Under the pieces are notes generated by a model, which worked only from the letters and a program-made list of their open reading frames with translations, was not told the origin of the DNA and searched no databases. The position numbers and the translations under genes are program-made. Below, one piece after another: positions 1-64,000 of a stretch of 64,000 bases of DNA. Position 1 is the first letter of the stretch; the number at the start of each line of letters is the position of its first letter. Source of the DNA: an uncultured Verrucomicrobiota bacterium. GTDB lineage: Bacteria > Verrucomicrobiota > Verrucomicrobiia > Palsa-1439 > CAYGDP01. The stretch covers positions 110,033 to 174,032 of the forward strand of contig CAYGDP010000002.1 of the NCBI GenBank assembly GCA_964348665.1. The letters are read 5' to 3'.

Positions 1-486
1 GCATTTGAGTTTTTACGGGGAAAAGCGGGGAAGAAAGCGGCGGCGACGGAAGAGACGGGGCCGAATAATGAGGGGGTTTTTCTGGTGACAAAACAGATTG
101 TTGGGAAATTTCCAAACTACAAACAGGTTATCCCATCCGAGACCAAAGAGCGGGTGACAATTGAAAGAGAACAGCTTTTGGGTGCCGTTTCCCGGGCGGG
201 TTTACTGACAACAGAAAAAAACAACGCGGTAAAAATGACACTGGCAAAAAACCAGATCATCATCAGCGCAAACACGCCAGAAGTCGGAGAGGCGAAAGAA
301 ACACTAACAGTGAAATATGGAGGAAAAGAGTTTTCGATAGGATTCAACCCCGGATTTTTATTGGAAGCTTTGCGAGCTCTGGACACCGACGAGGTTTCAC
401 TGGAGTTGACGGATGAACTAAGCCCCGCGATTCTGAAGATCAACGGCCCGTTTCTCTATGTGGTGATGCCGATGCGGATGAACTAG
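1..486 (+). CDS. dnaN: DNA polymerase III beta sliding clamp, C-terminal part (5' end outside window)
   Basis: Reading frame is open from nt 1. The tail '...GKFPNYKQVIP...FNPGFLLEALRAL...YVVMPMRMN' matches the conserved DnaN C-terminus (E. coli '...GRFPDYRRVLP...YVVMPMRL'). Confidence 0.85.
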   Translation, partial: AFEFLRGKAGKKAAATEETGPNNEGVFLVTKQIVGKFPNYKQVIPSETKERVTIEREQLLGAVSRAGLLTTEKNNAVKMTLAKNQIIISANTPEVGEAKETLTVKYGGKEFSIGFNPGFLLEALRALDTDEVSLELTDELSPAILKINGPFLYVVMPMRMN

Positions 487-541
487 TGTGGGCCGGGAAG
501 GTCAAAAGAAGAGCGGCGAGAATACCGAAAGCCGCACACCC

Positions 542-2983
542 ATGAAGCGGCGGATAAAAACAATCGGATGGATCGTCTTGGCGTTGCTTATTTTGGGAGG
601 AATTGGGGTTTGGATTCTGCTCACCCGGCTGCCGTCAATCACGGCGCAAAAACTGTCGAAAAAACTGAATGGAGCAGTGGTCACAGTAAGCACTGCAACG
701 ATTCACACAGGAAGACTGGAGCTTAACGACGTTCGCATCCACCTCCCTGACGAACCCGAGGGGGTGCGGATAAAAAAAATGACATTGGAAGGGAGCATGA
801 CGCAGCTCTATCGGGGAGAACCAGAGCGGGTGAAATTAGATCGCCCGCGAATCAGAGTAAAAGTAGAAGAAGACGGACAATGGAACCTGCAGCGGCTATT
901 CAAGAACGGAGAATCGGGAAAGGGAAAAACATTTCCCGCGATAGCGATGGCCAGCGGAGAAATAAAGCTCGGCAAAAACCCCTGGGAGGTTGAATCGGCC
1001 CCAATCCAAATAGAGACAGCAGAAGTGGAAATGAGGGAGGGAAAATTGGGGGAGATCAAGATTCAGGGAGAAATCAAAAGGGCAACAATCCGGGGGCGGA
1101 AGATCGATGGGGTGCAGATTAGAATGGACACAAAGGGGCGGAAAATCGCAGGCACAGTAAGCGGGGGGATCGAAGGGGGAATGGCGCGCGTGGATTTTTT
1201 GATTGATCCTGAAGCAAAACGAGGAAAGGTGGAAGGCAGGGCAGAAAATATTTCGTTGGAAGGGATAAAGAGCGGCACAGAAACAATGGAGGAAAAAGAG
1301 AAAAGAGCAGGCAGGGTCAATGGCAAAGTGTCGGTGGAAATTAAAAGTGAATTGGATTGGGGAACAGACACAATCAAGATGGACGGCAGTGTTACACTCG
1401 CCAGCCAGGAAGGAATTGAAAGGAGGGAAAGCAGCTTGGAGACCGGTGCAATTACCGCGGAGATTCCATTCACAGTGGAGGGAAAAACCAACGGTGGGGA
1501 AACGGAACTGAAATTAGGGGAGATCACCGCCATGGCCGCGTCACTCAAACTCGGCTGGCCAGTGGAATTTAAAAAGACCATCGTAAAAGGGAGATGGGAC
1601 GGGAAAACAGTCGTGGCGACTCTGCAAACCGAAGTCTTGCCGACAGGACAAATCGAACTGTCAATTCAAGGGCCGCTCTGGCCGGAGCCGAAACTTTCCT
1701 TTGAGGCGGAATTGAAAGAAACAGACCTGGCAAGGGCAGATTCACTCGTTACCGACACAGCGCTGCGCGGCTCGCTGACGGCGACCACAGCGGGCAAGGC
1801 TACGTGGACATGGGAAGAAGGGAAACGATTTTCGATCAATCGGGATGAGCCGCTTCAGTGGGTTGCCACCGGAGAGCTAAAGATAGCACGGGGCGGATTT
1901 TCCACGAAATATGAGGGGGGAGTAGAGGCAGAAGCAATAGACGGACAAATTTCATTTTCGATGGAGGGCATCAACAATCGCGCAAAAAGCCTGCGCCTCG
2001 CAGAGAATCGGCCTGTCAGCCTGAAGATCGGCGCCGCTCGGGTGGGGGGGAAAGAAATTTTGGCCGGGTTGAATATCACAAACGCGAGCGGGGAGTTTCC
2101 GATGCGAGGCGAAGAAAAACTGGAGAGAGCGACGATGAGTGCCGGGTTAAGCGCTGACAGGCTTATCATCGCCGACACAATAGCCACCGGGATTCGCGCG
2201 CCGAAAATCGAGCTAAACGAAGGCGAGTTGAAGTTTGGAGAAACCACCATTGAGATGATATCTATTGGCAAAGACACGAGTGGGGAAAAAATCCAAATCA
2301 AGGAATTGGCGGCCACGCGTGACGGAGAAGGGACATGGCAATCGACTGCAAAAGGATCTGCGCTAACCTCGCTCGGCAGCATCCAGTACGGCAAACTCCG
2401 GCTGTACGAAGTGACGGCGAAACTGGCCGTGGCGAGCGGGGTGCTTCGGGCGAGCGACCTTCGCGCCAAGGGATTCGGCGCGGCCTTCGATGGCGAGGCG
2501 ACGGTGAACTTTTTGGGTGAACCGGTCGTCGAATTGCGGGGAAGCGTGGATAACTTGAATTTGCACCGTTTTATGCAGAAGGAAAAGATTGAGGCATTTG
2601 ACGTGGATGGGCCGCTCCAAGGGACGGTGCGGTTAAAGTTGCACGGAGTTGATTGGGAGGATTTGCACGAAGACAACCTTGAGGTGCATCTCTCTGCCAC
2701 CAAGGCAGGGCAGCTTTATTTTGCCGAGAACGATTGGATCCGCGATTTAAAGAAAAAACAGCCCGCAATGGAAAAGTTACTGCTTGAGGGCGGTAATCAA
2801 ATCGCGTATGAAACCGCTGAAATCTCGCTCCGTCGGCAAGCCCAAGATCTCACCGGCGAATTTTCATTTCGAGGGCCCAAAGTGGCGCTCACCATCCCGT
2901 TGACGTATCAGGGCGGGACACTCGAAAAGTTGGTGAACCGGTTGAAAAGCCTCTCGGGCGCGAAAATCAAAGGAGAATTCTAA
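542..2983 (+). CDS. large envelope protein with N-terminal TM anchor, AsmA/TamB-like (tentative)
   Basis: Long ORF (an alternative GTG start lies at 488). N-terminal 'MKRRIKTIGWIVLALLILGGIGVWILL' TM helix, then a long repetitive beta-rich region. The family assignment is by architecture only. Confidence 0.5.
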   Translation: MKRRIKTIGWIVLALLILGGIGVWILLTRLPSITAQKLSKKLNGAVVTVSTATIHTGRLELNDVRIHLPDEPEGVRIKKMTLEGSMTQLYRGEPERVKLDRPRIRVKVEEDGQWNLQRLFKNGESGKGKTFPAIAMASGEIKLGKNPWEVESAPIQIETAEVEMREGKLGEIKIQGEIKRATIRGRKIDGVQIRMDTKGRKIAGTVSGGIEGGMARVDFLIDPEAKRGKVEGRAENISLEGIKSGTETMEEKEKRAGRVNGKVSVEIKSELDWGTDTIKMDGSVTLASQEGIERRESSLETGAITAEIPFTVEGKTNGGETELKLGEITAMAASLKLGWPVEFKKTIVKGRWDGKTVVATLQTEVLPTGQIELSIQGPLWPEPKLSFEAELKETDLARADSLVTDTALRGSLTATTAGKATWTWEEGKRFSINRDEPLQWVATGELKIARGGFSTKYEGGVEAEAIDGQISFSMEGINNRAKSLRLAENRPVSLKIGAARVGGKEILAGLNITNASGEFPMRGEEKLERATMSAGLSADRLIIADTIATGIRAPKIELNEGELKFGETTIEMISIGKDTSGEKIQIKELAATRDGEGTWQSTAKGSALTSLGSIQYGKLRLYEVTAKLAVASGVLRASDLRAKGFGAAFDGEATVNFLGEPVVELRGSVDNLNLHRFMQKEKIEAFDVDGPLQGTVRLKLHGVDWEDLHEDNLEVHLSATKAGQLYFAENDWIRDLKKKQPAMEKLLLEGGNQIAYETAEISLRRQAQDLTGEFSFRGPKVALTIPLTYQGGTLEKLVNRLKSLSGAKIKGEF

Positions 2984-2985
2984 TC

Positions 2986-3534
2986 ATGCATGCCAAAATC
3001 ATCTGCCTCGCCATTTTTGCGGCGGGCTGCGCCACCGTGACCGTCAAACAAGAAAAACCGATCGAAATCAAGGTGCGCGTGGACATTTACGAACACGCCG
3101 AGCAAGTGGTGGACGACCTGACGACTCCCCTCCCGAAAGGCAGCAAACCCAAGGGCGAGCACCAGCCGCAGCCCGGTCGGGAATCGGTCTTTGTGGCGAC
3201 ATCAGGCGGAGCAGAACGATCGCTGGACGAAATCAAGAACGCGATCCGCGGTCGATCAGCGAAAGTTCGGTCGCTCAAGACCAGCGGGGGGATCGGAGAG
3301 GACAGCCGCGGGTATCTCAAGCAGATGATCCACTTCGATTCCAAACAAAAAGAGGCGGAGTTAAGCGGGATTGTCGAGTCGGAAAACAATGACCGCCGGG
3401 CGCTCTATGAGAAGGAAGCAGCGACGCAGAAAAAAACTCTCGCGGAGATTGAGAGCGCCTTTGCGGCCGCCTGGCAGAAAAAGGCGGAAACAGGCGACTG
3501 GGTCGAGGAAAATGGAAAGTGGAAGAAAAAATAG
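2986..3534 (+). CDS. lipoprotein, function unknown
   Basis: Signal peptide with lipobox 'LAIFAAGCAT', K/E-rich, 182 aa. Follows the upstream gene directly. Confidence 0.6.
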   Translation: MHAKIICLAIFAAGCATVTVKQEKPIEIKVRVDIYEHAEQVVDDLTTPLPKGSKPKGEHQPQPGRESVFVATSGGAERSLDEIKNAIRGRSAKVRSLKTSGGIGEDSRGYLKQMIHFDSKQKEAELSGIVESENNDRRALYEKEAATQKKTLAEIESAFAAAWQKKAETGDWVEENGKWKKK

Positions 3535-3586
3535 GGGGGCGTCCAAGGAAATTCATTCAAAACGATCAGTGAACGCAAAAAATTCA

Positions 3587-4285
3587 ATGCTGGGGTTAGT
3601 TGTTGCCGTTGGTCTCTCCGCGACTGCGGGAGAAACGCCGCCCAACTCACTTTCACCGGAAGAAAAAACCGGTGGATGGCGATTGCTGTTTGACGGCCAG
3701 TCGCTCCAAGGCTGGCGACCCTTCGGTAAGCCCAGCGGCGCGCCGATTGCCAAGGGCTGGAAGGTGGAGGAGGGCGCGCTCCAGAAACTCGCCGGGCAGA
3801 AAGGCGGCGACATCGTGACCGATTCGACCTACGAGAATTACGAGTTCGCGTGGGAATGGCGGGTGGCAAAGGGTGCCAATAACGGTGTGAAATATCTGGT
3901 CATGGAATCCCGGCCGCAGGCGCCAGGACACGAGTACCAGATGATTGACGATGACGCGTTTTCCAAACTTAACGCAAAGAACAAAACAGGCGCGTTCTAT
4001 GATGTGTTGCCCCCAATCGCCGCCAAGCCTTTGCCCGCTGGGGAATGGAATGTCTCTCGAATTGTGGTGCAAGGAAATCGAGTCGAACATTGGCTCAATG
4101 GCACGAAAGTCCTCGAATACGAACTGGGCAGTGAATCGCTCAAGAGCGCGCTGGCGAACAGCAAGTTCAAGAAATATTCCGACTTCGGCACAAAGATCCG
4201 CGGCAACATCTTGCTGACCGATCACAACGACGAAGCGTGGTTTCGGAATCTCAAGATTCGTGAACTGACCGGCCCGAAACCATGA
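3587..4285 (+). CDS. DUF1080 (3-keto-disaccharide hydrolase-like) domain protein, secreted
   Basis: ATG at 3587 gives a signal peptide 'MLGLVVAVGLSATAG' (the ORF track's upstream start at 3371 overlaps the preceding gene). 'GWRLLFDGQSLQGWRPFG...GWKVEEGAL...NILLTDHNDEAWFRNLKIREL' fits the DUF1080 pattern. Confidence 0.75.
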   Translation: MLGLVVAVGLSATAGETPPNSLSPEEKTGGWRLLFDGQSLQGWRPFGKPSGAPIAKGWKVEEGALQKLAGQKGGDIVTDSTYENYEFAWEWRVAKGANNGVKYLVMESRPQAPGHEYQMIDDDAFSKLNAKNKTGAFYDVLPPIAAKPLPAGEWNVSRIVVQGNRVEHWLNGTKVLEYELGSESLKSALANSKFKKYSDFGTKIRGNILLTDHNDEAWFRNLKIRELTGPKP

Positions 4286-4309
4286 GAACGGTGGCGCGAG
4301 AGCAACGGT

Positions 4310-5962
4310 TTACTGGGCGGTAATGGCGAGATGTTCATAGGCAGCCAGCGCAGCTTCATAGTCGCGAATAGCTTCAGGCGACAGCAACGACTTGCTCCGT
4401 TCCAATTCCTTACGGACGCTGGAGATAAACCAGTCGATTTCCTGTTTCTTTGGGCGGAGCGGTTTGTCGGCGACTTCGACCCACCACGGCGCCGTATGGG
4501 CAAACCGGAATCGTTCCCCATCGCGGGGCTCGAAACATCGCAACGCTATCCACGACGAACCGTCGCACGTCCAGTCGCTTGACACGGCCGCCTCATACGC
4601 GCCGCTCTTGGTTTGTTTCGGTTTCAGCGCGACCGTCTTGACCACGTCGCCATTGACGACAATCTCGACCTCGGAAACCGGCCGTTCGCTGACCACCGCG
4701 CCTTTGATGGCAAGCTTTACCGGCTTACCGCGCTTCGACGAGAACTGTTTTCCAGGAAGATCGTTGTTTATTGTTACCAACAGCATCGGACCAGTCGTGA
4801 CAAAACTGCGCCCTGCTTTGAGTCCCCTTATCCATTCGTCGTAGTCGAATCGTTTCCCCGTGTGGACATAGACCCTGCCAAAACCGAGCGGGACAGGATG
4901 CACCCCGTTGGCGGTGCCCGCGGCGGGACTGATGCGAAACCCCGAATTGAGCAGAGCGTAGTAAGTCTGAAAGCCGAACAGCGTCCACTCGCGCTCCGTA
5001 TTCCCACCCGTGCCAATTTTCATCCACGCGGGAGCCGATTCCGCCCAATTCCGGACGGAAAACTCGGTGGCCCAGTGGTGATTATTCGCCAGCTCGAATA
5101 AATCCGGTTTCACCAACGGGACCAACGCCAGTGACCACGGCCAATTATGTTTTTCGAGGTCCAGCAACGCGCCTTCGCTGCGCGCAAGCGCGGCGATTTT
5201 TGTCACGGGCAACGCGGGCAGATCAAATACGGTGCGGTGATTGACCGCCAACAACGCGCCAAGCGTGTGTTGTTTCTTGGCAGTCGTGAAGATCTCATAC
5301 TCGGTGTTGCGCGGCCAAATGACATGCGAATCGTCAACACGCGTCAATTCCGCATCAAATTTGCCCTTGAAGTTTTGCGGGCTTTTGCTGGGCGGAACGG
5401 AATCGGAGGTCGTCCAATACACCATCGGCAACGCCACATTCAAATCTTCCGCCAGCATCACGTTCAGCAGTTCGCGCGGGTCGCGATGATTGTGGGTGTC
5501 GCCGCTAAACCATCCGCGCGCGGCCATATCCACCCACCGCGCCAACGCAAGCTTGATTTGAATCGGCTCGTTGCCGACTGTTACACGCTGGGTCAGCGGC
5601 AGATATTCCTTGCCGCGCTCGACGGTGAATGTGTAGTTGCCTGGCTCCAGCTCGACGCGGAACGGATGCGCGGAGAGCGTGGTGTGCATTTCCACCGCGT
5701 TTTTGTTTGCCCAGTTTTGTTTTTCGTAACGGATCGCCGACCCGTCCGCCGCTTGGGACACAGGGAAAAACCATTTCCCCACGTCATTCTGAATGTAAAT
5801 CCGCGCGGCGACAGGCTTCTGCGTCGCGGCATCCACGATTTCGCCTGTCAACGGGACCGCGCCAAGTGCGGGAAGCGCCAACCCCAAAATTCCTAGCACC
5901 AGATAAATCCAAGGCTGTGAACAAGAAACACGCAGCGGAGACTGCCAATTCATACAAGACAA
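4310..5962 (-). CDS. PHP-like metallohydrolase (CehA/McbA-family-like) with N-terminal signal
   Basis: 550-aa ORF with a hydrophobic N-terminus and a 'WFSGDTHNHRD' metal-binding motif typical of PHP/CehA-type hydrolases. Confidence 0.5.
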   Translation of the reverse strand: MSCMNWQSPLRVSCSQPWIYLVLGILGLALPALGAVPLTGEIVDAATQKPVAARIYIQNDVGKWFFPVSQAADGSAIRYEKQNWANKNAVEMHTTLSAHPFRVELEPGNYTFTVERGKEYLPLTQRVTVGNEPIQIKLALARWVDMAARGWFSGDTHNHRDPRELLNVMLAEDLNVALPMVYWTTSDSVPPSKSPQNFKGKFDAELTRVDDSHVIWPRNTEYEIFTTAKKQHTLGALLAVNHRTVFDLPALPVTKIAALARSEGALLDLEKHNWPWSLALVPLVKPDLFELANNHHWATEFSVRNWAESAPAWMKIGTGGNTEREWTLFGFQTYYALLNSGFRISPAAGTANGVHPVPLGFGRVYVHTGKRFDYDEWIRGLKAGRSFVTTGPMLLVTINNDLPGKQFSSKRGKPVKLAIKGAVVSERPVSEVEIVVNGDVVKTVALKPKQTKSGAYEAAVSSDWTCDGSSWIALRCFEPRDGERFRFAHTAPWWVEVADKPLRPKKQEIDWFISSVRKELERSKSLLSPEAIRDYEAALAAYEHLAITAQ

Positions 5963-5996
5963 TATCCTATCGATTTACCCCTCCAATGACAAACAG

Positions 5997-6836
5997 CTAA
6001 TCCTTCGCGCCATACTGACGAAGCAGATTGGCGATCTCAATTCGTTTGATATCAGATTGCGCGTACTCGTTTGCAATGGATAAAACCGATCGGCCTCCTT
6101 TGAGCCTGGCATTCACGTTCGCGCCCTTGGCAATGAGCACGTTAACGATCTTTTTGTGGCCGAGCGTTACGGCAACGAAAAGCGGCGTTGAGCCGTCATG
6201 ATCGGCTGTTTCGATGTTGGCATCGGAAGCCAATAGCAACTCAACGACCTCTTTCTTGCCCACCATGGTCGCCCAGTAGAGGGGTGTGCGGCTGCCGGCA
6301 TCTTTCACGTTTACGTCCGCCTTGTGACTCAGTAGGAACCGGATAGCTTCTTTGTGACCGCCCACCGCCGCTCGATGAAGGGGAGAAAACGCATTTTTTT
6401 GTCCCTTCGGGTTTTGCACGGCCTCGGCATCAAGGATGTGCTTGATGATTTTTTCGTTGCCGCCAATGGCCGCCATCATTACGGGTGTGACGTCGCCAAG
6501 CCATACATCTGCGCCGCGTTCCAAGAACGCCTTCACAATCGTTTCGCCATTTGCGGTGATAGCGCTGACCAGCGGCGATTGTCCCCAGCGATTCTGTTCG
6601 TTGACGGCCGCGCCATTTGCCAACAACAGACTCACGACCGGCCTGGCGTTTTTGAGCGCCGCCCAATGAAGCGGCGTATTACCGTTGGGGTCTTTGGCAT
6701 TTACCAGGGCGGGATTTGCCGCAAGCAAGTTCTCCACTTTCTCCTTGTTTCCTCGCATGGCAGCGTCATGAATCTCGTCCCCGAAAGCAATCGCACCCAG
6801 CGCAGTAGCCAAGAGGACGGAGATAACCCTTTTCAT
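5997..6836 (-). CDS. secreted ankyrin-repeat protein
   Basis: Signal peptide 'MKRVISVLLATALGAIA', followed by at least seven ankyrin repeats ('GNTPLHWAALKN...', 'GQSPLVSAI...', 'SPLHRAAVGGHKEAIRFLL...'). Confidence 0.85.
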   Translation of the reverse strand: MKRVISVLLATALGAIAFGDEIHDAAMRGNKEKVENLLAANPALVNAKDPNGNTPLHWAALKNARPVVSLLLANGAAVNEQNRWGQSPLVSAITANGETIVKAFLERGADVWLGDVTPVMMAAIGGNEKIIKHILDAEAVQNPKGQKNAFSPLHRAAVGGHKEAIRFLLSHKADVNVKDAGSRTPLYWATMVGKKEVVELLLASDANIETADHDGSTPLFVAVTLGHKKIVNVLIAKGANVNARLKGGRSVLSIANEYAQSDIKRIEIANLLRQYGAKD

Positions 6837-6839
6837 TTC

Positions 6840-8279
6840 TCACGCCAAAATCGGTTTCACTACTTTCCCATGCACGTCTGTGAGGCGGAAATCGCGGCCT
6901 TGGTAGCGGTAGGTTAGCTTTTCGTGGTCAATGCCGGAGAGATGGAGCATCGTGGCGTGGAGATCGTGGACGGGGACGATGTCTTTAACAGCGCGGTAGC
7001 CGAGTTCATCGGTCTCGCCGTAGGTGACGCCGCCTTTGACGCCGCCGCCTGCCAGCCAGATTGAGAAACTTAAGATGTGATGGTCGCGTCCATCGCCTTG
7101 TGCCATCGGCGTACGCCCGAATTCCCCGCCCCAAATGATCAGCGTGTCATCAAGCATCCCGCGTTGTTTTAAGTCTTTGACCAGCGCCGCACAAGGTTGG
7201 TCCACATCGGCGGCGGCGCTTTTCATGCCGCCCTTGATTCCGCCGTGATGATCCCATGCTCGATGATACAACTGAATGAACCGCACCCCGCGTTCGGCGA
7301 GCCGCCGCGCCATTAAACAATTATTGGCAAAACTGCCGTCGCCGACTTTCTTGATCCCGTAAAGGTCGAGAACATTCTGCGGCTCTTTTTTAAAATCGGT
7401 TAGATCAGGCACGCTGGTCTGCATCTTGAACGCCAGCTCGTACTGGCTGATCCTTGTCTGGATTTCGGGGTCCACGCGTTCTTCCGCAAGCAGGCCGTTC
7501 AGTCGTTGCACTTCCTCGACAACCTGCCGCTGTGTGCTTTGGCAAACGCCTGCGGGATTGCCGATGTAATGGACGGGGTCACCCTTCGACTGAAACTGGA
7601 TGCCCGCGAATCGGCTCGGCAGAAATCCGCTCGACCATTGCCGCGCCGAAACGGGTTGCTGGCCTTGTTTGCCTTGTGTGACCATTACGACGAACCCCGG
7701 CAATTCCTCTGTTTCCGCCCCCAGCCCGTAGAGCCACCACGAACCCATGCTTGGCCGTCCCTTGATCGCTGTGCCGCTGTTCATAAACGCGTGCGCGGGA
7801 TCGTGATTGATTTGTTCGGTCTGCATCGAGCGGATGATGGCGATATCGTCGGCAATCGTGGCGATGTTCGGAAAGTAATCGGAAATCTCCTGTCCTGACT
7901 TGCCATATTTCTGGAACGCGGTCTGCGCGCCATAGGCTTTCAGCGTCATGTTTTGCAGTTGCGCGAGCTGCTGGCCTTTGGTGAACGAGTCGGGGAACGG
8001 TTTGCCGTGGATTTTTTGCAACTCGGGTTTGGAATCGAACGATTCGAACTGGGACGGCCCACCCGCCATGCAAAGATGAATCACCCGCTTGGCTTTCGGC
8101 GCGAAATGCAACGGGTTGACAACGCCGCGCCACCCCGCTTTGCGTGACTCTGCCGCGAACAGATCGCGGCTCAACAACGAGCCGAGTGCGATCCCGCCAA
8201 GGCCGAATGCCGCGCGACCGAGAAAGGTGCGGCGATTGATGTCGAGAGCGTAATCGGGGCAATGACATTGGGGTTTCAT
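6840..8279 (-). CDS. DUF1501 (sulfatase-like) protein with Tat signal
   Basis: 'RRTFLGRAAFGLGG' twin-arginine signal. Lies directly next to a PSCyt/DUF1549/DUF1553 gene, the usual Planctomycetota pairing. Confidence 0.8.
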   Translation of the reverse strand: MKPQCHCPDYALDINRRTFLGRAAFGLGGIALGSLLSRDLFAAESRKAGWRGVVNPLHFAPKAKRVIHLCMAGGPSQFESFDSKPELQKIHGKPFPDSFTKGQQLAQLQNMTLKAYGAQTAFQKYGKSGQEISDYFPNIATIADDIAIIRSMQTEQINHDPAHAFMNSGTAIKGRPSMGSWWLYGLGAETEELPGFVVMVTQGKQGQQPVSARQWSSGFLPSRFAGIQFQSKGDPVHYIGNPAGVCQSTQRQVVEEVQRLNGLLAEERVDPEIQTRISQYELAFKMQTSVPDLTDFKKEPQNVLDLYGIKKVGDGSFANNCLMARRLAERGVRFIQLYHRAWDHHGGIKGGMKSAAADVDQPCAALVKDLKQRGMLDDTLIIWGGEFGRTPMAQGDGRDHHILSFSIWLAGGGVKGGVTYGETDELGYRAVKDIVPVHDLHATMLHLSGIDHEKLTYRYQGRDFRLTDVHGKVVKPILA

Positions 8280-8280
8280 C

Positions 8281-11200
8281 TTAGTATTTGGTAATTGTCT
8301 CGTGCAGATTTAAAACCACCCGGCATACCTGTGTCCAAGCGGACAGCTCGGCAACGTCGGTATTTTCGCCCACCAGCTTGGGCAGGGGCGCCAATCCAAC
8401 ACCTAGCAATTGGTCGGCGTCATCCGGCGTGGCCTTGTAATAAGACCGTTGCTCGGCCAGAAATTTCAGCAGCGAATCGCGCTCTTTCGGTTTGACGGGT
8501 CGCAGAAGCGCGCGCTGGTAGATCCAATCCAAACGATCCGAATCGGACTTCACTTTCGCGGCGAGCGCGTTGGCGGCGAAGACGCGCGAAGCTTCGACGA
8601 ACGTCGGGTCGTTGAGCAGCGTGAGCGCCTGCTGCGGCGTGTTGGAGACGAACCGGAACGCCTGACATTCTTCGCGTCCCGGCGCATCGAAGTTGGCCAG
8701 CATCGGTTGCAAAAACGTCCGTTGCCACCATACATACACGCCGCGCCGATATTGCCGTTCGTCCTTGTCCGGCTGATACTCGCGGTCGGGGAACTGCAAG
8801 GCCTCATAATATTTCGGCGGCTGATACGGGCGGGCGCTCGGTCCGCCGATTTCGAGATTGATAAGCCCCGCGATGGCCAGCGCGTTGTCACGCACCGCCT
8901 CGGCTTCCAACCGGCGCGGGTTTTGCGAGGCGAGCAGGCGATTATTGGGGTCAAGGTCGCGCAATTCCGGCCGCAGATTTGCGCTCTGGCGATAGGTCGC
9001 CGACAGGACGATGATTTTGACGACCCGTTTTACATTCCAACCGCTGTCGCGAAACTCGACAGCGAGCCAGTCGAGCAGTTCGGGATGCGATGGCGGGTCG
9101 CCTTGCAAGCCGAGGTCGTCCACAACCCCGGAAAGCCCAGCGCCGAAAAATTGTTTCCAGAGCCGATTCGCGAACGCGCGAGCCGGGAGCGGGTTTTCTT
9201 TCGAGACAAGCCACTTTACCAAATCCAATCTTGTCGGGCGACCACTGTCGGCGGGCTTGGGCGGTTGCGGTAGAAAACCCGGCGGCGCTGGCTCGACCAA
9301 CTCACCGCTTTCATCCTGCCAATTGCCTCGGGGCAACACACGCGTCGGCTTAGGTTTCACGGCGACTGTAACCATTGTCATGGCGCGTCCCCCGCGACAC
9401 TCGGCCAATTCGATTTGGAGCCGGTGCAGTTCCTCGCGCACATTGGGATCGTAGTCTGTGTTCAGGACGTACGTTTGATGGATCAGGGCTAGTTGTGCAG
9501 CGGTCGGTCTTTTTGAGTTCAGAGCATCCATCAACGGCTTGCCGATGCCCGCGTCGAACAAGATTGGAGCAGCGAAGGGCGTGGCCGAGACGCGCACGCG
9601 GCCAAGCGTCTTCGAGCCGAGCAAAATCGTCAGCGTCTCGCCATCCGCGACGCGGACAGGGTTTTTGAGCAACCAAACGGCGGTCTGCGGTTTTTTCCAA
9701 TCAGCTGTCGAGGTCATCCAGGATTGAGTCACGCCAAGGATAGCCGAGCCGTTAAAATATCGTTCGTTTTTGTGGTCGGCTTCGCCGAAGAAAAACGAAA
9801 GCCGACGGGGCTGTTTTCCTGGTCTGGTGATGGTTGCAACAGGGGTGATGGTGGTAGTTTTGGCGCTGTCGCGCAGCGCGCCGCCCTTGTGCGTTTCGTC
9901 CGGGATCAATTCTACGCGAATTGCCGAGAGCCAGCCTCCGGCGAGCGGGAACTGAAATTCAGTCGTCTCGTCCGCGCCGCCCGAGAAGAGAATCGATCCA
10001 TCTCCCTGCAGGACGGCCTGTGCTTTGGCTTGTTTGGCGGCATCAGATAGTTTCGCGGAAGCCGCAGGTTGCCAGCCGGCCGGATATTTATGGAGGAACG
10101 CGAGGCTTTCGGTTTTCCATGCGTCGAAATCAGCGGCGGACGCCTCGTCCGTCGCAAGACCGGGGGATTCCCGCGAGGCGCGCGAATCGGCACGCGAGGG
10201 CGTGTGCGTTCCCATTTTCGCCAGCGATACGGTCGCCTTTACGGCGATGTCACGTGCTTCCTCTTGAATACGCCGGGTGCGTCGTTGGAGCGACGTCGAT
10301 TCGACCGAAATTTCTGGCGGGAACGGGTGATCATTGGACCAGCCCCGCAGGTCGGGGTTCGGAGTATAATTGTAGTCTTGATAGACGCCCCATTCCCGGA
10401 GATCGGCGAAGAAAGCTTTCATCGCGTAGAAATCACGCGTCGAGAACGGATCAAACTTGTGGTCGTGACATTCACAACAGCCCATTGTCGAGCCGAGCCA
10501 CGCGGTCGCAATAGTACGTACCCGGTCGGCGCCGTATTTGGCCAGATACTCTGCCGGCTGCGCGCCTCCTTCACGGGTCATCATATTCAAGCGATTGAAC
10601 CCTGTCGCGATGCGCTGTTCTTGCGTTGGGTTGGGCAGTAAATCGCCGGCGATTTGTTCCAGAGTGAATTGATCGAAAGGTTTGTTGGCATTGAACGAAT
10701 CAATCACATAATCGCGATACGGGAAAATATTCTGGCCTTGATCGCCGTGGTACCCGACCGTATCAGCGTACCGCACGAGATCGAGCCAGCCTGCCGCCAT
10801 GACCTCGCCGAAATGGGGAGAAGCAAGCAACCGATCCACAGCGCGCTCGTAGGATTTATCACTTCGGTCGCGCAGGAACGCGTCCATTTCCTCCGGGGTC
10901 GGCGGCAGGCCGATCAAGTCGAGCGAAAGGCGGCGCAACAACATGCGCTTGTCAGCTTCGGGCGATGGTTTGATTCCACGCGCATCCAACGACGCGAGAA
11001 TAAAATGATCGATCGGGCTTTTTATTTTGGACTTTTGGCCTTGGACTTTCGGCAATGGAGGACGAACAAGCTTCGTGTACGCCCAATGCGGTTCATACTC
11101 CGCGCCTTGATCAATCCATTTGCCGATGATTTCAATCTGTTGCGGAGTGAGCGATTTGTTGCTTTCCGCCGGTGGCATGTGATCGTCGGGGTCGGACGTC

Positions 11201-11481
11201 GTGATCCGCTTCCACACCTCGCTTTTGGCGCGATCGCGCGGAACGATCGGCAGGCCGCTCTCGTGTTCTGCCACGGCGTTCTCGCGCACATCCAACCGCA
11301 GCTTCGCCTTGCGCGCCTTGGAATCGGGACCATGGCATTTGAAGCACGTGTCGGAAAAAATCGGGCGAACATCGCGATTGAACCTGATTTTTTCACTCAA
11401 CGGCCTTTCCACCGCCGTGGCAGCCAACTTCCATCCCAACACTCCCACCAACAGGGAAAGTCCAAGGCAAAAACGCTGCAT
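8281..11481 (-). CDS. PSCyt1/DUF1549/DUF1553 (PSD1) family protein
   Basis: ATG at 11481 gives a signal peptide 'MQRFCLGLSLLVGVLG' (the ORF track's TTG at 11514 lies upstream). 'CFKCHGPDSKARKAKLRLD' is the planctomycete cytochrome-c-like motif. About 1066 aa. Confidence 0.8.
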   Translation of the reverse strand: MQRFCLGLSLLVGVLGWKLAATAVERPLSEKIRFNRDVRPIFSDTCFKCHGPDSKARKAKLRLDVRENAVAEHESGLPIVPRDRAKSEVWKRITTSDPDDHMPPAESNKSLTPQQIEIIGKWIDQGAEYEPHWAYTKLVRPPLPKVQGQKSKIKSPIDHFILASLDARGIKPSPEADKRMLLRRLSLDLIGLPPTPEEMDAFLRDRSDKSYERAVDRLLASPHFGEVMAAGWLDLVRYADTVGYHGDQGQNIFPYRDYVIDSFNANKPFDQFTLEQIAGDLLPNPTQEQRIATGFNRLNMMTREGGAQPAEYLAKYGADRVRTIATAWLGSTMGCCECHDHKFDPFSTRDFYAMKAFFADLREWGVYQDYNYTPNPDLRGWSNDHPFPPEISVESTSLQRRTRRIQEEARDIAVKATVSLAKMGTHTPSRADSRASRESPGLATDEASAADFDAWKTESLAFLHKYPAGWQPAASAKLSDAAKQAKAQAVLQGDGSILFSGGADETTEFQFPLAGGWLSAIRVELIPDETHKGGALRDSAKTTTITPVATITRPGKQPRRLSFFFGEADHKNERYFNGSAILGVTQSWMTSTADWKKPQTAVWLLKNPVRVADGETLTILLGSKTLGRVRVSATPFAAPILFDAGIGKPLMDALNSKRPTAAQLALIHQTYVLNTDYDPNVREELHRLQIELAECRGGRAMTMVTVAVKPKPTRVLPRGNWQDESGELVEPAPPGFLPQPPKPADSGRPTRLDLVKWLVSKENPLPARAFANRLWKQFFGAGLSGVVDDLGLQGDPPSHPELLDWLAVEFRDSGWNVKRVVKIIVLSATYRQSANLRPELRDLDPNNRLLASQNPRRLEAEAVRDNALAIAGLINLEIGGPSARPYQPPKYYEALQFPDREYQPDKDERQYRRGVYVWWQRTFLQPMLANFDAPGREECQAFRFVSNTPQQALTLLNDPTFVEASRVFAANALAAKVKSDSDRLDWIYQRALLRPVKPKERDSLLKFLAEQRSYYKATPDDADQLLGVGLAPLPKLVGENTDVAELSAWTQVCRVVLNLHETITKY

Positions 11482-11535
11482 GGTATTTTTGTTCGCATGG
11501 TTTAGACCACTCAAACCGCCAAATTGCTCGTTGGT

Positions 11536-12042
11536 TCAAGGGGGTGGCGGCATCACTTCAGTGTGGATTTTCGTCACTTCCGAAGTCCCGCACTTCGAGC
11601 AACGCAAAACGGAAACATTCGAAGTTTCGGTGGGCGCGGCGACCCAGGAACCATCGGGGCGCCTGACCTGACGATGTTGCATGAGGTTGATCCATTGTTC
11701 GTCGGGGATGCTGCTCTCTCGGAGCCGATTTTCGGCAATTATTTTTTCCTCAGGCGACCAACGGAAATAGCGAAAGGGAAAGAAAGTTTTGCAAACGAGG
11801 CATTGGGCGAAATCGGCCAGATAACCGGTGTCCTTGCCACACTTCGGACAAGTAAGAGCCGGGAGTTGACCGGGACTCGCCTTGAAGAATTGTCCGCAAC
11901 TTTCGCAGGCCATCGTATAATGCGCCAGCCGGTCTTGGACAGTCTTCACGCCGTTTGCCGATGGCCTCCCGAAAAACCATTGGCCAAGCCAAATCATCAG
12001 CGCCAGACCAATGAGGAGAGATAAAAAAATGGGCTTCTTCAT
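11536..12042 (-). CDS. membrane-anchored zinc-ribbon protein, hypothetical
   Basis: N-terminal TM helix and several CxxC pairs ('CESCGQ...CPKCG...CLVCK...CSKCG'). Confidence 0.5.
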   Translation of the reverse strand: MKKPIFLSLLIGLALMIWLGQWFFGRPSANGVKTVQDRLAHYTMACESCGQFFKASPGQLPALTCPKCGKDTGYLADFAQCLVCKTFFPFRYFRWSPEEKIIAENRLRESSIPDEQWINLMQHRQVRRPDGSWVAAPTETSNVSVLRCSKCGTSEVTKIHTEVMPPPP

Positions 12043-12075
12043 TTCAGGCTGTTCACGATGGAGACGTCTGGCGGG

Positions 12076-12939
12076 TCAATACCAGTCATGGGCGGGCTCT
12101 GGGGCGGTCGATCCGTCCGGCCAGGCGGCAGCCGCAAGGCACCCCCCCGTGGCGGTCCCGGTGCCTTTGTCTCGCACAACATAGCGCACGCTCCCATTGG
12201 CAAAGAGTACATTGCCCTGGGGATAGTCAGGCTTACCCGAGGTGGACGAGGAGCTTTTAAAATGATGTCGCCAGTGGAGATTTACATCGCAATCGCGATT
12301 GATACAAAAGGTCGGCTCGAAGAGAGCAATCTTGCGAGCCGGCGACACCAACGAGGCCATTCGCTTGCCAAAAAGCGGTTCGAGATCGGTCGAAAAACAC
12401 CCCGTTTGTCGCACATACAAATAACTCGATCCCGCCGAGTCCCAACAGGAAGCACCCGGACAACAATAGATCGTTGCTCCTTCGCCGATGTCCGCTGGAC
12501 AGCGGAACGTTTTCAGTTCTTTGATCCCCGAGCCTTGATTTAAAAAAAAGCGGTTCATCGGCCGGTCGTTGGCGGCCCGACTCGCGCCGCCGCAAGTGCT
12601 GGCGGCACCTTTCTTGCCGCCCAGCCCCCAATCGAGAGAGGAGTTGCTCGTGGAAATATCTGCGTCCCTGGGAAAGCCATTGTATTCCTGTTCGTAGAGG
12701 AGCAGTGCGGTGCCGATGTCATGGAGATTGCTCAAACAATTCACGGCCCACGCTTTCCGGCGCACTCCGCGCAGGGCGGGCAAGAGCAAACCGGCGAGGA
12801 TCATGATGATCGTGACAACGATGAGCAACTCGATCAGACTAAAGGCGCGGCGCGCATCGCGCCCAAGCAGAATTCGACTCAAGGCGTTTTCCTTTCTCGG
12901 ATTGTTCTGCCAATTCAAGGCTGGAACTGTGTCTAACAT
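12076..12939 (-). CDS. DUF1559 / prepilin-type N-terminal cleavage-methylation domain protein
   Basis: 'RRAFSLIELLIVVTIIMILAGLLLPAL' is a type-IV-pilin-like N-terminus. The family is expanded in Planctomycetota. The true start may lie downstream of the listed first codon. Confidence 0.75.
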   Translation of the reverse strand: MLDTVPALNWQNNPRKENALSRILLGRDARRAFSLIELLIVVTIIMILAGLLLPALRGVRRKAWAVNCLSNLHDIGTALLLYEQEYNGFPRDADISTSNSSLDWGLGGKKGAASTCGGASRAANDRPMNRFFLNQGSGIKELKTFRCPADIGEGATIYCCPGASCWDSAGSSYLYVRQTGCFSTDLEPLFGKRMASLVSPARKIALFEPTFCINRDCDVNLHWRHHFKSSSSTSGKPDYPQGNVLFANGSVRYVVRDKGTGTATGGCLAAAAWPDGSTAPEPAHDWY

Positions 12940-13027
12940 TGTGCCAACATATAACTACGGGCTTGTAATTAAACAAACGGATTGTTACTGAATCCCTTCA
13001 GTGAAAATAAGAGGAACAGCTCCAACA

Positions 13028-14125
13028 ATGCAAGTCGTGGCCGATCAAGCGGGGATCTCGCTTGCCACTGTCTCGTATGCACTTCGCAACCACCCCAGCA
13101 TTCCGCCTGCCACGTGCAAACGCATCCAAGCCGTCGCCCGTAAACTTGGTTACCGCCCCAACCCATTGATCTCGACACTCATGAGTCACCTGCGAACAAC
13201 TCGTGCAACGGAATACTTCGAAACCCTCGCGTATATCACCTCGCATTCAGCAAACGACGTTTGGCATCACAAACCAATCTACCGGGATTTTTATGCGGGC
13301 GCGCAAGCGCGCGCCGACGAACAAGGTTTCAAACTGGAAGAGTTCTGGCTTCAGGCGCCGGGCATGACCCCCGACCGGATGAATCAAGTCCTTCGCGCTC
13401 GTGGCATCCGCGGCATTTTGATCGCTCCCCTGCCACAGCCCCGCAGCCAATTATCGTTAGACTGGTCACGCTTTTCCGCCGCCACGATCGGTTGGTCTCT
13501 CGCCTATCCGGCATTGCATCGCGCAGTCTGTCACCACTATCATGCTATTCGACAAGCACTGAAACAATTGAGTCATTTGGGGTATCGCCGCATTGGCTTG
13601 GCGGTAAAGTCGGCTTTTGATGAGCGCGTGGATAATAACTGGCAGGCAGGTTTCGCAGTATACCAGCAATCCGTAAGGAAGGCAAATCGCATCCCTATAC
13701 TATTCATGGGTGACTCAAACCAACACTTGTTTGCTCAATGGTTTATGCAGCACCACCCCGACGCCGTCATTGCCGAAACACAGGTCTTGGATTGGCTAAG
13801 AGCAATTGGTCAACGCGTTCCGAAAGATGTGGGCTTTGCAGGCTTGGAGGTCTCTGCGATGCCGCGCGGCACTGCCGCCATTGACCAGCATATTCGTGTC
13901 ATGGCCGCCGCAGCGGTGGATTTGATCGTCGGCCAACTTCATTGCAACGAGTGCGGAATCCCACCCATTCCCAAAATCGTCATGATCGAAACCACATGGG
14001 TAGGCGGTAAAACTGTCCGTAACCTCAACCAACATCCCGCACCGACCAAGAACATCTCTTCACTGCCGGACGATAAACATGCAAGGCGCCCAGTTGCCTC
14101 TGCGACGCAGGAACATTTACGGTGA
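13028..14125 (+). CDS. LacI-family transcriptional regulator
   Basis: N-terminal HTH 'MQVVADQAGISLATVSYALRN', then a periplasmic-binding-like sugar-binding domain. Confidence 0.8.
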   Translation: MQVVADQAGISLATVSYALRNHPSIPPATCKRIQAVARKLGYRPNPLISTLMSHLRTTRATEYFETLAYITSHSANDVWHHKPIYRDFYAGAQARADEQGFKLEEFWLQAPGMTPDRMNQVLRARGIRGILIAPLPQPRSQLSLDWSRFSAATIGWSLAYPALHRAVCHHYHAIRQALKQLSHLGYRRIGLAVKSAFDERVDNNWQAGFAVYQQSVRKANRIPILFMGDSNQHLFAQWFMQHHPDAVIAETQVLDWLRAIGQRVPKDVGFAGLEVSAMPRGTAAIDQHIRVMAAAAVDLIVGQLHCNECGIPPIPKIVMIETTWVGGKTVRNLNQHPAPTKNISSLPDDKHARRPVASATQEHLR

Positions 14126-14371
14126 GTATTGCAATTCAGATGGAGCGCCGGAATTTTACCATTCCCACTCTGTTCAGGAATGATACCCCCTCGGTGGTAT
14201 CGAAAGCATGGAAGGGTTGAAAACTTGGTCGCTGGCTACAGTGCTGCAGGAGTCGTATACCGCCGAGCTGAGCACAGATTAATCGGGCGAACGCGCCGGC
14301 TAAAACGAACGACTTGTTCATCGCGAACCTTAGACTAGCGAATGCGGTGTGGCGTTGCAACGGCCAAAGCG

Positions 14372-17300
14372 TCAAAACGGGTTCGCGGGTTGCGGCGCGC
14401 GCGCGGGGTGTCCCTCGGGCCGGCGCCGGACTTGCGAGGGCGTGGAATGATCGATTTTGAGATAGACGGATTTTTCGCCCAGAAGAGCCTCGAGTTCGTG
14501 GATCAATGCTTCCGTCGGGCTTACGCGAAACTCCTGATCGGTGTTGAGAAAGACAATTTCTCCGCTGGGATACCGGATGCAGAGTAGAAGCGGACACCGA
14601 CCGGAATGGCGACCGATGATTTCGCGGACGCGAGTGAGGTGATCGGGCTTGGCGGTGGCAGCGCTCAACCGCACATGAACTTCTTTGGTGAACCGGTTGG
14701 CCACGTCCGCGAGAGGGAAAATATCCGCTGCGACAAGCTTGGGCTTGTCCTCGCGCAAATCGACTTTGCCGCTCACAAAGATAGCGCGATCCACAGCGAG
14801 ATATTCACTGCAACGAAGGTAGGTTTCCGGAAAGACGAGCACTTCGACAGCCCCGTCCAGGTCTTCGACGGAGAGAATCGCCATCGCGTCGCCTTTCTTG
14901 GTCGTGCGCGGCTGGAACTTGGTGATGATTCCCCCAAGACGGGTGGTGGCGCCGTCGCGCAGTTCCGTGAGATGACCGGTGGATTTCAACTCGTAGCGTT
15001 GCAGCGTGCTTGCATATTGCGTGAGCGGATGGCCAGTCACATAGAACCCGAGCAGCTCCTTCTCAAAGGCGAGCAGTTGATTTTGCGGCCATTCATCGGT
15101 TTTATATTCGGAAGGCTCTTCCTTGGCAATGTCCGCATCGAGCGTCCCAAAGAGCGAGGTCTGACCTTTGGCGCGGTCTTTTTGCAAACTGGCCGTGCGC
15201 GCCATGACCCGGTCGATATTGTCGAACATTTGCTTGCGCGGTTTGCGGGTAAAATCAAACGCCCCGCATTTGATCAGGCTTTCCAGTGTCTTCCGGTTCA
15301 CAACCCGGCTATCCACACGCTCGCAAAACTCTTCCAGCGATTGGAATCTGCCGCCGTCGTTCCGTGTTTTGAGGATGCTCTCGACAGCAACTTCGCCGAC
15401 GTTTTTAATGGCAGCGAGACCGAACCGGATTTGGTTTTGCCCAACGACGGTGAACCGCATCCCGCTTTCGTTGATATCCGGGGGGAGAACCTCGATGTCC
15501 ATCTCCCGCGTTTCCGCCAAAAATATCTGCAGTTTGTCGGTATTAGCCAGCTCGTTGCTCATCAGGGAGGACATGAACTCAACCGGATAATTGGCCTTGA
15601 GCCACGCGGTTTGGTAGGCGATCATCGCGTAGGCGGCAGCGTGGGATTTGTTGAAACCGTATCCCGCGAAACTTTCGAGTTTTTCAAAGATTTTTTCCGC
15701 CTTGGCTTTGGGGATTTTGTTTTTGTCGTGGCAACCTTTCAGGAAGGACTCCCGTTGCTTCGCCATTTCTTCGGGCTTTTTCTTGCCCATCGCGCGTCGA
15801 AGAACGTCGGCCTGCCCGAGGCTGAATCCCGCGAGGGCGCTGGCGGCTTGCATCACTTGCTCTTGATAAACGAGGATCCCGTAGGTTTCGCGCGCGATCG
15901 GCTCGAGAAGCGGATGGTCGTATTCGATTTTCTCCTTGCCGGTCTTGCGCGCGATAAAATGAGGGATCCATTCCATCGGCCCAGGGCGAAACAGCGCAAT
16001 CAGAGCAATGATATGCTCAAATCGCTCGATGCCGAAATTCCGGCAGAGATCCCGCATCCCGCTGGATTCCAATTGGAAGATGCCGATCGTGTTGGCTTTG
16101 CCAAGCAGCTCGAAGGTTTTCGAGTCGTCGAGCGGAAAATCGTGGACGGTCAGTTTTTTGTGTTTCGTTTGTTCCACGATGCGCAGGGCTTCGTCAATGA
16201 CAGTCAGGGTTTTCAATCCCAGAAAGTCCATCTTGAGCAGGCCCAGTTCACCAAGCGGATTCATCGAGTATTGGGTGACAATTTCCTGATTGCTGCCGCG
16301 CGTGAGTGGGACCATTTCGGTGAGGGGGCGGTCGCTGATGACGACACCCGCGGCGTGCGTGCTCGCGTTGCGAGCCAAGCCCTCGAGGACTTTGCCGGAA
16401 TCGAGGACCTGCTTGGTTTGCGGTTCGTTACGGTAGGCGGCTTTGAGTTCGGCGCTCATTTCGAGGGCGCGGTCGAGCGTCATATTGAGGTCGGGCGGGA
16501 TCATTTTCGCGATGCGATCGGCCTCCCCGTAGCTCAACCCCAACACACGCCCGACGTCGCGAACGACCATTTTGGCGCCGAGCGTGCCGAAGGTGATGAT
16601 TTGGGCGACGCATTCTTCGCCGTATTTTTTTCGCACGTAATCGATCACTTCTCCGCGTCGATAGTAATCAAAATCAATATCGAAGTCGGGCGGGCTGACA
16701 CGTTCCGGGTTTAGGAACCGCTCGAACAGCAATCCGTACCGCATGGGATCGATATCGGTGATCCCGATAAGATACGCGACAATGCTCCCGGCACCGCTGC
16801 CGCGACCCGGCCCGACCGAAATGCCGCGAGTTCGGGCGTAATGGATGAAGTCCCAAACGATAAGGAAATAACTGACGAACCCTGTCTTTTCGATGATTCG
16901 CAGTTCAAATTCCATTCGCTCGATAATCGCCCGATGCTCGGGAGTGGAGGTCGGCTTGTCCAGCTCGATGCCAAACCGTACGCGCAAGCCGTCCGCGCAA
17001 AGTTTTCGAAGATAATTTTCGCGAGAGAGACCATCGGGGGGGCGATAATCCGGGTAACGGATTTTTCCGAACGTGAGCGAAAGGTTGCACTTTTCAGCGA
17101 TCTCCATCGTGTTGCGCAGCGCAACGGGATGATCGGCGAAAAGTTTGGCCATCTCCTCCGGCGATTTGAAGAAGAATTGCTCGCTCGGATACCGCATTCG
17201 GTTCGGGTCGGAGATGTTCGACTGGGTTTGCAGGCAGATGATAATGTCGTGCGGCTTGGCGTGTTCCGGCCGGAGATAGTGAACGTCGTTGGTAGCCACC

Positions 17301-17911
17301 AGCGGCAAGCCGAACTCCTTTGCAAACGCAAGGAGCTGGACGTTGACGGTCTTTTGCAGCTCGACCCCATGGTTTTGCAGTTCGAGGTAGAAATCGCCGG
17401 GCGCAAAGATCGCCTTGTAATCGGCGACGGCCTTGCGCGCCTCGGCGAGCTGGCCGTGTTGCAGGCGGAAATTGATTTCACCCTTAAGACACGCCGAAAG
17501 GCCGATGAGACCCTGACTGTGTTGCGCGAGGATTTCCTTGTCAATCCGCGGTTTATAATAAAAACCGTCCAAATGGGCGGCGCTGATGATTTTGACGAGG
17601 TTTTGATAGCCGACTTCGTCTTTTGCCAGCAGAACGAGATGAAACGACGCTTCTTTCAGCGTGGCGGCCTTTTTTTCGCGGCGATCTCCCGGTGCAATGT
17701 AGGCTTCGCAGCCAATAATCGGTTTCACGCCGCGTTCGCGCGCGGTTTTGTAAAAATCAATCGCTCCATAGAGATTGCCATGGTCGGTGATCGCAAGGGC
17801 AGGGAAATGCAAATCCCGAGCCTTGTTCAGCAAAGGCTCAATCCCACAAATGGAATCAAGCAGGCTGAAATCTGTGTGCTGATGCAAATGAACAAACTCC
17901 GCGCGAGGCAT
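14372..17911 (-). CDS. dnaE: DNA polymerase III alpha subunit
   Basis: ATG at 17911 gives 'MPRAEFVHLHQHTDFSLLDSICG' (PHP domain) and 'ITDHGNLYGAIDFYK'. About 1180 aa with colinear DnaE motifs throughout. Confidence 0.95.
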   Translation of the reverse strand: MPRAEFVHLHQHTDFSLLDSICGIEPLLNKARDLHFPALAITDHGNLYGAIDFYKTARERGVKPIIGCEAYIAPGDRREKKAATLKEASFHLVLLAKDEVGYQNLVKIISAAHLDGFYYKPRIDKEILAQHSQGLIGLSACLKGEINFRLQHGQLAEARKAVADYKAIFAPGDFYLELQNHGVELQKTVNVQLLAFAKEFGLPLVATNDVHYLRPEHAKPHDIIICLQTQSNISDPNRMRYPSEQFFFKSPEEMAKLFADHPVALRNTMEIAEKCNLSLTFGKIRYPDYRPPDGLSRENYLRKLCADGLRVRFGIELDKPTSTPEHRAIIERMEFELRIIEKTGFVSYFLIVWDFIHYARTRGISVGPGRGSGAGSIVAYLIGITDIDPMRYGLLFERFLNPERVSPPDFDIDFDYYRRGEVIDYVRKKYGEECVAQIITFGTLGAKMVVRDVGRVLGLSYGEADRIAKMIPPDLNMTLDRALEMSAELKAAYRNEPQTKQVLDSGKVLEGLARNASTHAAGVVISDRPLTEMVPLTRGSNQEIVTQYSMNPLGELGLLKMDFLGLKTLTVIDEALRIVEQTKHKKLTVHDFPLDDSKTFELLGKANTIGIFQLESSGMRDLCRNFGIERFEHIIALIALFRPGPMEWIPHFIARKTGKEKIEYDHPLLEPIARETYGILVYQEQVMQAASALAGFSLGQADVLRRAMGKKKPEEMAKQRESFLKGCHDKNKIPKAKAEKIFEKLESFAGYGFNKSHAAAYAMIAYQTAWLKANYPVEFMSSLMSNELANTDKLQIFLAETREMDIEVLPPDINESGMRFTVVGQNQIRFGLAAIKNVGEVAVESILKTRNDGGRFQSLEEFCERVDSRVVNRKTLESLIKCGAFDFTRKPRKQMFDNIDRVMARTASLQKDRAKGQTSLFGTLDADIAKEEPSEYKTDEWPQNQLLAFEKELLGFYVTGHPLTQYASTLQRYELKSTGHLTELRDGATTRLGGIITKFQPRTTKKGDAMAILSVEDLDGAVEVLVFPETYLRCSEYLAVDRAIFVSGKVDLREDKPKLVAADIFPLADVANRFTKEVHVRLSAATAKPDHLTRVREIIGRHSGRCPLLLCIRYPSGEIVFLNTDQEFRVSPTEALIHELEALLGEKSVYLKIDHSTPSQVRRRPEGHPARAPQPANPF

Positions 17912-17994
17912 GAGGCGAATATACGAAGCGCGGCATTCGCAAGCAAGACCGCAATGAACTTGCGCAAGGATTCCTGACATGCTAGATTTGCCGC

Positions 17995-18561
17995 ATGAAC
18001 AAGGGGTTGGCCGTCTTTTTTATCGTCCTCGTGTTGGGACTCTGGTTCGCCGTCTCGGTGGGTGGCGCTTTCGCCCGCAAAAATGACCTCGCCGAGCGAG
18101 TTGCCAAAAAACTCGTGGACATCACAAAAGACAATCACGACGAGATCAAGAATTGGGTTGTCGCGGAAGCGCAATCGCTGAATATCCCCCTCACCGCCGC
18201 CGACGTGCGGGTTGGGTTTGAGCCGACAGCCCAAACCACCGTCGCGCAGAATTTTGTCAGCAAACTCGCCGACTTCGAAAACTACCGCGCCGAAATCATC
18301 GTCTATGCTCCCGCGCGTGCTTGGGGAATCACCGTCTCGAGCGAACCCATCAATCGTTGGCAAACCGTTCAAGTCCGCGCAACATCCAAACGCAATGCGG
18401 AGCTTGAAAAAGCGCTCCGAGACACGGATGAAGCCGTTTCGGGAGCGCAGCAACCCGCCGACCAACAACCCGCGCCACCGCCGGCGCGAGGAGATCCGCT
18501 GGGACGGGCGCGGGAGCTGCAAAATCTGCAGAATAAACAAGTCCAGCAACTCGACCAGTAA
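17995..18561 (+). CDS. hypothetical membrane-anchored protein
   Basis: N-terminal TM helix 'LAVFFIVLVLGLWFAVSVGGAF'. Divergent from dnaE. Pro/Gln-rich C-terminus. Confidence 0.5.
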   Translation: MNKGLAVFFIVLVLGLWFAVSVGGAFARKNDLAERVAKKLVDITKDNHDEIKNWVVAEAQSLNIPLTAADVRVGFEPTAQTTVAQNFVSKLADFENYRAEIIVYAPARAWGITVSSEPINRWQTVQVRATSKRNAELEKALRDTDEAVSGAQQPADQQPAPPPARGDPLGRARELQNLQNKQVQQLDQ

Positions 18562-18587
18562 CCATCCTCTTTTGTCAGGAGGTCCCG

Positions 18588-19532
18588 ATGCCGTTCGATT
18601 ACGCACTCGCCCGATTCATCCCCTATCGCGACACAAGCCAATGCGCCCGCGTCCGCGCAATTACGAAAGCCGACATCACCCGGCCCCAGCGCTGGGCGCA
18701 CCGGGATTTCCGCATCCGCGTCATTGAGGACATGGGCGAATTCTACGCCGCCTTCGCCACCGATATTGTCACTCGGATCCAGCAGGCGCGTGATCGGCGC
18801 AAAAAATTTATCGGCATCTTCCCCGTCGGTCCTATGCCGCAGTACGCCATCGCCGCCGAGATGATCAACAAACTCCGCCTCCCCCTGCATCATGTTCACT
18901 CGTTCAATATGGACGAATATGCCGACCAGGACGGCAACACGGCGCCACTCAATTGGCCCGGCAGCTTCCAGCGCGCGATGTGGGAAAGTTTTTTCAGCAA
19001 GATCGACCCCAAACAGCGTCCACCGACCAGGCAGATTCATTTTCCCACCAAAAAAGTCATTCGCGAGTACGGGCGAAGAATCGCCGACCTCGGCGGCGCG
19101 GATGTTTGTTACGGCGGGATAGGCTGGTGCGGGCACATCGCATTTTGGGAGGCGCATCTCGGCTACGAATTCGGAAGCGATCCCTACGACCCCCGCGCTC
19201 TTGCCGCCTACAAAAAAGCAAGCGCCCGATTGGTCGAACTCAATCCCATGACCATCATGCAAAACGCGCTCCATAGCTTCGGCGGCGATTGGTCGTGGAC
19301 ACCACCCAAGGCGAATTCGATCGGCCCCGCCGAAATCCTCGGTGCCAAACATCGAAGTTTCTGGCTCGACGGAGCTTTCCCCGGTGGCGTAAGCTGGCAG
19401 CGATTCATCGCCCGCCTAGTCGCGCACGGGCGGGTGAATACGCTTGTCCCCGGCTCGATTCTGCAGACCGCTCCAACCGATTACAATATCTTCGGGCCGG
19501 TTGCCGACAATGTCGAAATCCACATGGCGTAA
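18588..19532 (+). CDS. glucosamine-6-phosphate deaminase/6-phosphogluconolactonase-family (NagB-like) protein
   Basis: 'GIGWCGHIAFWE' resembles the NagB/Pgl 'GIG.DGH.A' motif. Adjacent to a GlcNAc-deacetylase-family gene. Confidence 0.55.
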   Translation: MPFDYALARFIPYRDTSQCARVRAITKADITRPQRWAHRDFRIRVIEDMGEFYAAFATDIVTRIQQARDRRKKFIGIFPVGPMPQYAIAAEMINKLRLPLHHVHSFNMDEYADQDGNTAPLNWPGSFQRAMWESFFSKIDPKQRPPTRQIHFPTKKVIREYGRRIADLGGADVCYGGIGWCGHIAFWEAHLGYEFGSDPYDPRALAAYKKASARLVELNPMTIMQNALHSFGGDWSWTPPKANSIGPAEILGAKHRSFWLDGAFPGGVSWQRFIARLVAHGRVNTLVPGSILQTAPTDYNIFGPVADNVEIHMA

Positions 19533-19563
19533 TTCGTTCCCAACGCCCGATGATCCAACACGG

Positions 19564-20322
19564 ATGAAATTGAAGCGAACAGCCCTCGCCGTCCTGGCGC
19601 ATCCTGACGATGCGGAGTTTCTCTGCGCCGGGACACTGGAACGATTGCGAACGCGCGGCTGGACAATTCACATCGCGACGATGACGGCCGGCGATTGCGG
19701 CAGCAAAACGCACCCGCCGAAAACGATCGCCCGCATCCGAATGCGCGAAGCCGAACGCGCCGCAAAGGTTCTTCGCGCGAAACTTACGTGCTTGGGTTGC
19801 CTCGACCTGCAGATTTTTTATGACGCTCCCACGCTCCATGCCGTCACGGAACAAGTGCGGCGCGTGAATCCGGCGGTTGTTTTCACCCATTCCCCCGACG
19901 ATTACATGGTGGATCATGAAACCACATCGCGACTGGTTCGCACCGCGGTGTTCGGCGCGCCCATGCCGAATTTTCACACCGGCGCCGACCGACCCGCCCG
20001 CCCGACGGCGTGCGTGCCGCATCTGTACTATGCTGACGCCATCGAAGGGAAAAACATCTTTGGCGAACCAATCCAGCCCTATTTCTATGTGGACATTACG
20101 CGTGTGATGAAGACCAAGGAACGAATGCTTCGGTGCCACGCCAGCCAACGTGCCTGGTTGCGTGCGCAACACGGACTCGATGAATATATCGCGGCCATGC
20201 GCCGCTGGTCAGCCACGCGCGGACGCGAGGCCAACGTGGCTTTTGCCGAGGCATTCCGCCAACATCGCGGTCATGCCTTCCCACAGGACAATCTGGCGGG
20301 CAAAATCCTGGGCGGGGAATGA
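19564..20322 (+). CDS. PIG-L/LmbE-family N-acetylglucosaminyl deacetylase
   Basis: ATG at 19564. 'LAVLAHPDDAEFLCAGTLERL...HIATMTAGDCG' is the LmbE signature. Confidence 0.8.
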   Translation: MKLKRTALAVLAHPDDAEFLCAGTLERLRTRGWTIHIATMTAGDCGSKTHPPKTIARIRMREAERAAKVLRAKLTCLGCLDLQIFYDAPTLHAVTEQVRRVNPAVVFTHSPDDYMVDHETTSRLVRTAVFGAPMPNFHTGADRPARPTACVPHLYYADAIEGKNIFGEPIQPYFYVDITRVMKTKERMLRCHASQRAWLRAQHGLDEYIAAMRRWSATRGREANVAFAEAFRQHRGHAFPQDNLAGKILGGE

Positions 20323-20370
20323 TTTTCATTTACTTTCCGGGGTTTACGCGTAGATTGTCCGCGCTTCGGT

Positions 20371-20444
20371 CGGGGCGTAGCGTAGCTTGGTAGCGCGCTT
20401 GGTTCGGGACCAAGAGGTCGCGGGTTCAAATCCCGCCGCCCCGA
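20371..20444 (+). tRNA. tRNA-Pro (anticodon CGG)
   Basis: Hand-folded cloverleaf: acceptor stem CGGGGCG/CGCCCCG plus discriminator A; D arm GCGT-AGCTTGGTA-GCGC; anticodon stem CTTGG/CCAAG with loop TTCGGGA (U33, anticodon CGG, G37); T arm GCGGG-TTCAAAT-CCCGC. No encoded CCA. Confidence 0.85.
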
Positions 20445-20454
20445 TTTTTTTCAT

Positions 20455-20480
20455 AGGGAGAAGTGGGTCCCCCACTTTTT
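20455..20480 (+). terminator. hairpin plus T-run downstream of tRNA-Pro
   Basis: AAGTGGG-tcc-CCCACTT stem-loop (20461-20477) followed by TTTTT. Confidence 0.4.
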
Positions 20481-20517
20481 CCGTGACAAATCCGTGACAA
20501 ATTTGGTAGTGTCACGG
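20481..20517. promoter_or_regulatory. tandem direct repeats CCGTGACAAAT x2 plus an inverted half-site, candidate integrase arm-type sites
   Basis: 'ccgtgacaaat' at 20481-20491 and again at 20492-20502. An inverted 'gtcacgg' at 20511-20517. Lies between the tRNA 3' end and the integrase start. Confidence 0.35.
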
Positions 20518-20522
20518 GTGTT

Positions 20523-21743
20523 ATGAAGCGTTCCTTTCTTGTCAGCGTTGGTTCCGTTAAAGTCCCTGTTTACGGATTTTCCGGGGGACGGTGGTGCATT
20601 AGTTATTATCAGGAAGGACGGCGACGCCGAGAAACTCGATCTTCCCGTGATGAGGCTCTCCGCCGCGCCAAAGAGGTCGCCGCCGCAATCCACAACCAGA
20701 AAGCTTCTGGGATTGCGCTCACGGGTGCTGACCGTGACGCCTATATGCGCTCGCTGGAAGTGCTCAAACCCTTCGGCGTAAGTCTCCATGAAGCGGTGGA
20801 AACGTATGCGAAGACCAGAGCCAAACTCCAAGCCGTATCGCTCAACGACGTGGTGGATTTTTATCTACGCCACAATCCGACTCGCTTGCCTGCAAAAACC
20901 GTCTCGGAAGTTGCCCAGGAGCTACTGGCCGCCAAGCAACGTGATCACGTAAGCGCCGCCTATCTGAAAGACCTTCGATCACGGCTGCCTCGCATCGGTG
21001 CTGCCTTCGCAATGCCGATCGGGCGAGTGACGCAAGGACAAATCGAGGATTGGCTGCGCTCTTTGCCGAGTTCATTGCGGACACGAAACAATTATCGCAA
21101 CCTCATCGTTATGCTTTGGCGGTTCGCGCGCCAGCGCGGATATCTATTAAGGGATCGGTCCACGGAAGCCGATTCGTTGCCGCGCGCCAAAGACAAAGGA
21201 ACTGAGATCGAGATTTTCCGTCCAAAAGATTTTGCGAAACTGATCTACAAAGCCGATGCGAAATTGGTACCCTTCCTTACCATCGGGGCATTTACGGGTC
21301 TTCGTCACGCCGAGTTGCTTCGCCTTGAATGGGAAGACATTCGTTTTTCTCAGGGGTTTGTCGAAGTAAAAGCGAGTAAAGCAAAGACGGCACAACGGCG
21401 ACTGGTGCCCATCCAATCCAACTTGGCAGCATGGCTCTCACCGTATCGGGAGCGGAAAGGAAAAGTCTGCCCATGGATTCGCGTCGGTCGCACCGTATCA
21501 AAGTTGGCGAAAGATATTGGCATCCGTTGGCCGCAGAATGGTTTGCGGCATTCGTATGCGAGCTATCGCCTTGCTCAATGTCAGGACGCCGCAAAGGTCG
21601 CATTGGAGATGGGGAACACTCCACAGGTAGTTTTCCGTCATTATCGAGAACTGGTCATGCCGCAAGATGCAGCTGCGTGGTGGAGTATTGTCCCCGAGCG
21701 AGCGGCGAATGTGGTATCAATGAGACGTCACCAAATCGGCTAA
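20523..21743 (+). CDS. int: tyrosine-type site-specific integrase
   Basis: C-terminal catalytic motifs 'GLRHAELLRL', 'LRHSYASY', 'VVFRHYRELV' (R..H..R..Y). Begins 79 nt after the tRNA-Pro. Confidence 0.9.
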   Translation: MKRSFLVSVGSVKVPVYGFSGGRWCISYYQEGRRRRETRSSRDEALRRAKEVAAAIHNQKASGIALTGADRDAYMRSLEVLKPFGVSLHEAVETYAKTRAKLQAVSLNDVVDFYLRHNPTRLPAKTVSEVAQELLAAKQRDHVSAAYLKDLRSRLPRIGAAFAMPIGRVTQGQIEDWLRSLPSSLRTRNNYRNLIVMLWRFARQRGYLLRDRSTEADSLPRAKDKGTEIEIFRPKDFAKLIYKADAKLVPFLTIGAFTGLRHAELLRLEWEDIRFSQGFVEVKASKAKTAQRRLVPIQSNLAAWLSPYRERKGKVCPWIRVGRTVSKLAKDIGIRWPQNGLRHSYASYRLAQCQDAAKVALEMGNTPQVVFRHYRELVMPQDAAAWWSIVPERAANVVSMRRHQIG

Positions 21744-21962
21744 TCTCAAAAGGCGCGTGTTTTGAAAAAAGTCTGGCTCGGCTGGATTCGGATTTGAACA
21801 ATACTCATCTGCACGAGGGCAAACCGCTTCCCGCTCGATTGGCAGTCATCGTGAAGTATTTTGCGTGAGGATTTATCTTGTGGCCGGTCTAATTTTCAAG
21901 AACACATTGCCGCATACCGAATGAACGTGATACTTTGAGCGCTCATCGCAGAGAGAATTATC

Positions 21963-22505
21963 GTGACTACCTCGACCAAGGAAGCAGGCGCGTTTCCCAC
22001 TGGGATCCACTGGTTTTGCGTCCATACCCGACCTCGCCAGGAAACGCTGGCCAAGGCCGCGCTGGAAGCCGACGGGATTGCGACCTTCTATCCGAGGTTC
22101 AAGATCAAAAAACGGAGTCGTCATTGGAAAATCTCCTCTCTGTTTCCCAGTTATATTTTCGCCCGTTTCGACGCGGTGGCGCAACTCTCGTGGGTGCGCT
22201 CGGCGCGAGGCGTTTTATACGTGGTAAGTTTCAAAAACTGGCCGGTGGCGGTCAGCAATGAGGTCATCGAAACAATTCGCTCCCGCTGCAAGAACGAGGT
22301 GGTGGATTTGACGGAGGTGGTCAATGAAAACTATCACACACTCCAGTCGGGCGACCGGGTGGAGGTCGAAGACGGGCCGCTCCGGGGAATGCGCGGGATT
22401 TTCCAGAGAAAAACTTCCGATGACGAGCGAGTGGTGATCCTGCTTAAGATTTTGGGATTGTCAGTCGAGGCGGAGTTGCAGCGAGAGGCGGTGGAACGGC
22501 TTTAG
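21963..22505 (+). CDS. specialised NusG-family transcription antiterminator paralog (RfaH/UpxY/LoaP-like)
   Basis: GTG start. N-terminal NGN-like 'IHWFCVHTRPRQETLAKAAL...FYPRF', C-terminal KOW-like 'GDRVEVEDGPLRGMRGIF'. 180 aa, no other transcription genes nearby, immediately upstream of an 18.5-kb gene. Confidence 0.7.
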   Translation: MTTSTKEAGAFPTGIHWFCVHTRPRQETLAKAALEADGIATFYPRFKIKKRSRHWKISSLFPSYIFARFDAVAQLSWVRSARGVLYVVSFKNWPVAVSNEVIETIRSRCKNEVVDLTEVVNENYHTLQSGDRVEVEDGPLRGMRGIFQRKTSDDERVVILLKILGLSVEAELQREAVERL

Positions 22506-22865
22506 ACGACGCGCCGATTGCTTTGAGCGCTAGAAAAAGCTTGTGTAGTTGTGATGGGTTGAAGTAGTTTCGCAGCCTTGTTGGGGCTGGAAGAAAGCCC
22601 AACAAAAAAAGAGCGTCCCTATTGCCGAGGGATGTGGACAGTGAGGTCTAGAGGAGATCGTGAGCAACGCACGAAATCGAAAGACTGGGGGTTGGCAGCC
22701 CGATGGAAATACGGGCGCGCCAATTTTGGCGGGAGCTTTTCCCTTTTTCACTCAGGCCATTGGTTAACGTAGTCCTTCATTTTTCTTCCACCCCCAAGAA
22801 TCCACCAGAGACAGGCAACAATGAGCGTGTGTGCCGGGAGCATGAATTAGACTGTAGAAGCGACA
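22506..22865 (+). promoter_or_regulatory. 360-nt untranslated leader between the NusG paralog and the giant gene
   Basis: No credible ORF. Long leaders carry the recruitment sites of specialised NusG paralogs in characterised systems. Confidence 0.3.
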
Positions 22866-25800
22866 ATGGAAACGGGTCAGAACAATCGGGATCAAGCGGT
22901 GGCTATTGCGCTGAAGGCGTTCGAGGAGAACGCCTTGCGCGAGGCCGTCGCCGTCTCTACGCCACCGGCAGAAGCGGGGATCACGCTGCGGTCAATGTTC
23001 CGAGGAACAACGACCTTCCGGGCGCTGGCCAGAAAGATCGCGACTCTCCTGCCCCGGGTAGCGCCCCGCCGAGAAAGCAAGCTTTTGCGCAAACTTCGCC
23101 ACTTCCAACGTCAGAAGGCTTGCTTGTCGCCGGCTGAAAACCATCTTCAACATCCTTCCTCGACGACGTCTGTTCCTCCAAGAGCGAATCCTAGCGAACG
23201 ACGTGGTATGCCATCACGTTTCACCGCGCCAATCCCACTGACAAGCCGGCTCAAACACCTCGTCTTGGGGAAATGGGGAACGAAGGACAAATCGCCACGG
23301 CGCAAACGCGAGCATCGGTTTCGTCGTGACTTGCGCTACGACCAGTCATTTGTCGCCGAATCGGCGGAACCGCGGCTGATGGCCGGTAGTTTGGCTGGCC
23401 CCAACATCCTAACCGTGATTGACGGCGTGGAAGGAAACGAGGATTGGACGATGGGACTGCCGGAGATCGTCGCCCTTGGAAATAGCCAAGCCGTCCCGCA
23501 AACCAGCGAAGCTCCCCACGCAGCGTCATCCTCCACTAATCATACCGAACCTATAGCCTCAAATGTAACGCTCCCGGCAAATGCCGAGACGACTGCGCAA
23601 GCGATCCAGAGCCTTCAGGAAACAGGGGAGTTTAACCCAGAAGAAGATATTGGATTGCCGTTTCTTAGCTCCGATTCTACATCTAGCGCTTGGAATCCAC
23701 TGAACCCTGATGTGACGGAGGCGTTGCTGTTCCAACTGGCTGAACTGCAACAGCTATTTGCATCTCGGAACGCCTTGGATACAGTAGCGCCCAAGACCCT
23801 CATTGCGCCTTTGGCTCTCGAACCGACGAGCGCCCAAACTGATTCTCAAATTGACCCGTCTCTATTGGCCGGTGATTCGCAAACATCGAACAGTGAGCCG
23901 ACAACGACCGGTTCCGGGTCAACGCCCCAGACAATTTCTCCCGTAACCAATCCCCAATCCTCTCCGACCGGTGATTCACCCGGAAATCGGGACCCTCCGC
24001 CTGATCCTCCTCCACCGGGATTGATTCGCATGGCTTGCTCCGGCTGGACGCTGGTGGAAAGCGGCGGCTCGGAGAGCGGTCGCGGGAGTTTCACGTCTGA
24101 ATCCGGAAGTCTGGCCTTACGAGAAGGAGATTCGTTCCTGGTCTCCATCCAGCGAGCTTTCACCATTCCGCCCAATCCGGCCACGCTGACCTTCACTCTG
24201 GACGAGCTTACCTTTGATACGACCGATCCTGATTTTATCAATGACGCCTTTGAAGCGGCGTTCCTGGACGCGAGCGGGATTTCGCTAGTCCCCGTTATTG
24301 CGAGCAGCCGCGATTCCTTCTTTAACGCCACCGAAGGCGAGCCAGTTGCGCTCGGTTCAAAGACAACCTTCTCCGACCCAACTGTTACGCTCAATATCTC
24401 TTCCTTGCCAGCGGGCAGCACGGGCATTTTGGCCCTCCGTCTGGTCAATAACGACAGCGACGTCAACACGCTGGCCCGCATCCATTGCAATACCCCGCCT
24501 CAAGTAACGGCCAACGACGGTGCGGCCAACGAAGGACAATCGCTGGAGTTTGTCGGCACGTTTATTGATCCGGACATCGGTGACACCCATACGGCGCTCA
24601 TTTCTTGGGGGGATAACACCACCAGCGAAGGAGTTGTCACCGCAACTCAAGACGGTGGGACGGTGACGGCCAGCCACGTTTATGCCGATAACGGCAACTA
24701 CACCATCACCCTGACCGTTTCTGACAACAATGAGGGAGTCGGTAGCGACTCCGCGACCGCCACGATTGCCAACGTAGCGCCTGCCGTCACCGTCGGTCCG
24801 AACCAAACCCACAAAGACAAGGAACTGGCGTTGGATTTTACCATCGGCACGTTTAGCGATCCGGGCTTCACCAGTCCTACCGCCGGCACCGAGGAGACGT
24901 TCACCGCTCTGATTGATTGGGGTGACGGCACCACGCCAAGTGAAGGAACTCTCACCGTTGTGCAAGGCTCAGAGGGCGTGCTTACCACCGGCACGGTTAC
25001 GGCCAACCACGTTTATCAAGGTGGAGGTGTTTACACGGTAACTCTCACGGTCACCGATGACGACCTTGACTCTGGTTCGGCCAGTTTCCAAATTACGATC
25101 CTGCCCACCAAATTCTTCGTTGTGGATCAGGATCGTCGCTCCACGTTCCGTTATGACCGCGACGGCGGATTTGTCAGCGAGTCTGATCTGGGCCAGTTTG
25201 ATTCCCGCCCCCGTGGCGTCGCCAGCGACAGCACAGGCGATACTCTTTGGGTGATTGACGCCAATAAGACCGTCTATGTTTATACCGGCGAGGGTGCCTT
25301 GCTGGGTTCCTGGCAGGACCCCGGCTTAAACCAACCGCAGGACATCACGACTGACGGCACCGACATCTGGATTATCGACACTCCCGACAACGTTGTTTAC
25401 CGCTACTCCGGCGCCGCCAGCCGTCGTTCAGGTTCGCAAGCTCCTGACGCCAGTTTCCCCTTGGTCGTAGAGGATCGCAATCCCACCGGGCTGGTCACCG
25501 ACGGATCGACGTTTTGGGTGACGGATAATTTCGATCATCTAAACAAAGTTTTCGTGTATGACATGACCGGTCAGCTTCTTGGTTCGTGGCTATTGGACCC
25601 CCTCAATGTTGACCCTAGCGGCATTACCCTCAATCCCAACGGGGGCAGCGACCTCTGGGTGGTGGATCGTCTGCGGAATGCGGTTTTCCACTACGCTGAG
25701 TCGCAAGATGTGCGAAGCGGCTCTCTTCTTGTCACGGATACGTTTGCCCTGGCAAATAACAACCGTCACCCGGAAGGCATCGCCGATCCGGAAGTTTTCT

Positions 25801-28800
25801 GGAACGTGGATAGCGATGGATTTTGGGACGATGCCGCCAATTGGGATACCGGCACGGTTCCCAGCCCCACCGATGATGTCATTATTGATCGGCCCACCGC
25901 AAACCCAACCGTTACTATTCGATTTGGCGCTCAATCAGTCAATAGTGTCACCAGCCATGAAGCTCTTGTGTTGTCGGGCGGCACTTTGAGTGTTGCCGCT
26001 CCTTCCGAAGTTAATAACACCTTTACTTTGAGCGGCGGCGATCTGACTGGCGCAGGTCCATTTACAATTAATAACACCATGGATTGGATTGCAGGCCGCC
26101 TGGTCAGCGGCGGTACACTCGTCATTGCCAACACCGCCACGCTCAATCTCATCAACAGCAATGATAAAGACGTTGTTGGTTCTACGCTCAACAATTTCGG
26201 GACGGCCAACTGGAACACTGGCCGCATCCGCACTGGCTCCGGCTCGCTGATTGCCAACAGCGGGCTTTGGATCGCCCAAGCCAACAATCAGATCTCTAAT
26301 GATTATGGTAATGCGCAATCTACTTTCTCCAATAGCGGCAGCTTCCAACACATCGGTAGTTCTAGCAGCCACATCTTTATTGTATATGATAACAACGGCA
26401 GTACCGATGCCACCAACGGCACGCTGCACTTGCGTGCTGGTGGCACTTCCAGCGGCAGCTTCAATGCTGCCAGCCCCGGTGCTCTCTTCTTTGGCGAAGG
26501 CACTCACATCTTGAACGCCTCCTCCTCGGTCAGCGGGAGCGGCACGGTGGGGATTTTCTCAGGCAGCACCATTGTCAACGGCACGTGGAGCGTCAGTGGC
26601 ATCACTGATTTGCAGGGTGGCACCATTGCCTTTAACACCGCCGCCAGTACTGCCACTGGCATCTTCCGCGGTAGTGATCTAGCCGGCAGCGACAGTCTCA
26701 CCGTCACTGACACGATGGACTGGAGCAGCGGTCGGATCGTCAGCGGCGGCACGCTCATCATCGCCAACACCGCCACGCTCAATCTCATCAACAGCAATGA
26801 TAAGGACGTCGTCGGCTCGACGCTCAACAATTTCGGCGCGGTCAACTGGTTCGTTGGTCGCATCCGCACTGGCTCTGGCTCGCTGATTAGCAACAGCGGG
26901 CTTTGGATCGCCCAAGCCAACAACCAGATTTCTAACGACTACGGCAACGCCCAGTCCACCTTCTCCAACTCCGGCAGCTTCCAACACAGCGGCAGCGGCG
27001 ACAGCCACATCTTCATCGTCTATGACAACAACGGCAGTACTGATGTCACCAGCGGCACTTTGCATTTACGCGGCGGGGGCAACAGCAGCGGCAGTTTCAA
27101 CGCGCCGACCCCGGGCCGACTCCTCTTTGGCGAAGGCACGCACACTTTGAGCGCCAGTTCCTCCATCAGCGGCTCAGGCACGCTTGGCATCTTCAGTGGT
27201 AGCGCCGTTGTCAACGGTTCCTGGACAGTCAGCGGCATCACTGATCTGCAAGGCGGCACGATCAGCTTCAATACGGCGGCTTCTACAGTGACAGGCATCT
27301 TCCGTGGCAGCGATCTGGCTGGCAGCGGCAGCCTGACGGTGAGCAATGCGATGGACTGGAGCAGTGGTCGGGTCGTCAGTGGCGGCACGCTCATCATCGC
27401 CAACACCGCAACGCTCAATCTCATCAACAGCAACGACAAAGACGTCGTCGGTTCGACGCTCAACAATTTTGGGACTGTCAATTGGAATGCTGGCCGCATT
27501 CGCACTGGCTCCGACTCGCTGATTGCAAACAGCGGCCTCTGGATCGCCCAGGCCAATAACCAGATTTCTAACGACTATGGCAACGCTCAGTCCACCTTCT
27601 CCAACTCCGGCAGCTTCCAACACAGCGGCAGCGGTGATAGCCATATCTTCATCGTCTTTGACAACAACGGCAGTACTGATGTCACCAGTGGTACCTTGCA
27701 TTTACGCGGCGGGGGCAACAGTAGCGGCAGTTTCAACGCGCCGACCCCAGGCCGACTCCTCTTCGGCGAAGGCACTCACACCTTTAGCGCTTCCTCCTCG
27801 GTCAGTGGCAGTGGCACGCTTGGCATCTTCAGCGGTAGCGCCATTGTCAACGGTAGTTGGATGGTCAGTGGCATCACTGACCTACAAGGCGGTACAATCG
27901 CCTTTAACACAGCAGCCAGCACCATCACTGGCATCTTTCGTGGCAGCGATCTCACCGGCACTGGTTCTCTGACGGTGAGCAATACGATGGACTGGAGCAG
28001 CGGTCGAATCGTCAGCGGCGGCACGCTCACTATCGCTAACACCGCCACCCTCAGTCTCATCAACAACAATGACAAAGACATCGTCGGTTCAACGCTGGCC
28101 AATTTCGGGACGGTCAACTGGCTCGCTGGCCGCATCCGTACTGGTTCTGGTGCGCTGATTAGCAATAGCGGTCTCTGGATCGCCCAAGCCAACAATCAAA
28201 TCTCTAACGATTACGGCAATGCCCAATCCACTTTCTCCAACTCTGGCGGCTTCCAACATAGCGGCAGCGGCGACAGCCACATCTTCATCGTCTATGACAA
28301 CAACGGCTCTACCGATGTCCCCAGCGGCACGCTGCACCTGCGCGGTGGCGGCAATAGCAGTGGTAGTTTCAGCACCACCTCACCCAGCGCGCTCTTCTTT
28401 GGCGAAGGCACCCACACTCTAACCGCCACTTCCTCGGTCAGCGGATCAGGCACAGTGGGCATCTTTAGCGGCAGCGCCATTGTCAACGGTTCTTGGGTGG
28501 TCAGCGGCACGACAGATTTACAGGGCGGCACCATCGCCTTTAATACAGCCGCTTCCACGGTGACAGGAATCTTCCGTGGTAGCGATCTCACCGGCTCCGA
28601 CTCTCTCACCGTCACAGATACGATGGACTGGCAGCGAGGTCGAGTAGTCAGCGGCGGCACGCTTGTCATTGCCAACACCGCCACGCTCAATCTCATCAAC
28701 AGCAATGACAAAGACATCGTCGGTTCGACGCTCAGCAATTTCGGGACTGTCAATTGGAACGCTGGCCGCATCCGCACTGGTTCTGGTGCGCTGATTGCCA

Positions 28801-31800
28801 ACAACGGGCTTTGGACAGCCCAGGCCAACAACCAGATTTCTAACGACTACGGCAACGCTCAGTCCACTTTCTCCAACTTCGGCAGCTTCCAACACACCGG
28901 CACGTCCAGCAGCCACATCTTTATTGTCTATGACAACGATGGCAGCACGCAAGTCACCAGCGGCACTTTGCATTTGCGAGGCGGGGGCAACAGCAGCGGC
29001 AGCTTCAACGCCACCAGTCCTGGCGCGCTCTTCTTTGGCGAAGGTACTCATACTTTGAGTGCCACTTCCTCGGTCACCGGCAGTGGCACGCTTGGCATCT
29101 TCACCGGCAGCACGGTGGTCAACGGCTCCTGGACAGTCAGCGGCACCACCGATCTGCAGGGCGGCACCATCAGCTTCAATACGGCGGCTACAACGGTCAA
29201 CGCCTTGCTCCGTGGCAGTGATGTTGCGGGCAGCGGCAGCCTCACGGTAAGCGGGACGATGAGTTGGACCGCGGGCCGGATCGTAAACGGAGCGACCTTG
29301 ATTGGGACTCACGGAGCGACCTTGAATCTGATCGGCGGGAATGAAGACATCGTTGGTTCGACCTTGAATAACGATGGAACTGTCAACTGGACCAGCGGCC
29401 GCATCCGGACCGGTTTCGGAACGCACATCAACAACGACGGCCTTTGGATCGCCCAAGCCAACAACGCCATCGTCAACGACTACGGCGGCGCGCAATCCAC
29501 TTTCTCCAACAGCGGCATCTTCCGCCAACAGGGCAGCGGCACAACCACGATTGCGATTGATTTTATCAACTTTGGCTCGGTCGAGATTCTGACCGGCACG
29601 CTTAGTTTCACCGGCGCTTATACCCAGACTGGCGGCGTCACCGCGTTGGAGGGAGGCAGTCTGAGTTCCACTCAAACTCTCACCATTCAAGGCGGCGTCT
29701 TGACCGGCATCGGAACGATCTTTGCCAACGTCGTAAACGGCGGCGAACTTGGACCGGGCGCTTCAATTGGGATGGACGTCGGCATCCTCAATCTCGCCGG
29801 CAATTATACCCAGACGACCACCGGCTCGCTGCATATTCAGCTCTTCGATGTTGGCGCGGGGATCGGGTTCGATCAATTCCGGGTCGCCGGCGCGGTGACT
29901 CTGGAAGGGGGCATCAACCTCGCCCTCGAATCCACGATACCCCTATCGGGAGAAATCATCTTCCTCGACAACGACGCGACCGACGGTGTGACGGGAACCT
30001 TCGTGGGTTTGCCCCAAAACACCTTTGTGATGCTCAACGACGACCTGTATCAACTTAGCTACAGCGGGGGCAGCGGCAACGACGTGAGCCTCCAACGCGT
30101 CGTGGGTATTACCATCACCAACGTCAGTCTTCCCGAAGGCGATTTGGGGATAACCGATTTCATCTTCACGGTCAGTCTGGACCAACCCGGCACCACGTCG
30201 CTAACTCTCGACTACGCCACCAAGGATGGCACGGCCACCTCCGCGCATGATTACGTGGCGACCACCGGCTCGCTCACCTTCGCGCCGGGCGAAGTCACCA
30301 AGCCGATCACCGTCCCGGTCAACGGCGACAACGCCAGCGCGACCGACGAGACGTTCTTTGTGGAGATCGTCAATCGCATCCTGGTGTTCTCGCCCAACAC
30401 CACCCGAATCGGCATCGGAACGATCCTCAATGACGACAACGAACTTTACGACGCCGAAGAACGATTCCTCTTTACCACGACGGAGGATTTCCACGAAGGA
30501 ACGCTCTCCTCCAACCTCACTGCGACCCAGGTGCCCGATGAAATGGGACTGATGGCGCAATTCCCCTTCTTCCCTTACGTGAACATCGCCGCATCCGCCC
30601 GGGGCACGATCATCCGTCTGGATGCCAACACGGGTGAGATTCTCGGCGAATACCTCACCGCGCCCGATGGGATGGGACGCAATCCCTCCGCGACCGCGGT
30701 GGACCTCTTGGGCAACGTCTGGGTCGCCAATCGCGATGAATCCTCGGATGGCAAAGGATCGGTGACCCGAATCGCCCTTGTCATCGGCGGCACGCGCGGC
30801 ATCAAAAATCCCGACGGCAGTTTCACGCCCGATCCCGGCGGCCAATATCTTCAAGGACCCTTCCTCTATTCCACGGCCATTGACCGCGATGGCGACGGCC
30901 TGATTAAAACCTCCTTTGGTCTGGGCAACATACTTGCCTGGAACAACGCCGGCGGGACGGATTCGCTGGGCGGCGTTTTCACGGCGGAAGACGAACTCAT
31001 CATCAATTACACCCGCGTCAGCGGCACCAGGACGGGCACCGTCGCCATTGACGGCAACAACGATCTCTGGGTGGGCGGCGTGGGCGATCACGACCACGAA
31101 AAAATCAGCGGCGTCACCGGTCAGCCGATTCCCGGCACCCAGTTTAACACCGGTCGCGCCGGCTTCGGCGGTCTGGTGGATCGCAACGGCGTGCTCTGGT
31201 CATCGAACTCGCTGATCCGCTTCGTTCCCAACGTCAATCCGCCGCCGGCGGGCACCAGCGCCAGCATCGGCAACAATTACGGAATCGCGACCGACCCGCG
31301 CACGGGTCACATCTGGATCACCAACGGCGGGATTGGATGCAGCTACGGTCTCTTCGAGTTGGATTCGGATGGCCGCGTGCTGAACCGCTACCCGCAACCA
31401 TTCCCCTCCCAAGGAGTGGCGGTGGACGCCAACAGCCACGTCTGGGTGGCGCAGATGTTTGGCTCGAAGGTTTGGCATCTTGCACCCGACCCCAACGATC
31501 CGACCCGACACATCACGGTCGGGTTTGTCACCGGCTTTCACGAGGTCAACGCGCTGGCGGTGGACCCGAATGGCAAGATTTGGGTCGCCGAACGAGGCAA
31601 TCGCGCCAGCCGCATTGATCCCAGCGCGGGCGACATCGGCGCAGGCGGTTACCCGGTGGGCGCGATTGAATTGAGCGTTGCTCTGGGTCTGGGGGCGGGT
31701 CCTGACAACTACAGCGACATGACCGGCTTTGTCTCGCACAGCTTGGTCCCGCAAGGCGTCTGGACGCACACCATTGACGGCGAACAAGACCGAACGGGCT

Positions 31801-34800
31801 GGGGAGTTGTCGTTGTGGACGCGACCATCCCCGTGGGGACAAGCATGGTGGTGCAAGTGCGCGCCGCCGACAGCTTGAGTGATCTGGCGAGCCTGCCCTA
31901 CATCACGATCCAGTCCGGCCAAATCCTCCACGACGTCGCCGGTCGGTTCTTGCAACTCAAAGTCACCGTCGTCTCCGAGGACGACGCCACTCGTCCGAGC
32001 GTGCAAGCGATCTCCATTTATAAATTGCCGCCGCCGACCATCACGGTCTCCAGCCCCGCCAACGGCGAGCGATTCGACGCGGGCAGTTCGATTCTGATTA
32101 CCGGCCTAGCCGCTTCCGGCCGTCCCTTTATCGCCGAGACGGGAACGCAGATTCCCAATCGGATCGCCACGGTCACCGCCAATGGAACGACCGTCGAGGC
32201 GCTGGACTTGATTGGGAATTTCTTCACCCGAGTCACGCTTTTGCCCGGCGAGAATGTTTATGAGTTTACCGCGTATGACGCCTTCGGCCAGAGCGTCACC
32301 GCAACGCTGACTCTCACCGGCGTGCAAGTGACGGCCGGCGACGTTGATTTCGCGCAGTTGACCGATGTTAGCCGCAGCTTCGTCAGTGAATATGGCCGCA
32401 CCTCGTTTACCGAGAGCGCCGACGTGTTGTATGCCGACCTTGACTCGATTCGCAGCATCGGCTCGTTTTACGTGGATGCGCCTTTCCTGCTCGGGGTGAC
32501 CAACTTCAGCGATTCAAGCGTGCAACTGGCCGACAGCGACGGGGTGACTCCCGATGGTATCGCGTACTACGACCTGAGCAGTCTGGTCATTGACGGCTCG
32601 ATCGCGCCCGGAGAACTGCTCGGCTCGCAAACGCTGGCCTTCTTCAATCCCAACCGCGTTCGGTTCACCTACGATCTGGTCTTCTTGGGTCGCCTCAATC
32701 GCGCGCCCGCGTTTACCACCGTTCCCGATCTTTCGGTTGCCCTGGGCCAGACCTATTCCTACCTCGCCGACGCTGCGGATCCTGATGTGAACCCGCTGAG
32801 CTTCTCGATTCTCTCCGGCCCCGCCGCGATGACCATCGAGAGCGCGACCGGCGCGGTGACGTGGACGCCGATCACAAGCGACCTCGGAACCCATTCCATT
32901 ACCCTTCAAGTCGCCGATGGCCGGGGCGGGTTTGGCCGGCAACATTACTTGCTCTCGGTCACTGCCGTTCCGCCGAATCGTCCGCCGGTCTTCACCTCGA
33001 TTCCAACGGTTGTTGGCAACGTCAACCTCACCTATAATTATTTGGCCACCGCAACCGACACGGACAACGACGCGCTGATCTTCTCCCTGCTTAGCGGGCC
33101 GCAAGGCTTGAGCGTCCATGCCAACGGTCTTGTCACTTGGACGCCCACCGCCGACCAGCTCGGAGTTCAAAATGTGGTTCTCACTGTTTCCGATGGCCAC
33201 GGCGGCGACGCCTTCCAAAGCTTCGCCATTTTCGTCAGCCAGGAACCGGGCAATCACCCGCCCGTGATCGTCACCCAACCGATCACCACGGGGTTCGCGG
33301 GAACCGCTTACACCTACGACGTGGATGCCCTTGACGCGGACAACGATTCTTTGACCTATTCCCTGACGACCTTCCCAGCGGGGATGACCATTGACGGAAT
33401 GACGGGATTGATTTCATGGAATCCAACGTTGAGCGACGTGGGAAATCACGTCGTCACCGTCCGCGTGAGCGAGAATCGCGGCGGGATCGGCGAACAGAGT
33501 TTCTTCCTCTCGGTTCAAGGGCAAGCCCCCGCCCAAATCCGCGGCGCGAAATTCAACGATCTGGACGGGAACGGCGTCCGCGCTTCCGAAGAACCCGGTC
33601 TTGCCAATTGGGCGATCTATCTAGATCAAAACGGCAATGGCCGGCGCGACTTTGGCGAGTCGGTCAGGCTTACCGATGTCAACGGAAACTATTCCTTCGA
33701 TAATCTTCTGCCCGGCGATTATCTCGTCGCCGAGGAAGCTCAGCGCGGGTTTAGCCAGACGGCTCCCCTGGGCGGAACATACGCGGTCAGCGTCGCCAAC
33801 GGCCAGATCGTCGCGGGACTGGATTTCGGCAACAAGCAGGTGGCGGTTGTGGAAGAGCAGCCGCCCTTCTTCGTGACCGAGCCGATTACTGAAGCGATTG
33901 CAAGCCAGACCTATCTCTACGAAGCCGCCGCGACCGATCCCAATTTCGATGCGCTCAGCTTCGATCTCCTGGTCAAACCCGCCGGGATGCTGGTGGATCC
34001 CGTAACCGGCGTCGTGATCTGGGAACCCACCGCCGCCCAGGTCGGTGTGCACGACGTCGTGCTGCGAGTTTCGGACGGCAACGGCGGCAGCGACGAGCAA
34101 TCCTTCCAAATCATCGTCAGCCCCGCCAATAACCCGCCTTCCATCACTTCGGTTCCATTCGGTCCCGCCTTGGTCGGCCTGCTCTACCAATATCAAGTCC
34201 GCGCGCAAGACGCCGACGGCGACGCGCTGACGTTCCAATTGGTGACTGCGCCCTCCGGAATGACCCTCTCTTTCCTCACTCCTCAATCCTCAATCCTCTC
34301 CTGGACGCCAACCTTCAGTCAGATTGGGACTCACGCCGTCGCCATCACCGTCGCCGATGGTCGTGGCGGAATGGACGCGCAGAGCTTTGATCTCGCCGTG
34401 GCCGTTGCCAATGACGCTCCTGCCATCACCTCGACGCCGACTGCCCCCGCCGTTGTCGGGTTCCCGTATCAGTATCAAGCGCGAGCTTCCGATCCCAATG
34501 GCGATCCGCTCACCTTCCGCTTGGACGTCGCCCCCTCGGGCATGGTGATTGATCATTTGAGCGGCCTTTTGACGTGGACGGCGACCGCCGATCAGGTCGG
34601 TACCAATCAAGTCAGCATCGCCGTGACCGATGGCCGGGGCGGGATCGCCACCCAGTCGTTTGGATTGCCCACCGTCACTGAAGCGGTCAACGACGCCCCT
34701 CAAATCACTTCCTCGCCTCCCGCGCCCGCCGTTGTCGGCTTCCCTTATCGGTATCAGGTGGAAGCATCCGATCCCAATGGCGATCCGCTCACTTTCAGTC

Positions 34801-37800
34801 TCGATACCGCTCCCAGTGGGATGACGATGGATAGCCAGACAGGGCTTGTCTCGTACACCGCTACCGCCGGTCAGGTCGGCAATCAACCCGTCGCCATCAC
34901 GGTCGCCGACGGTCGCGGCGGATTCTTTACGCAGTCGTTTGATTTGCCCGTGGTGACCAGCGCCCCAAATGACGCGCCAACCATTGTCTCCGAGCCGCTC
35001 GGCCCCGCCGTCGTGGATGCGCCCTATCGTTACCAAGTGGAAGCCACAGACGTAAATGGCGACCTGATTACGTTCCAACTCACCACCGCTCCCAGCGGAA
35101 TGCTGATTGACTCCGCCACGGGACTGATCTCATGGACGCCGACCGCCGCCCAGGTGGGAACCCAGAATGTCGCCGTCTCGGCTAGCGACGGTCGGGGCGG
35201 CGTCGCCACGCAGTCGTTTGGGCTGCCCGTCGTGACGCAGACGATCGCCAATGAGCCGCCTTCCATCAGTTCCACGCCGCGCATCAATGCCGCTGTTGGT
35301 TCGCTCTATCTCTATGCGGTCGTGGCCACCGATCCCAATCATGACGTCCTGACTTATTCTCTGCCAATCGCCCCCGCAGGCATGACGGTGGATGCCGATG
35401 GTTTGATCCGTTGGACGCCGACGTCCGCTCAACTCGGACCGAACTTTGCGCGGCTGGAAATCTCTGATGGCCGAGGCGCTATTGTGGGACAAGAGTTTAA
35501 CGTCAACGTCACCACCGAGTTCACCAATCAGCCGCCGATTATCGTTTCCAACCCGACGGGTTCAGCTCTTGTGGGTGATCTCTATCGTTATGACGCTGTC
35601 GCCTCCGACCCCGATCATGACCCGCTCACATGGACGCTGGTCAGCGGCCCGGCGGGAATGTCCATGGATTCGCAGCTTGGCTCGCTGCGTTGGACGCCCA
35701 ACGCGGATCAAGCAGGATTCCAACCCGCTGTCATCCAAGTCAGCGATCCCTTCGGCGGTTCTTCAACCCAAAGCTTCACGGTGGCGGTTCGCTTGGTCAA
35801 TATCGCCCCCAGCATTACTTCCACGCCGCTGACCAGCGCCGTGGTCGGCAAGACGTATGTTTATGCCGTCCGCGCCACCGACCCTGAAAACGATCCGCTG
35901 GCCTTCTTCCTGACCAGCGCTCCGGCGGGAATGACCATGGACGCGGGGACGGGATTGATCCTGTGGACGCCGACCAGCGCGCAGGCGGGCAGCGCGAGCG
36001 TCTCGGTGGCGGTTTCCGACGGGCAAGCCTTCTCTTCCCAAAATTATTCCATCACCGTGCTGGCCACGGCGGAGAATGCCCCGCCGGTGGTGACCTCCAC
36101 CCCGCCGTTCTTTGCGACGGTGGATACGCTCTACACTTATATTGTCACCGCCGTTGACCCGGAATCCGAGCCGATCACGTTCACGCTGACCGAAGCTCCT
36201 GCGGGAATGACGCTCACCCCAGTCACCAATAACGAGTCACAAATCACTTGGACGCCGTCTGCGGCGGACATTGGTTTCCACACCGTCTCGATCGTGGTGA
36301 CCGACCCGCATGGCGCGCCGAGCGCGCAGCGCTTCACCATCGGTGTGGCTGATCCCAACAATCCCAATCCGCCGATTGCGGATATTTCCAACATCGCGGA
36401 GAACCAAGTGGTGCGGGATGGATTGTTTGATCTGGTTGGCATCGCCAATGATCTCGACCCGACCGACGCGGTCTCTTACCAGTTGAGCCTTTTCCTGCCC
36501 GATGGCACGTTTGTCCGAGACATGACGCCCGCTCCGCTCAACGCGCAAGGCTTCCATGTGGGTCGGGTTTCCGGCGGTGACAATCTTGCCACGCTGGACT
36601 TCACGATGTTGGAGAACGGCGTTTACCAACTCGATCTGACGGTGAGAGGCGGCAACGATTTCGACTCGGACACCGTCACCTTCGCGTTGGACAGCAATCT
36701 CAAGGTCGGCCAGTTCGGTTTCTCACAGCAAGATTTGGTGATTCCTGTCAGCGGCATCCCGCTCTCGGTGATTCGCACGTACAACTCGCTCAATCCGAGA
36801 GACGGAGATTTCGGGTTCTCGTGGACATACTCGATCAGCGACGTGGAGTTTACCACCGATGAGTTCCGCGTCCCTGCCGAGGACATTGATGGCACAAACT
36901 TTAGCCTGCGCGACGGTGGCGGGCGCAACATCACTCTCACGCTCCCCGATGGGCGGCGGACAACGTTCGCGTTCTCGCTGACGCCCGGTCTTTCGGACGC
37001 TTCGGGTGTGTCTTGTTTCTGTTACCAAGCTTTCTGGACGGCCCCGCCCGGCGTCTATTACACCCTCCAACCGACCGTCTCCAATAAGCTCATCCAACTC
37101 CCCGGCCTAACGCCGTTCTGGGAAGCGGCGGGCTTGGGCACGCCGATGGATGCGTTTGATTTCAAGAGCTTCATCCTGACGGGCAAAGACGGCGCGCGGG
37201 TTGATCGTTCCGGCCACCGCACCGACGGCTTCCCGCTGGGCCACACCGCCACCGGCGGCACGCGCTACGTCATCGAGCGGGAAGATTTGGGTGAACACTT
37301 TGTCCTCACCGAGGAAGGCGCGAGCCTCTTCGTCCACACTTATGGCGAGGGGAAACTCACACAAGTCATTGATCGAAATGGGAACACGACGGTTATTAGC
37401 AACGATCAAATCGCTTCCTTTAATGCCTTGGGTGACCCAATACGTTTGATTACATTCGACCGGAATCCTGAAGGTCGCATCGTAGCCATTACTGACCCAC
37501 TGGGCGCACAAATGACTTATGAATATGACTCTTTGGGCAACCTCACCTCCGCAACCGACCGAGTTGGCAATACCACCCAATATGTCTATGGAAATCCCAG
37601 TTTATCGCACTACATTACAGAGATAATAGATCCACTTGGCCGAACAACCGCTCGGACGGAATATGATGATAACGGACGCATCATCGCTACGATTGACGCG
37701 AAGGGCAATCGTGTGGAGTTCAACTACGACTTGTCGGGACACACGCAGACAATTTTCAACGGGCTTGGTATCCCGGCAATTTACACCTATGACACGCGTG

Positions 37801-40800
37801 GGAATGTAACGGAGAGAACACAGTTCCTCGATGGCATGGCGGTTGTCAATCATTGGATTTACGACGGCAACAATAACTTACTCACCCACGTTGACCCTCT
37901 GGGCAATACGCGCAACTACACATACGATTCACAAGGGAACGTGCTATCGGTGACTGATCCTCATGGCGCAGACCAGAATCCTGAGGAGTTCACAATACGT
38001 TACACCTATGACGAGTTCGGTAATAGCACCAGCGTCATGCTGCCGACTGGAGCAGCGGAATTTTCGACGTATGACTCCAATGGGAATCTGCTGGCAATCA
38101 CCAATGAGGACGCCGTGGTGTTGAGTTCATGGACGTTCGACGCGGTGGGAAACACGACCTCCGAGACCGATGCGTTCGGGACATTCTCCTACCAATATGA
38201 TTCGGTCGGCAACAATATCAGCTTCACTGATTCCATAGGCAATACGATCACCAGCACCTACGATGCGAACGGCCAGATCACGACGATGACGGATAACGGG
38301 GTGACCTCGACATTCCAATACGACGAAAATGGTCGGGAGACATCCTCGGATTACGGCAATGGTATCACGGCCAACTATGGTTACAGTTTCCAAGACGAAT
38401 GGACGACGCTGGATGCACCGACAATCGGACATCTTGGGCGCGAGTTTGACGAAACAGGGCGGTTAGGCGGCTGGGAGTTGACGAACGGCAGCACGATAGA
38501 TTTCGATTACAACGCGGCGGGGCAATTGACCCAACAGGTTGATCCAATGGGGAACGTGACGCAATATGAATATGATGATCTAGGTCGTGTGGTTAGCGTC
38601 GTAGACGTGGCGACGGGTGCCGTGACGACGAAGGAATATGATCTCGCAAACCGCGTGATTCGGACTACGGATGCAGAAGGAAACTCGCAAACTTTCAGCT
38701 ACGGACCGGATGGCCGGCTCGCAGCGACGAGTGATGCGAATGGAAATGTCTTATTATACAGCTACACATTATTCACCACGTCTGTGACCGATCCGTTGGG
38801 ACGGACGACGACAACGGAGTTCTCGGAGCTTGGTGTGCCGATCCGCACGATCAATCCCGATGGGACGGAATCGAGCGCGAGCTACTTGGATGGGGTGATT
38901 GATGACCCCGATGAGTTCCCCACGTCACTGGTGGATGAAGGCGGTCATGTGCGGTCGTACACGTATGACGACGTTGGCCGACTTTCGACGGCAACGGATT
39001 TAGGCGGGAGCGTTTACAATTATAATTACGGGTTAGATGGTCTTTCTTCTATCCTTGGTCCCACCAGCGAGACGCTTGGCTTCACGTACGATATTATTGG
39101 AAATCGCAGCACGATGACCTTTGGGGATGGGGGCGTGCAGAGCTATTCCTACGGGGCGAACAATTTACCTTCTGTGGTAACGCTGCCGTCGGGCGAAACG
39201 ATTAGCCTCCTCTACGATGACGCAGGTCGCACGACCTCGCGTATGACTTCCGAGGGAGAATCTGCAACATACTCCTACAACGCCAATGACCAAGTTACCG
39301 TGCAGCAGGATAACACGGGCATTACCAGTTACACGTATGACGAAATCGGAAATTTGCAGCGCATTGATTATCCGACCACTGCGAGCGTCGAATACGGATA
39401 TGATTTGCTGGGACGCGTGATCTCTGTGACGGCCAAGGAATCTCCGACTGCGTTAGGTTACACAACGCTTTATCACTATAACGAAATCGGGAATCTCGAC
39501 CAAGTGACCGACCCGTTGGGTGGGGTGACGACGTATGAATATGATGAGGTTTATCGGCTAGGCAAACGAACATTGCCCAACGGAATCGAGACGACCTACG
39601 AATACAATGACAGCGATCAAGTGACAGTCATCATCCACAAGGATAGCGGCAGCAATGTGATTGCATCGCTGCGCTACGAGCGTCAGGGAATCGGTGAGCC
39701 AAGCAAGATCACGCGCGAAGACGACTCGTATGTGTTGCTCGGTTACGATAACGCGCTACGCATGACCAGCGAAGCCTATTTTGATCCCAACAACGTGCTT
39801 ATCGAGCAAATCACTTATCAATATGACGACGCGGGAAATCGGGTCGGCAGAACGACGGCGTTGGGAGCGAGCACATACAACTACCAGACGGGCTTCCGTC
39901 TCACAGCGGTGGACGGGCCAGGCAGCGATGATGAATCCTACAGCTATGATTCGGATGGAAACACAACCGCGATCAGCCGCGACGGATTGAATCTGATGCT
40001 AACTTATGACAGCTACGGACACGTGACAGGTGTGCAAGGGCTGGCGGGCGGCGCGACAGAAACGTATACCTATGACGCTATGGGTCGGCGCGTGGGAATA
40101 GCAAACGGAGCGGGTGACATTAGGAACTTCCTCGTCGCGCCGACATTGGCAGATGGACTTGAACAACCGTATCTGGTGACCGACGTCAGCGGCGCGGTTC
40201 AGATGGGCTACGCGTACGTAGGCGAGACGCCGTTGCTGCGCTTCGATGCCAGCGGCCAGCCAGTTTATTACCTTGACGACGCGATGGGATCAGTGATCGG
40301 ATTGGCGAACGCCAGCGGTCAAGGTGTTGCAAGCTTCCAATACGACGGCTTCGGAAATCCGCGAGTGGTAACCGGCGACTCTGCTGCACCCGCGACCATC
40401 GGTGGCGACTTCCGTTTTCACGGACAATGGCTTGACATCTCCACTCAGCTATATTCCATGCGTGCTCGCACTTACGACCCACAGACCGGTCGATTCCTCA
40501 GTCGCGACCCCATCGAAATGGACCAGTTCACACCCGAGATGATGAATTTCTACATCTTCGCAAACTCAAATACGCACCTCTTTCGCGATCCGAGTGGGTT
40601 GTTTTCACTAATCGAATTAAATTTGACGACACTAATCCAAGGTTTTCTACAAGGTATACGCGCGCTAGCTGTACATGAAGCTAAGCAGTATGTTAAGCAA
40701 CAGGCGTTTGGAGCGGCTGGTAGTTTTTTTGTTAACTCGATCGCTTCGTTCGTGCCAGGGCTCCATGAATTTGGAAGTAACCTGTCTTCGATAACTGGCA

Positions 40801-41399
40801 CGGACTTTGAAGGGATAATCAAGAATACGATCTGTGGTTTAGCCGAGCCGATTTCTTCTATTATTCCAATCGGGGTTAGATTCCAAGTGAAGGTCCTTGC
40901 ACAAAATACGCCTTCTCCCGAGGGGATTCTTCGTGCAGGAACACCGGTTTCACCAGGAATAGGTTGTAGCGGTTCCTCTGAAGCTTATAGGAATGCTTCA
41001 AATCCATTTCTTAGGCTCTCGTTTACGGGAGGGAAAAAGCAAAGGTTCAACTCCGCCGATTTTGTATTTCGGAATGGCGATGTCGTTAGATACTCTACGA
41101 GAAACCATCCCGTACCCCAGAGGCCTAAAGGCTGGGCAATAGGTGATTCAAAACGAACCGCGGTGACTGCCTATCTGTCAGCGAAAACGAATTCAACGCA
41201 GTGGCGCGCTATCACGGCCTACGCTAGTTTATATGGTAGCCAACAATACATACCTTTCGCTTTTTACGTGACTTTGTTACGAAACAGCCAGAATGCAACC
41301 TTTGGAAGGCCACAGGCAATTATAATGCAGAGTAGTGCTCTGCGTAGTGGGACGGTAGTTTCAGTTTTTAGCTTATTCCCCGTGCCAAGTATTTATTGA
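22866..41399 (+). CDS. giant 6177-aa multidomain adhesin-like RHS/YD-repeat polymorphic toxin
   Basis: Single uninterrupted ORF of 18,534 nt. Domain order: P/S/T-rich N-terminus; PKD-like domains; beta-propeller-like region; 6 x 212-aa tandem repeats; Calx-beta ('DYATKDGTATSAHDYVATTGSLTFAPGE'); second propeller-like region; 12 cadherin-like/putative-Ig repeats; one SdrD-B-like domain; YD repeats ('YEYDSLGNLTSATDRVGNTTQYVY...'); RHS core 'YSMRARTYDPQTGRFLSRDP...RDPSGL'; about 265-aa C-terminal module. Confidence 0.9.
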   Translation: METGQNNRDQAVAIALKAFEENALREAVAVSTPPAEAGITLRSMFRGTTTFRALARKIATLLPRVAPRRESKLLRKLRHFQRQKACLSPAENHLQHPSSTTSVPPRANPSERRGMPSRFTAPIPLTSRLKHLVLGKWGTKDKSPRRKREHRFRRDLRYDQSFVAESAEPRLMAGSLAGPNILTVIDGVEGNEDWTMGLPEIVALGNSQAVPQTSEAPHAASSSTNHTEPIASNVTLPANAETTAQAIQSLQETGEFNPEEDIGLPFLSSDSTSSAWNPLNPDVTEALLFQLAELQQLFASRNALDTVAPKTLIAPLALEPTSAQTDSQIDPSLLAGDSQTSNSEPTTTGSGSTPQTISPVTNPQSSPTGDSPGNRDPPPDPPPPGLIRMACSGWTLVESGGSESGRGSFTSESGSLALREGDSFLVSIQRAFTIPPNPATLTFTLDELTFDTTDPDFINDAFEAAFLDASGISLVPVIASSRDSFFNATEGEPVALGSKTTFSDPTVTLNISSLPAGSTGILALRLVNNDSDVNTLARIHCNTPPQVTANDGAANEGQSLEFVGTFIDPDIGDTHTALISWGDNTTSEGVVTATQDGGTVTASHVYADNGNYTITLTVSDNNEGVGSDSATATIANVAPAVTVGPNQTHKDKELALDFTIGTFSDPGFTSPTAGTEETFTALIDWGDGTTPSEGTLTVVQGSEGVLTTGTVTANHVYQGGGVYTVTLTVTDDDLDSGSASFQITILPTKFFVVDQDRRSTFRYDRDGGFVSESDLGQFDSRPRGVASDSTGDTLWVIDANKTVYVYTGEGALLGSWQDPGLNQPQDITTDGTDIWIIDTPDNVVYRYSGAASRRSGSQAPDASFPLVVEDRNPTGLVTDGSTFWVTDNFDHLNKVFVYDMTGQLLGSWLLDPLNVDPSGITLNPNGGSDLWVVDRLRNAVFHYAESQDVRSGSLLVTDTFALANNNRHPEGIADPEVFWNVDSDGFWDDAANWDTGTVPSPTDDVIIDRPTANPTVTIRFGAQSVNSVTSHEALVLSGGTLSVAAPSEVNNTFTLSGGDLTGAGPFTINNTMDWIAGRLVSGGTLVIANTATLNLINSNDKDVVGSTLNNFGTANWNTGRIRTGSGSLIANSGLWIAQANNQISNDYGNAQSTFSNSGSFQHIGSSSSHIFIVYDNNGSTDATNGTLHLRAGGTSSGSFNAASPGALFFGEGTHILNASSSVSGSGTVGIFSGSTIVNGTWSVSGITDLQGGTIAFNTAASTATGIFRGSDLAGSDSLTVTDTMDWSSGRIVSGGTLIIANTATLNLINSNDKDVVGSTLNNFGAVNWFVGRIRTGSGSLISNSGLWIAQANNQISNDYGNAQSTFSNSGSFQHSGSGDSHIFIVYDNNGSTDVTSGTLHLRGGGNSSGSFNAPTPGRLLFGEGTHTLSASSSISGSGTLGIFSGSAVVNGSWTVSGITDLQGGTISFNTAASTVTGIFRGSDLAGSGSLTVSNAMDWSSGRVVSGGTLIIANTATLNLINSNDKDVVGSTLNNFGTVNWNAGRIRTGSDSLIANSGLWIAQANNQISNDYGNAQSTFSNSGSFQHSGSGDSHIFIVFDNNGSTDVTSGTLHLRGGGNSSGSFNAPTPGRLLFGEGTHTFSASSSVSGSGTLGIFSGSAIVNGSWMVSGITDLQGGTIAFNTAASTITGIFRGSDLTGTGSLTVSNTMDWSSGRIVSGGTLTIANTATLSLINNNDKDIVGSTLANFGTVNWLAGRIRTGSGALISNSGLWIAQANNQISNDYGNAQSTFSNSGGFQHSGSGDSHIFIVYDNNGSTDVPSGTLHLRGGGNSSGSFSTTSPSALFFGEGTHTLTATSSVSGSGTVGIFSGSAIVNGSWVVSGTTDLQGGTIAFNTAASTVTGIFRGSDLTGSDSLTVTDTMDWQRGRVVSGGTLVIANTATLNLINSNDKDIVGSTLSNFGTVNWNAGRIRTGSGALIANNGLWTAQANNQISNDYGNAQSTFSNFGSFQHTGTSSSHIFIVYDNDGSTQVTSGTLHLRGGGNSSGSFNATSPGALFFGEGTHTLSATSSVTGSGTLGIFTGSTVVNGSWTVSGTTDLQGGTISFNTAATTVNALLRGSDVAGSGSLTVSGTMSWTAGRIVNGATLIGTHGATLNLIGGNEDIVGSTLNNDGTVNWTSGRIRTGFGTHINNDGLWIAQANNAIVNDYGGAQSTFSNSGIFRQQGSGTTTIAIDFINFGSVEILTGTLSFTGAYTQTGGVTALEGGSLSSTQTLTIQGGVLTGIGTIFANVVNGGELGPGASIGMDVGILNLAGNYTQTTTGSLHIQLFDVGAGIGFDQFRVAGAVTLEGGINLALESTIPLSGEIIFLDNDATDGVTGTFVGLPQNTFVMLNDDLYQLSYSGGSGNDVSLQRVVGITITNVSLPEGDLGITDFIFTVSLDQPGTTSLTLDYATKDGTATSAHDYVATTGSLTFAPGEVTKPITVPVNGDNASATDETFFVEIVNRILVFSPNTTRIGIGTILNDDNELYDAEERFLFTTTEDFHEGTLSSNLTATQVPDEMGLMAQFPFFPYVNIAASARGTIIRLDANTGEILGEYLTAPDGMGRNPSATAVDLLGNVWVANRDESSDGKGSVTRIALVIGGTRGIKNPDGSFTPDPGGQYLQGPFLYSTAIDRDGDGLIKTSFGLGNILAWNNAGGTDSLGGVFTAEDELIINYTRVSGTRTGTVAIDGNNDLWVGGVGDHDHEKISGVTGQPIPGTQFNTGRAGFGGLVDRNGVLWSSNSLIRFVPNVNPPPAGTSASIGNNYGIATDPRTGHIWITNGGIGCSYGLFELDSDGRVLNRYPQPFPSQGVAVDANSHVWVAQMFGSKVWHLAPDPNDPTRHITVGFVTGFHEVNALAVDPNGKIWVAERGNRASRIDPSAGDIGAGGYPVGAIELSVALGLGAGPDNYSDMTGFVSHSLVPQGVWTHTIDGEQDRTGWGVVVVDATIPVGTSMVVQVRAADSLSDLASLPYITIQSGQILHDVAGRFLQLKVTVVSEDDATRPSVQAISIYKLPPPTITVSSPANGERFDAGSSILITGLAASGRPFIAETGTQIPNRIATVTANGTTVEALDLIGNFFTRVTLLPGENVYEFTAYDAFGQSVTATLTLTGVQVTAGDVDFAQLTDVSRSFVSEYGRTSFTESADVLYADLDSIRSIGSFYVDAPFLLGVTNFSDSSVQLADSDGVTPDGIAYYDLSSLVIDGSIAPGELLGSQTLAFFNPNRVRFTYDLVFLGRLNRAPAFTTVPDLSVALGQTYSYLADAADPDVNPLSFSILSGPAAMTIESATGAVTWTPITSDLGTHSITLQVADGRGGFGRQHYLLSVTAVPPNRPPVFTSIPTVVGNVNLTYNYLATATDTDNDALIFSLLSGPQGLSVHANGLVTWTPTADQLGVQNVVLTVSDGHGGDAFQSFAIFVSQEPGNHPPVIVTQPITTGFAGTAYTYDVDALDADNDSLTYSLTTFPAGMTIDGMTGLISWNPTLSDVGNHVVTVRVSENRGGIGEQSFFLSVQGQAPAQIRGAKFNDLDGNGVRASEEPGLANWAIYLDQNGNGRRDFGESVRLTDVNGNYSFDNLLPGDYLVAEEAQRGFSQTAPLGGTYAVSVANGQIVAGLDFGNKQVAVVEEQPPFFVTEPITEAIASQTYLYEAAATDPNFDALSFDLLVKPAGMLVDPVTGVVIWEPTAAQVGVHDVVLRVSDGNGGSDEQSFQIIVSPANNPPSITSVPFGPALVGLLYQYQVRAQDADGDALTFQLVTAPSGMTLSFLTPQSSILSWTPTFSQIGTHAVAITVADGRGGMDAQSFDLAVAVANDAPAITSTPTAPAVVGFPYQYQARASDPNGDPLTFRLDVAPSGMVIDHLSGLLTWTATADQVGTNQVSIAVTDGRGGIATQSFGLPTVTEAVNDAPQITSSPPAPAVVGFPYRYQVEASDPNGDPLTFSLDTAPSGMTMDSQTGLVSYTATAGQVGNQPVAITVADGRGGFFTQSFDLPVVTSAPNDAPTIVSEPLGPAVVDAPYRYQVEATDVNGDLITFQLTTAPSGMLIDSATGLISWTPTAAQVGTQNVAVSASDGRGGVATQSFGLPVVTQTIANEPPSISSTPRINAAVGSLYLYAVVATDPNHDVLTYSLPIAPAGMTVDADGLIRWTPTSAQLGPNFARLEISDGRGAIVGQEFNVNVTTEFTNQPPIIVSNPTGSALVGDLYRYDAVASDPDHDPLTWTLVSGPAGMSMDSQLGSLRWTPNADQAGFQPAVIQVSDPFGGSSTQSFTVAVRLVNIAPSITSTPLTSAVVGKTYVYAVRATDPENDPLAFFLTSAPAGMTMDAGTGLILWTPTSAQAGSASVSVAVSDGQAFSSQNYSITVLATAENAPPVVTSTPPFFATVDTLYTYIVTAVDPESEPITFTLTEAPAGMTLTPVTNNESQITWTPSAADIGFHTVSIVVTDPHGAPSAQRFTIGVADPNNPNPPIADISNIAENQVVRDGLFDLVGIANDLDPTDAVSYQLSLFLPDGTFVRDMTPAPLNAQGFHVGRVSGGDNLATLDFTMLENGVYQLDLTVRGGNDFDSDTVTFALDSNLKVGQFGFSQQDLVIPVSGIPLSVIRTYNSLNPRDGDFGFSWTYSISDVEFTTDEFRVPAEDIDGTNFSLRDGGGRNITLTLPDGRRTTFAFSLTPGLSDASGVSCFCYQAFWTAPPGVYYTLQPTVSNKLIQLPGLTPFWEAAGLGTPMDAFDFKSFILTGKDGARVDRSGHRTDGFPLGHTATGGTRYVIEREDLGEHFVLTEEGASLFVHTYGEGKLTQVIDRNGNTTVISNDQIASFNALGDPIRLITFDRNPEGRIVAITDPLGAQMTYEYDSLGNLTSATDRVGNTTQYVYGNPSLSHYITEIIDPLGRTTARTEYDDNGRIIATIDAKGNRVEFNYDLSGHTQTIFNGLGIPAIYTYDTRGNVTERTQFLDGMAVVNHWIYDGNNNLLTHVDPLGNTRNYTYDSQGNVLSVTDPHGADQNPEEFTIRYTYDEFGNSTSVMLPTGAAEFSTYDSNGNLLAITNEDAVVLSSWTFDAVGNTTSETDAFGTFSYQYDSVGNNISFTDSIGNTITSTYDANGQITTMTDNGVTSTFQYDENGRETSSDYGNGITANYGYSFQDEWTTLDAPTIGHLGREFDETGRLGGWELTNGSTIDFDYNAAGQLTQQVDPMGNVTQYEYDDLGRVVSVVDVATGAVTTKEYDLANRVIRTTDAEGNSQTFSYGPDGRLAATSDANGNVLLYSYTLFTTSVTDPLGRTTTTEFSELGVPIRTINPDGTESSASYLDGVIDDPDEFPTSLVDEGGHVRSYTYDDVGRLSTATDLGGSVYNYNYGLDGLSSILGPTSETLGFTYDIIGNRSTMTFGDGGVQSYSYGANNLPSVVTLPSGETISLLYDDAGRTTSRMTSEGESATYSYNANDQVTVQQDNTGITSYTYDEIGNLQRIDYPTTASVEYGYDLLGRVISVTAKESPTALGYTTLYHYNEIGNLDQVTDPLGGVTTYEYDEVYRLGKRTLPNGIETTYEYNDSDQVTVIIHKDSGSNVIASLRYERQGIGEPSKITREDDSYVLLGYDNALRMTSEAYFDPNNVLIEQITYQYDDAGNRVGRTTALGASTYNYQTGFRLTAVDGPGSDDESYSYDSDGNTTAISRDGLNLMLTYDSYGHVTGVQGLAGGATETYTYDAMGRRVGIANGAGDIRNFLVAPTLADGLEQPYLVTDVSGAVQMGYAYVGETPLLRFDASGQPVYYLDDAMGSVIGLANASGQGVASFQYDGFGNPRVVTGDSAAPATIGGDFRFHGQWLDISTQLYSMRARTYDPQTGRFLSRDPIEMDQFTPEMMNFYIFANSNTHLFRDPSGLFSLIELNLTTLIQGFLQGIRALAVHEAKQYVKQQAFGAAGSFFVNSIASFVPGLHEFGSNLSSITGTDFEGIIKNTICGLAEPISSIIPIGVRFQVKVLAQNTPSPEGILRAGTPVSPGIGCSGSSEAYRNASNPFLRLSFTGGKKQRFNSADFVFRNGDVVRYSTRNHPVPQRPKGWAIGDSKRTAVTAYLSAKTNSTQWRAITAYASLYGSQQYIPFAFYVTLLRNSQNATFGRPQAIIMQSSALRSGTVVSVFSLFPVPSIY
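26079..29894 (+). repeat. six near-identical 636-nt (212-aa) tandem coding repeats inside the giant gene
   Basis: The motif 'atggactggagcag[c/t]ggtcg[g/a]atcgtcagcgg' recurs at 26715, 27351, 27987 and 28623, always 636 nt apart. Diverged copies sit at 26079 and 29259. Confidence 0.85.
32700..36355 (+). repeat. 12 cadherin-like/putative-Ig domain repeats (about 92 aa each), interrupted by one SdrD-B-like domain at about 33530-33840
   Basis: Recurrent '..PP.ITS.P...A.VG..Y.Y...A.DPD.D.L.F.L...P.GM.ID..TGL.SWTPT..Q.G...V...V.DGRGG...Q.F' units starting near 32700, 32985, 33255, 33860, 34130, 34420, 34690, 34965, 35250, 35530, 35800 and 36075. Confidence 0.7.
36596..36679 (+). repeat. 84-nt segment duplicated at 43110-43193 (one mismatch)
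   Basis: 'gacttcacgatg[t/c]tggagaacggcgtttaccaactcgatctgacggtgagaggcggcaacgatttcgactcggacaccgtcac' occurs in both places. Flanks are about 80% identical (36360-36440 vs 42906-42990). Confidence 0.85.
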
Positions 41400-41601
41400 A
41401 AGGCGGCTTATGTCGGTAACACTATGGACATCGGTAGCACTCGATTTTTGGACATACGAGCCGGGCCATGGTCACAATGACAAATTTACCGAATTAAAAT
41501 CCGGTTCGTTGGATGCCCTCATAAGGTAAGGACAAAGAGCATGCAGCACATAAATGCAGAGTATCTTTGTAAAGATTAACCGTACTAAGGATAAAATAAG
41601 A

Positions 41602-42138
41602 ATGAATACGAATGATCCTTTCGGGAAAGTCATTTGGCAGGCTCAACAAGCGATAGACGACAGTGATTTCAATAAACTGAAAGACCTAATTGTTGAAAAC
41701 CTCTGGCTGAAAAATCCTTTGGAAGACACGGGGGGATCGCTCTTACACTACGCGGTAACGAACCGAAACCCTGGGGCTGTAGAATTCCTAATTTCCGAAG
41801 GTCTAGACGTAAACATGAAAGACCTAGAAAGTGTTAACACACCGCTCTTAATAGCGGTTGAAGAAGAAGACGCAGAAATAACAGAGTTACTCCTCCAGCT
41901 CGGCGCGGATGTAAACTGCCGAAATCCAAACGGGTGTACTCCTCTACACCTCGCAGCGAAGAGTGGGAATACTGAAATCGCAAAAATCCTGATTTTTTAC
42001 GAAGCGGATGTAAATGCTCGAGATATTTTCGACGGGTGGTCTCCCCTTGACTACGCGTTGGCAGAAGAACGATCAGGCGTTGCGGACATGCTTCGTAGGA
42101 GCGGGGCAAGACAGTTTGGCAAAGGGACCGACAAATGA
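41602..42138 (+). CDS. ankyrin-repeat protein, candidate immunity protein 1
   Basis: ATG at 41602 with RBS 'aagga'. Ankyrin repeats ('GGSLLHYAVTNRNPGAVEFLISEGLDVNMKD...', 'GCTPLHLAAKSGNTEIAKILIFYEADVN'). Immediately downstream of the RHS C-terminal module. Low GC. Confidence 0.7.
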   Translation: MNTNDPFGKVIWQAQQAIDDSDFNKLKDLIVENLWLKNPLEDTGGSLLHYAVTNRNPGAVEFLISEGLDVNMKDLESVNTPLLIAVEEEDAEITELLLQLGADVNCRNPNGCTPLHLAAKSGNTEIAKILIFYEADVNARDIFDGWSPLDYALAEERSGVADMLRRSGARQFGKGTDK

Positions 42139-42776
42139 GATTCCTGAAAAATTTTTTTGGATCGGTAAAAAAAACAGAGTCGCCGGCGGGTGGCACTGTT
42201 TTGGGGACGTTACTTCAAGCGAAGGAGGCGATTGACACGGAAAACGTTGTGACACTTGAGTCATTGTTGCGTAAACATCCCTCACTCGGCGAGGAACTTG
42301 ATGACTTGGGCTGGTCGCTATTGCATTATGCAGTGGCTCATTACAAGCTTCAGTCGATAGCGCGAATGCTCTCATGCGGATTGAACGTTAATATTTCCAC
42401 AAAGAATGGAAATTGTACGCCTTTGTTTTTTGCGTGTGCTGGGAATGGTCCAATAGAAATGGCACAACTGCTGATTGAACACGGAGCAGACGTTAATTGG
42501 AGAGACGAAGAAGGTGGAACAGCGCTTCATGCGGCAGCAAACCATAACCGAACAGACCTAATTACTCTTCTGATAGCAAAGGGATCTGAGGTAAATGTAA
42601 AAAGGAAGGCCGATGGATGGACTCCACTACATTGTGCAGATAATCTTGAGACGGTAAAGTTGCTCATAGAAAAAGGGGCAAATTCAGCAGCACGGGACAG
42701 GTGTCGACGCACGCGGATGGATATTGCAAGGGGAGCAAAGCAAAACGACATAGCCGAATTTTTGCAGAGATTGTAA
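42135..42776 (+). CDS. ankyrin-repeat protein, candidate immunity protein 2
   Basis: Start overlaps the previous stop (ATGA). Ankyrin repeats ('GWSLLHYAVAHYKLQSIARML', 'GNCTPLFFACAGNGPIEMAQLLIEHGADVN', 'GGTALHAAANHNRTDLITLLIAKGSEVN'). Confidence 0.7.
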   Translation: MRFLKNFFGSVKKTESPAGGTVLGTLLQAKEAIDTENVVTLESLLRKHPSLGEELDDLGWSLLHYAVAHYKLQSIARMLSCGLNVNISTKNGNCTPLFFACAGNGPIEMAQLLIEHGADVNWRDEEGGTALHAAANHNRTDLITLLIAKGSEVNVKRKADGWTPLHCADNLETVKLLIEKGANSAARDRCRRTRMDIARGAKQNDIAEFLQRL

Positions 42777-42830
42777 TTGTTGTTGTGGCTCAGGAGATTG
42801 TGGTGCGGTGGCAGTTTTTGAGATAACGCG

Positions 42831-43202
42831 ATGCAAACGAGATTGAATACGACGCCGTTGTTGTTGTGGCTTCTCTTGCAAAAGCAAGAGCAGCGGGAAG
42901 TTGCGCCGATTGCGGATATTTCCAATATCGCGGAAAACCAAATCGTCCGTGATGGACTCTTCGATCTCATCGGTGTCGCTGACGACGCTGACCCAGCGGA
43001 CATAGTTTCCTGGGAAGTCACTGTTCAATCGGTGGCACAGGCGTCCCTGCCTGTGGTTCTATTGACAGGTTCAAATCGGGTTTCAGGGGGAGATTCCTTT
43101 GGCATCCTCGACTTCACGATGCTGGAGAACGGCGTTTACCAACTCGATCTGACGGTGAGAGGCGGCAACGATTTCGACTCGGACACCGTCACTTTCTGTT
43201 AA
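42831..43202 (+). pseudogene. orphan fragment homologous to an internal segment of the giant toxin gene (pre-YD-repeat region), with its own N-terminal hydrophobic leader
   Basis: 123 aa, 'MQTRLNTTPLLLWLLLQKQEQREVAPIADISNIAENQIVRDGLFDL...FTMLENGVYQLDLTVRGGNDFDSDTVTFC'. Matches giant-gene aa about 4500-4610. Stops 3 codons after nucleotide identity ends. Confidence 0.6.
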
Positions 43203-43403
43203 AGGCCGAATTGACGTCGTACGCGATGACCGAATTCTGATCATACGATTTTTCCGAGTTGACCGCGCTCTCATCATATTTTGCGCCCGATTTCGTCATA
43301 GCGGCATCGCGAGTTATGACCGTGCTGGTCTTTCGCCCACTCACGCGATTTCGGCTGCGCTCTCATCATAGCGATAGGACGGTAGCGGCTCTTTTCTGTT
43401 ATC

Positions 43404-43712
43404 TCACCGTTTCCCGGTGAGTTCTTTCATGGCTTGGTCGAACGACAGTCCGAGCACTTTCATGTAGAAATCAATGGCGTTGCCCGCCTGATTTTGCTCC
43501 GGCCAGCGCCAATACGACGATTTGAGGATCAAGCCCTTGTACTGTTGGACCTCGTAGTTGCCGCCGGTCAACCGATCAATGCCCTGATTGGGCGTTGAGT
43601 TCGACAAACCTAACAGCCATAACGTCTTTTCGATCAAGTCCGTCTCTTCATCCCGATACCTTGAGACTACACTCGCTCCCCTCATAGAGAAAATTTCTAG
43701 CACAGCTACCAT
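43404..43712 (-). CDS. hypothetical protein
   Basis: 102-aa ORF, last in a three-gene minus-strand arrangement with overlapping boundaries. Hairpin CTCACCG/CGGTGAG sits at its 3' end. Confidence 0.3.
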   Translation of the reverse strand: MVAVLEIFSMRGASVVSRYRDEETDLIEKTLWLLGLSNSTPNQGIDRLTGGNYEVQQYKGLILKSSYWRWPEQNQAGNAIDFYMKVLGLSFDQAMKELTGKR

Positions 43713-43900
43713 CGCGCCTCGACAAGGTAGAGGGGCATCCCATTCTGTTCATACTGGAGGATATCCGATTCTTCCAGATTGTCGTACACCATGATTCGGT
43801 TCGTTTTGGTAATGACGGCACGGTGCCCGAGTCGGCGATGTTTCTCCGCTTTGACTTGCGCATCCCGTTCATTATCGAAAACGTCTATTTCAATGTTCAT
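43706..43900 (-). CDS. hypothetical small protein
   Basis: 64-aa ORF overlapping both neighbours. Could be a frameshifted part of a longer gene together with 43404-43712. Confidence 0.25.
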   Translation of the reverse strand: MNIEIDVFDNERDAQVKAEKHRRLGHRAVITKTNRIMVYDNLEESDILQYEQNGMPLYLVEARW

Positions 43901-45165
43901 GGTGAGTTACCTTTCTTTCGCGGCAGATTCCGTCCGATCGCTGGCACGCTAGTGCCGTGCACACTTTTCAAATCGGTTTTCAACACACTAAGTGGCTTGC
44001 CAGCAAACCTGCTGACCCAGTTCGGCGGTGTTCGGTCCAAACCCGTGTTTTCGACTAAAACTTTCAGTTTATTCCCATCAACTTTTCCAGTCCCGTCGTT
44101 CACGTAGTCAAGAATCTCTTTTAGAATGATCTCCTCTTGGCGAAGCTGCCTTAACGCTTCCTGTCGTACCGTTAGAGTCTGGCTGAGTAGCGATTGTGTT
44201 GGAATGGGATCACCCAGTTCACCATCTTCCATAATCTGCAGGTCAAACCCGATATAACCGACAACCAGCGGCTGCGGAAACTTTTCTATTAGAGATACCG
44301 TACGTCCGGAAGCAGATGCCAGTTTAAGCGTGCCTCCTGGGATCGCAGTATCTACTGATTTACTGAGCGCTTCCATTGCTTCGGTGTATCTTTTTCCTGG
44401 CTCATTGGGATCAAGCCGCAGAAGATCAACAGGTTTTGGTGCTCCGCCGGAAACCGACCCAGCATACGATTCGGCACTTGAAACCATAATGTTTACCTTA
44501 CCGGTTAGATATACTCGATTGACTACACGCAGATAACTGGCTCCCCTCTCCGTCGGAGCATAATTCTGAAGAAATTGACGGTGTTTTTCTCCCCATACCT
44601 CGACCTGCTCACGCAGCGACAGTAAGTCCACCCCGTATGTGTAAGCGTCCTTAATTGTAATACTGCCATGCGCTTGGCCGGCGCCTAAGAGATTCAAGGC
44701 GACGGGCACACCTTGAACCGGCAAAGCCAGACTCAAACCCGCGCCGCGCTGCACGCTAAACGAGTAGGAGGGAAATGCGGCGTGAGGAGCCTCGTCCCAG
44801 CCATCTTTCTTGGACTGCCAATGGAGCGGTGGACGATTCTCACCGTTGACTCCAAATGCGCCGCGATAAAATGCCTCATACCCAAGCGGGCGCAGTCGGG
44901 CCACAAGATTCTCCAGCGGCAGAAAGCCTTTCGCTTCGTAAAGCTTAATCTGCTTTTCAATCGGCGTCTGCACCAAGAACACGTCTCCCGGCTGCAAATC
45001 CTCCGTCAAAGGATAGACGGGAATGACTTGGCTGGCACGAATGACCAGCGACCAGTCTTTGGCCACCCGCGCCAGTTGTGTGCTTGTAGCGCGTGTCGTG
45101 CCGCATCCCGATAAACCAAGCAATGTCGCAACAAGGATAATTCCGCTGACAATATGCCAATGCAT
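43897..45165 (-). CDS. lipoprotein, function unknown
   Basis: ATG at 45165 with RBS 'aaggaggg'. Lipobox 'ILVATLLGLSGCGT'. About 420 aa. Confidence 0.6.
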   Translation of the reverse strand: MHWHIVSGIILVATLLGLSGCGTTRATSTQLARVAKDWSLVIRASQVIPVYPLTEDLQPGDVFLVQTPIEKQIKLYEAKGFLPLENLVARLRPLGYEAFYRGAFGVNGENRPPLHWQSKKDGWDEAPHAAFPSYSFSVQRGAGLSLALPVQGVPVALNLLGAGQAHGSITIKDAYTYGVDLLSLREQVEVWGEKHRQFLQNYAPTERGASYLRVVNRVYLTGKVNIMVSSAESYAGSVSGGAPKPVDLLRLDPNEPGKRYTEAMEALSKSVDTAIPGGTLKLASASGRTVSLIEKFPQPLVVGYIGFDLQIMEDGELGDPIPTQSLLSQTLTVRQEALRQLRQEEIILKEILDYVNDGTGKVDGNKLKVLVENTGLDRTPPNWVSRFAGKPLSVLKTDLKSVHGTSVPAIGRNLPRKKGNSP

Positions 45166-45303
45166 CAAATCCCTCCTTGCATGGTTCTCTAGCAACTTAA
45201 TTTTCTGCCTGCAACTACAATTCGTTTTCCAAAATCAATTGTGTTCTCACCAGTTTTTTAGTAGAGACGAGTCGCAACCAAGAGATCGGTTCGAAAGGAG
45301 GCG

Positions 45304-46632
45304 TTGATGCCAATCGTTTTACTTCACGGATGGAATGGGACCTCGGATAGCCTTCAAGCACTTGCCAAGTGGCTTTCGAGGCAGGGATTTACCACGGTGG
45401 ACATTTTTCTTGGCGATTATCTCTCCATGAACGACGAGATCACGCTCTACGATCTCGGCTTTGCGTTCCAACGGGCGTTGCGAGATAAGAAAATACCGCA
45501 AACCCGTCACAGCTTCGATTTGATCGTCCACAGCACAGGCGGGTTGGTTGCTCGCGAATACCTTCGGCAGATTTGTCAGGGCGATGCCACCAAAACTCCG
45601 ATTAAGCATCTTTGCATGCTCGCACCGGCGAACTTCGGATCTCCCTTGGCAAAGAAGGGAAAATCGCTTTTGGGGAGAGTTCTCTTAGGCTGGGACTGGG
45701 ACCACCTTTTCCAGACCGGTGAGAAAATCCTTGATGCCCTGGAACTCGCATCTCCTTATACTTGGCAGCTGGCTGATGACGATCTCTTTACTCCTCGTTT
45801 TAAGATATTTTCACCCGAGCACACATTGACAACGGTGTTAGTGGGCACACGCGCGTTTGAATCTGGCATTGGCAGAACCCAGCATGAGAATGGCTCGGAT
45901 AACACCGTGCGCGTTTCCACGGCCAATTTGAACGCTCACAAGATTCAGTTGGATTTTTCAGAACCAACCTCGCCGAAAATGTCCAATATCCCCCGGAATG
46001 TCGGCAAGATCGCCTTCGGCGTTTTCGACCGAAGTCACAGTTCAATTTTGGACCCGAATGCAAAACTACAACGAGAGGACTGGACGAAAGCTCTGCTGGG
46101 ATCCCTTCGCGTGTCCGCCGAGAGTTACGAAACGCATGTTCAGCTTTGTGAGAAAATCACCGGCGAAACTTTCTCAGGGAAGAAAAAGGACAACCCCGAG
46201 TGGTATCATGAATACATGCACGTCGTCTTCCGATTGCGCGACCAGCACGGTCATCCGATTGACGATTATTTTATTGAGTTTTATCAGGAAAAAAATGACC
46301 CCAAGGACGCCGTGTTTGCGAAGATTCACTCGGAAATCTTGGAAAAAGTGGCTGCGAACTCGACCGACAAGAGCTGTCGAAGCTTCCTTTTCGACATCAC
46401 CGACTTAACGACATATCTCTCGAAGAGCCACGCCAAGGTGAAGATGAGCCTATGCGCTGCCCATCTTTCGGAGAGGATCCGGTTCAGAAACCCTCCGAAC
46501 GAACCTACTGCCGGAATTGATGTTTTCAGTAATACAGACCGCAGCCTTGTCTTCCCCAACGAACCTGTGCTCGTTGAAATTACTCTCTATCGAGACCCCA
46601 GTGAAAAGGTCTTCCGGCTAAAGAAGCTGTGA
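45304..46632 (+). CDS. alpha/beta-hydrolase-fold lipase/esterase-like protein with C-terminal extension
   Basis: RBS 'aaaggagg'. 'PIVLLHGWNGTSDS' and nucleophile-elbow 'VHSTGG'. C-terminal 250 aa of unknown fold. Divergent from the lipoprotein gene. Confidence 0.65.
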   Translation: MMPIVLLHGWNGTSDSLQALAKWLSRQGFTTVDIFLGDYLSMNDEITLYDLGFAFQRALRDKKIPQTRHSFDLIVHSTGGLVAREYLRQICQGDATKTPIKHLCMLAPANFGSPLAKKGKSLLGRVLLGWDWDHLFQTGEKILDALELASPYTWQLADDDLFTPRFKIFSPEHTLTTVLVGTRAFESGIGRTQHENGSDNTVRVSTANLNAHKIQLDFSEPTSPKMSNIPRNVGKIAFGVFDRSHSSILDPNAKLQREDWTKALLGSLRVSAESYETHVQLCEKITGETFSGKKKDNPEWYHEYMHVVFRLRDQHGHPIDDYFIEFYQEKNDPKDAVFAKIHSEILEKVAANSTDKSCRSFLFDITDLTTYLSKSHAKVKMSLCAAHLSERIRFRNPPNEPTAGIDVFSNTDRSLVFPNEPVLVEITLYRDPSEKVFRLKKL

Positions 46633-46699
46633 CGACTGATAACGCCCCAAGGCGGCTTTGGTCGCCAAGGACAATACTTTTCAAGGAATTTTCGATTCC

Positions 46700-47734
46700 T
46701 CAACCTCCTCGGGCGAGGCTCTTTAAAAAATCCTTCCGCACACTATCCAACCCTTGCAGAGTTTCGACGCGAACCAACCGGATGTTCAATCGCTGTGCCG
46801 TCGGTCCGAGCAGTACGCCCGTTTCCGGCTGCTTAAACTGGATCTCTTGCGGAACGATTTTGTGTTCCTCGATTAGGTCCAACAATTTGGGGACAAACTT
46901 CTGAGGTGTGGTTCCCGACGATTCGAACTCAATCGCAAGTATGAAATCCGATTCCTGATCCACTACCATGCATACATAAGGGAAGAATGGTCTTGCGTCC
47001 TTCCCCTCTTGAACCGGCGAGGGCGAATAGAAAAAATCCAATTCCCAAATTTGTTTCTGCGGGTAGTTGGCGCGATGGATTCGAGAAATGCGATCTTCGT
47101 CCGGTTGGATCGGCTGAGGTGAGGGAGGTTTCCAATCTGGGAGTTCCAACCATTGATCTGTCCAAACAAGCTGCCCTCCCTCTTTCTGAGGAACCCTCAC
47201 GAGACAACGACCTCGATCAGGCGTCAGAAGGAACGGCGTTTCTTTGGTTCGCCGGCCAATTTCAATGGCTTGCTCAAGAACAACCGCTAGAAATCGTGTT
47301 TCGGAAGCATCTAGGAACCAAGGGAAATATCCCGGCGAGAAACTTCGGAATTGTGGCCACGCATGCTTGCCCGGAAAATTCATCCCGAGCGTTTTGATCA
47401 GATTTCGATTGGTTGAATTCAGCGCACTCCTTTCCTCAAACTCCACCATGAGGCATTTCATTATCACCAATAAATCGGTGTCGTCGTAGCCGAGATCGCG
47501 GGCAAACACCCGACGATAAGAGTGTAGCCCTTCTGCTCCCCGATAGACACTTAAACCAAAAACTTCTCCCAATTGCCCGAGCACACCGCAGTAACCGACC
47601 TCCCCGCTGTCGGGGTCTTGTACTCCGAAGAGATCACCGTCGCTCATCCATTTCCAGCATTCGATCTGGCGGAAGCGGTCCGCCGTCTCGTATAATCTCC
47701 GCCACTCGTCTAAGGATGGTTGCTTGTCATTCAC
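46700..47734 (-). CDS. hypothetical protein (344 aa)
   Basis: Long clean ORF upstream of and co-oriented with the second integrase. No recognised motif. Confidence 0.5.
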   Translation of the reverse strand: MNDKQPSLDEWRRLYETADRFRQIECWKWMSDGDLFGVQDPDSGEVGYCGVLGQLGEVFGLSVYRGAEGLHSYRRVFARDLGYDDTDLLVIMKCLMVEFEERSALNSTNRNLIKTLGMNFPGKHAWPQFRSFSPGYFPWFLDASETRFLAVVLEQAIEIGRRTKETPFLLTPDRGRCLVRVPQKEGGQLVWTDQWLELPDWKPPSPQPIQPDEDRISRIHRANYPQKQIWELDFFYSPSPVQEGKDARPFFPYVCMVVDQESDFILAIEFESSGTTPQKFVPKLLDLIEEHKIVPQEIQFKQPETGVLLGPTAQRLNIRLVRVETLQGLDSVRKDFLKSLARGG

Positions 47735-47807
47735 AGATTCAGAAGGACTCTAGCCTATCGCGAAGACCGAAAAAAGCAACATCTCGCTGAATTACGGCCT
47801 CGCCGCT

Positions 47808-48950
47808 TTAGCGCGCAGTGGTTACCACTTTTCCACGAGTCTTTTGCTCAATCTGGTAAACTGTTTCTAGGTAGCTGCTCTGCATGGCGTTCATTCTATT
47901 TTCCAACCGCTGAATGGTTTCGTTCTTAATCTTCTCGGCTTGTTGGAGTTTAGTGAGCTCGTCTTTCAGGGTACCGATCTCGGTGTTGGTGAATTTGGTA
48001 TCGAGGTTCTTGTTTTCCATCCCCGCGCGTGAAATGTAGACGTCGGGCATGTTGCTGCTGAACCGCCATCCATAACGATAGCAAAGCTCTTGACGATTGA
48101 GTTGCGTTGCGTAGTGCGTCGCCGAGCTGTGGCGGAAGAGATGAGGATGGATTTCCTTTTTCAATATCTCATTGCCGAGCCTGCGTAGAAACATTCTCAT
48201 TCCTCCGTAGGTTGCCTTGAACACGGGATCGGTCGATTTGATTCCTTCGGCGATTCTCTCTTTGAGATATTCCCTGACGGCATCGAGGGAATGTCGCCAG
48301 TAGAGCGAAATCGTCCTGCCCTTGGTCTTGCTGTATTCCTCCTTGAGAGTGATTTTAACGAAATTATCTTTGCTCTCTGGCAAATGAACATCTTCGTAGC
48401 GGATATTGATAAATTCCTCTGCCCGCGCCCCTGAATCGAACAAAACAGCGATGATGAAGCGCTGTTCTGTCGTGCGACAGCCGCTGAATAACTTTTCCAC
48501 CTCTCGCTCAGAGAGATAATCTGGTGTCTTTTCCTTGTAGCGAGTGTCGAGCCAACCCACCAGTTTGATTGCTTTCACCTGCCCAAGTCGCCAGCGCATG
48601 AACACCTTGAACGCCTTTCGCAAATCGACTTTCGTAGAGTGAGAATAGGGAACTTTCTTGAGATGACTTCGGATTTTGTCCTGGCTCAGCGCTTTCTCGA
48701 ATTCTTCCACGTCCTTCAAGGTGATCTGCGCCGTCGGCTTGGCAAAGAATTGGAGCACGACCTTCAAGGAATCGAGATACCTCGCCCGTGAGGACTCCCC
48801 TACCTTTCGTCCCCGATTGATTCTTCCCAGTTCCAACTCCGAGATAAAACGCTGCACGTCTTTTTTGGTGGACTCAGGAACTTTCCACTTTACAACCCCC
48901 TTCAATTTTCCTGCTACCCCTTTGCCGTATGCTTGGATTTTGAGATTCAT
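47808..48950 (-). CDS. tyrosine-type site-specific recombinase/integrase (second copy)
   Basis: 'PHLFRHSSATHYATQ...LCYRYGW' catalytic region. N-terminal SAM-like and core-binding domains. Confidence 0.85.
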   Translation of the reverse strand: MNLKIQAYGKGVAGKLKGVVKWKVPESTKKDVQRFISELELGRINRGRKVGESSRARYLDSLKVVLQFFAKPTAQITLKDVEEFEKALSQDKIRSHLKKVPYSHSTKVDLRKAFKVFMRWRLGQVKAIKLVGWLDTRYKEKTPDYLSEREVEKLFSGCRTTEQRFIIAVLFDSGARAEEFINIRYEDVHLPESKDNFVKITLKEEYSKTKGRTISLYWRHSLDAVREYLKERIAEGIKSTDPVFKATYGGMRMFLRRLGNEILKKEIHPHLFRHSSATHYATQLNRQELCYRYGWRFSSNMPDVYISRAGMENKNLDTKFTNTEIGTLKDELTKLQQAEKIKNETIQRLENRMNAMQSSYLETVYQIEQKTRGKVVTTAR

Positions 48951-49214
48951 GTTTCCGGGCCACGACGGGCGGGTATTTAAGCTTTACGGGATTTGCACGC
49001 TTTTGTTCAATGGCCCCGAAGTACTTTGCACGAAAGCGTTCAAATCCCTGACCGATTCTCGGTCGTCCTCTTTATCCCGCACTGGTGTCGTAGAACCTCG
49101 CACCATTCCAAGTCAGTACTTCCAAGTATAAAAATCTTTCTGCTAAACACGGTCATGTCAATCTGCCAAGCATGGGACAACAATCTTTATAAACTCCGAC
49201 CTCACAGATATGAA

Positions 49215-49547
49215 ATGGCACAGGAACAAATAGATGAATTACAAAGGGCCGAGGAATGCTATCAACAATATCAAGCGCATACTGAAAAAGGCGACATGCG
49301 CTCTGCTCTTGCCGTCTATCACGCTGACCCCGGGCCGCTCTTGTCGGCGATGCCGCAAAACCAAATTGCCTTTCTTTACTTTCTTGTCCTGACTCTGGCA
49401 GGTGTTGACGAGGCGAACCTATTTAGGAAAAGAATCAGCTACGCAATCTCCACAGTGCACGAACAATTGCAATGGGCAGAGGACCAAGCGGCAAAACTAA
49501 ATCCTAAATTGAGTCTTGCCGGATTGGATGACAGCTCAAAGCGATAA
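49215..49547 (+). CDS. hypothetical protein
   Basis: ORF ending in '...LSLAGLDDSSKR'. Its last 30 nt are repeated at 50551-50580. Confidence 0.3.
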   Translation: MAQEQIDELQRAEECYQQYQAHTEKGDMRSALAVYHADPGPLLSAMPQNQIAFLYFLVLTLAGVDEANLFRKRISYAISTVHEQLQWAEDQAAKLNPKLSLAGLDDSSKR

Positions 49548-49551
49548 ATCC
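49521..49551. repeat. 30-nt imperfect direct repeat (copy 1), partner at 50551-50580
   Basis: 'ggattggatgacagctcaaagcgataaatcc' versus 'cattggatgacagcccaaggcgataaatcc' (27/30 identical). They bracket the pRiA4b ORF-3 gene. Confidence 0.7.
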
Positions 49552-49600
49552 ACTCCGTTTTCCCTAAATATGGAAAACAGCTTCCGGCTGGGTTCATGAT

Positions 49601-49768
49601 CTACCCGACCGGAAAATCCTGCTCGAATTTTTTCTGGATGGATTTGAGGATTTTCAAAGCGGCTTCGAGGACTTCCGGGGAATACTGATCGAGATTCAAC
49701 GGGTCGGTAATTTCTGGCTGCACCTTCGGATCGGGCGACATCTTTTCCGGAATCTCTGCCTGCTTCAT
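49601..49768 (-). CDS. small hypothetical protein (55 aa), below the 60-aa ORF-track cutoff
   Basis: Hand translation 'MKQAEIPEKMSPDPKVQPEITDPLNLDQYSPEVLEAALKILKSIQKKFEQDFPVG' (ATG at 49768, TAG at 49601). Helical, protein-like composition. Confidence 0.25.
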   Translation of the reverse strand: MKQAEIPEKMSPDPKVQPEITDPLNLDQYSPEVLEAALKILKSIQKKFEQDFPVG

Positions 49769-49939
49769 AACGGACAAAAAACAAACCAGGTTTAAAAAGT
49801 TTCAACACAAACGATTCGGAAACTGGCGCTTAGGGCCAGATGTTTACCGCGACGCATTTGACTTCGTGCAGACAATTTCATATTCTTCGCACCGTGACCC
49901 TTTGCAAATACGCAGACCAACTCGAACCGGGGACAAGCG

Positions 49940-50506
49940 ATGATCTTACCTCTCAAATCTGACGCAACGGTCTATCAAATCAAGGTCACATTGAAAGACA
50001 CCCGCCCACCGATCTGGCGGCGTTTTCAGGTAACTGGCGAAACCCGCCTATCCAAACTGCACGATACTGTCCAGGTGGTAATGGGCTGGACGAATTCGCA
50101 TTTGCACGAATTTGTCATCGGCGACCGACATTACGGCGAGCCTGACGAGGACAGCCCGGACGAGCTCATCGACGAGAGGAACGTGCTCGTAAGTCAGGTT
50201 GTTGACCAAGAAGGGCAGACGTTTGGTTACGATTATGATTTTGGAGACGATTGGAATCATGAACTTTTGGTGGAGAAGATTCTTCCGAATGAAGCCGGGG
50301 TGCGCTACCCCCGGTGCTTGGAAGGCGCACGCGCGTGCCCTCCCGAAGACAGCGGAGGTCCATGGGGATATGAGGAAAAACTGCAAATTCTCAAGAATCC
50401 AGCCCATCCTAACCATCGCGAGATTGCAACGTGGATGAGGAAGAAATTTGACGCGGAGGCCTTCGATCTTAGCGCGACTAACAAGGCTCTAAAGTCAATT
50501 CGATAG
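49940..50506 (+). CDS. plasmid pRiA4b ORF-3 family protein
   Basis: 'YQIKVTLKDTRPPIWRRFQV...LHDTVQVVMGWTNSHLHEF' is the characteristic N-terminal signature of this family. Confidence 0.75.
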   Translation: MILPLKSDATVYQIKVTLKDTRPPIWRRFQVTGETRLSKLHDTVQVVMGWTNSHLHEFVIGDRHYGEPDEDSPDELIDERNVLVSQVVDQEGQTFGYDYDFGDDWNHELLVEKILPNEAGVRYPRCLEGARACPPEDSGGPWGYEEKLQILKNPAHPNHREIATWMRKKFDAEAFDLSATNKALKSIR

Positions 50507-50620
50507 CAAGGCTCTGGTTCGAAAAAAACTCATACCGCTCTGCCTTCCCGCATTGGATGACAGCCCAAGGCGATAAATCCCTCTTATGTTTGTTGAGATT
50601 ACTGGAAAGGGCATGGTAAT

Positions 50621-50890
50621 ATGGCACCCGTTATGAGCGCAAAATTCAAAGCGATCGAAGCTAAGGCCGACTACGATTCGGCTTGGGTGGATGCTGAACA
50701 ACTCGGTGAAGACGATTTTAAGATCGGCCCCAGTTCCAAGCTGGGAGGTGTTTCAGTTTTGCGATGGTGCAAATGCTCCGCACTGGGAAAGGGTTCGAGC
50801 CCGAATCTCAAAGCGTTTCGGTTCATTCTGAAAAACGCCCGAGATGTTGCAAAATTTCAACCCGACCAAGTGATGGATCTTGAATCGTAA
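50621..50890 (+). CDS. hypothetical small protein
   Basis: 89-aa ORF, no motif. Confidence 0.3.
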   Translation: MAPVMSAKFKAIEAKADYDSAWVDAEQLGEDDFKIGPSSKLGGVSVLRWCKCSALGKGSSPNLKAFRFILKNARDVAKFQPDQVMDLES

Positions 50891-51041
50891 AAGCAGATGG
50901 GTAGTTTTTTTAGCTCAAAAGGTTCGGAAAATTCTAGAAAAATGGGGTTCCCCTTTCTAGCCTGATGTTTGACCGATGCATATCGGTTTATTTTTTTGAG
51001 AATTTCGTGCGATGAACCCCACACATACTACGTATGTGTAT

Positions 51042-51383
51042 TCAGTCATACTTTTTGCGCAAGAAAATCCGATACGGGCGGTGTGTCTTGTTTCTGGCCG
51101 ACTGTGCGCGGTCGTAATAAACCAGCAGCTCGGAGTCTTTCGAGTCGAGCGGGACGGTATTGGCCAAAAAACGCAGGGCTAGGCCAACAGTGGAGGCACT
51201 GCGATTGCAGAGTTTCATGAGCCGTGAAAGGCTCAAAGGATACTGATAGCAAGACCGAGTACGATAGAGGATTTGGTAGTAAAAGACAATTTTTTGGTAA
51301 ACAAGCGCCAGAAGTTTCGCTTGCCGCTGATCGAGTTCCTCCACGATCCCCGACCTAATCCAAAGTCGCTTCTCCATTTCCAC
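51042..51383 (-). CDS. small helix-turn-helix-like protein
   Basis: 113 aa. 'LSRLMKLCNRSASTVGLALRFLAN' is HTH-like. Overlaps the end of the ATPase gene (same operon). Confidence 0.4.
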   Translation of the reverse strand: MEMEKRLWIRSGIVEELDQRQAKLLALVYQKIVFYYQILYRTRSCYQYPLSLSRLMKLCNRSASTVGLALRFLANTVPLDSKDSELLVYYDRAQSARNKTHRPYRIFLRKKYD

Positions 51384-52728
51384 CTCCCGCCAAAAAATCG
51401 TCTCCGACCGTTCCCTTCTTCACGGGCACGAGCGGAAACTTCACGTGAGAGGGCGAGATTCGGCCTTTGATTTTCACAATCCCTTCTCCCACGGCTAAAC
51501 GATCCAGAAATACCTCATCACCGAGCTCAAGAAAAAGAGCACGCTTGGCTGTCATGATGTCATCCTCGTGCTGCAATCCCAGATAAATCTGCGTGTTGGA
51601 ATTACCCAGCACATAGATCGGCAGCAGTGAAGGATGCTGAGTGATCGTGACCAATCCCTCGCCGAATCCACGGATTTCTCGGAAGACGTTTTCGAGGCTG
51701 TTGGACGCCTGTTTTTCAATATATGTCTTAGGAAAAAGATTGTGAACTTCCTCCAAGAAAGTGACGTGCCGCAAGCTTTCGGTCTCGCCCTGTCCCAAGC
51801 GATAGAGATGAATCCAGCGCAGGATGATGTCGCTAAAGAACACACGTAGCGGCTTGGGTAATTCTTGGTCGAGCTCGATGATGATGGGTTTTTCCAGAAG
51901 CTCTTCGAGCTTCAAGGGGTGTCTGGCATTAAACGCCCCACCCGAAGGGCCAAAGATAAAAGTTTTTAGGATTCTTGAACAACTATCCTGCCAGAGCATT
52001 CGACGCCCTCGGAAATGCAGGCGTTGTAGTTCCTCATTGGCGTCGAAGAAATTTGGATAACGCTCGAAAGTATTATCGTAGATTCCTGCTTTCTCGAACT
52101 CTTTGTCGAAAATCTCCATGAAAATATCCGCCACTCCCGGACCGGAAATGTGGGATTTCTCAAGCGCCTCAGCTACGACAGCAATCCAAGTTTTCGGATG
52201 AACACCGGGCGGAGCGCGCAGAGGATTCCAATTGAAAGAGGAAGCCGTTTTTCTACCAACAGAAAATATTTTCATCTCTTTCAGCTTCGGGTGCTCTAAA
52301 GTGAAAAGATCGCGATAGCTACGTTTCCAATCTACGACGAGAAAGGGGATGTCCCTTCCCAAGAGACCGAGCAAGAGAAGCTGTGCCACATTGGTTTTAC
52401 CGGCGCCTGTGATGGAAAAAATCCCAATATGCTTTAAGAAATTCTCTCGCGTCAGGTAGAGTGGATAGCAGGGCTTCTGATCATAAACGACCGTTCCAAG
52501 AAAAATCTCTCCCTTGGCAGCCTCGGCGGGCGGCGGGGGAAGCAGGATGGGCATTTTATCTACGGCTCCTCCCAAATGCTGCGCCGCGAAAATCTGTATC
52601 AACGACTCTGCTTCCCGCTTGGAATCGAGGGTCTCAGCCGTCGCGTAGCCCAGCCAGAGCATATCGGCTCGCTTGCCCACGATGGGTTTCAATTTCTTGC
52701 AAATGTCTTTAAGTTCACGATCCAGCAT
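51355..52728 (-). CDS. HerA/FtsK-superfamily (DUF87-like) P-loop ATPase
   Basis: Walker A 'FSITGAGKTNVAQLLL', Walker B 'IIIELDQE'. 457 aa. Confidence 0.7.
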   Translation of the reverse strand: MLDRELKDICKKLKPIVGKRADMLWLGYATAETLDSKREAESLIQIFAAQHLGGAVDKMPILLPPPPAEAAKGEIFLGTVVYDQKPCYPLYLTRENFLKHIGIFSITGAGKTNVAQLLLLGLLGRDIPFLVVDWKRSYRDLFTLEHPKLKEMKIFSVGRKTASSFNWNPLRAPPGVHPKTWIAVVAEALEKSHISGPGVADIFMEIFDKEFEKAGIYDNTFERYPNFFDANEELQRLHFRGRRMLWQDSCSRILKTFIFGPSGGAFNARHPLKLEELLEKPIIIELDQELPKPLRVFFSDIILRWIHLYRLGQGETESLRHVTFLEEVHNLFPKTYIEKQASNSLENVFREIRGFGEGLVTITQHPSLLPIYVLGNSNTQIYLGLQHEDDIMTAKRALFLELGDEVFLDRLAVGEGIVKIKGRISPSHVKFPLVPVKKGTVGDDFLAGGGNGEATLD

Positions 52729-53182
52729 GTTCGAGGAAAATCGCGCGGCCTTTGGACTGCTGATGGGTTTCCCAGATTTCCAGGAAATCCTTCATGACCA
52801 TCGCCACATCGCGCCAGCACTCGACCTCCTGTTGTCGACGCTCGGTCTGTAGATCGAAAAGCTGCTGATAAAATATGGATTTCTCGCTGTGTTCGCGAAG
52901 ATGGTAATTGGCAGCGTTATCGAGGCGATTTAGCATTTCTTGGACGGCTTCCTGCTGGGAATCCACACCTCGCAGATTGCGTCCCATCACATTCAATCGA
53001 ACCAGAATCTCTGCCGTGAGGACTTCCAGCTTGGTGTGGAGAAGCTTGGATTTCTGGTGGACGAGATTTTCTAAGTCAGATTCATCTAGGGAATCATTTT
53101 CGGGTTGCTGGGTTACATTGCTATACTGCGGTATACCGATTTCCGAAAGCCTTAAATAGGGTGATTTTTCCATGTTTTGCAC
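52715..53182 (-). CDS. coiled-coil hypothetical protein, first gene of the ATPase operon
   Basis: 155 aa, heptad-rich. Its stop overlaps the ATPase start. Confidence 0.45.
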   Translation of the reverse strand: MQNMEKSPYLRLSEIGIPQYSNVTQQPENDSLDESDLENLVHQKSKLLHTKLEVLTAEILVRLNVMGRNLRGVDSQQEAVQEMLNRLDNAANYHLREHSEKSIFYQQLFDLQTERRQQEVECWRDVAMVMKDFLEIWETHQQSKGRAIFLEHAGS

Positions 53183-53201
53183 TCCTAGGAGTACAAAAAC
53201 G

Positions 53202-53954
53202 ATGAATATAACTTCGTTCCCATCAAACAGTTCGGAAATTCAGCATCGGCGATTTTCCCAACCGATTGTATGCCAACTATTTTTATTGAAAATTGTGCGC
53301 CTCGCGATGGGCAAGCTCAACCAGCATCACCAATGGCTTATGCGAGGCAGTCAACGATGGGCAATCGCCGAAGTCTTGGTAAGACCCATGACTGGACTGG
53401 AAATCATGCGGGACTCTAGAAAACGCAATAGTCACATTCAAATGCCCGATGTTTTGTTTATCCTACACCAGCTCGAACAGAAGGGGCTGGCGTACTGCCT
53501 GAATCCGCAGCAAACGACTGGCAAGCTGTATTTTTGGACAAAGTTGGGAAGAGCAGTGATCTCAAAGCAATCTGGCCATATCCTTCGGGCCATCGACCGA
53601 AAAATCAATTGGAACCTCTACTCTTACATTGTACGCGCCAAAGTTCGACGCCGGGTGCTGCTGGAACTGTCAAAACTACAGGAAAACGAGGTGAAGGAGT
53701 TGACCACAACGAGAATCCGCAAATCCTTGAATACGAACTTTCCTATTGGACTGAATCCCACGATCCGAGCCCTGAAAGAGCTTTCGGATCTCATGCTGGT
53801 TCGGTGCGTCGGATTTACCGAGAAACGGAACCTGAAGATTTACCAATTGACGGAAATCGGCGAAAGAATCGCAGACAATTTACGTCAACCAGTCGTCGCT
53901 CTTGCTGTGGATAGGTCATCAGACCTGCGACAACCATTGGGAAAACCTTTTTAA
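53202..53954 (+). CDS. hypothetical protein with two winged-helix-like segments
   Basis: Divergent from the ATPase operon (the ORF track's start at 53172 overlaps it, ATG at 53202 does not). 'WAIAEVLVRPMTGLEIMR' and 'RVLLELSKLQENEVKELT' are wHTH-like. Confidence 0.4.
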   Translation: MNITSFPSNSSEIQHRRFSQPIVCQLFLLKIVRLAMGKLNQHHQWLMRGSQRWAIAEVLVRPMTGLEIMRDSRKRNSHIQMPDVLFILHQLEQKGLAYCLNPQQTTGKLYFWTKLGRAVISKQSGHILRAIDRKINWNLYSYIVRAKVRRRVLLELSKLQENEVKELTTTRIRKSLNTNFPIGLNPTIRALKELSDLMLVRCVGFTEKRNLKIYQLTEIGERIADNLRQPVVALAVDRSSDLRQPLGKPF

Positions 53955-53976
53955 ACAAAAACCACATCTTTAGTGG

Positions 53977-54660
53977 ATGGGTGGGAAATATTATGCGCCA
54001 TTGGCCTACGTCGAGAAATATTACCGCGAGGACGCCGAAGATGATGTCCGCTTTCCAAAGGAAGCGAAGTTTTGGCGGTCGTTTTTGAAGCAAGTGCAAG
54101 GCAAGTCCGTTTTGAGCGTGGGATGCGGACCGCAATTTTACGATGATTGCCAATTTTTCAAGAGCGTGCCGAAGGAATATGTCGGAATGGACGTGAACCG
54201 AGCAGTTTTTGATTTCTTGCGCAGCTCGACTCATACGAGACTGATAAATGGGAAGAAATACGCCGCGCGCCACGGCATTCGGACGAAACTGATCTGCGGA
54301 GACATCACTCGATATTGCATGAGGTTTATGGAGCGATTCGATACAATCCTTGCTGTGGGGGTGTTGGGAAACTTCGGTGAGGAAAAACTTGGCCAACTGG
54401 TAGAATATCTCCATGAGTATCTGAAAAAAGGCGGATTGCTGATTAACGTGGAATGGACGGACTGCCATCTGCCTACTAGGGAATTCCATAAAAAATTGCA
54501 GTACCGTTTTTACGCCGACCGAGTTCCTAGCATGGAGACGATCGCGAAGATTCTCAAGGAGAAAGGCTTCTCAATTGAACGGCAAGCGGTATTCGACGTG
54601 GAGAATCCAAAGGCATACGGCTGGGGAAAAATCTACGGCTACGTTGCCAGGAAGCGATAG
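53977..54660 (+). CDS. class I SAM-dependent methyltransferase
   Basis: Motif I 'SVLSVGCGPQ', acidic motif II 'YVGMDVN'. 227 aa. Confidence 0.65.
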   Translation: MGGKYYAPLAYVEKYYREDAEDDVRFPKEAKFWRSFLKQVQGKSVLSVGCGPQFYDDCQFFKSVPKEYVGMDVNRAVFDFLRSSTHTRLINGKKYAARHGIRTKLICGDITRYCMRFMERFDTILAVGVLGNFGEEKLGQLVEYLHEYLKKGGLLINVEWTDCHLPTREFHKKLQYRFYADRVPSMETIAKILKEKGFSIERQAVFDVENPKAYGWGKIYGYVARKR

Positions 54661-54700
54661 GGGTCTTGAATCGAACGCTTCTCGCTGATACAACGCCAGT

Positions 54701-55552
54701 GTGAAACTCTTGAGTGTATCCCGCGACATTGGCATTGAGATGCGCGACCTCGTGCGGCTAGAGAAGAAGCGGAGCCGATACCACGTGATTAAGCTCTATC
54801 GGCATGCACATTTGGGCAAGATTCTTTTCATGGACGGCCAAATCATGCACGTCGAAGCCTGGGCGCCTCTCTATCACGAACCGCTCGTGCATCTGCCAAT
54901 TGCATTTCAGAAAAGGCCAGTAAGCGTATTGATCCTTGGGGGTGGATCGTTTTTTGCCGCGCACGAAGTTCTGAAATACAAATCTATCAAACGAGTCTTG
55001 ATGGTAGAACATGATGATGCAGTCATGGAACTGACTCGCAAATACTATTCGCACGCAAGAAAATGCTTGGCCGATCCTCGACTGGAGGTGCGTTGCTGCG
55101 ATGCTTATCGGTTTGAAATGACTTCGACTGAAAAATTTGATCTGGTTGTAAACGATGGAGTCGATCTTCTTTCGCTTGTCGGACATAAGGCTATATCATC
55201 GCCCTTTGAGAGGATGGCAGACTTGCTCACACCGACAGGAATCTGTTCGGATGTTATCGATAGGCATTTATTTGAGCGCTCATGGATAGCGAAGACGATT
55301 AAAGAAGTTACCAGTCGGCACCGAGTTTCCGTTTCCATTCTACCTATTCCCGAATACCCAGGAACTTTGCATGCTTTGGTTCTTTGGGGCCGCGACAAAC
55401 AACTTAGTCAGGAGCTCAAGCGTCCTGTTAACCTCGAACAGCGGAAATGGATCGATTCTCCCCAATCAAACCCATGTTCGTATTACGATCCTCGCCAATT
55501 GTCGCATTATTTATTTTTACCGCCTTACGCGCAACGTTTGCTGGCGCGATGA
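54701..55552 (+). CDS. spermidine-synthase (PABS)-like protein with a degenerate signature
   Basis: 'ILFMDGQIMHVEAWAPLYHEPLVHLP' and 'VLILGGGSFFAAHEVLKY' parallel PABS '...YHE...HLP' and 'VLIIGGGDGGVLREVL', but the conserved GGGDGG aspartate is replaced. Confidence 0.55.
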   Translation: MKLLSVSRDIGIEMRDLVRLEKKRSRYHVIKLYRHAHLGKILFMDGQIMHVEAWAPLYHEPLVHLPIAFQKRPVSVLILGGGSFFAAHEVLKYKSIKRVLMVEHDDAVMELTRKYYSHARKCLADPRLEVRCCDAYRFEMTSTEKFDLVVNDGVDLLSLVGHKAISSPFERMADLLTPTGICSDVIDRHLFERSWIAKTIKEVTSRHRVSVSILPIPEYPGTLHALVLWGRDKQLSQELKRPVNLEQRKWIDSPQSNPCSYYDPRQLSHYLFLPPYAQRLLAR

Positions 55553-55621
55553 AGGCGGACAATGTCTCCCTCCAAACTGTTTGTAGGCAATCCATATTAA
55601 AATGGCACACTACGATTTCGC

Positions 55622-55792
55622 ATGGCAAAACCTTCCCTCTCCAAAATTTTCCAAGAATTGCGCGATCTCCTCCGCGAGATCCAAGACCACCTGCAACAAG
55701 CCCAGAGCGCGTTTGGCGACATTGACGCCAAGTTGGATTATTTCATCAAGAACCTGCATCGCTATCCCGTGAATCATATTTCCCATGAATAA
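55622..55792 (+). CDS. small coiled-coil protein (56 aa), below the ORF-track cutoff
   Basis: Hand translation 'MAKPSLSKIFQELRDLLREIQDHLQQAQSAFGDIDAKLDYFIKNLHRYPVNHISHE'. Followed by the CTGACTT/AAGTCAG hairpin. Confidence 0.3.
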   Translation: MAKPSLSKIFQELRDLLREIQDHLQQAQSAFGDIDAKLDYFIKNLHRYPVNHISHE

Positions 55793-55981
55793 TTTGAAGC
55801 AAGCCTAGAGCCTGACTTTTTCAAGTCAGCCGCTCTCTTGTTTCGCCTTTTCACGTTCTCACGTGAAAAGAACCTAGAAATGTCCAGCCAACCCACGGAA
55901 TCACCTGGGTTGTGTAGCTGGGCGTTTAACCACGATCGTTTTGCATTTGTGCAGAGCGATCGCAATCGAAAGGAGAAAACC

Positions 55982-56344
55982 ATGAACGTATGTACTCTCT
56001 CCGGGAAACTCGTGGATAATGCCGTGGTCAATGGAGCAGAATTCAAAGCTCTGTTTTTCACGGTGCTCACGAAGTACGGATACAACACAACGGAGAAGAA
56101 GGATCGCGTGGCGTATGTACCCTGCGTCATGTGGAATCCAAACCAGGAGATTGAAAAACTCCTCGTCGAAAACGGCAAAGGCCTATGGATCGAAGTCGAA
56201 GGTAGGGTCGCTCGTTCCAGTTATGAAGAGAACGGTCAGCGTAAATTCAACACTGAAGTCGTTGTGAAGAATCGGACGTTGAACGTGCTCAAGAGAAACG
56301 GAACGGGACACGGTGAGTCTATCGAGAAAGGAGCATCGCAATGA
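55982..56344 (+). CDS. SSB-like OB-fold protein 1
   Basis: ATG at 55982 with RBS 'aaaggagaaaac'. 'MNVCTLSGKLV...LWIEVEGRVARSSYEENGQRKFNTEVVVKN' parallels SSB 'IEGRL..R.W.D..G.KR..TEIVV'. No acidic C-terminal tail. Confidence 0.6.
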   Translation: MNVCTLSGKLVDNAVVNGAEFKALFFTVLTKYGYNTTEKKDRVAYVPCVMWNPNQEIEKLLVENGKGLWIEVEGRVARSSYEENGQRKFNTEVVVKNRTLNVLKRNGTGHGESIEKGASQ

Positions 56345-56694
56345 ACGTGTGTATCCTTTCTGGATGGCTCATGAACAACGCCCTCGCTCCAAAAACAGAA
56401 TCCCATGCCTTGTTTTTTACCTTGGTCACAAAATTCGGGTATGACAAGGCGGCTAGGAGGAATCTGATTACTGGTGTGCGGTGCGTGATGTTCGATCCGT
56501 CGCCTGAGATCGAGAAACTGCTGGTTGAGAAGGGAAAGAAGCTGGCAGTGGAAACAGAGGGTTACGTTCGCTTTTGGCGCTACAATGCCAAGGGCGGGTG
56601 TAAACTCGAAGCGGAAGTTGTCGTCAAAAACGACAGCTTTACGGTGTGGAGGCGGTTTCAAGGTCGAGCTTCCCAGAAAGGAGGCTCGCCATGA
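56341..56694 (+). CDS. SSB-like OB-fold protein 2 (paralog of the upstream gene)
   Basis: Start overlaps the upstream stop (ATGA). 'MNVCILSGWLM...LAVETEGYVRFWRYNAKGGCKLEAEVVVKN'. Confidence 0.6.
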   Translation: MNVCILSGWLMNNALAPKTESHALFFTLVTKFGYDKAARRNLITGVRCVMFDPSPEIEKLLVEKGKKLAVETEGYVRFWRYNAKGGCKLEAEVVVKNDSFTVWRRFQGRASQKGGSP

Positions 56695-57152
56695 ATGCGC
56701 TAGCGCAGCCCAAGGAATACAAAGTAGTTGCCTTGCGGGAATGCCCAACACCGATGGAACTGCAATCGTGCGATTGCCCTAGCAAAGCAGCCGAGTATTG
56801 GAATCGGAACGTCATCACGGCGTCTTATTTCAATCCCGACTGCGAGTGCTTTGTAGTGGTGATGCTCAATACCAAGAACCGCGTCAAAGGCCATTATTTG
56901 GTTTCATTTGGCACAGTTAACGCGAGCTTGGTACACGCTCGGGAAGTATTTCGAGCGGCCATCATTGCAGGTTCGACGAGCGTCTTGCTGATGCACAATC
57001 ACCCCAGCGGTGATCCGACACCTTCAAGCGAGGATGTCCGCATCACCAAGCAACTGGTTCAAGCAGGCAAGATTCTCGGCATTGAAGTCATGGACCACGT
57101 GATTGTCGGTTATGACAAGCACGTTTCACTTAAGGAGTTGGGACTGTTGTAA
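56691..57152 (+). CDS. RadC-like JAB-domain (DUF2466) protein
   Basis: RBS 'aaaggagg'. 'LLMHNHPSGDPTPSSEDVRITKQL...GIEVMDHVIV' is the JAMM/RadC signature. Confidence 0.85.
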   Translation: MNALAQPKEYKVVALRECPTPMELQSCDCPSKAAEYWNRNVITASYFNPDCECFVVVMLNTKNRVKGHYLVSFGTVNASLVHAREVFRAAIIAGSTSVLLMHNHPSGDPTPSSEDVRITKQLVQAGKILGIEVMDHVIVGYDKHVSLKELGLL

Positions 57153-57171
57153 GGCAAAAAACCGTAAGAAA

Positions 57172-57203
57172 CGCTGCTCTCTTAGCGGAGAGCGGCTTTT
57201 TTT
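57172..57203 (+). terminator. rho-independent terminator after the RadC-like gene
   Basis: GC-rich hairpin 'gctgctct...agagcggc' followed by TTTTTTT. Confidence 0.5.
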
Positions 57204-57232
57204 GTTTAACCCAAAAAAGAAAGGAGAACTAT

Positions 57233-57736
57233 ATGGGAGCTGATCTTTACATTGTGGAGATTAGCCTGCCAATCCAAGAGTGGTATGAGCCGCTCTTTGA
57301 TAAGGCGGTAAGGCAAAGAAATCTCTGGCCGAAAGGTTCAGAGAGGGAGCAGAAAGCGCACAAGGACGTGGTGAGATATTACAACCTGATGCACGCAGCG
57401 GGATATTTCAGCGATCCTTATGACGCGAGCAGTTTGCTCAAACATCTCGGACTCTCTTGGTGGTCGGACGTCCTGCCCCTGTGCGACCAAGACCGTCGTC
57501 TTGAAGACGAAAGCTTGAGGAAGTTCCGCGCAATGGTAGGGCGCAATCCCGTGCAGTATCCGACCGAGGAAGAGTTCAAGAAAGAACTGGTAGCTCTGGA
57601 AGACGGCAGGAAAAGTCTGGATGCATGGTGCAGATACTTCGCAGCGAAGCACATGACGCTGATGTTGTTTCTGGACCAGGCACTTTTGCTGGATGCCGCC
57701 GTGCATTGCTCCTTTGGAATTCCTGACGGAAGATAG
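57233..57736 (+). CDS. hypothetical protein, 'MGADLYI' family paralog A
   Basis: RBS 'aaaggaga'. 167 aa. Shares 'MGADLYI..L.....YKPLF(D/E)KAV.QR...P.......K.......Y..L....GYF.D.Y...LLK.LGLSWW..V.PL' with the gene at 58514. Confidence 0.55.
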   Translation: MGADLYIVEISLPIQEWYEPLFDKAVRQRNLWPKGSEREQKAHKDVVRYYNLMHAAGYFSDPYDASSLLKHLGLSWWSDVLPLCDQDRRLEDESLRKFRAMVGRNPVQYPTEEEFKKELVALEDGRKSLDAWCRYFAAKHMTLMLFLDQALLLDAAVHCSFGIPDGR

Positions 57737-57850
57737 GGCAACGCTGGGAAGCGACCTGAGCGCCGGCAGGACTGTCACGCCAATGCGGCAAGACAACCTG
57801 CTCCTCGTCTTTCACGGCGGGGAGCAGGTCTGTTTTTCCGTCGCTGGCAT

Positions 57851-57936
57851 CGGAATAAACCCCGGAATTAACCCGGAATAAAGCCAGAATAAACCCGGAA
57901 TTAAGTTTATTCCGGTCTATTCCGAGGAATAAATCC
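57851..57936. repeat. iteron-like array of eight GGAATWAA units (six direct, two inverted) at 10-11 bp phasing
   Basis: 'cGGAATAAAccccGGAATTAAcccGGAATAAAgccaGAATAAAcccGGAATTAAgTTTATTCCggtctATTCCgaGGAATAAAtcc'. Confidence 0.55.
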
Positions 57937-58038
57937 TTCTGTTTGGCACCGCGCTTCCTTACGGGGATGCGACTGCTGGGCAGAATCGCTCGGTATCAGC
58001 CGCGGATCGCAGCGGCAATTCAAGAAGGAGAAACAACC

Positions 58039-58443
58039 ATGAATACAGTAGAGAAGTTGCAGTGTACCCAAGACCCGCTCTCGGTCTATGAAGAAACCGC
58101 GAGAGCTTATGCGGATTGTACAATCGGCGGAAAGGAAGGGGGAAAGTTGCGGAATCTGAATTTCCGCGCTTCCGCTCCTTTGCGCCTGCTCGAATGGATG
58201 GAGTGCATGAAACGCGCTACTCCTGAAGGATACAACCAGTTCAACGCCGTACGAGTCGGACGGGTTCTGGCGCAACTCGGCGTTAGTCTGGATGCGGTGT
58301 TCATTCCCGCTCGGGAGTACAGCGTTTGCGTTTATGTACGGGCCGATGGATGGCTCTTGCAACATATCCTCAACAACGCTGCCGCTCTGCAGGCCGATGA
58401 AGCCGATATCGTGGACGGCGAGTTGCGTTTGTGGTGGGATTAA
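58039..58443 (+). CDS. hypothetical protein
   Basis: ATG at 58039 with RBS 'aaggag'. 134 aa, no motif. Confidence 0.45.
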   Translation: MNTVEKLQCTQDPLSVYEETARAYADCTIGGKEGGKLRNLNFRASAPLRLLEWMECMKRATPEGYNQFNAVRVGRVLAQLGVSLDAVFIPAREYSVCVYVRADGWLLQHILNNAAALQADEADIVDGELRLWWD

Positions 58444-58513
58444 ATGGAGGGTCGCGCAATGCGGCCTCCTCCCACTTTTAATCATCAACAATCGAAAGAA
58501 AGGAGACGTGTGT

Positions 58514-59002
58514 ATGGGTGCAGACCTCTATATCCATCAGCTCTACGATCCGACGAAAGAAAGGTATAAGCCGCTTTTTGAAAAAGCGGTAATGCAGAGG
58601 GATTCATTTCCACGAGATTCGAAGGAATGGAAAGTGGCCCAACGGAAAGTCTGGAAGTACTTCGACCTGATGAATTCCAAGGGCTACTTCCGCGATTCGT
58701 ATAGCACGGCAAACGTGCTTCGGACGCTGGGTTTATCGTGGTGGCGAAATGTGATCCCCCTGCTTAACAAAAAGAACGAACTGGAAGGCAAGAACCTGAA
58801 AAAGTTCCGCAAGATGGTAGCCAATGCAAAACAACGTCTGCCAACGAAAGCGGAGCTTCAGAAAGATGGAGCGCGTGGAAAACGATCGGGAGCAAACCGT
58901 TTGAAGATGTGGCGCAAGTATTACATCAGGAAACGAGCGCGACTCATCGCGTTTCTCGACGAGGCGATCAAACGGAATCACTCGATCCACTGCTCGCTCT
59001 GA
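58514..59002 (+). CDS. hypothetical protein, 'MGADLYI' family paralog B
   Basis: ATG at 58514 with RBS 'aaaggagacg'. Colinear with paralog A over the first 100 aa or so. Basic C-terminal tail. Confidence 0.55.
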   Translation: MGADLYIHQLYDPTKERYKPLFEKAVMQRDSFPRDSKEWKVAQRKVWKYFDLMNSKGYFRDSYSTANVLRTLGLSWWRNVIPLLNKKNELEGKNLKKFRKMVANAKQRLPTKAELQKDGARGKRSGANRLKMWRKYYIRKRARLIAFLDEAIKRNHSIHCSL

Positions 59003-59125
59003 CTGAAAAAACTGGCGTGCGGCTTCGCTTACACGCGCGGCCGCATGACAGAACAGAAACGGGTTTTGTGGAATCCCCCGCAAACCCGAAAAAACCAACA
59101 AACCCCAAAAGAAAGGAACATCAAC

Positions 59126-60202
59126 ATGAAGAATGAAAGTATCACGTTGTATTACCGTGAAGGTTCATCGGACAAAGTTTATCAAGCGGCCATTGAAGAA
59201 AAGAACGGCGGGTTCGTCGTTAACTTCGCCTTTGGCCGTCGGGGCAGCACGTTACAGACGGGGACGAAAACAGCATCACCTGTAAGCTTCGAGGAAGCAA
59301 AGCGGGTCTATGACAAACTGGTAGCTTCCAAGGTCGGAAAGGGTTACACACCGGGCGCAGACGGGACTCCTTACGCGCAAACCGAAGAAGCAGGACGCGT
59401 AAGCGGGTTTCTGCCGCAGTTGTGTAATCCAGTCAGAGAGGACGAGGTTGCGTGCATCCTCCCTGACAAAAGCTATTGGATGGAAGAAAAGTTCGACGGA
59501 AAGCGCATGTTGCTTCGCAAAGAAGGACAGAACGTTGTCGGCATCAATCGGAAGGGTCTGGTTGTTGCATTGCCGCAGCCGTTGATTATGGCAGCGCAAA
59601 AGTATGACGAGAGCTTCCTGCTCGATGGCGAATGCGTCGGAGAGACGCTTCACGTCTTCGACTTGCTCCTCCTGAACGGCGAGAAAATGGTAGGTCTCGC
59701 GATGTGTGAACGGCGACACACATTGGAGGAGCTGCTGCAGATTGACGATCCGCACTTGTTGCTCGTTGAGACAGAGAAATCGGTGGCGGGAAAGGCTGAG
59801 AAGTTTACCTACTTCAAAGCCATGCGAAAAGAAGGCGTCGTGTTCAAGCGATACAACGCCCCTTACGCTCCAGGACGGCCTGCCAATGGTAGCGGATGGT
59901 TCAAGCACAAATTCGTCACAAGTGGATCGTTCATAGTGAGCCGTGTGAACGCCGATCGCCGCAGCGTCGGTCTTGAAGTATTCGAGGAGAGAAAACGCAT
60001 CGGAGTCGGCAATGTCACGATACCCGTTAACGCCGAAGTGCCAATAGTAGGCGACATCATCGAGGTACGTTACCTCTACGCCTATCGTGGTGGGAGTCTG
60101 TTTCAACCCGTGTATCTGGGACCGCGAGATGATCTCTCGTTGCTCGATTGCACGGTGCGAGAGTTGAAGTATCGCGCAGAAGATAGTGAAGAAGAGGCAT
60201 AA
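59126..60202 (+). CDS. WGR-domain / ATP-dependent DNA ligase fusion protein
   Basis: ATG at 59126 with RBS 'aaaggaa'. N-terminal WGR-like domain ('ITLYYREGSSDKVYQA...FAFGRRGSTLQTG...EEAKRVYDKLVASKVGKGY'). Ligase motifs: I 'EEKFDGKR', III 'LLDGE', IV 'EGVVFKR', V 'GWFKHKF', VI 'PVYLGPRDD'. Confidence 0.85.
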   Translation: MKNESITLYYREGSSDKVYQAAIEEKNGGFVVNFAFGRRGSTLQTGTKTASPVSFEEAKRVYDKLVASKVGKGYTPGADGTPYAQTEEAGRVSGFLPQLCNPVREDEVACILPDKSYWMEEKFDGKRMLLRKEGQNVVGINRKGLVVALPQPLIMAAQKYDESFLLDGECVGETLHVFDLLLLNGEKMVGLAMCERRHTLEELLQIDDPHLLLVETEKSVAGKAEKFTYFKAMRKEGVVFKRYNAPYAPGRPANGSGWFKHKFVTSGSFIVSRVNADRRSVGLEVFEERKRIGVGNVTIPVNAEVPIVGDIIEVRYLYAYRGGSLFQPVYLGPRDDLSLLDCTVRELKYRAEDSEEEA

Positions 60203-60301
60203 GCCTTTTTCTTCTGGGATTAGGTCGAGACGCCGTGCCCTGCGGCGTCCGATCTACTTCTCATCTAAAAAATCAGAAATCCAAAACAGAAAGGAAAATG
60301 T

Positions 60302-60697
60302 ATGTGCATCAATTGGAAAATAATTCACAAGTACACTCGTGCTGATGCAATCAGAGACGGAGTGCTTGTGGACTTGCGACAGGGAGAGTTGGCAGAGGTC
60401 GTTGAGAATGCCGGGATCAAAGTTCCAGTGGCAATGACGCGTACTGCATTCGAGCGTTATGTTTCACTAACGCAAGCAGCACAGGAAGCGGGCAACGACA
60501 TAAAGGGTCGGCTCTGGGACATCCTTTGGATGTATCGGTGCGCCGCGCAGAAGAATCCTCATGAAAGCGTGATGTGCTTTTCATTCTACTGCGTCGTGGA
60601 TCAGCCTAAGCCGAAAAAGTGCGAGATCAAGGTAATAGTCGGTCCAGGAGACGATCCTGCGCCCGTATTGACGTTCCTGCTACCCAAAGAAGATTGA
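60302..60697 (+). CDS. hypothetical protein
   Basis: 131 aa, in the same operon between the ligase and ArdC-like genes. Confidence 0.4.
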   Translation: MCINWKIIHKYTRADAIRDGVLVDLRQGELAEVVENAGIKVPVAMTRTAFERYVSLTQAAQEAGNDIKGRLWDILWMYRCAAQKNPHESVMCFSFYCVVDQPKPKKCEIKVIVGPGDDPAPVLTFLLPKED

Positions 60698-60777
60698 GCG
60701 CTAGGCGGCTTAGCTTTCATGCAAGGCCCGGCGGTCATTCAAAATTCAGAAAAAAATCAAACCGAAAGGAAAATACC

Positions 60778-61668
60778 ATGAACAAAGTGTATGAAATTGT
60801 CACGCAACGTATCATCAATGCGTTGGAACAAGGAGAAATCCCGTGGCGACCGCGATTCAGCGTTGACAAAGGCTTGCCACGCAACGCCGTCTCGAAAAAG
60901 CCCTATCGGGGCGTTAATCTCCTGTTGCTCTGGCTTGCTAGATATCAGGACAATCGCTTCCTGACGTTTAAGCAAGCAAAGGAAATGGGCGGGGAAGTAA
61001 AGAAGGGAGAGCACGGTTGGCCGGTAATCTTTTGGAAACTCCAAGAGATAGACGAAACCATCCCAAGCACGGGAGAGTTAAAGCAAGTTCCTGTGTTGAG
61101 ATACTACACCGTGTTCAATGTATCGCAGTGCAGTGGATTGGGCTTGCCAAAGATTATTGAGGTGAGTGAGTTCACGCCTATTGAAATGGGCGAGCGCATT
61201 CTCCTCGGCTATCCCAATCCGCCCTGCGTCTTCTATGGAAAAGGCTGCGGTTGTTATCGGCCGTCCGATGACATTGTGGAGATGCCGCGCCCTGAAACGT
61301 TCCAGAAAAATGAGCACTACTACTCCGTGCTTTTCCACGAGCTAGTGCATAGCACAGGACACGCGAAGCGGCTAAATCGCGAGGAAATAGCCACGCCAAA
61401 GAAATTCGGCAGCGAGCCGTACTCACGCGAGGAACTCGTCGCCGAACTTGGTTCTGCGTTTCTCTGTGCGGAGTGCGGAATCGAGCAAGACACGTTGGAG
61501 GATCATGCCGCCTACATTCAAGGTTGGCTCAAGCGACTCAAAGATGATTCGCGTTTGATCGTGTTGGCTGCTGCCGCTGCACAGCGCGCCGCTGATCACA
61601 TTCTTGCGCGGACCTTTGAGTCAGTGGAAAGCTCCGCTGAAACTGCCGCGCCAATGCTCGTATCGTAA
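60778..61668 (+). CDS. ardC: ArdC-like antirestriction protein (N-terminal ssDNA-binding DUF1738-like + C-terminal zincin metallopeptidase)
   Basis: ATG at 60778 with RBS 'aaaggaaaa'. 'IPWRPRFS...PYRGVNLLLLW' N-domain and HExxH 'FHELVHSTGH' C-domain. Confidence 0.8.
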   Translation: MNKVYEIVTQRIINALEQGEIPWRPRFSVDKGLPRNAVSKKPYRGVNLLLLWLARYQDNRFLTFKQAKEMGGEVKKGEHGWPVIFWKLQEIDETIPSTGELKQVPVLRYYTVFNVSQCSGLGLPKIIEVSEFTPIEMGERILLGYPNPPCVFYGKGCGCYRPSDDIVEMPRPETFQKNEHYYSVLFHELVHSTGHAKRLNREEIATPKKFGSEPYSREELVAELGSAFLCAECGIEQDTLEDHAAYIQGWLKRLKDDSRLIVLAAAAAQRAADHILARTFESVESSAETAAPMLVS

Positions 61669-61676
61669 AGGCCGAA

Positions 61677-61717
61677 ACGCCGCACTAAATCTGCGGCGTC
61701 CTAGCGTCACGCGCTAG
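61677..61717. terminator. two consecutive hairpins between convergent genes
   Basis: ACGCCGCA-ctaaatc-TGCGGCGT (61677-61699) and CTAGCG-tcacg-CGCTAG (61701-61717). Confidence 0.4.
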
Positions 61718-61777
61718 CTGATGAGGTCGATACCGTACCGTGACTATCTTAACAGGCAGTGCTTGTGACGCACGCCA

Positions 61778-61984
61778 TTATCGTTTGCCATTTTTCCGGT
61801 GTGCAATTGAGTTTCGTTGTTTTGTGTCATAGACCGAAGAGTTGATGTCGTAAACCCATCGGGGCCATGTTTCGACTTCGTGCTGCACGCGCATGAGTTG
61901 ACGATGCAGGCTGCCTTTTTCTAGCCGAACCATCTGTCTCCCATCTTTGCCAGTCTGAACACTATTGTATTCTCGCATTGACAT
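61778..61984 (-). CDS. small hypothetical protein, downstream partner of the deaminase gene
   Basis: 68-aa ORF 17 nt after the deaminase stop. Confidence 0.3.
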   Translation of the reverse strand: MSMREYNSVQTGKDGRQMVRLEKGSLHRQLMRVQHEVETWPRWVYDINSSVYDTKQRNSIAHRKNGKR

Positions 61985-62001
61985 ATGTCATCACCTCCTT
62001 T

Positions 62002-63645
62002 TCATTTTTTTCTCCGTGCCGGTCTTTTACCGGAACGAACCAAAGCAAGCCGCTGTTTTTTAAGCGCCATGTGAAATTCGTAATCTTCGCTTGCTTCGCG
62101 CAAGATGTAAGATTGATGCGCTAAACGATCAGGATACCTCGGAAGTGCCTCTTGCTTGCGCTTAGCCCAAGTAATGATTTCGCCTTGCTCTTTTCTCGGA
62201 AGCATTGGGAATAGGTCGAAGTATCGCCGAGAGGAAATACCTGAGAATTGCTTGAAGTGAACAAATCTCGAAAGAGGTTCACTGTCATCGACATCAACTT
62301 TTATCGAGTCAGAATGGTGCTCTTGTGCAAAACTTTTTGGATAAGGTTCCGTATAGATCACCTGACGGATTCCAGCCGCAACGATATGCCTGGCACAAAC
62401 GTGGCAGGGAAAGGTCGTGGTGTATAACGTAGCTCCGTCTACTCGAACTCCGCGCCGTGCCGCATCCATTAACGCGGCCATCTCCGCATGCACCGTACGT
62501 GCAAACTCCCCTACCTGCATAAGTGTTCCATCCCCAATTAAACTTAGAATTTCTTGTTCTTTATTCTTCTTAAATGTTTTGGCATTTAAATCCAAGATTC
62601 CTTTGTGGAGCAGTCTCTTTTTATAAAACTTTTCTAACAACTCAAAGAGCCCGGTTTTTTTAACAGTAGTGCCAACATCTGCCCCCAGACGGAAATCACG
62701 GGCATCGCCTTCGTCGCCATTCCAATATTGACCTCCACCGGCTTTGGGTACTTCGTTTGTTCCAACTGATATTATTGATCCATCAGGATCCACAATGGCT
62801 GCCCCAACTTGGCGTGATAAATCTGCAGAACGGAACGCAGCAGACTGGGCAAAAAACATTCCATACTCCTGCCTCGATGGAGAATGGCTCGGATGACGGA
62901 ACAGAAGTTGAACGTATCTTTGAACCGAGATGCGCATTTCCTCAGGATCTCCTACATCTACGAATAGGTCAGCTTTAGAAAATGTGTCGCGCATATTCTG
63001 GCCGAAATCAGCGTATTCTTCTTTTTCATCGCGTTGAATTAACGATTGGGCGATCGGGCGGGACCGATCAGATCTCGGATCCCGTTTTGAATCTGCGATC
63101 CGTTTCGCGAGTCTTAGAACCCTGGACTCCCGTGGTGAGTACGCTGAGATCAAATGAAAGGCATCGCAGTATACCTGTCGGAGGAGTCTTGCCTCATCCG
63201 GATGCTTCAAAGATCTAAGTAGGAATGCAAGATTCGGTACGGGCTTATTCTCGTATTTCCAAAAATCCCTTGGGCCCTTCGGTTGAGGCGGAGGAATTGG
63301 CCTCTTAAATCTTTTCCTCCAGTAAGAGTATCGAATGTCGCGTATCTGATTTATGGCAACAAGTGCCAAGGCATCTCCGCGCTTAAGGGTTTTCCTTAGT
63401 TTATTGCCTGCGTCCATGTGTAAAGTGATCCTTGTATCCTCAGGACTAAGCGGGAGATTCTTCCACTTCCGGAATTGATGCAATAATTCAGCGAGATGTA
63501 TCTCCTGGGTCTTATATCCTACTTCGGAGAGCGAATCTGTAATGGCTTGAGAAACCTCCGTGAGGCCGGCACCTAACGGACCGGCTAAAGCGAAGAATAA
63601 CTCTGGTCTCTCTGACGTGCTGATTTGTTTTTGTTTGAATTCCAT
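62002..63645 (-). CDS. nucleotide-kinase-like + CMP/dCMP-deaminase-domain protein, resembling anti-phage dCTP deaminase (DCD) defence proteins
   Basis: ATG at 63645 with RBS 'gaaagga'. N-terminal P-loop-like 'FFALAGPLGAGLTEV'. C-terminal zinc-deaminase 'HAEMAALMDAARRG...TFPCHVCARHIVAAGIRQVIY' (H-A-E ... P-C-x-x-C). Confidence 0.6.
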   Translation of the reverse strand: MEFKQKQISTSERPELFFALAGPLGAGLTEVSQAITDSLSEVGYKTQEIHLAELLHQFRKWKNLPLSPEDTRITLHMDAGNKLRKTLKRGDALALVAINQIRDIRYSYWRKRFKRPIPPPQPKGPRDFWKYENKPVPNLAFLLRSLKHPDEARLLRQVYCDAFHLISAYSPRESRVLRLAKRIADSKRDPRSDRSRPIAQSLIQRDEKEEYADFGQNMRDTFSKADLFVDVGDPEEMRISVQRYVQLLFRHPSHSPSRQEYGMFFAQSAAFRSADLSRQVGAAIVDPDGSIISVGTNEVPKAGGGQYWNGDEGDARDFRLGADVGTTVKKTGLFELLEKFYKKRLLHKGILDLNAKTFKKNKEQEILSLIGDGTLMQVGEFARTVHAEMAALMDAARRGVRVDGATLYTTTFPCHVCARHIVAAGIRQVIYTEPYPKSFAQEHHSDSIKVDVDDSEPLSRFVHFKQFSGISSRRYFDLFPMLPRKEQGEIITWAKRKQEALPRYPDRLAHQSYILREASEDYEFHMALKKQRLALVRSGKRPARRKK

Positions 63646-63750
63646 TGTGGTCCTTTCTAAGGGAGCTTTTTGTAATTGTCCTCCACATATCCTGCGGACT
63701 TGCAACTCTCAACGCTCTCCATGAGATTTTCGCTCATGATAAAATTCTCT

Positions 63751-64000
63751 TTAGGCAAAGACCCCTCTTATTCTTGCGCACGGCTCGACTTCAGATGGGG
63801 AAAAAATATAAGCGCTGACAGAGTCAAAATAGCCACATCTAAATCGATTCAATGGCAGCCCAACTCGCTTTGAAAGCATCAGAGCGTAAAGGAATACCTG
63901 AGCATGAGCGTTAGTTTCTTCGGATGCCGATGGTTTGTAATCCCAGATGCCTATCTTCAAATCTTCTTCCAAGCGAAGAATATCAATATGTCCCGTAAGA
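63751..64000 (-). CDS. PD-(D/E)xK (RecB-family-like) nuclease domain protein, C-terminal fragment (5' end outside window)
   Basis: Frame is open to the window edge. '...LTGHIDILRLEEDLKIGIWDYKP...' resembles nuclease motifs II-III ('D...E.K', '(I/V)DYK'). Confidence 0.4.
   Translation of the reverse strand, partial: LTGHIDILRLEEDLKIGIWDYKPSASEETNAHAQVFLYALMLSKRVGLPLNRFRCGYFDSVSAYIFSPSEVEPCARIRGVFA

What the first reader, a model, noticed from the sequence alone, without database searches (positions are those of the whole stretch)
20371..64000. Composite genomic island of at least 43 kb at tRNA-Pro(CGG), with two integrases and a stepwise GC decline
The integrase starts 79 nt after the tRNA. 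From there to the window end the cargo is non-housekeeping: toxin/immunity, plasmid-type genes, defence genes. GC falls from backbone-like in the int/NusG/giant gene to markedly lower from about 40.6 kb onward.

A second integrase (47808-48950) suggests nested or tandem elements. I did not find a direct repeat of the tRNA 3' end in the window, so attR probably lies beyond 64000.
Basis: partly seen in the sequence, partly recalled or inferred. Interest (0 to 1): 0.6.

Follow-up and report, generated by a model that had tools for sequence, protein, structure and literature searches.

The report
Mosaic genomic island at tRNA-Pro gene
A stretch of foreign DNA at least 63 kb long sits next to a proline tRNA gene in an uncultured bacterium, carrying a giant toxin gene, plasmid-type genes and anti-phage defence genes; this is an ordinary kind of mobile island, although its far end was not reached.

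Summary
tRNA-Pro(CGG) lies at 20371-20444, and an intact tyrosine integrase (int1) starts 78 nt later. A second intact integrase (int2) lies at 47808-48950. GC falls from 0.56-0.61 to 0.47-0.52. No copy of the tRNA 3' end occurs in the window.

I extended the sequence through the source contig (ENA ERZ27247820 k141_690336). The atypical DNA continues to at least window-equivalent 83,532, still without attR.

int1 belongs to a family that targets tRNA and tmRNA genes. All six relatives with upstream DNA sit 74-122 nt downstream of such a gene, and they share an element-side CGTGACAA repeat.

Cargo:
- an RfaH/UpxY-like NusG paralog;
- a 6,177-aa adhesin-Rhs toxin, with two ankyrin proteins and an orphan rhs fragment;
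- the int2 block;
- a block of genes typical of the leading region of conjugative plasmids (SSB, RadC, ligase, DUF6573, ArdC);
- defence genes (dCTP deaminase, PDC-M57, SIR2, m5C-MTase/Vsr).

"Composite" is plausible but unproven. No att repeat separates the two integrases, so tandem insertion at the same site is not supported. No empty site and no conjugation genes were found.

Verdict: a new member of a known kind, of modest interest.

The parts
20371..20444 (+). tRNA-Pro(CGG), intact; forms the left boundary (attL) of the island
   Evidence: ARAGORN; Rfam RF00005, 68.9 bits
20417..20448 (+). Predicted att core (inferred): the last 28 nt of the tRNA plus TTTT
   Evidence: Logan k=31 contigs L083 and L084 end at 20446. 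The int1 contig L087 starts at 20419. That is the pattern of a 32-nt segment with two entries and two exits in the assembly graph. Another tRNA-Pro gene sharing this 3' end would give the same pattern.
20481..20502 (+). Tandem CCGTGACAAAT x2 just upstream of int1; probably an integrase arm-type or operator site (inferred)
   Evidence: The motif CGTGACAA..CGTGACAA is conserved in relatives that sit at tRNA-Gly, tRNA-Pro(TGG) and one of the two tmRNA loci. The 63%-identity relative has TGTAGCA instead (alignment A2).
20523..21743 (+). int1, tyrosine integrase (406 aa)
   Evidence: PF00589; phrog_1, 2e-27; XerC/XerD-like chains in the PDB; catalytic motifs present; relatives of 63-77% identity next to tRNA/tmRNA genes
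21963..22505 (+). Specialised NusG paralog (180 aa), probably an antiterminator for the giant gene (inferred)
   Evidence: PF02357. Best NCBIfam matches are RfaH (97.9 bits, cut-off 144.5) and UpxY (81.6 bits, cut-off 100). These outscore housekeeping NusG (41 bits), but all are below cut-off.
22866..41399 (+). Giant ORF (6,177 aa). It contains PKD, Calx-beta, He_PIG x12, Big_9 x11 and Cadherin_5 domains, then DUF6531 and RHS repeats, then the DPSGL cleavage motif, then a 265-aa C-terminal toxin domain (40602-41396).
   Evidence: Pfam. Five or six 636-nt tandem repeats at 26034-29540. Cleavage motif located. Match to the Rhs core plug in PDB chains. The C-terminal domain has no Pfam hit and only 32 weak homologs.
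41602..42776 (+). Two overlapping ankyrin-repeat genes (178 and 213 aa); candidate immunity proteins (inferred from position)
   Evidence: Pfam Ank families, down to 1e-28; gene calls
42831..43202 (+). Orphan rhs-type fragment (123-aa ORF). Positions 42904-43199 duplicate the giant-gene segment 36370-36683.
   Evidence: Repeat families D9 and D12, 76-88% nucleotide identity; tblastn 63% aa identity, 1e-30, the only such remnant up to 83.5 kb; Logan contig L100 breaks at both copies
43404..47734 (.). Block of mostly unknown genes: 102, 64 and 422 aa (minus strand), a 441-aa alpha/beta-hydrolase-like protein (plus strand), and a 344-aa DUF7309/DUF6930 protein (minus strand)
   Evidence: Pfam; no PADLOC hits for the 422-aa and 441-aa proteins and no PHROG hits for the 422-aa and 344-aa proteins
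47808..48950 (-). int2, second tyrosine recombinase (380 aa)
   Evidence: PF00589, 6e-12; XerA-like, 1.7e-24; phrog_1; catalytic motifs present; always in this same context in 5 contigs
48988..49048 (.). Inverted repeat with 23-nt arms, 38 nt upstream of the int2 start codon; candidate operator or core site (inferred)
   Evidence: the repeat finder pair I1, 87% complementary
49940..55552 (.). Genes for a plasmid pRiA4b ORF3-like protein, a HerA/DUF87-type ATPase (51355-52728, minus strand), a PadR/EarA-like protein, and two SAM-methyltransferase-fold proteins
   Evidence: Pfam; weak PADLOC hits to HerA, mad8 and mad2
55982..61668 (+). Co-directional block of plasmid establishment (leading-region) genes: SSB, RadC, WGR-ATP-ligase, DUF6573, ArdC
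   Evidence: Pfam; NCBIfam and PHROG ligase hits; ArdC homologs in 3,158 plasmids, 1,760 of them conjugative
62002..63645 (-). Anti-phage dCTP deaminase. It is the first gene of a defence cluster that continues past the window end to about 75 kb.
   Evidence: PADLOC dCTPase, 1.3e-148. Downstream genes in L001 and L090: PD-(D/E)XK, nucleoside deoxyribosyltransferase, SIR2, PDC-M57 A+B fusion, QueC-like, Vsr, response regulator, HATPase_c_3, m5C methyltransferase.

Best explanation
This is a large, mosaic integrative genomic island. It is at least 63 kb long, running from window 20,445 to beyond window-equivalent 83,532. It was inserted by the int1 tyrosine integrase into the 3' end of tRNA-Pro(CGG) in an uncultured bacterium.

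Shown:
- The tRNA is intact.
- int1 follows it by 78 nt on the same strand, the same geometry as in every relative that has upstream DNA.
- DNA conserved across the family (a T-run, then two CGTGACAA repeats) begins directly after the tRNA, so the junction lies at the tRNA 3' end.

Inferred:
- Integration is by attP x attB recombination across a core of about 32 bp (20417-20448). This regenerates the tRNA at attL and leaves a partial copy at an attR that was not reached.
- The interior was assembled from several modules:
  (i) int1, a NusG-type antiterminator and an 18.5-kb adhesin-Rhs toxin gene. Its C-terminal toxin domain would be released at the DPSGL motif, and the two ankyrin proteins are the likely immunity proteins.
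  (ii) A block carrying int2, next to a truncated rhs fragment.
  (iii) Plasmid/ICE-type establishment genes (SSB, RadC, ligase, DUF6573, ArdC, methyltransferases).
  (iv) A defence cluster (dCTP deaminase, SIR2, PDC-M57, QueC-like, m5C-MTase/HATPase/Vsr).
- Whether int2 still moves anything, and whether the island can transfer itself, is unknown.
For: - tRNA and integrases.
- int1 relatives lie 74-122 nt after tRNA-Gly (three loci), tRNA-Pro(TGG) (one) or tmRNA (two): 6 of 6 loci with upstream DNA.
- The motif between the RNA gene and int is conserved across different target genes.
- Cargo next to int differs between relatives; NusG is absent from them.
- Composition departs from the backbone from 25 kb to 83.5 kb.
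- Logan contigs break on both sides of 20417-20448.
- In another sample, the identical tRNA plus island (100% over 11.4 kb) is joined to a different left flank. A homolog of that flank lies beside housekeeping genes and a tRNA-Pro gene in another MAG.
- Rhs anatomy and the orphan fragment.
- Plasmid-type and defence genes.
- A close homolog of the Dcm-HATPase pair sits in an unrelated chromosomal context, so that cassette has moved independently of the rest.
Against: - No attR or direct repeat was found within 63 kb of the tRNA.
- No empty site was seen. Every long assembly that carries these genes has the same order. The GTDB species representatives contain no syntenic relative.
- The first 5 kb after the tRNA is compositionally like the backbone.
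- Internal repeats distort the composition signal inside the giant gene.
- The Logan break could be caused by another tRNA-Pro gene with the same 3' end. L093 tRNA-Pro(TGG) shares 29-31 nt of it.
- The alternative left flank is only 239 nt at a contig tip and could be an assembly chimera.
- No relaxase, T4SS or excisionase was identified.
Confidence: 0.7

Rival explanations
1. Two independent elements lie side by side. The first is an int1 element carrying the NusG paralog, the Rhs toxin and the ankyrin genes (20.4 to about 43.2 kb). The second is an int2-bearing plasmid/ICE-like element carrying the establishment and defence genes (43.2 kb to beyond 83 kb). The second inserted into, or next to, a second rhs gene of the first.
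For: - Both integrases are intact.
- A truncated rhs fragment ends at 43,199-43,202, directly before the int2 block.
- GC is lower from about 41 kb onward.
- The second part contains plasmid-type genes.
- Logan contig ERR3094296_6658 (54.5 kb) would span about 43.5-98 kb if it is collinear with the window.
Against: - No direct repeats of 13 nt or more bracket any candidate second element within 83.5 kb.
- No copy of the tRNA 3' end lies between the integrases.
- The remainder of the interrupted rhs gene was not found up to 83.5 kb.
- int2 lies 4.3 kb inside the proposed boundary.
- All five contigs that carry int2 show the same context.
- The Logan break at 43,490 falls inside an ORF and has no explanatory feature.
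Confidence: 0.35
2. This is an old, fixed, variable chromosomal region. int1 is a relic, and the genes are now stably inherited and no longer mobile.
For: - No attR was found within 63 kb.
- No empty site was seen in any assembly.
- The int1/NusG/5' giant-gene region has backbone-like composition.
- No excisionase, relaxase or T4SS was seen.
Against: - int1 is full length with its catalytic motifs and is 75-77% identical to relatives at other tRNA and tmRNA genes.
- The upstream repeat motif is intact.
- A graph branch lies exactly at the tRNA 3' end.
- An identical island appears with a second left flank.
Confidence: 0.2
3. The contig is an assembly chimera. The 74-nt tRNA identity joins a chromosome to DNA from another replicon or organism.
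For: - Composition changes after the tRNA.
- One assembly has a different left flank.
- Short-k contigs break at the tRNA.
Against: - The same backbone-tRNA-int1 join occurs in the 246,234-bp ENA contig, and the same proteins are on record on a 247,832-bp NCBI contig.
- MEGAHIT's final k of 141 exceeds the length of the tRNA.
- An integrase 78 nt after a tRNA is the native geometry of this integrase family.
Confidence: 0.05

Closest known systems
tRNA/tmRNA-integrated genomic islands with tyrosine integrases (P4-type pathogenicity/fitness islands; sublocation scheme of Williams 2002, cited from my own knowledge)
   Same: The integrase gene lies immediately 3' of an intact tRNA gene on the same strand. 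Cargo is variable, composition is atypical, and close integrase relatives sit at other tRNA and tmRNA genes.
   Different: The attR repeat and an empty site were not demonstrated. The host is an uncultured lineage with no close sequenced relative.
Integrative conjugative elements (for example the ICEclc / PAPI-1 type at tRNA genes) and the leading regions of conjugative plasmids (PMC11541004; ArdC: PMC7213743)
   Same: The insertion is at a tRNA gene. A co-directional block encodes SSB, RadC, ArdC, orphan methyltransferases and DUF6573, as in plasmid leading regions. ArdC homologs occur mostly on conjugative plasmids.
   Different: No relaxase, coupling protein or T4SS was found in the 63 kb examined. 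No oriT was identified.
Rhs/YD-repeat polymorphic toxin loci with downstream immunity genes and orphan modules
   Same: DUF6531, RHS repeats, the core plug with the DPxGL cleavage motif, a variable C-terminal domain of lower GC, small genes immediately downstream, and a displaced rhs fragment.
   Different: - The toxin is fused to about 4,500 aa of Ig-like/cadherin-like adhesin repeats.
- No PAAR, VgrG or T6SS genes lie nearby.
- The orphan fragment copies the region before the RHS core, not the end of the core.
- The C-terminal domain belongs to a rare family absent from Pfam.
- The closest full-length relatives are only about 30% identical.
Specialised NusG paralogs (RfaH, UpxY, LoaP; PMC7819879, PMC7593976)
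   Same: A full-length match from the NGN domain to the C-terminus. The gene lies directly upstream of a very long, horizontally acquired transcription unit.
   Different: It scores below the curated cut-off of every named subfamily. No ops-like recruitment element was identified. A giant Rhs homolog in Reinekea has no such neighbour.
Defence islands
   Same: Defence genes cluster together: dCTP deaminase, PDC-M57, SIR2, QueC-like and an m5C-MTase/Vsr restriction-type module, all on a mobile element.
   Different: Nothing unusual. Several members match only weakly: SIR2 to ThsA at 1e-7, and HerA, mad8 and mad2 at 1e-6 to 1e-9.

Membership tests
tRNA-integrated genomic island | Intact tRNA (or tmRNA) gene at one boundary | tested here: met
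   tRNA-Pro(CGG) at 20371-20444
tRNA-integrated genomic island | Adjacent site-specific integrase of a family that targets tRNA genes | tested here: met
   int1 matches PF00589 and phrog_1 and keeps its catalytic motifs. In 6 of 6 relatives with upstream DNA, the integrase lies 74-122 nt after a tRNA or tmRNA gene.
tRNA-integrated genomic island | Direct repeat of the tRNA 3' end at the far boundary (attR) | tested here: inconclusive
   Absent up to window-equivalent 83,532. The contig continues for 64.6 kb that could not be fetched. The k=31 contig ends imply that a second copy of 20417-20448 exists somewhere in the sample.
tRNA-integrated genomic island | Composition differs from the flanking chromosome | tested here: met
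   GC 0.47-0.52 against 0.56. Tetranucleotide r is 0.47-0.78 against 0.81-0.94 for backbone controls, from 25 kb onward. The first 5 kb is backbone-like.
tRNA-integrated genomic island | Absent from the same site in related genomes (empty attB) | tested here: inconclusive
   There is no syntenic relative among 185,579 GTDB species representatives. All long assemblies carry the island. One assembly has a different left flank.
Integrative conjugative element | Relaxase, coupling protein and a T4SS (or an FtsK-type translocase) | tested here: not met
   None among the proteins scanned with Pfam, PADLOC, NCBIfam or PHROGs, or among the precomputed Pfam marks on called genes, from 20.4 to 83.5 kb. 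Only a HerA/DUF87-type ATPase is present. The unseen 64.6 kb is untested.
Integrative conjugative element | Integrase plus establishment / leading-region genes | tested here: met
   int1, int2, SSB, RadC, ArdC, DUF6573 and methyltransferases
Rhs polymorphic toxin | RHS/YD repeat shell with the C-terminal PxxxxDPxGL autoproteolysis motif | tested here: met
   RHS_repeat, 3.8e-92 over 8 stretches, plus DUF6531. The sequence ...NTHLFRDPSGL ends at window 40601. The plug region matches Rhs and teneurin chains in the PDB.
Rhs polymorphic toxin | Variable C-terminal toxin domain followed by a cognate immunity gene | tested here: inconclusive
   The 265-aa C-terminal domain has no Pfam or PDB match and only 32 weak homologs. 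The single-sequence AF2 model was unusable (pLDDT 32.7). Two ankyrin genes follow, but immunity was not tested.
RfaH / UpxY / LoaP subfamilies of NusG | Score at or above the curated NCBIfam cut-off | tested here: not met
   RfaH 97.9 bits against a cut-off of 144.5; UpxY 81.6 against 100; LoaP 41.5 against 125; NusG 41.2 against 135.7. It is a NusG-family protein (PF02357, 54.7 bits against 22.2) but belongs to no named subfamily.
Anti-phage dCTP deaminase | Full-length match to the PADLOC dCTPase model, with a cytidine/dCMP deaminase domain | tested here: met
   PDLC02373, 1.3e-148 over residues 7-525; PF00383, 6e-19

The most novel reading that the evidence does not exclude
The island is currently mobile and has recently entered two different chromosomal contexts. 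The identical tRNA plus island, 100% over 11.4 kb, is joined to two different left flanks in sister samples. On this reading it moves, as one unit, an 18.5-kb adhesin-Rhs killing gene with its own dedicated NusG-type antiterminator and a rare, unclassified toxin domain. That would make it a self-contained, horizontally transferable giant-gene expression cassette in an uncultured lineage.
Probability: 0.2. Interest if true: 0.45.

Novelty: new member of a known kind. Interest (0 to 1): 0.3.

Why it matters
The island shows how a poorly known, uncultured lineage acquires competition and defence functions: contact-dependent killing, anti-phage defence and plasmid establishment genes. It uses the same tRNA-targeting integrase mechanism known from model bacteria.

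Two details could be reused:
- a compact integrase family whose close relatives (75-77% identity) target tRNA-Gly, tRNA-Pro and tmRNA, and share a conserved CGTGACAA repeat;
- a NusG paralog placed immediately before a 6,177-codon gene, which is a testable case of element-encoded antitermination for a giant gene.

Neither changes current understanding.

Tried and rejected
- **Empty-site search.** I used the NagB-like flank gene against GTDB genomes. It gave 80 loci with a best identity of 76% (Armatimonadota and Chloroflexota MAGs). Only one of the 39 loci checked has a nearby tRNA-Pro, and it is on the opposite strand. The gene is too widely exchanged to be useful.
- **Walking the contig.** This reached 73.6 kb and then 83.5 kb. 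The last homolog search used a concatenated query (M48 peptidase, a partial ORF and the Rhs C-terminus). It returned only distant Rhs proteins and no self-hits, so the walk ended.
- **Alternative contexts.** Look-ups of int2, the ankyrin protein and the 102-aa ORF found only the same gene order.
- **Boundaries of a second element.** A search for direct repeats found nothing of 16 nt or more between 41-50 kb and 50-83.5 kb.
- **L086 flank as the island's right end (circular junction).** Rejected. Its 56-aa protein is on record on that one contig only. Its homolog lies among der, plsY and gpsA in another MAG.
- **int2 in viral contigs.** No relatives found.
- **NusG paralog as a general partner of giant Rhs genes.** It is absent next to the Reinekea homolog and next to the int1 relatives. 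No literature link was found.
- **Toxin identity.** No Pfam hit and no PDB match beyond the core plug. The single-sequence AlphaFold model had pLDDT 32.7 and is unusable, so no fold search was run.
- **Other RNA genes.** Rfam found none in the window or in L090.

Full report
**Observation**

ARAGORN finds one tRNA in the window, tRNA-Pro(CGG), at 20370-20445. Rfam places it at 20371-20444 with 68.9 bits. An ORF at 20523-21743 on the same strand matches PF00589 and phrog_1 and keeps the R...HxxR...Y motifs of tyrosine recombinases. It starts 78 nt after the last tRNA base. A second recombinase gene lies at 47808-48950 on the minus strand and is also intact by motif.

GC values are as follows:
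- backbone, 1-20.3 kb: 0.559
- int1 and NusG paralog: 0.532
- 5' 13.8 kb of the giant gene: 0.590
- RHS module plus C-terminal toxin: 0.527
- ankyrin genes plus orphan fragment: 0.473
- 43.2-64 kb: about 0.50

Leave-one-out tetranucleotide correlation is 0.81-0.94 within the backbone. After the tRNA it is 0.83 for the first 5 kb and 0.47-0.78 for every later 5-kb piece. No copy of the tRNA 3' end occurs elsewhere in the window.

**Source and extension**

Exact-protein look-ups place the window on ENA ERZ27247820 contig k141_690336, 246,234 bp long. Window position w corresponds to record position 148,127 - w. The same proteins are also on record on a 247,832-bp NCBI contig.

Two walking steps gave sequence up to window-equivalent 83,532; the overlap with the window is identical. 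Beyond 64 kb the genes are:
- a PD-(D/E)XK protein, a nucleoside deoxyribosyltransferase, SIR2, a PDC-M57 A+B fusion and a QueC-like protein;
- Vsr, a response regulator, an HATPase_c_3 protein and an m5C methyltransferase;
- MauJ, an RHH protein, a 1,241-aa FG-GAP/choice-of-anchor-D protein and a 741-aa M48 peptidase.

GC stays at 0.45-0.53. No fragment of the tRNA 3' end appears, even at 14-20 nt with 1-2 mismatches. The atypical region is therefore at least 63 kb long, and attR lies further out or has decayed.

**Is int1 an island integrase?**

A scan of JGI metagenomes found seven relatives of int1 at 63-77% identity. Six of them have upstream DNA. In all six, the integrase lies 74-122 nt downstream of a tRNA or tmRNA gene and on the same strand: tRNA-Gly(TCC) three times, tRNA-Pro(TGG) once, tmRNA twice.

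I aligned the segments between the RNA gene and the integrase start. Sequence shared across these different target genes begins right after the RNA gene. It consists of a T-run followed by two CGTGACAA repeats about 11 nt apart, just before the start codon (window 20481-20502). The repeats are clear in the five closer loci. The 63%-identity relative has TGTAGCA in their place.

That shared sequence is element DNA, so the left junction lies at the tRNA 3' end. The genes after the integrase differ between relatives, and the NusG paralog is not among them. Variable cargo is what one expects of islands.

**Evidence from assemblies**

Two Logan (k=31) contigs that carry the backbone end at window 20446. 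The Logan contig that carries int1 starts at 20419. In a de Bruijn graph this pattern fits a 32-nt segment (20417-20448: the last 28 nt of the tRNA plus TTTT) with two entries and two exits. An attL/attR pair would produce exactly that. Another tRNA-Pro gene with the same 3' end would also produce it, and L093 tRNA-Pro(TGG) shares 29-31 nt of it.

In sample ERZ27247830, a 117,669-bp contig matches the window at 100% from tRNA nucleotide 1 for 11.4 kb, but it has a different 239-nt left flank that encodes a 56-aa membrane protein. That protein is on record on this contig only. Its 86%-identical homolog lies next to der, plsY, gpsA and toxin-antitoxin genes, and is followed by tRNA-Pro fragments, in an NCBI MAG. 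The flank is therefore chromosomal and is not the island's other end. It may be a second insertion context, a rearrangement, or a low-k chimera through the tRNA. I could not decide between these.

No assembly shows an empty site, and none shows either half of the island alone.

**Cargo**

*Module 1.* A 180-aa NusG-family protein matches PF02357. Its best NCBIfam matches are RfaH and UpxY, both below cut-off. It lies 360 nt upstream of a 6,177-aa ORF.

That ORF encodes PKD, Calx-beta, twelve He_PIG, eleven Big_9 and Cadherin_5 domains, with five or six 636-nt tandem repeats. These are followed by DUF6531 and RHS repeats, and the core ends in ...FRDPSGL. The region around the cleavage site matches the plug of solved Rhs and teneurin structures.

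The 265-aa domain after the cleavage site has no Pfam or PDB match. It has only 32 weak homologs among 1.84 billion representative proteins, mostly at the C-terminal end of the matched protein. A single-sequence AlphaFold model was unusable.

Two ankyrin-repeat genes follow. After them comes a 123-aa ORF whose residues copy giant-protein residues 4503-4607 at 63% identity. The Logan contig breaks at 36,650 and 43,152 are explained by this repeat.

The GC drop inside the giant gene starts at the DUF6531/RHS boundary, immediately after the duplicated segment. That fits module exchange by recombination, or amino-acid composition effects, better than an element boundary.

*Module 2 (43.4-49 kb).* This holds unknown genes, an alpha/beta-hydrolase-like protein, a DUF7309/DUF6930 protein and int2. 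An inverted repeat with 23-nt arms lies 38 nt upstream of int2.

*Module 3 (49.9-61.7 kb).* This holds a pRiA4b-ORF3-like protein, a HerA/DUF87 ATPase, a PadR/EarA-like protein and two methyltransferase-fold proteins. A co-directional block follows: SSB, RadC, a WGR-ATP-ligase, DUF6573 and ArdC. ArdC homologs occur on 3,158 PLSDB plasmids, 1,760 of them conjugative. The block resembles the leading regions of plasmids (PMC11541004, PMC7213743).

*Module 4 (62 to about 75 kb).* This is a defence cluster headed by a dCTP deaminase (PADLOC, 1.3e-148). It includes PDC-M57, SIR2, a QueC-like protein and an m5C-MTase/HATPase/Vsr set. An 85%-identical copy of the HATPase, again with an adjacent m5C methyltransferase gene, sits in a different chromosomal context elsewhere, so that cassette has moved independently of the rest of the island.

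**Composite or not**

In favour:
- there are two intact recombinases;
- a truncated rhs fragment abuts the int2 block;
- GC is lower, and the gene repertoire is plasmid-like, to the right.

Against a tandem array at the same att site:
- no tRNA-derived repeat lies between the two integrases;
- no direct repeat of 16 nt or more brackets any candidate second element within 83.5 kb;
- the rest of the rhs fragment is not seen.

A mosaic interior is clear. A discrete second element is plausible (about 0.35) but unproven. No relaxase or T4SS was found in the 63 kb, so the island cannot be called an ICE on present evidence.

**Mechanism**

Shown: an intact tRNA, a family-typical integrase geometry, and conserved element-side DNA starting at the tRNA end.

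Inferred:
- int1 recombined an attP carrying the tRNA 3' end with the chromosomal tRNA-Pro(CGG) gene. This restored the tRNA at attL.
- The CGTGACAA repeats are arm-type or operator sites.
- The NusG paralog keeps RNA polymerase processive across the 18.5-kb gene, as RfaH, UpxY and LoaP do for long acquired operons (PMC7819879, PMC7593976).
- The Rhs shell releases its C-terminal toxin after cleavage at DPSGL, and the ankyrin proteins protect the producing cell.
- The defence genes protect the host, and the SSB/ArdC block dates from a conjugative ancestor.

**Verdict**

This is a genuine, large, mosaic island at a tRNA gene. It is a new member of a well-known kind, found in an uncultured bacterium whose phylum is unresolved. 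The flanking genes carry PSCyt/PSD1 and N_methyl domains, and the best homologs of one flanking gene are in Armatimonadota MAGs. Interest is modest.

Noticed in passing
L088 5826-9100 (NCBI MAG GCA_964373055.1, contig CAYJTM010000031.1): Several tRNA-Pro scars are interleaved with toxin-antitoxin modules. There is a CGG-type 5' fragment at 5834-5859 and a GGG-type 5' fragment at about 7243-7284. A full tRNA-Pro(GGG) lies at 8931-9005, with a repeat of its 3' end about 80 nt downstream. This looks like a hot spot of serial small insertions at tRNA-Pro.
   Followed up: partly
window 40602-41396: The 265-aa Rhs C-terminal domain after the DPSGL motif has no Pfam or PDB match. It has only 32 weak homologs (best E 2e-10) among 1.84 billion representative proteins, mostly at the C-terminal end of proteins of 108-2,119 aa. 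It is a rare, unclassified polymorphic-toxin domain.
   Followed up: partly
window 36370-36683 and 42904-43196: The segment just upstream of the DUF6531/RHS module is duplicated after the ankyrin genes at 76-88% identity. The GC drop inside the giant gene begins right after the first copy. This may be a recombination handle for swapping the whole RHS-toxin-immunity module.
   Followed up: partly
window 26034-29540: Five or six tandem copies of a 636-nt (212-aa) repeat at 72-87% identity lie inside the giant gene. They distort k-mer composition and break short-k assemblies.
   Followed up: no
window 48988-49048: An inverted repeat with 23-nt arms (87% complementary, 15-nt spacer) lies 38 nt upstream of the int2 start codon. 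It may be an operator or a recombinase core site.
   Followed up: no
window 49515-49551 and 50544-50580: Direct repeats of 37 nt (89% identity) bracket the pRiA4b-ORF3-like gene. This may be a small inserted cassette.
   Followed up: no
window 59126-60202: A WGR domain is fused to an ATP-dependent DNA ligase domain (358 aa). The gene lies inside the block of co-directional SSB, RadC, DUF6573 and ArdC genes. This is an unusual member of a leading-region-like gene set.
   Followed up: no
window 1-3000: This region has strong strand asymmetry (GC skew +0.22, AT skew +0.31) and lower GC (0.51-0.53). It covers an 831-aa ORF (488-2983) with no NCBIfam match. This 5-kb piece is also the least backbone-like control (r = 0.81).
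   Followed up: no
L103 6693-12259 (JGI Ga0395667_0001416): An 85%-identical copy of the island's HATPase_c_3 protein, again with an adjacent m5C methyltransferase gene, sits beside an Eco29kI-type restriction-modification system. The context is otherwise chromosomal (RNase E/G, IGPD, an ABC transporter). The cassette therefore moves independently of the island.
   Followed up: partly
L086 1-239 (ENA ERZ27247830 k141_161423): A different left flank, containing a 56-aa membrane ORF, is joined to nucleotide 1 of the identical tRNA-Pro(CGG) plus island. It could be a second insertion context, a rearrangement or an assembly chimera; this is unresolved.
   Followed up: partly

Follow-up and report, generated by a model that had tools for sequence, protein, structure and literature searches.

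The window, meaning the whole 64,000 nt stretch of DNA that was analysed, contains a tRNA gene, an integrase gene, a gene for a small transcription factor and a giant open reading frame (ORF) followed by two ankyrin genes. The coordinates and sizes given in an earlier note, which placed the factor right after an integrase and ahead of the giant ORF, were exact. The genes and the spacer are as follows.

20370-20445, + strand: tRNA-Pro(CGG), predicted by ARAGORN, Rfam tRNA score 68.9 bits.
20523-21743, + strand: tyrosine recombinase/integrase, 406 aa, Pfam Phage_integrase 1.4e-08.
21963-22505, + strand: RfaH-like specialised NusG paralog, 180 aa, NGN+KOW (profiles, AF2 and Foldseek).
22506-22865, + strand: spacer or leader of 360 nt between the paralog and the giant gene.
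22866-41399, + strand: giant ORF, 18,534 nt, 6177 aa, RHS/Ig-like.
41554-42138, + strand: ankyrin-repeat protein, 194 aa, Pfam Ank 1.8e-28, GC 0.456.
42135-42776, + strand: second ankyrin-repeat protein, 213 aa, Pfam Ank_2 1.1e-27, GC 0.460.

From the paralog through the spacer and the giant gene to the second ankyrin gene, the block is co-directional and spans about 20.8 kb. The adjacent co-directional unit after the paralog spans 22866-42776, and up to the strand switch near 43.9 kb no further co-directional target follows it. The earlier note described a paralog with no other transcription genes around it, placed right before the giant gene and separated from it by a 360-nt leader. This description holds. 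No other transcription genes lie near the paralog, it is the sole co-directional regulator ahead of the giant gene, and the length of the leader is exact.

The integrase gave Xer-like NCBIfam matches, every one under its cut-off. The tRNA-Pro gene is the left edge of a block common to the window and a second assembly (locus L002). Rightwards from the tRNA start (from 20371 onwards) the second assembly is base-identical to the window, the comparison extending over the tRNA, the integrase and the paralog and 9.6 kb into the giant gene. Left of the tRNA its sequence is unrelated to the window. The block is identical and intact in three assemblies with two different left flanks. Genes for a second integrase, ArdC, SSB, RadC, a HerA-like ATPase and a DNA ligase lie to the right of the block. 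The window showed neither type IV secretion genes nor relaxase genes. The mobile island of the earlier note stands in part. The identical block with a different left flank in the second assembly agrees with it, while the window showed no right-hand boundary and no att copy of at least 12 nt from the 3' end of the tRNA.

The start at 22866 is the earliest possible start codon of the giant ORF following the upstream in-frame stop. The encoded protein consists, in order, of an unmatched N-terminal region, PKD, Calx-beta, arrays of He_PIG (12), Big_9 (12) and Cadherin-like (Cadherin_5) domains, DUF6531, RHS repeats (RHS_repeat, 14 stretches, E=2.4e-93), a DPSGL motif and an unmatched C-terminal region. 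The motif reads FRDPSGLF and is followed by approximately 270 aa. No Pfam domain matched in the last 299 aa. With an RHS/YD shell, DUF6531 and a DPxGL motif the protein is a probable RHS polymorphic toxin. The exact protein was called in three public assemblies. Its N-terminal 545 aa have three relatives, all partial. No NusG paralog was present in the sequence available upstream of P0099 and P0077, relatives of the middle region, or in that available upstream of relative P0090, which is cut at its 5' end. The two ankyrin genes overlap by 4 nt and have GC contents of 0.456 and 0.460 compared to 0.574 for the giant gene; these low-GC genes are candidate immunity genes. An unusually C-rich, Rho-prone giant mRNA was considered and rejected, its skew of -0.059 being within the range of its neighbours. 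Rut-like windows made up 8% of the giant gene and 5% elsewhere. The giant mRNA is also not unique in having no Shine-Dalgarno sequence, as most genes here are without an obvious one.

The paralog ORF begins with GTG. It is full-length and intact, and its sequence is identical in three assemblies. Its NGN domain matched Pfam PF02357 (NusG) over the full profile length (residues 16-106, E=1.5e-14) and its KOW domain gave a weak match to KOW2_Spt5 (E=0.0065). Among NCBIfam families RfaH (TIGR01955) scored highest at 97.9 bits, below its cut-off of 144.5. UpxY (NF033644, 81.6 bits, cut-off 100), LoaP (NF033641, 41.5 bits, cut-off 125) and housekeeping NusG (TIGR00922, 41.2 bits, cut-off 135.7) were also below their cut-offs. 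Housekeeping NusG was rejected on this score and on its neighbours, which are an integrase and a giant gene and not secE-nusG-rplK. UpxY was rejected on its score and on the downstream genes, none of which is a polysaccharide gene. A profile of the family searched against the PDB matched RfaH at 1.9e-30 and NusG at about 5e-17, and aligned onto the KOW domains of both. All ten invariant family residues are kept in the paralog.

The AF2 model of the paralog has two domains with a mean pLDDT of 89. The NGN domain is alpha/beta (pLDDT >90) and the KOW domain is a five-stranded barrel formed by residues 132-179 (pLDDT 87-94). In Foldseek the NGN domain superposed on the NGN domains of RfaH and NusG with an rmsd of 1.6-2.3 A. 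With both an NGN and a KOW domain the protein belongs to the NusG/Spt5 superfamily, and by profile and fold it is an RfaH-like specialised NusG paralog. The earlier note had called it a stand-alone NGN+KOW protein and a specialised, RfaH-like paralog of NusG, and had suggested checking this by profile search and structure prediction. The Pfam and NCBIfam scores, the PDB profile, the AF2 model and Foldseek agree with that assignment, and the NGN/KOW fold is present.

An LFPxYxF(A/V)xFD core is shared by the paralog and RfaH. RfaH residues K10, R73, I93 and F130 correspond to R23, R82, Ile and F147 in the paralog, all conserved or conservative. Of the four ops contacts K10, H20, R23 and R73 (PMC5995543), which correspond to R23, A33, A36 and R82, two are conserved or conservative and two are Ala. 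In the pocket for base 6 of ops H20, R23 and Q24 of RfaH are replaced by A33, A36 and D37, and R73 is kept as R82. Three of the four pocket positions thus differ from RfaH, and at two of them the paralog also differs from its closest relatives. The E48-R138 salt bridge is involved in autoinhibition of RfaH. The equivalent of R138 is kept and E48 is replaced by Ser. The beta-barrel KOW predicts a non-autoinhibited form. This prediction was built on an alignment of 26 sequences, so a second fold or fold switching may remain. Together the modelled beta KOW and the change of E48 to Ser fit the monomorphic cis-acting RfaH homologs (PMC13015549).

The paralog formed a singleton cluster, its nearest relatives being about 44% identical, and no true orthologs were present in the databases. 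The homolog loci surveyed numbered 166, comprising 86 mainly from representative genomes and 80 metagenome loci. The relatives are consistently first in, or just ahead of, long operons. Where context was annotated they were mostly at the head of polysaccharide operons, either of the Wzm/Wzt type or with Bac_transf, UDPG-DH and Poly_export. Three relatives head NRPS clusters, in which the NRPS genes encode between 1937 and at least 2397 aa. NRPS genes were the sole large neighbours in the 80 metagenome loci, and none of the 86 loci mainly from representative genomes had an ORF of more than 1500 aa within 10 kb. No RHS or Ig-array giant gene was found beside a relative in any of the 166 loci. 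The co-occurrence of this paralog with giant RHS genes, which the earlier note proposed as a test, did not yield a second instance. Since the databases hold no true orthologs this result is uninformative and not negative. A paralog beside a giant RHS gene was observed in one lineage only.

A near-canonical ops-like element is present beside the paralog gene in about 40% of relatives. The clade consensus is GGCGG(C/T)AGCnTG. It adjoins the paralog gene in 27 of 83 loci and occurs somewhere on the + strand in 39 of 80. In eight loci the element follows the paralog stop codon and precedes the next gene, matching the layout of the window. The features in and around the spacer of the window are as follows.

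21933-21943, + strand: 11-nt direct repeat CTTTGAGCGCT, copy 1, 20 nt before the paralog start codon.
22521-22531, + strand: 11-nt direct repeat CTTTGAGCGCT, copy 2, 16 nt past the paralog stop codon.
22578-22596, + strand: left arm of a 19-nt imperfect inverted repeat, 89% complementary, from a repeat search.
22728-22739, + strand: candidate ops-like element GGCGGGAGCTTT, 10/12 match to the clade consensus.
22731-22753, + strand: weak terminator- or pause-like hairpin GGGAGCTTTTCCC, then TTTTTCAC, 5 pairs of which 3 are G-C.
22782-22800, + strand: right arm of the inverted repeat, from the same search.
22833-22844, + strand: another degenerate ops-like site, GCCGGGAGCATG, 22 nt upstream of the ATG.
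23382-23393, + strand: near-canonical E. coli-type ops GCCGGTAGTTTG, 517 nt into the giant ORF.

The earlier note expected the leader to hold the recruitment element and reported no canonical ops in it. The absence was confirmed: the spacer (22506-22865) has no exact GGCGGTAG, and the presumed target lacks a canonical ops (GGCGGTAGnnTG) in its leader. The expectation did not gain clear support: the ops-like sites in the leader are all degenerate, and a consensus ops, an Rfam family and an unusual fold are absent from it. The site at 22728 was the best in the spacer and ranked fifth of approximately 128,000 positions in a PWM scan. Its score was 6.9 compared to 18.9-21.5 for the training sites, and it breaks positions 6 and 12, both invariant in those sites. 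Like the site at 22833 it has a G at position 6. The pattern GSCGGGAGC, defined post hoc once the sites had been seen, occurs six times in the window (1.9 expected) and two of the six lie within the spacer. The site at 23382 has one mismatch (G2C) to GGCGGTAGnnTG. In E. coli ops nearly every base matters and G2C is the sole substitution tolerated (PMC5995543). The window holds four one-mismatch matches to GGCGGTAGnnTG compared to 3.1 expected, so this site is possibly due to chance. A local excess of ops-like sites, counted with at most 2 mismatches, was rejected as an unreliable statistic because the repeated Ig-domain coding sequence gives denser clusters.

No Rfam match was found in the spacer, and across the window region and the leaders of three relatives Rfam returned tRNA and chance miRNA matches only. 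The folding energy of the whole spacer was not unusual (z=-0.03), and that of the part bracketed by the inverted repeat was not significant (z=-1.25). The two arms of the inverted repeat are the sole pair in the search at up to 3 mismatches, compared to 0.01 expected, and are paired in both the MFE and the centroid folds. Alternatively, the left arm can pair locally with 22599-22608, giving a hairpin with an A-run after it. The + strand of the spacer contains a single weak terminator-like site, the hairpin at 22731-22753, which overlaps the ops-like site at 22728. It may be a chance occurrence as five terminator-like sites were found in the scanned region compared to 2.2 expected, barely above shuffled sequence. 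No sigma-70-like promoter was found in a scan of 21600-23200. The spacer is not homologous over its full length to the leader conserved among the relatives, the alignment being confined to the ops-like core. The direct repeat CTTTGAGCGCT includes the palindrome AGCGCT.

Giant bacterial genes of 15-20 kb are expected to be vulnerable to Rho-dependent polarity, pausing and foreign-DNA silencing. To our knowledge their expression has seldom been addressed. The analysis shows the family and fold of the paralog, the order of the genes, ops-like elements beside relatives and relatives ahead of long operons, while co-transcription, the loading site, the effect on termination and the giant gene as the target are inferred. 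The paralog probably helps RNA polymerase to reach the end of the giant gene, and we consider it somewhat likely that it is a cis-acting processivity (anti-termination) factor for the giant-gene operon. Its NGN domain would bind RNA polymerase while the polymerase crosses the spacer. Loading could occur at a degenerate ops-like element in the non-template strand (GSCGGGAGC at 22728 or 22833, or GCCGGTAG at 23382). It could also occur without sequence specificity, which we propose because the paralog would be made from the same transcript and would not be autoinhibited. The bound paralog would exclude housekeeping NusG, and this exclusion would result in less pausing and less Rho-dependent premature termination. 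The lead ribosome would stay coupled along the 18.5-kb ORF. With pausing and termination suppressed and the ribosome coupled, expression would extend to the toxin-coding 3' end and on to the ankyrin genes.

A bolder form of this reading is tentative, and we rather doubt it. It describes a portable processivity cassette in which a non-autoinhibited factor would have been retargeted from polysaccharide operons to one RHS toxin gene. Loading would be co-transcriptional in cis, or would use an ops variant re-specified to carry a purine as base 6 (GSCGGGAGC), the variant being paired with an enlarged base-6 pocket (Ala, Ala and Asp for H20, R23 and Q24). If true, the giant foreign gene could be expressed in any host that the island enters.

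UpxY of Bacteroides and the LoaP/TaA-type factors are encoded at the head of one long locus (capsule or PKS/NRPS), and the relatives of the paralog likewise head polysaccharide and NRPS loci. These factors come from phyla other than that of the paralog. LoaP uses an RNA element, in contrast to the DNA-type ops-like motif at the relatives. E. coli RfaH (PDB 2OUG, 5OND, 8PHK) has the same NGN+KOW architecture and was the best profile match, and its ops is nearly identical to the elements that adjoin the relatives. It acts on unlinked operons, has an alpha-hairpin KOW and has a canonical ops in the leader of its targets, whereas the paralog is encoded beside its presumed target, has a predicted beta-barrel KOW and is followed by a leader without one. 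Approximately 95% of RfaH proteins are proteobacterial (PMC7593976) while the source of the paralog is probably Verrucomicrobiota.

The monomorphic beta-CTD RfaH homologs described in a preprint (PMC13015549) resemble the paralog in their predicted NusG-like state and in adjoining a long operon, and appear to be the closest functional analogy. They adjoin multi-gene LPS or secretion-system operons (PMC13015549) whereas the presumed target here is essentially one 18.5-kb gene. In Salmonella RfaH is required for the SPI-4 sii operon of the giant adhesin SiiE of 5,559 aa (PMC7593976, PMC7819879), a case of a NusG paralog supporting a horizontally acquired giant surface-protein gene as is proposed here. 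The unusual module of the earlier note is accordingly not new in kind. The Salmonella factor is chromosomal and acts in trans on many operons, and its target is a T1SS adhesin. In the window the gene of the factor lies on the island, immediately ahead of the giant gene, which encodes an RHS-type toxin. PrfaH of IncX plasmids (PDB 9IK0), matched by both Foldseek and the PDB profile search, and ActX are borne on mobile elements like the paralog. They drive conjugation operons and none follows the paralog in the window.

The paralog might instead retain an ancestral role, acting in trans on ops-bearing polysaccharide or other operons elsewhere in the genome, in which case island assembly would have placed it beside the giant gene by accident. 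Most of the relatives for which context was annotated do head polysaccharide operons, canonical clade-type ops sites exist, and the spacer ahead of the giant gene has no consensus site. The window itself has a perfect clade-type site (GGCGGCAGCGTG, 15632-15643), but this lies antisense within dnaE and is consistent with chance. This explanation is unlikely. The relatives are always encoded at their own target and never away from it, the non-autoinhibited form modelled by AF2 would be expected to act in cis (PMC13015549), and A33, A36 and D37 in place of H20, R23 and Q24 argue against reading of the clade consensus.

Alternatively the paralog could serve transfer or maintenance of the island and not the toxin. 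Plasmid-borne RfaH-like factors such as PrfaH work via an ops-like site near their own gene (PMC11880322), the paralog directly follows an integrase, and the genes to the right of the block, from the second integrase to the DNA ligase, would suit such a role. On its strand, however, the next 20 kb are taken up by the giant gene and the ankyrin pair. Genes past 43.9 kb are mostly on the opposite strand or in short mixed units, and the window is without the secretion and relaxase genes noted above, making a regulator of the mobile element decidedly improbable. A decaying, functionless remnant carried along with the island would agree with the lack of close relatives, the GTG start and the lack of a recognisable promoter, but is hardly credible for an intact full-length ORF that keeps the ten invariant residues, gives a confident two-domain model and is identical in three assemblies.

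If the paralog does act in cis on the giant-gene operon, the RHS toxin gene would be a new target for a known type of regulator. One island would carry a giant toxin gene together with its own elongation factor. The targets of NusG paralogs (capsule, LPS, conjugation, PKS/NRPS and adhesins) would be extended to RHS polymorphic toxins, and their range to Verrucomicrobiota. The locus would also provide a compact test system for cis-acting and possibly ops-independent recruitment.

Ops-type recognition was first defined in enterobacteria. Ops-like elements adjoined RfaH-like genes of genomes with the labels Verrucomicrobiota, Nitrospirota, Acidobacteriota and Gammaproteobacteria. The near-canonical elements across these phyla suggest that ops-type recognition is conserved well beyond enterobacteria, and they may be of wider use.

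The paralog, a 180-aa relative of NusG, is encoded between an integrase gene and a single giant gene. The features of this part of the window are:

20370-20445, tRNA-Pro(CGG)
20523-21743, tyrosine integrase of 406 aa
21963-22505, plus strand, paralog ORF of 180 aa with a GTG start
22506-22865, spacer of 360 nt separating paralog and giant ORF
22866-41399, plus strand, giant ORF of 18,534 nt in a single frame, encoding 6177 aa
41554-42138 and 42135-42776, same strand as the giant gene, two ankyrin-repeat ORFs with a 4-nt overlap

The earlier note had described an integrase, a small NGN+KOW ORF, a spacer and an 18,534-nt ORF, and its coordinates and sizes were exact. The paralog has no alternative start ahead of the conserved Trp17, and the ATG of the giant ORF is the earliest possible start past the upstream stop. 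Downstream of the paralog, the only co-directional genes are the giant one and its two ankyrin neighbors. No convincing terminator was seen in the spacer.

In Pfam the paralog matched NGN over the whole domain length (1.5e-14) and KOW weakly. RfaH ranked first among the NCBIfam models with 97.9 bits, followed by UpxY (81.6), LoaP (41.5) and NusG (41.2), all four scores being below the curated cut-offs. A family profile of the paralog and 25 relatives, searched against PDB, matched RfaH at 1.9e-30 but NusG no better than about 5e-17. The AlphaFold2 model was confident (mean pLDDT 89) and had two domains, an NGN and a five-stranded beta-barrel KOW; Foldseek matched it to RfaH and NusG structures. 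Alignment with E. coli RfaH showed an LFPxYxFxxFD core common to both and conserved equivalents of R73, I93, F130 and R138, with Arg in place of K10. At the position of E48, an autoinhibition residue, the paralog has Ser. H20, R23 and Q24, three residues of the RfaH pocket that accommodates ops base T6 (PMC5995543), are replaced by Ala, Ala and Asp. These results identify the protein as an RfaH-like specialised paralog, as had been claimed from the sequence. Identification as a housekeeping NusG was rejected on the NusG score, which was below the cut-off, and on the profile, which favoured RfaH. Membership of the curated RfaH, UpxY or LoaP families was rejected on their cut-offs. The paralog adds a new and divergent member to a known kind of protein.

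The exact protein formed a one-member cluster and was present in three assemblies. Its closest relatives were only ~44% identical and came mostly from Verrucomicrobiota MAGs. Gene order in the three closest relatives with context examined was a MarR-like gene, the paralog, Wzm and Wzt, then glycosyltransferases and sugar-nucleotide enzymes. More distant relatives were placed ahead of Bac_transf, UDP-glucose dehydrogenase or Poly_export genes. No open frames >1500 aa were found within 10 kb of the relatives in 86 loci, mainly from representative genomes. The large neighbors in 80 metagenome loci were NRPS genes only (1937, at least 2270 and at least 2397 aa). The NRPS-linked relatives, with 35-45% identity to the paralog, were:

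L151, 2373-8908, NRPS gene directly after the paralog relative
L140, 1899-12359, HlyD and ABC-transporter genes between the paralog relative and the NRPS gene
L119, 9974-20431, ABC-transporter and thioesterase gene between the two

This gene order shows NRPS megasynthase genes to be a second class of very long targets for the paralog clade. No full-length relatives of the giant-protein N-terminus were found. Among relatives of its middle region, no NusG paralog was present upstream of P0099 (an RHS protein) or P0077, and P0090 was cut at its 5' end. The earlier note had proposed a test of co-occurrence with giant RHS genes in related genomes. The pairing of an RHS/Ig giant gene with this type of paralog was a single case, a result which is uninformative rather than negative because true orthologs of the paralog are absent from the databases. 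A recurrent principle is that the genes of clade members lead long operons or precede very long genes.

A conserved element, GGCGG(C/T)AGCnTG, adjoins the paralog gene in relatives. The main difference from E. coli ops (GGCGGTAGnnTG) is a C at position 6, and one relative carries GGCGGTAGCCTG. The element was within about 1 kb of the paralog gene in 27 of 83 loci (chance expectation ~1 site) and on the plus strand anywhere in the locus in 39 of 80 metagenome loci. In the Verrucomicrobiota clade it is located just upstream of the paralog gene, with conserved hairpins ahead of it. In eight loci (L015, L016, L021, L024, L038, L041, L043 and L044) it is 3' of the paralog stop, ~540-665 nt past the start of the paralog match and 30-90 nt ahead of the next gene, which is the geometry the window would need. 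These genomes were labelled Nitrospirota, Acidobacteriota, Gammaproteobacteria (including Thermomonas), Methylacidiphilales and Akkermansia, and where checked the element was just ahead of the first biosynthesis gene. Conservation of ops-type elements therefore seems to reach well past the enterobacteria. Two NRPS-linked relatives have elements that vary in their 3' part (TGCGGCAGCTTTG and GGCGGTAGTGAG).

Verrucomicrobiota polysaccharide loci also have a conserved leader 5' of their RfaH-like gene. Instances, with others in alignment A4, are:

L004, 9848-9975
L008, 6388-6515
L013, 7165-7292
L023, 6809-6936
L084, 9903-10030
L088, 9861-9988

The leader comprises a hairpin CCTTCG-N7-CGAAGG with variable loop and flanks, a second stem CAGGTGCC...GGCACCTG in which changes are apparently compensatory, and an ops-like GGCGGCAGCTTG. 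It had no Rfam family match, JUMPstart included. A mir-3688 miRNA-model match in L084 (2506-2587, 46 bits, below the gathering score, both strands) is probably a long palindromic hairpin unrelated to the finding.

The window was scanned with a weight matrix of 24 clade ops-like sites (~128,000 positions). The spacer site GGCGGGAGCTTT (22728-22739) ranked fifth, the chance of so high a score inside the spacer being ~0.01. Its score was 6.9 compared to 18.9-21.5 in the training sites, and it violates two positions invariant there. A second spacer site, GCCGGGAGCATG (22833-22844), has the same unusual G at position 6. A third candidate, GCCGGTAGTTTG (23382-23393), lies 517 nt into the giant ORF and differs from E. 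coli ops solely by G2C, the only ops substitution tolerated in E. coli (PMC5995543). One-mismatch ops sites were at chance frequency in the window (4 compared to 3.1 expected). Judged by sequence, there are several candidate loading sites and none is canonical, in agreement with the earlier failure to find a canonical ops in the leader. A perfect clade-consensus copy, GGCGGCAGCGTG, at 15632-15643 (plus strand, ~0.1 expected) is antisense to dnaE and is probably a coincidence.

The spacer had no Rfam family match and folded no better than shuffled sequence. It contains an imperfect inverted repeat with 19-nt arms at 22578-22596 and 22782-22800 (17/19 complementary, 0.01 expected by chance) which encloses 185 nt including the first ops-like site and has no further copy in the window. 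The arms pair in both the MFE and centroid folds; alternatively the left arm can pair locally, giving a hairpin at 22578-22608 with an A-run after it. The repeat could be a long-range RNA helix competing with the local hairpin, or could mark the termini of a small inserted element. A weak hairpin and T-run (22731-22753) overlaps the first ops-like site. An exact 11-nt direct repeat, CTTTGAGCGCT, which includes the palindrome AGCGCT, is present 20 nt before the paralog start (21933-21943) and 16 nt after its stop (22521-22531), with ~0.14 such repeats expected by chance in the region. This pair could be an operator pair or a cassette-insertion scar. These repeats and hairpins may be regulatory structures, operator sites or insertion traces.

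The best-supported reading, and a fairly probable one, is that the paralog is a cis-acting processivity factor for the unit that it forms with the giant gene and both ankyrin genes. This is favored because the protein belongs to the RfaH-like clade, because its relatives consistently head long units with ops-like elements alongside, and because the giant and ankyrin genes are the only co-directional ones downstream, with no convincing terminator ahead of the giant gene. With a beta KOW predicted and E48 lost, the paralog also matches "monomorphic" RfaH homologs, which are constitutively active and have long operons as neighbors (PMC13015549). If it works as RfaH does, the paralog would, once bound, exclude NusG, block Rho-dependent termination, lower pausing and maintain ribosome coupling (PMC7593976, PMC7819879). 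The 5,559-aa SiiE adhesin is RfaH-dependent and is a precedent for giant genes (PMC7593976, PMC7819879). We infer co-transcription, a loading site and an effect on termination. Trans regulation of polysaccharide loci elsewhere would fit the gene order of the closest relatives but is unlikely. A regulator serving the mobile element, whose integrase gene precedes the paralog, is less likely again, and a functionless remnant is very improbable. In the literature searched, no such paralog was found on a tRNA-linked island directly 5' of a single RHS giant gene (probable Verrucomicrobiota). The arrangement is a variation on established themes, as UpxY, LoaP and monomorphic RfaH are likewise cis-encoded and RfaH with SiiE similarly joins a factor to a giant gene. 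A specialist would see the pairing as an apt illustration, not as something unexpected, and it rests on one lineage.

The giant protein contains PKD, Calx-beta, 12 He_PIG, 12 Big_9, Cadherin-like and DUF6531 domains and 14 RHS repeats. A DPSGL motif is followed by a ~270-aa C-terminal region with no family match; the C-terminal 299 aa had no match in Pfam. The GC content of the toxin end and ankyrin genes (40600-42776) is 0.45-0.46 compared to 0.574 for the whole giant gene, and this drop is consistent with an exchanged toxin/immunity cassette.

A second assembly (ERZ27247830, locus L002) was identical base for base over a stretch that begins at the first tRNA nucleotide and takes in the integrase, the paralog and, as far as the locus was compared, the initial 9.6 kb of the giant gene. 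Left of the tRNA it was unrelated to the window (L002 1-239 compared to window 20132-20370), with a 56-aa hydrophobic ORF where the window has a PIG-L gene. The tRNA 5' end is the exact breakpoint. The block from tRNA-Pro to the giant gene is therefore present in two contexts. The mobile island of the earlier note is confirmed in part by these differing left flanks; neither an att repeat nor a right-hand end was found in the window. The region to the right of the block (43897-64000) has a lower GC content of about 0.50 and encodes:

47808-48950, minus strand, second integrase
DUF7309/DUF6930, PRiA4_ORF3 and a HerA-like ATPase
methyltransferase with a spermidine-synthase-like gene; SSB and RadC
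WGR-domain ATP-dependent DNA ligase; ArdC fused to a metallopeptidase
62002-63705, minus strand, 567-aa protein with a MafB19-like deaminase domain

The deaminase-domain protein may be another toxin, and the region looks like a mosaic of mobile DNA.

Follow-up and report, generated by a model that had tools for sequence, protein, structure and literature searches.

What does a bacterium do with a single 18.5-kb gene whose product resembles an adhesin over most of its length and a toxin at its end? Mechanistic work on RHS toxins has been concerned nearly exclusively with T6SS cargo or with Sec substrates of Gram-positive bacteria. The gene considered here lies in a 64-kb stretch of DNA (the window, all of which was analyzed) and consists of one uninterrupted open reading frame with an ATG start (22866-41399, on the + strand like every other feature described below) that encodes 6177 amino acids, with exactly the coordinates and length given in an earlier note on this DNA. 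In this one frame, about 4,600 aa of adhesin-type modules are followed by a complete RHS cocoon and a 265-aa tip. The earlier note had described the product as a giant adhesin-like RHS polymorphic toxin with a tip of different origin, and every testable point of that description held. Several questions are raised by such a protein. How does it leave the cell? What does its tip do, and how does the producer survive it? How is so large a gene expressed and moved? The reading that we favor, with a probability of roughly three in four, is that the gene, as judged from its sequence, encodes a surface-displayed, T6SS-independent RHS polymorphic toxin on a tRNA-Pro integrase island. The type of weapon is one already familiar from bacteria, here at an unusually large size and with a toxin domain outside the curated libraries that were searched.

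Adhesin-Type Modules

About 75% of the protein is made up of adhesin-type modules. Among the domains named in the earlier note, PKD, Calx-beta, He_PIG/Big_9, SdrD_B and RHS all passed the cut-offs in HMM scans, whereas both propeller-like regions stayed below them. The series starts with a P/S/T-rich low-complexity linker (23421-24032, aa 186-389; P 12%, S 12% and T 11% over aa 180-389), for which a Pfam scan and a homolog search were both empty. It is followed by a conserved domain of about 150 aa (24033-24494) with homologs of 39-54% identity (alignment A3; 75 metagenome loci), which occurs also in planctomycete-type large proteins; no Pfam family was found for it in the scan, and a beta-sandwich fold is only a guess. 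Next come two PKD domains (24495-25106; PF18911 PKD_4, two stretches, E 4.3e-13; PF00801) and the first propeller-like region (25107-26015, about aa 748-1050), which has repeated "G.xxD...lWVxD" blades and a single, weak HMM match, to NHL at E 0.3.

The six tandem 212-aa repeats of the earlier note proved to be real: they are glycine-rich, occupy 26034-29843 (families D1-D6), and in a repeat search were spaced by 636, 636, 636, 636 and 633 nt with 72-87% identity. TRF overlooked this array because its period exceeds 500. The repeats correspond to no Pfam family, the one match being Pertactin at E 0.13, and have no PDB sequence match; to picture them as a beta-helix-like stalk is only a guess. 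A Calx-beta domain (30159-30374; PF03160, matched in two overlapping scans at E 5e-13 and 7.6e-14) and the second propeller-like region (30543-31895, about aa 2560-3010) follow, the latter being SMP-30/NHL-like with two sub-cut-off matches (PF08450 SGL, 3.8e-5; PF01436 NHL, 6.5e-3). The series continues with about 12 He_PIG/Big_9/Cadherin_5 Ig-like domains (32733-36365; He_PIG, 12 stretches, E 8e-103; Big_9, 1e-85; repeat families D7, D8 and D14), among which one SdrD_B domain is embedded (33552-33776, E 7.8e-9). These Pfam matches are what the earlier note had called 12 cadherin-like/putative-Ig repeats and one SdrD-B-like domain.

N-terminus and a Possible Export Signal

A canonical signal peptide is absent, as had been claimed: the best 12-aa hydrophobic window within the first 260 aa reaches only 1.27 on the Kyte-Doolittle scale. 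That part of the earlier description stands, but the N-terminus is not featureless and the start is perhaps M115. An export-signal-like module (23286-23420) consists of a basic stretch (11 K/R in 30 aa), a degenerate LEPR-XLL-like motif at aa 164-172 (AESAEPRLM) and a weakly hydrophobic segment (aa 171-185), the most hydrophobic within the first 260 aa. This segment is weaker than that of a normal signal peptide. The motif resembles [LFIVM]ExLE[PDE]R, which 15 related loci have close to their start, and the same basic/motif/hydrophobic layout lies at most about 50 aa from the start in two homologs (P0001 and P0002) and 15 metagenome loci. The motif is placed as far in as aa 164 unless translation begins at M115. 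For membership in the LEPR-XLL family (NF012209), a score of 17 bits or more is required at the very N-terminus; the giant protein was unmatched by this HMM even at E <= 10, and one relative (L072) scores 14.7 bits. The layout, being that of planctomycete giant proteins, points to an export signal of atypical form and to M115, not M1, as the start. The annotated start is thus probably about 114 codons too far upstream, and translation from M115 (nt 23208) would give 6063 aa.

RHS Cocoon and the DPSGL Boundary

The RHS cocoon (36684-40601) was recognized with Pfam, NCBIfam and solved Rhs structures. It begins with DUF6531 (PF20148; nt 36696-36920, aa 4611-4685; 34.5 bits against a cut-off of 24.1, E 2.6e-8), which we assume to be the plug closing the shell. 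The YD repeats reported earlier are evident from 15 stretches of RHS_repeat (PF05593; 321 bits, E 2.6e-98) and from phmmer matches of the RHS part to the solved Rhs cocoons 7q97, 8h8a, Tse15 and Tse5 (E down to 3.7e-38; over all the solved Rhs structures matched, 4e-38 to 1e-25). At the end of the shell is the Rhs-associated core (nt 40410-40601; TIGR03696, 59.8 bits, cut-off 32.5), and the match runs to DPSGL (aa 5908-5912), in agreement with the claim of a core terminating in RDPSGL. Its motifs RARxYDxxTGRFLSRDP and DPxGL, in the stretch RARTYDPQTGRFLSRDP...FRDPSGL, align with those of 12 relatives; in the longer motif PxxxxDPxGL the first P is replaced here by T. In close relatives of the RHS clade, too, the shell is preceded by Ig arrays of the He_PIG/Big_9 type.

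The composition of the gene changes at this boundary. For GC3 the values are 0.72 (adhesin part), 0.63 (RHS part) and 0.40 (C-terminal module), and the maximum-likelihood change-point was placed after aa 5912 (nt 40602; support interval aa 5893-5924) with a log-likelihood ratio of 18.3, as compared with 8.8 for the largest in 300 shuffles. The GC drop that had been noticed right after DPxGL is thus located precisely, and it is not an effect of amino-acid composition. The C-terminal tip has an evolutionary origin separate from that of the rest of the protein.

The C-terminal Tip

The tip (40602-41396, 265 aa) consists of a helical N-terminal subdomain of about 65 aa and a PD-(D/E)xK nuclease-like core. 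Homologous tips, with a length of 225-255 aa and placed after DPxGL, are present in no fewer than 40 RHS proteins; when 1.84 billion representatives were searched exhaustively with phmmer, 32 matches were obtained at E <= 1e-3, the best at 2e-10. In an alignment of 32 tips (A1), 90% or more of the sequences have D153 and K184, all have Q200, and conservation of E70 and D/E182 was read off the alignment columns; the present copy retains all of E70, D153, D182-x-K184 and Q200. The helical subdomain and two cysteines, C78 and C122, are also conserved in the family. The fold is predicted to be restriction-endonuclease-like, with an alpha-beta-beta-beta-alpha-beta core resembling known nucleases. 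Because of the conserved E...D...(D/E)xK...Q motif and this predicted fold, the tip is probably a nuclease of the PD-(D/E)xK type, a point on toxin type that the earlier note had left open.

The 32 members have no consistent Pfam match at E <= 1 and no PDB sequence match, and the family is absent from Pfam, NCBIfam and PDB sequences. Assignment to a described Tox-REase family was rejected for those with Pfam models, none of which matched; such models are known only for Tox-REase-2, -3, -5, -7 and -9, not for -1, -4, -6, -8 and -10. Restriction-endonuclease-fold tips set alongside for comparison were CdiA-CT of EC869 (4g6u), CdiA-CT of Y. pseudotuberculosis (4zqu) and the Tox-REase-5 protein TseT (9oz0).

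Ankyrin Genes Downstream of the Tip

How would the producer be protected? Directly downstream are two genes, missed in the earlier note, for ankyrin-repeat proteins, both candidates for immunity: ank1 (41554-42138, 194 aa; Ank_2 and other Ank Pfam families, NCBIfam ankyrin) and ank2 (42135-42776, 213 aa; Ank Pfam and NCBIfam), which overlaps ank1 by 4 nt. They are paralogs with 36% identity, and their GC3 (0.46 and 0.42) may be set beside that of the tip (0.40). At five other RHS ends with this toxin family (L008/L009, L010 with two, L128 and L129), located on four unrelated contigs, an Ank gene likewise comes directly next, and since the pairing recurs in this way ank1 and ank2 are probably immunity genes. 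The distance from tip to Ank gene is within about 60 nt in six of seven informative cases; in the exception, a tip with a weak family match (P0007) precedes a Peptidase_M23 gene instead. Beyond this locus, the pair occurs on metagenome contigs that are cyanobacterial or unassigned, and Verrucomicrobia have tips of this family too. Imm-Ank is a recognized immunity class, reported from planctomycetes as well (Zhang et al., 2012; PMC3482391).

A Probable Island

The setting of the gene is one that the earlier note had missed. At 20370-20445 there is a tRNA-Pro gene (CGG; ARAGORN; Rfam tRNA, 68.9 bits), which probably marks the left boundary of an island: the sequence of a second assembly is the same as that of the window from the first base of the tRNA on, with another flank upstream. 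Starting 77 nt past the tRNA is a gene for a tyrosine recombinase/integrase of 406 aa (20523-21743; PF00589 Phage_integrase, Xer-type NCBIfam below cut-off). Directly upstream of the giant gene and co-oriented with it lies a gene for an RfaH/UpxY-like NusG paralog of 180 aa (21963-22505; PF02357 NusG). Because of this combination of tRNA-Pro, integrase and RfaH-like gene, the setting is, on gene content, probably a genomic island. Mobile-element genes run on to the end of the window, and no second copy of the tRNA-Pro 3' end is present within the 64 kb.

The NusG paralog scores 97.9 bits with RfaH (TIGR01955; cut-off 144.5), 81.6 with UpxY (NF033644; 100), 41.5 with LoaP (125) and 41.2 with NusG (135.7), the RfaH and UpxY matches covering nearly its full length. 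All of these are below cut-off, and assignment to the RfaH, UpxY or LoaP subfamily was rejected in favor of a NusG-family paralog only. Its relatives in Verrucomicrobia and Acidobacteria are located upstream of co-oriented multi-gene stretches; an ORF of more than 3000 aa follows in one of 40 cases, and conversely none of 82 related loci has an RfaH-like gene upstream. In the leader, no Rfam match was obtained and ops-like matches were at chance level; neither an ops nor a JUMPstart element turned up.

A further feature not recorded earlier is a 315-bp direct repeat that brackets the RHS-toxin-immunity block. Its upstream copy is the pre-RHS Ig-like domain of the giant protein (36369-36683; repeat search families D9 and D13, pairwise alignment), and its downstream copy (42904-43196; repeat search and alignment) lies inside an ORF of 123 aa (42831-43202). 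The final 100 nt or so are near-identical between copies, and the homology of the downstream copy ends exactly where an RHS unit would start. The C-terminal half of the pre-RHS domain, together with DUF6531, is found also ahead of RHS units at two other loci (L128 and L011). One Logan unitig (L004) corresponds exactly to 36650-43152 and hence breaks inside the direct repeat at both ends. A more far-reaching proposal would be that the island is a self-contained, recently mobile weapon module comprising the integrase, the RfaH-like antiterminator, the immunity genes and a giant RHS toxin that would be exported by way of a planctomycete-specific LExR-type signal and of no known toxin secretion system, in which an entire 6-kb RHS-toxin-immunity unit, and not the tip alone, is exchangeable through recombination at the pre-RHS domain and the 315-bp repeat is the scar; in this full form we regard it as rather unlikely.

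Alternative Explanations

Could the giant frame be an artefact of short-read assembly, an RHS cassette having been fused to a separate adhesin gene via the repeat of about 100 nt, or the 636-nt copies having been miscounted? The underlying sequences are short reads from metagenomes, and Logan unitigs (k=31) end exactly at the start of the 636-nt array and at the join, which sits at the near-identical repeat (36585-36683 and 43098-43196). This repeat is, however, shorter than the final k of 141 (as the contig names with their "k141_" prefix suggest), and the frame stays open through the junction. Relatives have the identical order of pre-RHS domain half, DUF6531 and RHS, and the 636-nt copies, being merely 72-87% identical, are resolvable by an assembler. 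In addition, the 6177-aa product is predicted in two independent MEGAHIT assemblies (ERZ27247820 k141_690336 and ERZ27247830 k141_161423), whose DNA, compared over the gene's first 9.6 kb, shows 0 mismatches there. An artefact thus has only a very slight probability. If the frame is intact, the abundance of adhesin-type modules still invites the reading that attachment or aggregation is the main task of the protein, which would then be a structural adhesin or surface fiber; its RHS-tip part would, like that of metazoan teneurins, be a remnant that has decayed or been put to another use, and would not act as a toxin. Genes for giant surface proteins are a known feature of planctomycetes (PMC5177795), bacterial teneurin-like proteins (TLPs) have been discussed as cell-cell interaction molecules (PMC13018210), and the first P of PxxxxDPxGL is lost in this protein. 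Against such decay, the signature residues E70, D153, D182, K184 and Q200 of the tip are kept, the Rhs core motifs are intact, and two co-oriented ankyrin genes of low GC3 stand directly 3', in a pairing that recurs elsewhere; a dead toxin would have no need of immunity genes, and we consider this reading improbable.

Accepting the toxin, one may ask whether it is an effector of the T6SS or of another dedicated machine whose genes are elsewhere in the genome. T6SS cargo makes up the majority of the characterized Rhs toxins from Gram-negative bacteria. T6SS Rhs proteins are also the giant protein's best sequence matches in PDB, and the analysis covers one contig, leaving room for secretion genes at other places. 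As the earlier note had stated, T6SS, PAAR, VgrG and TPS genes are lacking nearby (none, nor any of the CdiB family, among the genes called and scanned across the 64-kb window), and neither the giant protein nor the window contains a PAAR, VgrG-binding, DUF4150 or chaperone-related domain. An adhesin N-terminus of 4,600 aa looks incompatible with spike loading, and relatives in the RHS clade bear He_PIG/Big_9 arrays ahead of the shell, like Sec-dependent RHS toxins (PMC3482391). A T6SS route is accordingly very improbable in our judgment, and a surface-displayed, T6SS-independent toxin remains the preferred reading.

A Model for the Proposed Giant Toxin

An outline of how the surface-displayed toxin may work is as follows. 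The NusG paralog would keep RNA polymerase processive over the 18.5-kb gene and the immunity genes. The protein would be exported from the cytoplasm via the atypical N-terminal module, with its basic stretch, LExR-type motif and weak hydrophobic segment, and form a long stalk on the surface of the cell. The aspartyl-protease core of the Rhs part would cut after DPSGL, so that the nuclease would be free inside the cocoon. On contact with a neighbor, the tip would be released, enter and degrade nucleic acid, its helical N-terminal subdomain possibly aiding entry; we infer this contact-dependent delivery from the adhesin-like architecture. In the producer, the ankyrin proteins would bind and neutralize the toxin. 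The toxin-immunity cassette, possibly the entire RHS unit, may have been gained by recombination.

The locus provides a clear case from the PVC superphylum of an RHS toxin with a 4,600-aa adhesin stalk and no recognizable toxin secretion adaptor. The N-terminal motif, common to planctomycete giant proteins, may be an entry point to the export and display of giant surface proteins, and the restriction-endonuclease-fold tip with helical leader and ankyrin immunity is a candidate pair missing from the curated libraries searched. The link of an RfaH-like gene with a tRNA island would show how so large a gene is moved and expressed as a unit.

Comparison with Known Systems

The shell and core are homologous to those of T6SS Rhs effectors (RhsA, RhsP, Tse5, Tse15 and Photorhabdus Rhs1; 7q97, 8h8a, 8uy4, 8cp6; E 4e-38 to 5e-30), with which the giant protein shares the logic of encapsulation and C-terminal cleavage. 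Assignment to that class was rejected: the protein has no PAAR/VgrG-interacting N-terminus, and the window contains no chaperone or T6SS genes. Two-partner secretion of the CdiA type was likewise rejected, as there is no TPS domain, FHA repeat or CdiB/TpsB in the protein or window. Bacterial TLPs combine N-terminal adhesin/Ig modules with a YD shell around a polymorphic toxic C-terminal domain, are displayed on the surface without a T6SS, undergo autoproteolysis at PxxxxDPxG and have associated immunity genes (Raoelijaona et al., 2026; PMC13018210; PDB 9pt5, 9ifo). They are defined by a contiguous superfold of FN-plug, NHL and YD-shell plus a TIP domain, and have been reported from six phyla, Planctomycetota not among them (PMC13018210). 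The C-terminal part of the present shell matches the TLP structure 9pt5 at E 1e-25; unlike in TLPs, the propeller-like regions are separated by more than 1,600 aa from the shell, which starts downstream of them at aa 4607, and the plug is DUF6531. Assignment to TLPs was rejected with Pfam models, since PF25023 TEN_YD-shell scores 35.9 bits (cut-off 50) and the NHL/SGL matches are weak and distant from the shell.

The downstream genes resemble Imm-Ank (Zhang et al., 2012) in being small ankyrin-repeat proteins encoded directly 3' of a polymorphic toxin. Here they are two tandem paralogs with a toxin of the restriction-endonuclease-fold family, whereas in the tables of PMC3482391 Imm-Ank is partnered with HNH-fold Tox-AHH and Tox-GH-E. 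As compared with Tox-REase-1 to -10 (Zhang et al., 2012), the tip has an extra helical N-terminal subdomain with C78 and C122, and it is paired with ankyrin immunity, a pairing that PMC3482391 lists for none of them. Like RfaH, UpxY and LoaP, the upstream gene product belongs to the NusG family and heads a very long transcription unit; its link to a giant toxin gene is known from this island alone.

WapA of Bacillus subtilis is a Sec-dependent, surface-associated Rhs/YD toxin with a DPxGL-linked nuclease-type tip and an immunity gene directly 3', and its delivery is presumed to require contact. The giant protein differs from WapA-type toxins in having neither a canonical signal peptide nor a cell-wall-binding domain, and in its approximately 4,600 aa of mixed adhesin modules with a LEPR-XLL-like N-terminus. 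It is alike in having a putatively T6SS-independent RHS cocoon, a polymorphic nuclease-type tip after DPxGL and immunity candidates downstream, and a "T2SS/Sec + RHS" class of polymorphic toxins has been described (Zhang et al., 2012; PMC3482391).

The Giant RHS Gene and the Compositional Break at Its Tip

The giant ORF (22866..41399, plus strand) encodes 6177 aa and contains no internal stop. The window is carried on an ENA metagenome contig of 246 kb (ERZ27247820 k141_690336), and the 6177-aa product is also called in a second assembly (ERZ27247830 k141_161423, 118 kb); the DNA of the two assemblies has no mismatch over the first 9.6 kb of the giant gene, the part compared. HMM scans of the product matched two PKD domains, Calx-beta, 12 Ig-like stretches of the He_PIG/Big_9/Cadherin_5 type and one SdrD_B domain, as well as DUF6531, 15 RHS repeats and a weak TEN_YD-shell tail in the RHS part. 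The match to TIGR03696 (Rhs_assc_core) stops at DPSGL (aa 5908-5912), and the RHS part resembles the sequences of solved Rhs cocoons with E-values down to 4e-38. Six 212-aa repeats, spaced by 636, 636, 636, 636 and 633 nt and 72-87% identical, have neither a Pfam family nor a PDB sequence match. TRF did not report this 636-nt array because the period exceeds 500. An earlier note had described one uninterrupted 6177-aa ORF with PKD, Calx-beta, Ig-type and SdrD-B modules, 6 x 212-aa tandem repeats and a YD/RHS core ending in DPSGL, all of which is borne out by these results; its two propeller-like regions stand as SGL/NHL similarities, both of which fall below threshold.

The 265-aa C-terminal tip (40602..41396) differs from the rest of the gene in GC content at third codon positions (GC3). 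The host genes dnaE, PSCyt and DUF1501 have a GC3 of 0.67-0.68. Along the giant ORF, the value is about 0.60 in the N-terminal part (~1,050 aa), 0.71-0.77 from the repeats through the Ig array, 0.63 in the RHS part and 0.40 in the tip, and it is 0.46 and 0.42 in the two downstream ankyrin-repeat genes, ank1 and ank2. The GC drop is not an effect of amino-acid composition, because third-position GC shows the same drop. A two-segment likelihood over aa 5300-6177, compared with 300 shuffles, placed the change-point after aa 5912, the L of DPSGL (LLR 18.3 versus a shuffle maximum of 8.8; support interval aa 5893-5924), and therefore the claim that GC falls sharply exactly after the DPxGL boundary is correct. 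The tip, ank1 and ank2 are a single compositional unit. GC3 also varies along the giant gene apart from this break: the first ~1213 aa have ~0.61, the stretch from there to aa ~4824 has ~0.73, and most of the RHS unit has ~0.59-0.63. This pattern suggests that the whole gene is of mosaic origin.

The Tip Family and Its Predicted Fold

The tip family surfaced only once the end of the RHS part was included in the query. The tip alone had no match in a word-indexed set of 5.8 billion proteins, and its single-sequence AF2 model was unusable (pLDDT 33). With a query consisting of the tip and the 412 aa of RHS before it, 567 RHS proteins were found, many at 92-100% query coverage, and at least 40 of them carry a homologous 225-255-aa tip directly after DPxG(L/M). 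The named sources of these tips include Verrucomicrobia and cyanobacteria (Synechococcaceae, Kamptonema and Pseudanabaena). Among 1.84 billion cluster representatives, searched exhaustively with phmmer, 32 matches reached E <= 1e-3 (best 2e-10). The family alignment A1 consists of 32 tips that are 21-31% identical to that of the giant ORF. Its conserved features are a helical leader, F(T/S)xxEIN...IQ...R...AK...P, two cysteines and the signature E ... (R)PDF(I/V) ... LIG(D/E)xK ... QWxAIxxYA, of which the tip of the giant ORF retains E70, D153, D182, K184 and Q200.

What kind of toxin could this be? Searches with the tip against Pfam, NCBIfam and PDB sequences gave no consistent family, nor did Pfam over the 32 A1 members, and the A1 profile had no PDB sequence match. 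When A1 was used as the input, AF2 produced a tip model with a pLDDT of 74.7 and a pTM of 0.72, in which the core (residues ~65-260, mostly 80-94 pLDDT) adopts an alpha-beta-beta-beta-alpha-beta topology with D153 and D182/K184 on adjacent strands. A Foldseek comparison with the PDB found nothing significant. With moderate confidence, the tip is predicted to be a PD-(D/E)xK nuclease-type toxin belonging to a family without a curated model, a status that is relative to the modelled families. To our knowledge, Pfam models exist for Tox-REase-2, -3, -5, -7 and -9 only. The other five (Tox-REase-1, -4, -6, -8 and -10) are defined only in Zhang et al. (2012; PMC3482391), and the tip may correspond to one of them.

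Ankyrin Genes as Candidate Immunity Genes

Two genes for ankyrin-repeat proteins, ank1 (41554-42138, 194 aa) and ank2 (42135-42776, 213 aa), lie on the plus strand downstream of the giant ORF and are co-oriented with it. Their products are paralogs, with 36% identity over 155 aa (E 3e-26). The pairing of such a gene with a tip of the A1 type is recurrent: an ankyrin gene starts within ~60 nt after an RHS protein or orphan fragment that carries one. The homologous protein P0013 is followed by an ankyrin protein of 304 aa (loci L008/L009), P0018 by one of 511 aa and P0006 by one of 429 aa, and in the cyanobacterium Kamptonema (locus L010) one of 337 aa follows P0053 and one of 239 aa follows a 436-aa fragment (A1 match 1e-65). 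The sole exception is P0007, a weak and partial family match, after which a Peptidase_M23 gene is found instead. Imm-Ank is a recognized immunity class and has been reported in planctomycetes; the tables of Zhang et al. (2012; PMC3482391) list it with the HNH-fold toxins Tox-AHH and Tox-GH-E and contain no pairing with a REase-fold tip.

Two of these loci, L008 (JGI 3300036045) and L010 (GCA_010672865.1), are classic orphan arrays: downstream of a main He_PIG/Big_9 plus RHS gene lie several RHS-end fragments, every one of which has a separate tip and ankyrin gene. L008 also contains one truncated fragment with only the first 32 positions of the tip family.

A Direct Repeat Flanking the RHS, Tip and Ankyrin Block

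The segment 36369-36683, which encodes the Ig-like domain immediately before DUF6531, recurs at 42904-43196, right after ank2, where it sits in a 123-aa ORF (42831-43202). The two copies are about 76% identical over the first ~100 nt, diverged with indels in the middle and near-identical over the last ~100 nt. Their homology ends precisely where the RHS unit starts (TVTF|ALDSN); beyond this point, the copy at 42904-43196 continues for two codons and then meets a stop. A k=31 Logan unitig corresponds exactly to 36650-43152, with both of its ends breaking within the repeat, and the C-terminal half of the pre-RHS domain, together with DUF6531, also precedes the RHS units of two relatives. The simplest reading makes the downstream copy a 5' stub from another RHS unit, and the 123-aa ORF is probably an RHS-cassette stub or a recombination scar. 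Such a stub would have been left when the present RHS, tip and ankyrin block arrived or was rearranged via homologous recombination. A second GC3 step (0.73 to 0.59) at the end of the repeat was considered and rejected: the change-point falls at aa ~4824, ~215 aa inside the RHS unit, and thus GC3 gives no independent support for the exchange of a whole cassette.

The Putatively Mobile Island

On its left side, the island begins with tRNA-Pro(CGG) (20370-20445), a tyrosine integrase that starts 77 nt after it and a 180-aa NusG paralog, which is closest to RfaH and UpxY and scores below every subfamily cut-off. From the ank genes to the window end, only genes of the mobile-element type are found. 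These include a second tyrosine integrase (47808-48950, minus strand) and, within 47808-64000, PRiA4_ORF3, a DUF87 ATPase, two methyltransferases, SSB and RadC, as well as an ATP-dependent DNA ligase with a WGR domain (59045-60202), a protein with ArdC-N and zincin MPTase-PolyVal domains (60619-61668) and a 567-aa deaminase-domain protein (62002-63705, minus strand). The last has a cytidine-deaminase domain, matches MafB19-like and Bd3614-like toxin deaminase models at aa 278-462 and is possibly another toxin-type gene of the island. Four ORFs lie just downstream of the ank genes (43404-43900 and 43897-45195 on the minus strand, 45304-46632 on the plus strand). They comprise a remnant-like 102-aa ORF with a faint match to the CHC2 primase zinc finger, a 64-aa ORF, a 432-aa predicted lipoprotein that fits no family and a 442-aa protein resembling alpha/beta-hydrolases (DUF7379, weak).

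The island spans at least 43 kb and has no right border within the window. The 3' end of the tRNA does not recur to mark one there: 29-mer and 16-mer probes designed to detect an attR duplicate of this tRNA-Pro end match only the tRNA itself. In the second assembly (L002), the DNA is mismatch-free to the window over 12.1 kb from the first base of the tRNA. The preceding stretch (L002:1-238 versus window 20132-20369) is unrelated, with a 56-aa ORF replacing the end of the PIG-L gene, and the dnaE/PIG-L flank of that sample belongs to a separate contig whose end, by coordinate arithmetic, lies just past the tRNA. There are thus two left contexts for one island, a finding that fits either recent mobility or strain variation.

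Nearby genes include the PSCyt1/PSCyt2/PSD1 plus DUF1501 gene pair and N_methyl proteins, which we consider planctomycete-typical, and the N-terminal domain of the giant ORF has a homolog in Gemmataceae (P0001). The organism was assigned to the planctomycetes on the strength of these features. The island is near the replication-origin region (window 1-20300, L006): dnaA and dnaN are just beyond the left end of the window, and dnaE (14372-17980, minus strand) lies in the same region left of the island. AsmA/DUF748 genes are also near it.

A leader of 360 nt separates the NusG paralog from the start of the giant gene. Is the RfaH-like gene a conserved partner of giant genes? This possibility was rejected. 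Most of its 40 relatives in species-representative genomes have several co-oriented ORFs of 250-900 aa downstream, and an ORF of >3035 aa follows just one of the 40 (L042); among 82 loci related via the N-terminal domain or the RHS tip, neither the RfaH-like gene nor a homologous integrase was found (0/82 each). The coupling of the RfaH-like gene to the giant gene is therefore one of position only. Neither JUMPstart nor any other element was detected when the leader was scanned with Rfam, scans for promoters and terminators were unconvincing, and three matches to the E. coli ops sequence at two mismatches, versus ~0.7 expected by our estimate, are not meaningful. A weak terminator-like hairpin with a stem of 5 pairs and a T-run (GGGAGCTTTTCCC TTTTTCACTC) is present in the leader at 22731-22753 (plus strand) and could be relevant to antitermination.

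N-Terminus and Export

How does such a protein leave the cell? As had been noted earlier, no canonical signal peptide is found in the giant protein, and its surroundings offer no known route: Pfam scans of the protein revealed no PAAR and no TPS family, and T6SS, VgrG, CdiB and TpsB genes are absent across the 64-kb window. A conserved domain occupies residues 390-543; three other proteins share it at 39-54% identity, and it occurs in 75 metagenome loci. In 15 related loci, a strongly basic stretch followed by the motif [LFIVM]ExLE[PDE]R occurs near the start of the open frame, and in the inspected relatives the motif is no more than ~50 aa from a plausible start and precedes a hydrophobic run. 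One relative scores 14.7 bits with NCBIfam NF012209 ('LEPR-XLL'; cut-off 17), an HMM that the giant protein fails; a literature search for the name turned up two incidental mentions only. The giant protein has the same elements in the same order: 11 K/R within 30 aa, then AESAEPRLM at aa 164-172 and then aa 171-185, the most hydrophobic segment within its first 260 aa. From this order, the N-terminal module is a putative atypical export signal of this planctomycete giant-protein class. Codons 1-114 of the ORF as annotated (22866-23207) are without homologs and place the LExR-type motif at aa 164. Because the motif is N-terminal in the inspected relatives, M115 (nt 23208) is a plausible translation start, which would give a protein of 6063 aa.

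Proposed Mechanism and Comparison with Known Systems

An outline of the proposed process is as follows. The RfaH-like protein would, judging from its position, act in antitermination. The giant protein would be displayed at the surface on a long stalk and undergo autoproteolysis after DPSGL. Contact with a target cell would lead to release and entry of the tip, possibly aided by its conserved helical leader, and the nuclease would kill the target cell, while binding by ankyrin protein would neutralize the toxin in the producer.

By every feature tested, the giant protein is not a T6SS Rhs effector. Functionally, it presumably comes close to Sec-dependent surface RHS toxins such as WapA. Like the giant protein, the recently described bacterial teneurin-like proteins (TLPs) combine an adhesin N-terminus with a YD shell around a polymorphic toxin and are accompanied by immunity genes, but the giant protein is without the contiguous superfold of FN-plug, NHL and YD-shell that defines them, and the phyla reported for TLPs do not include Planctomycetota (PMC13018210). 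The giant protein is thus best filed as a variant of an already known kind, the RHS polymorphic toxin, distinguished by its unusually large size, an uncurated, putatively REase-fold tip with Imm-Ank, an N-terminus of planctomycete type and its location on a putatively mobile island.
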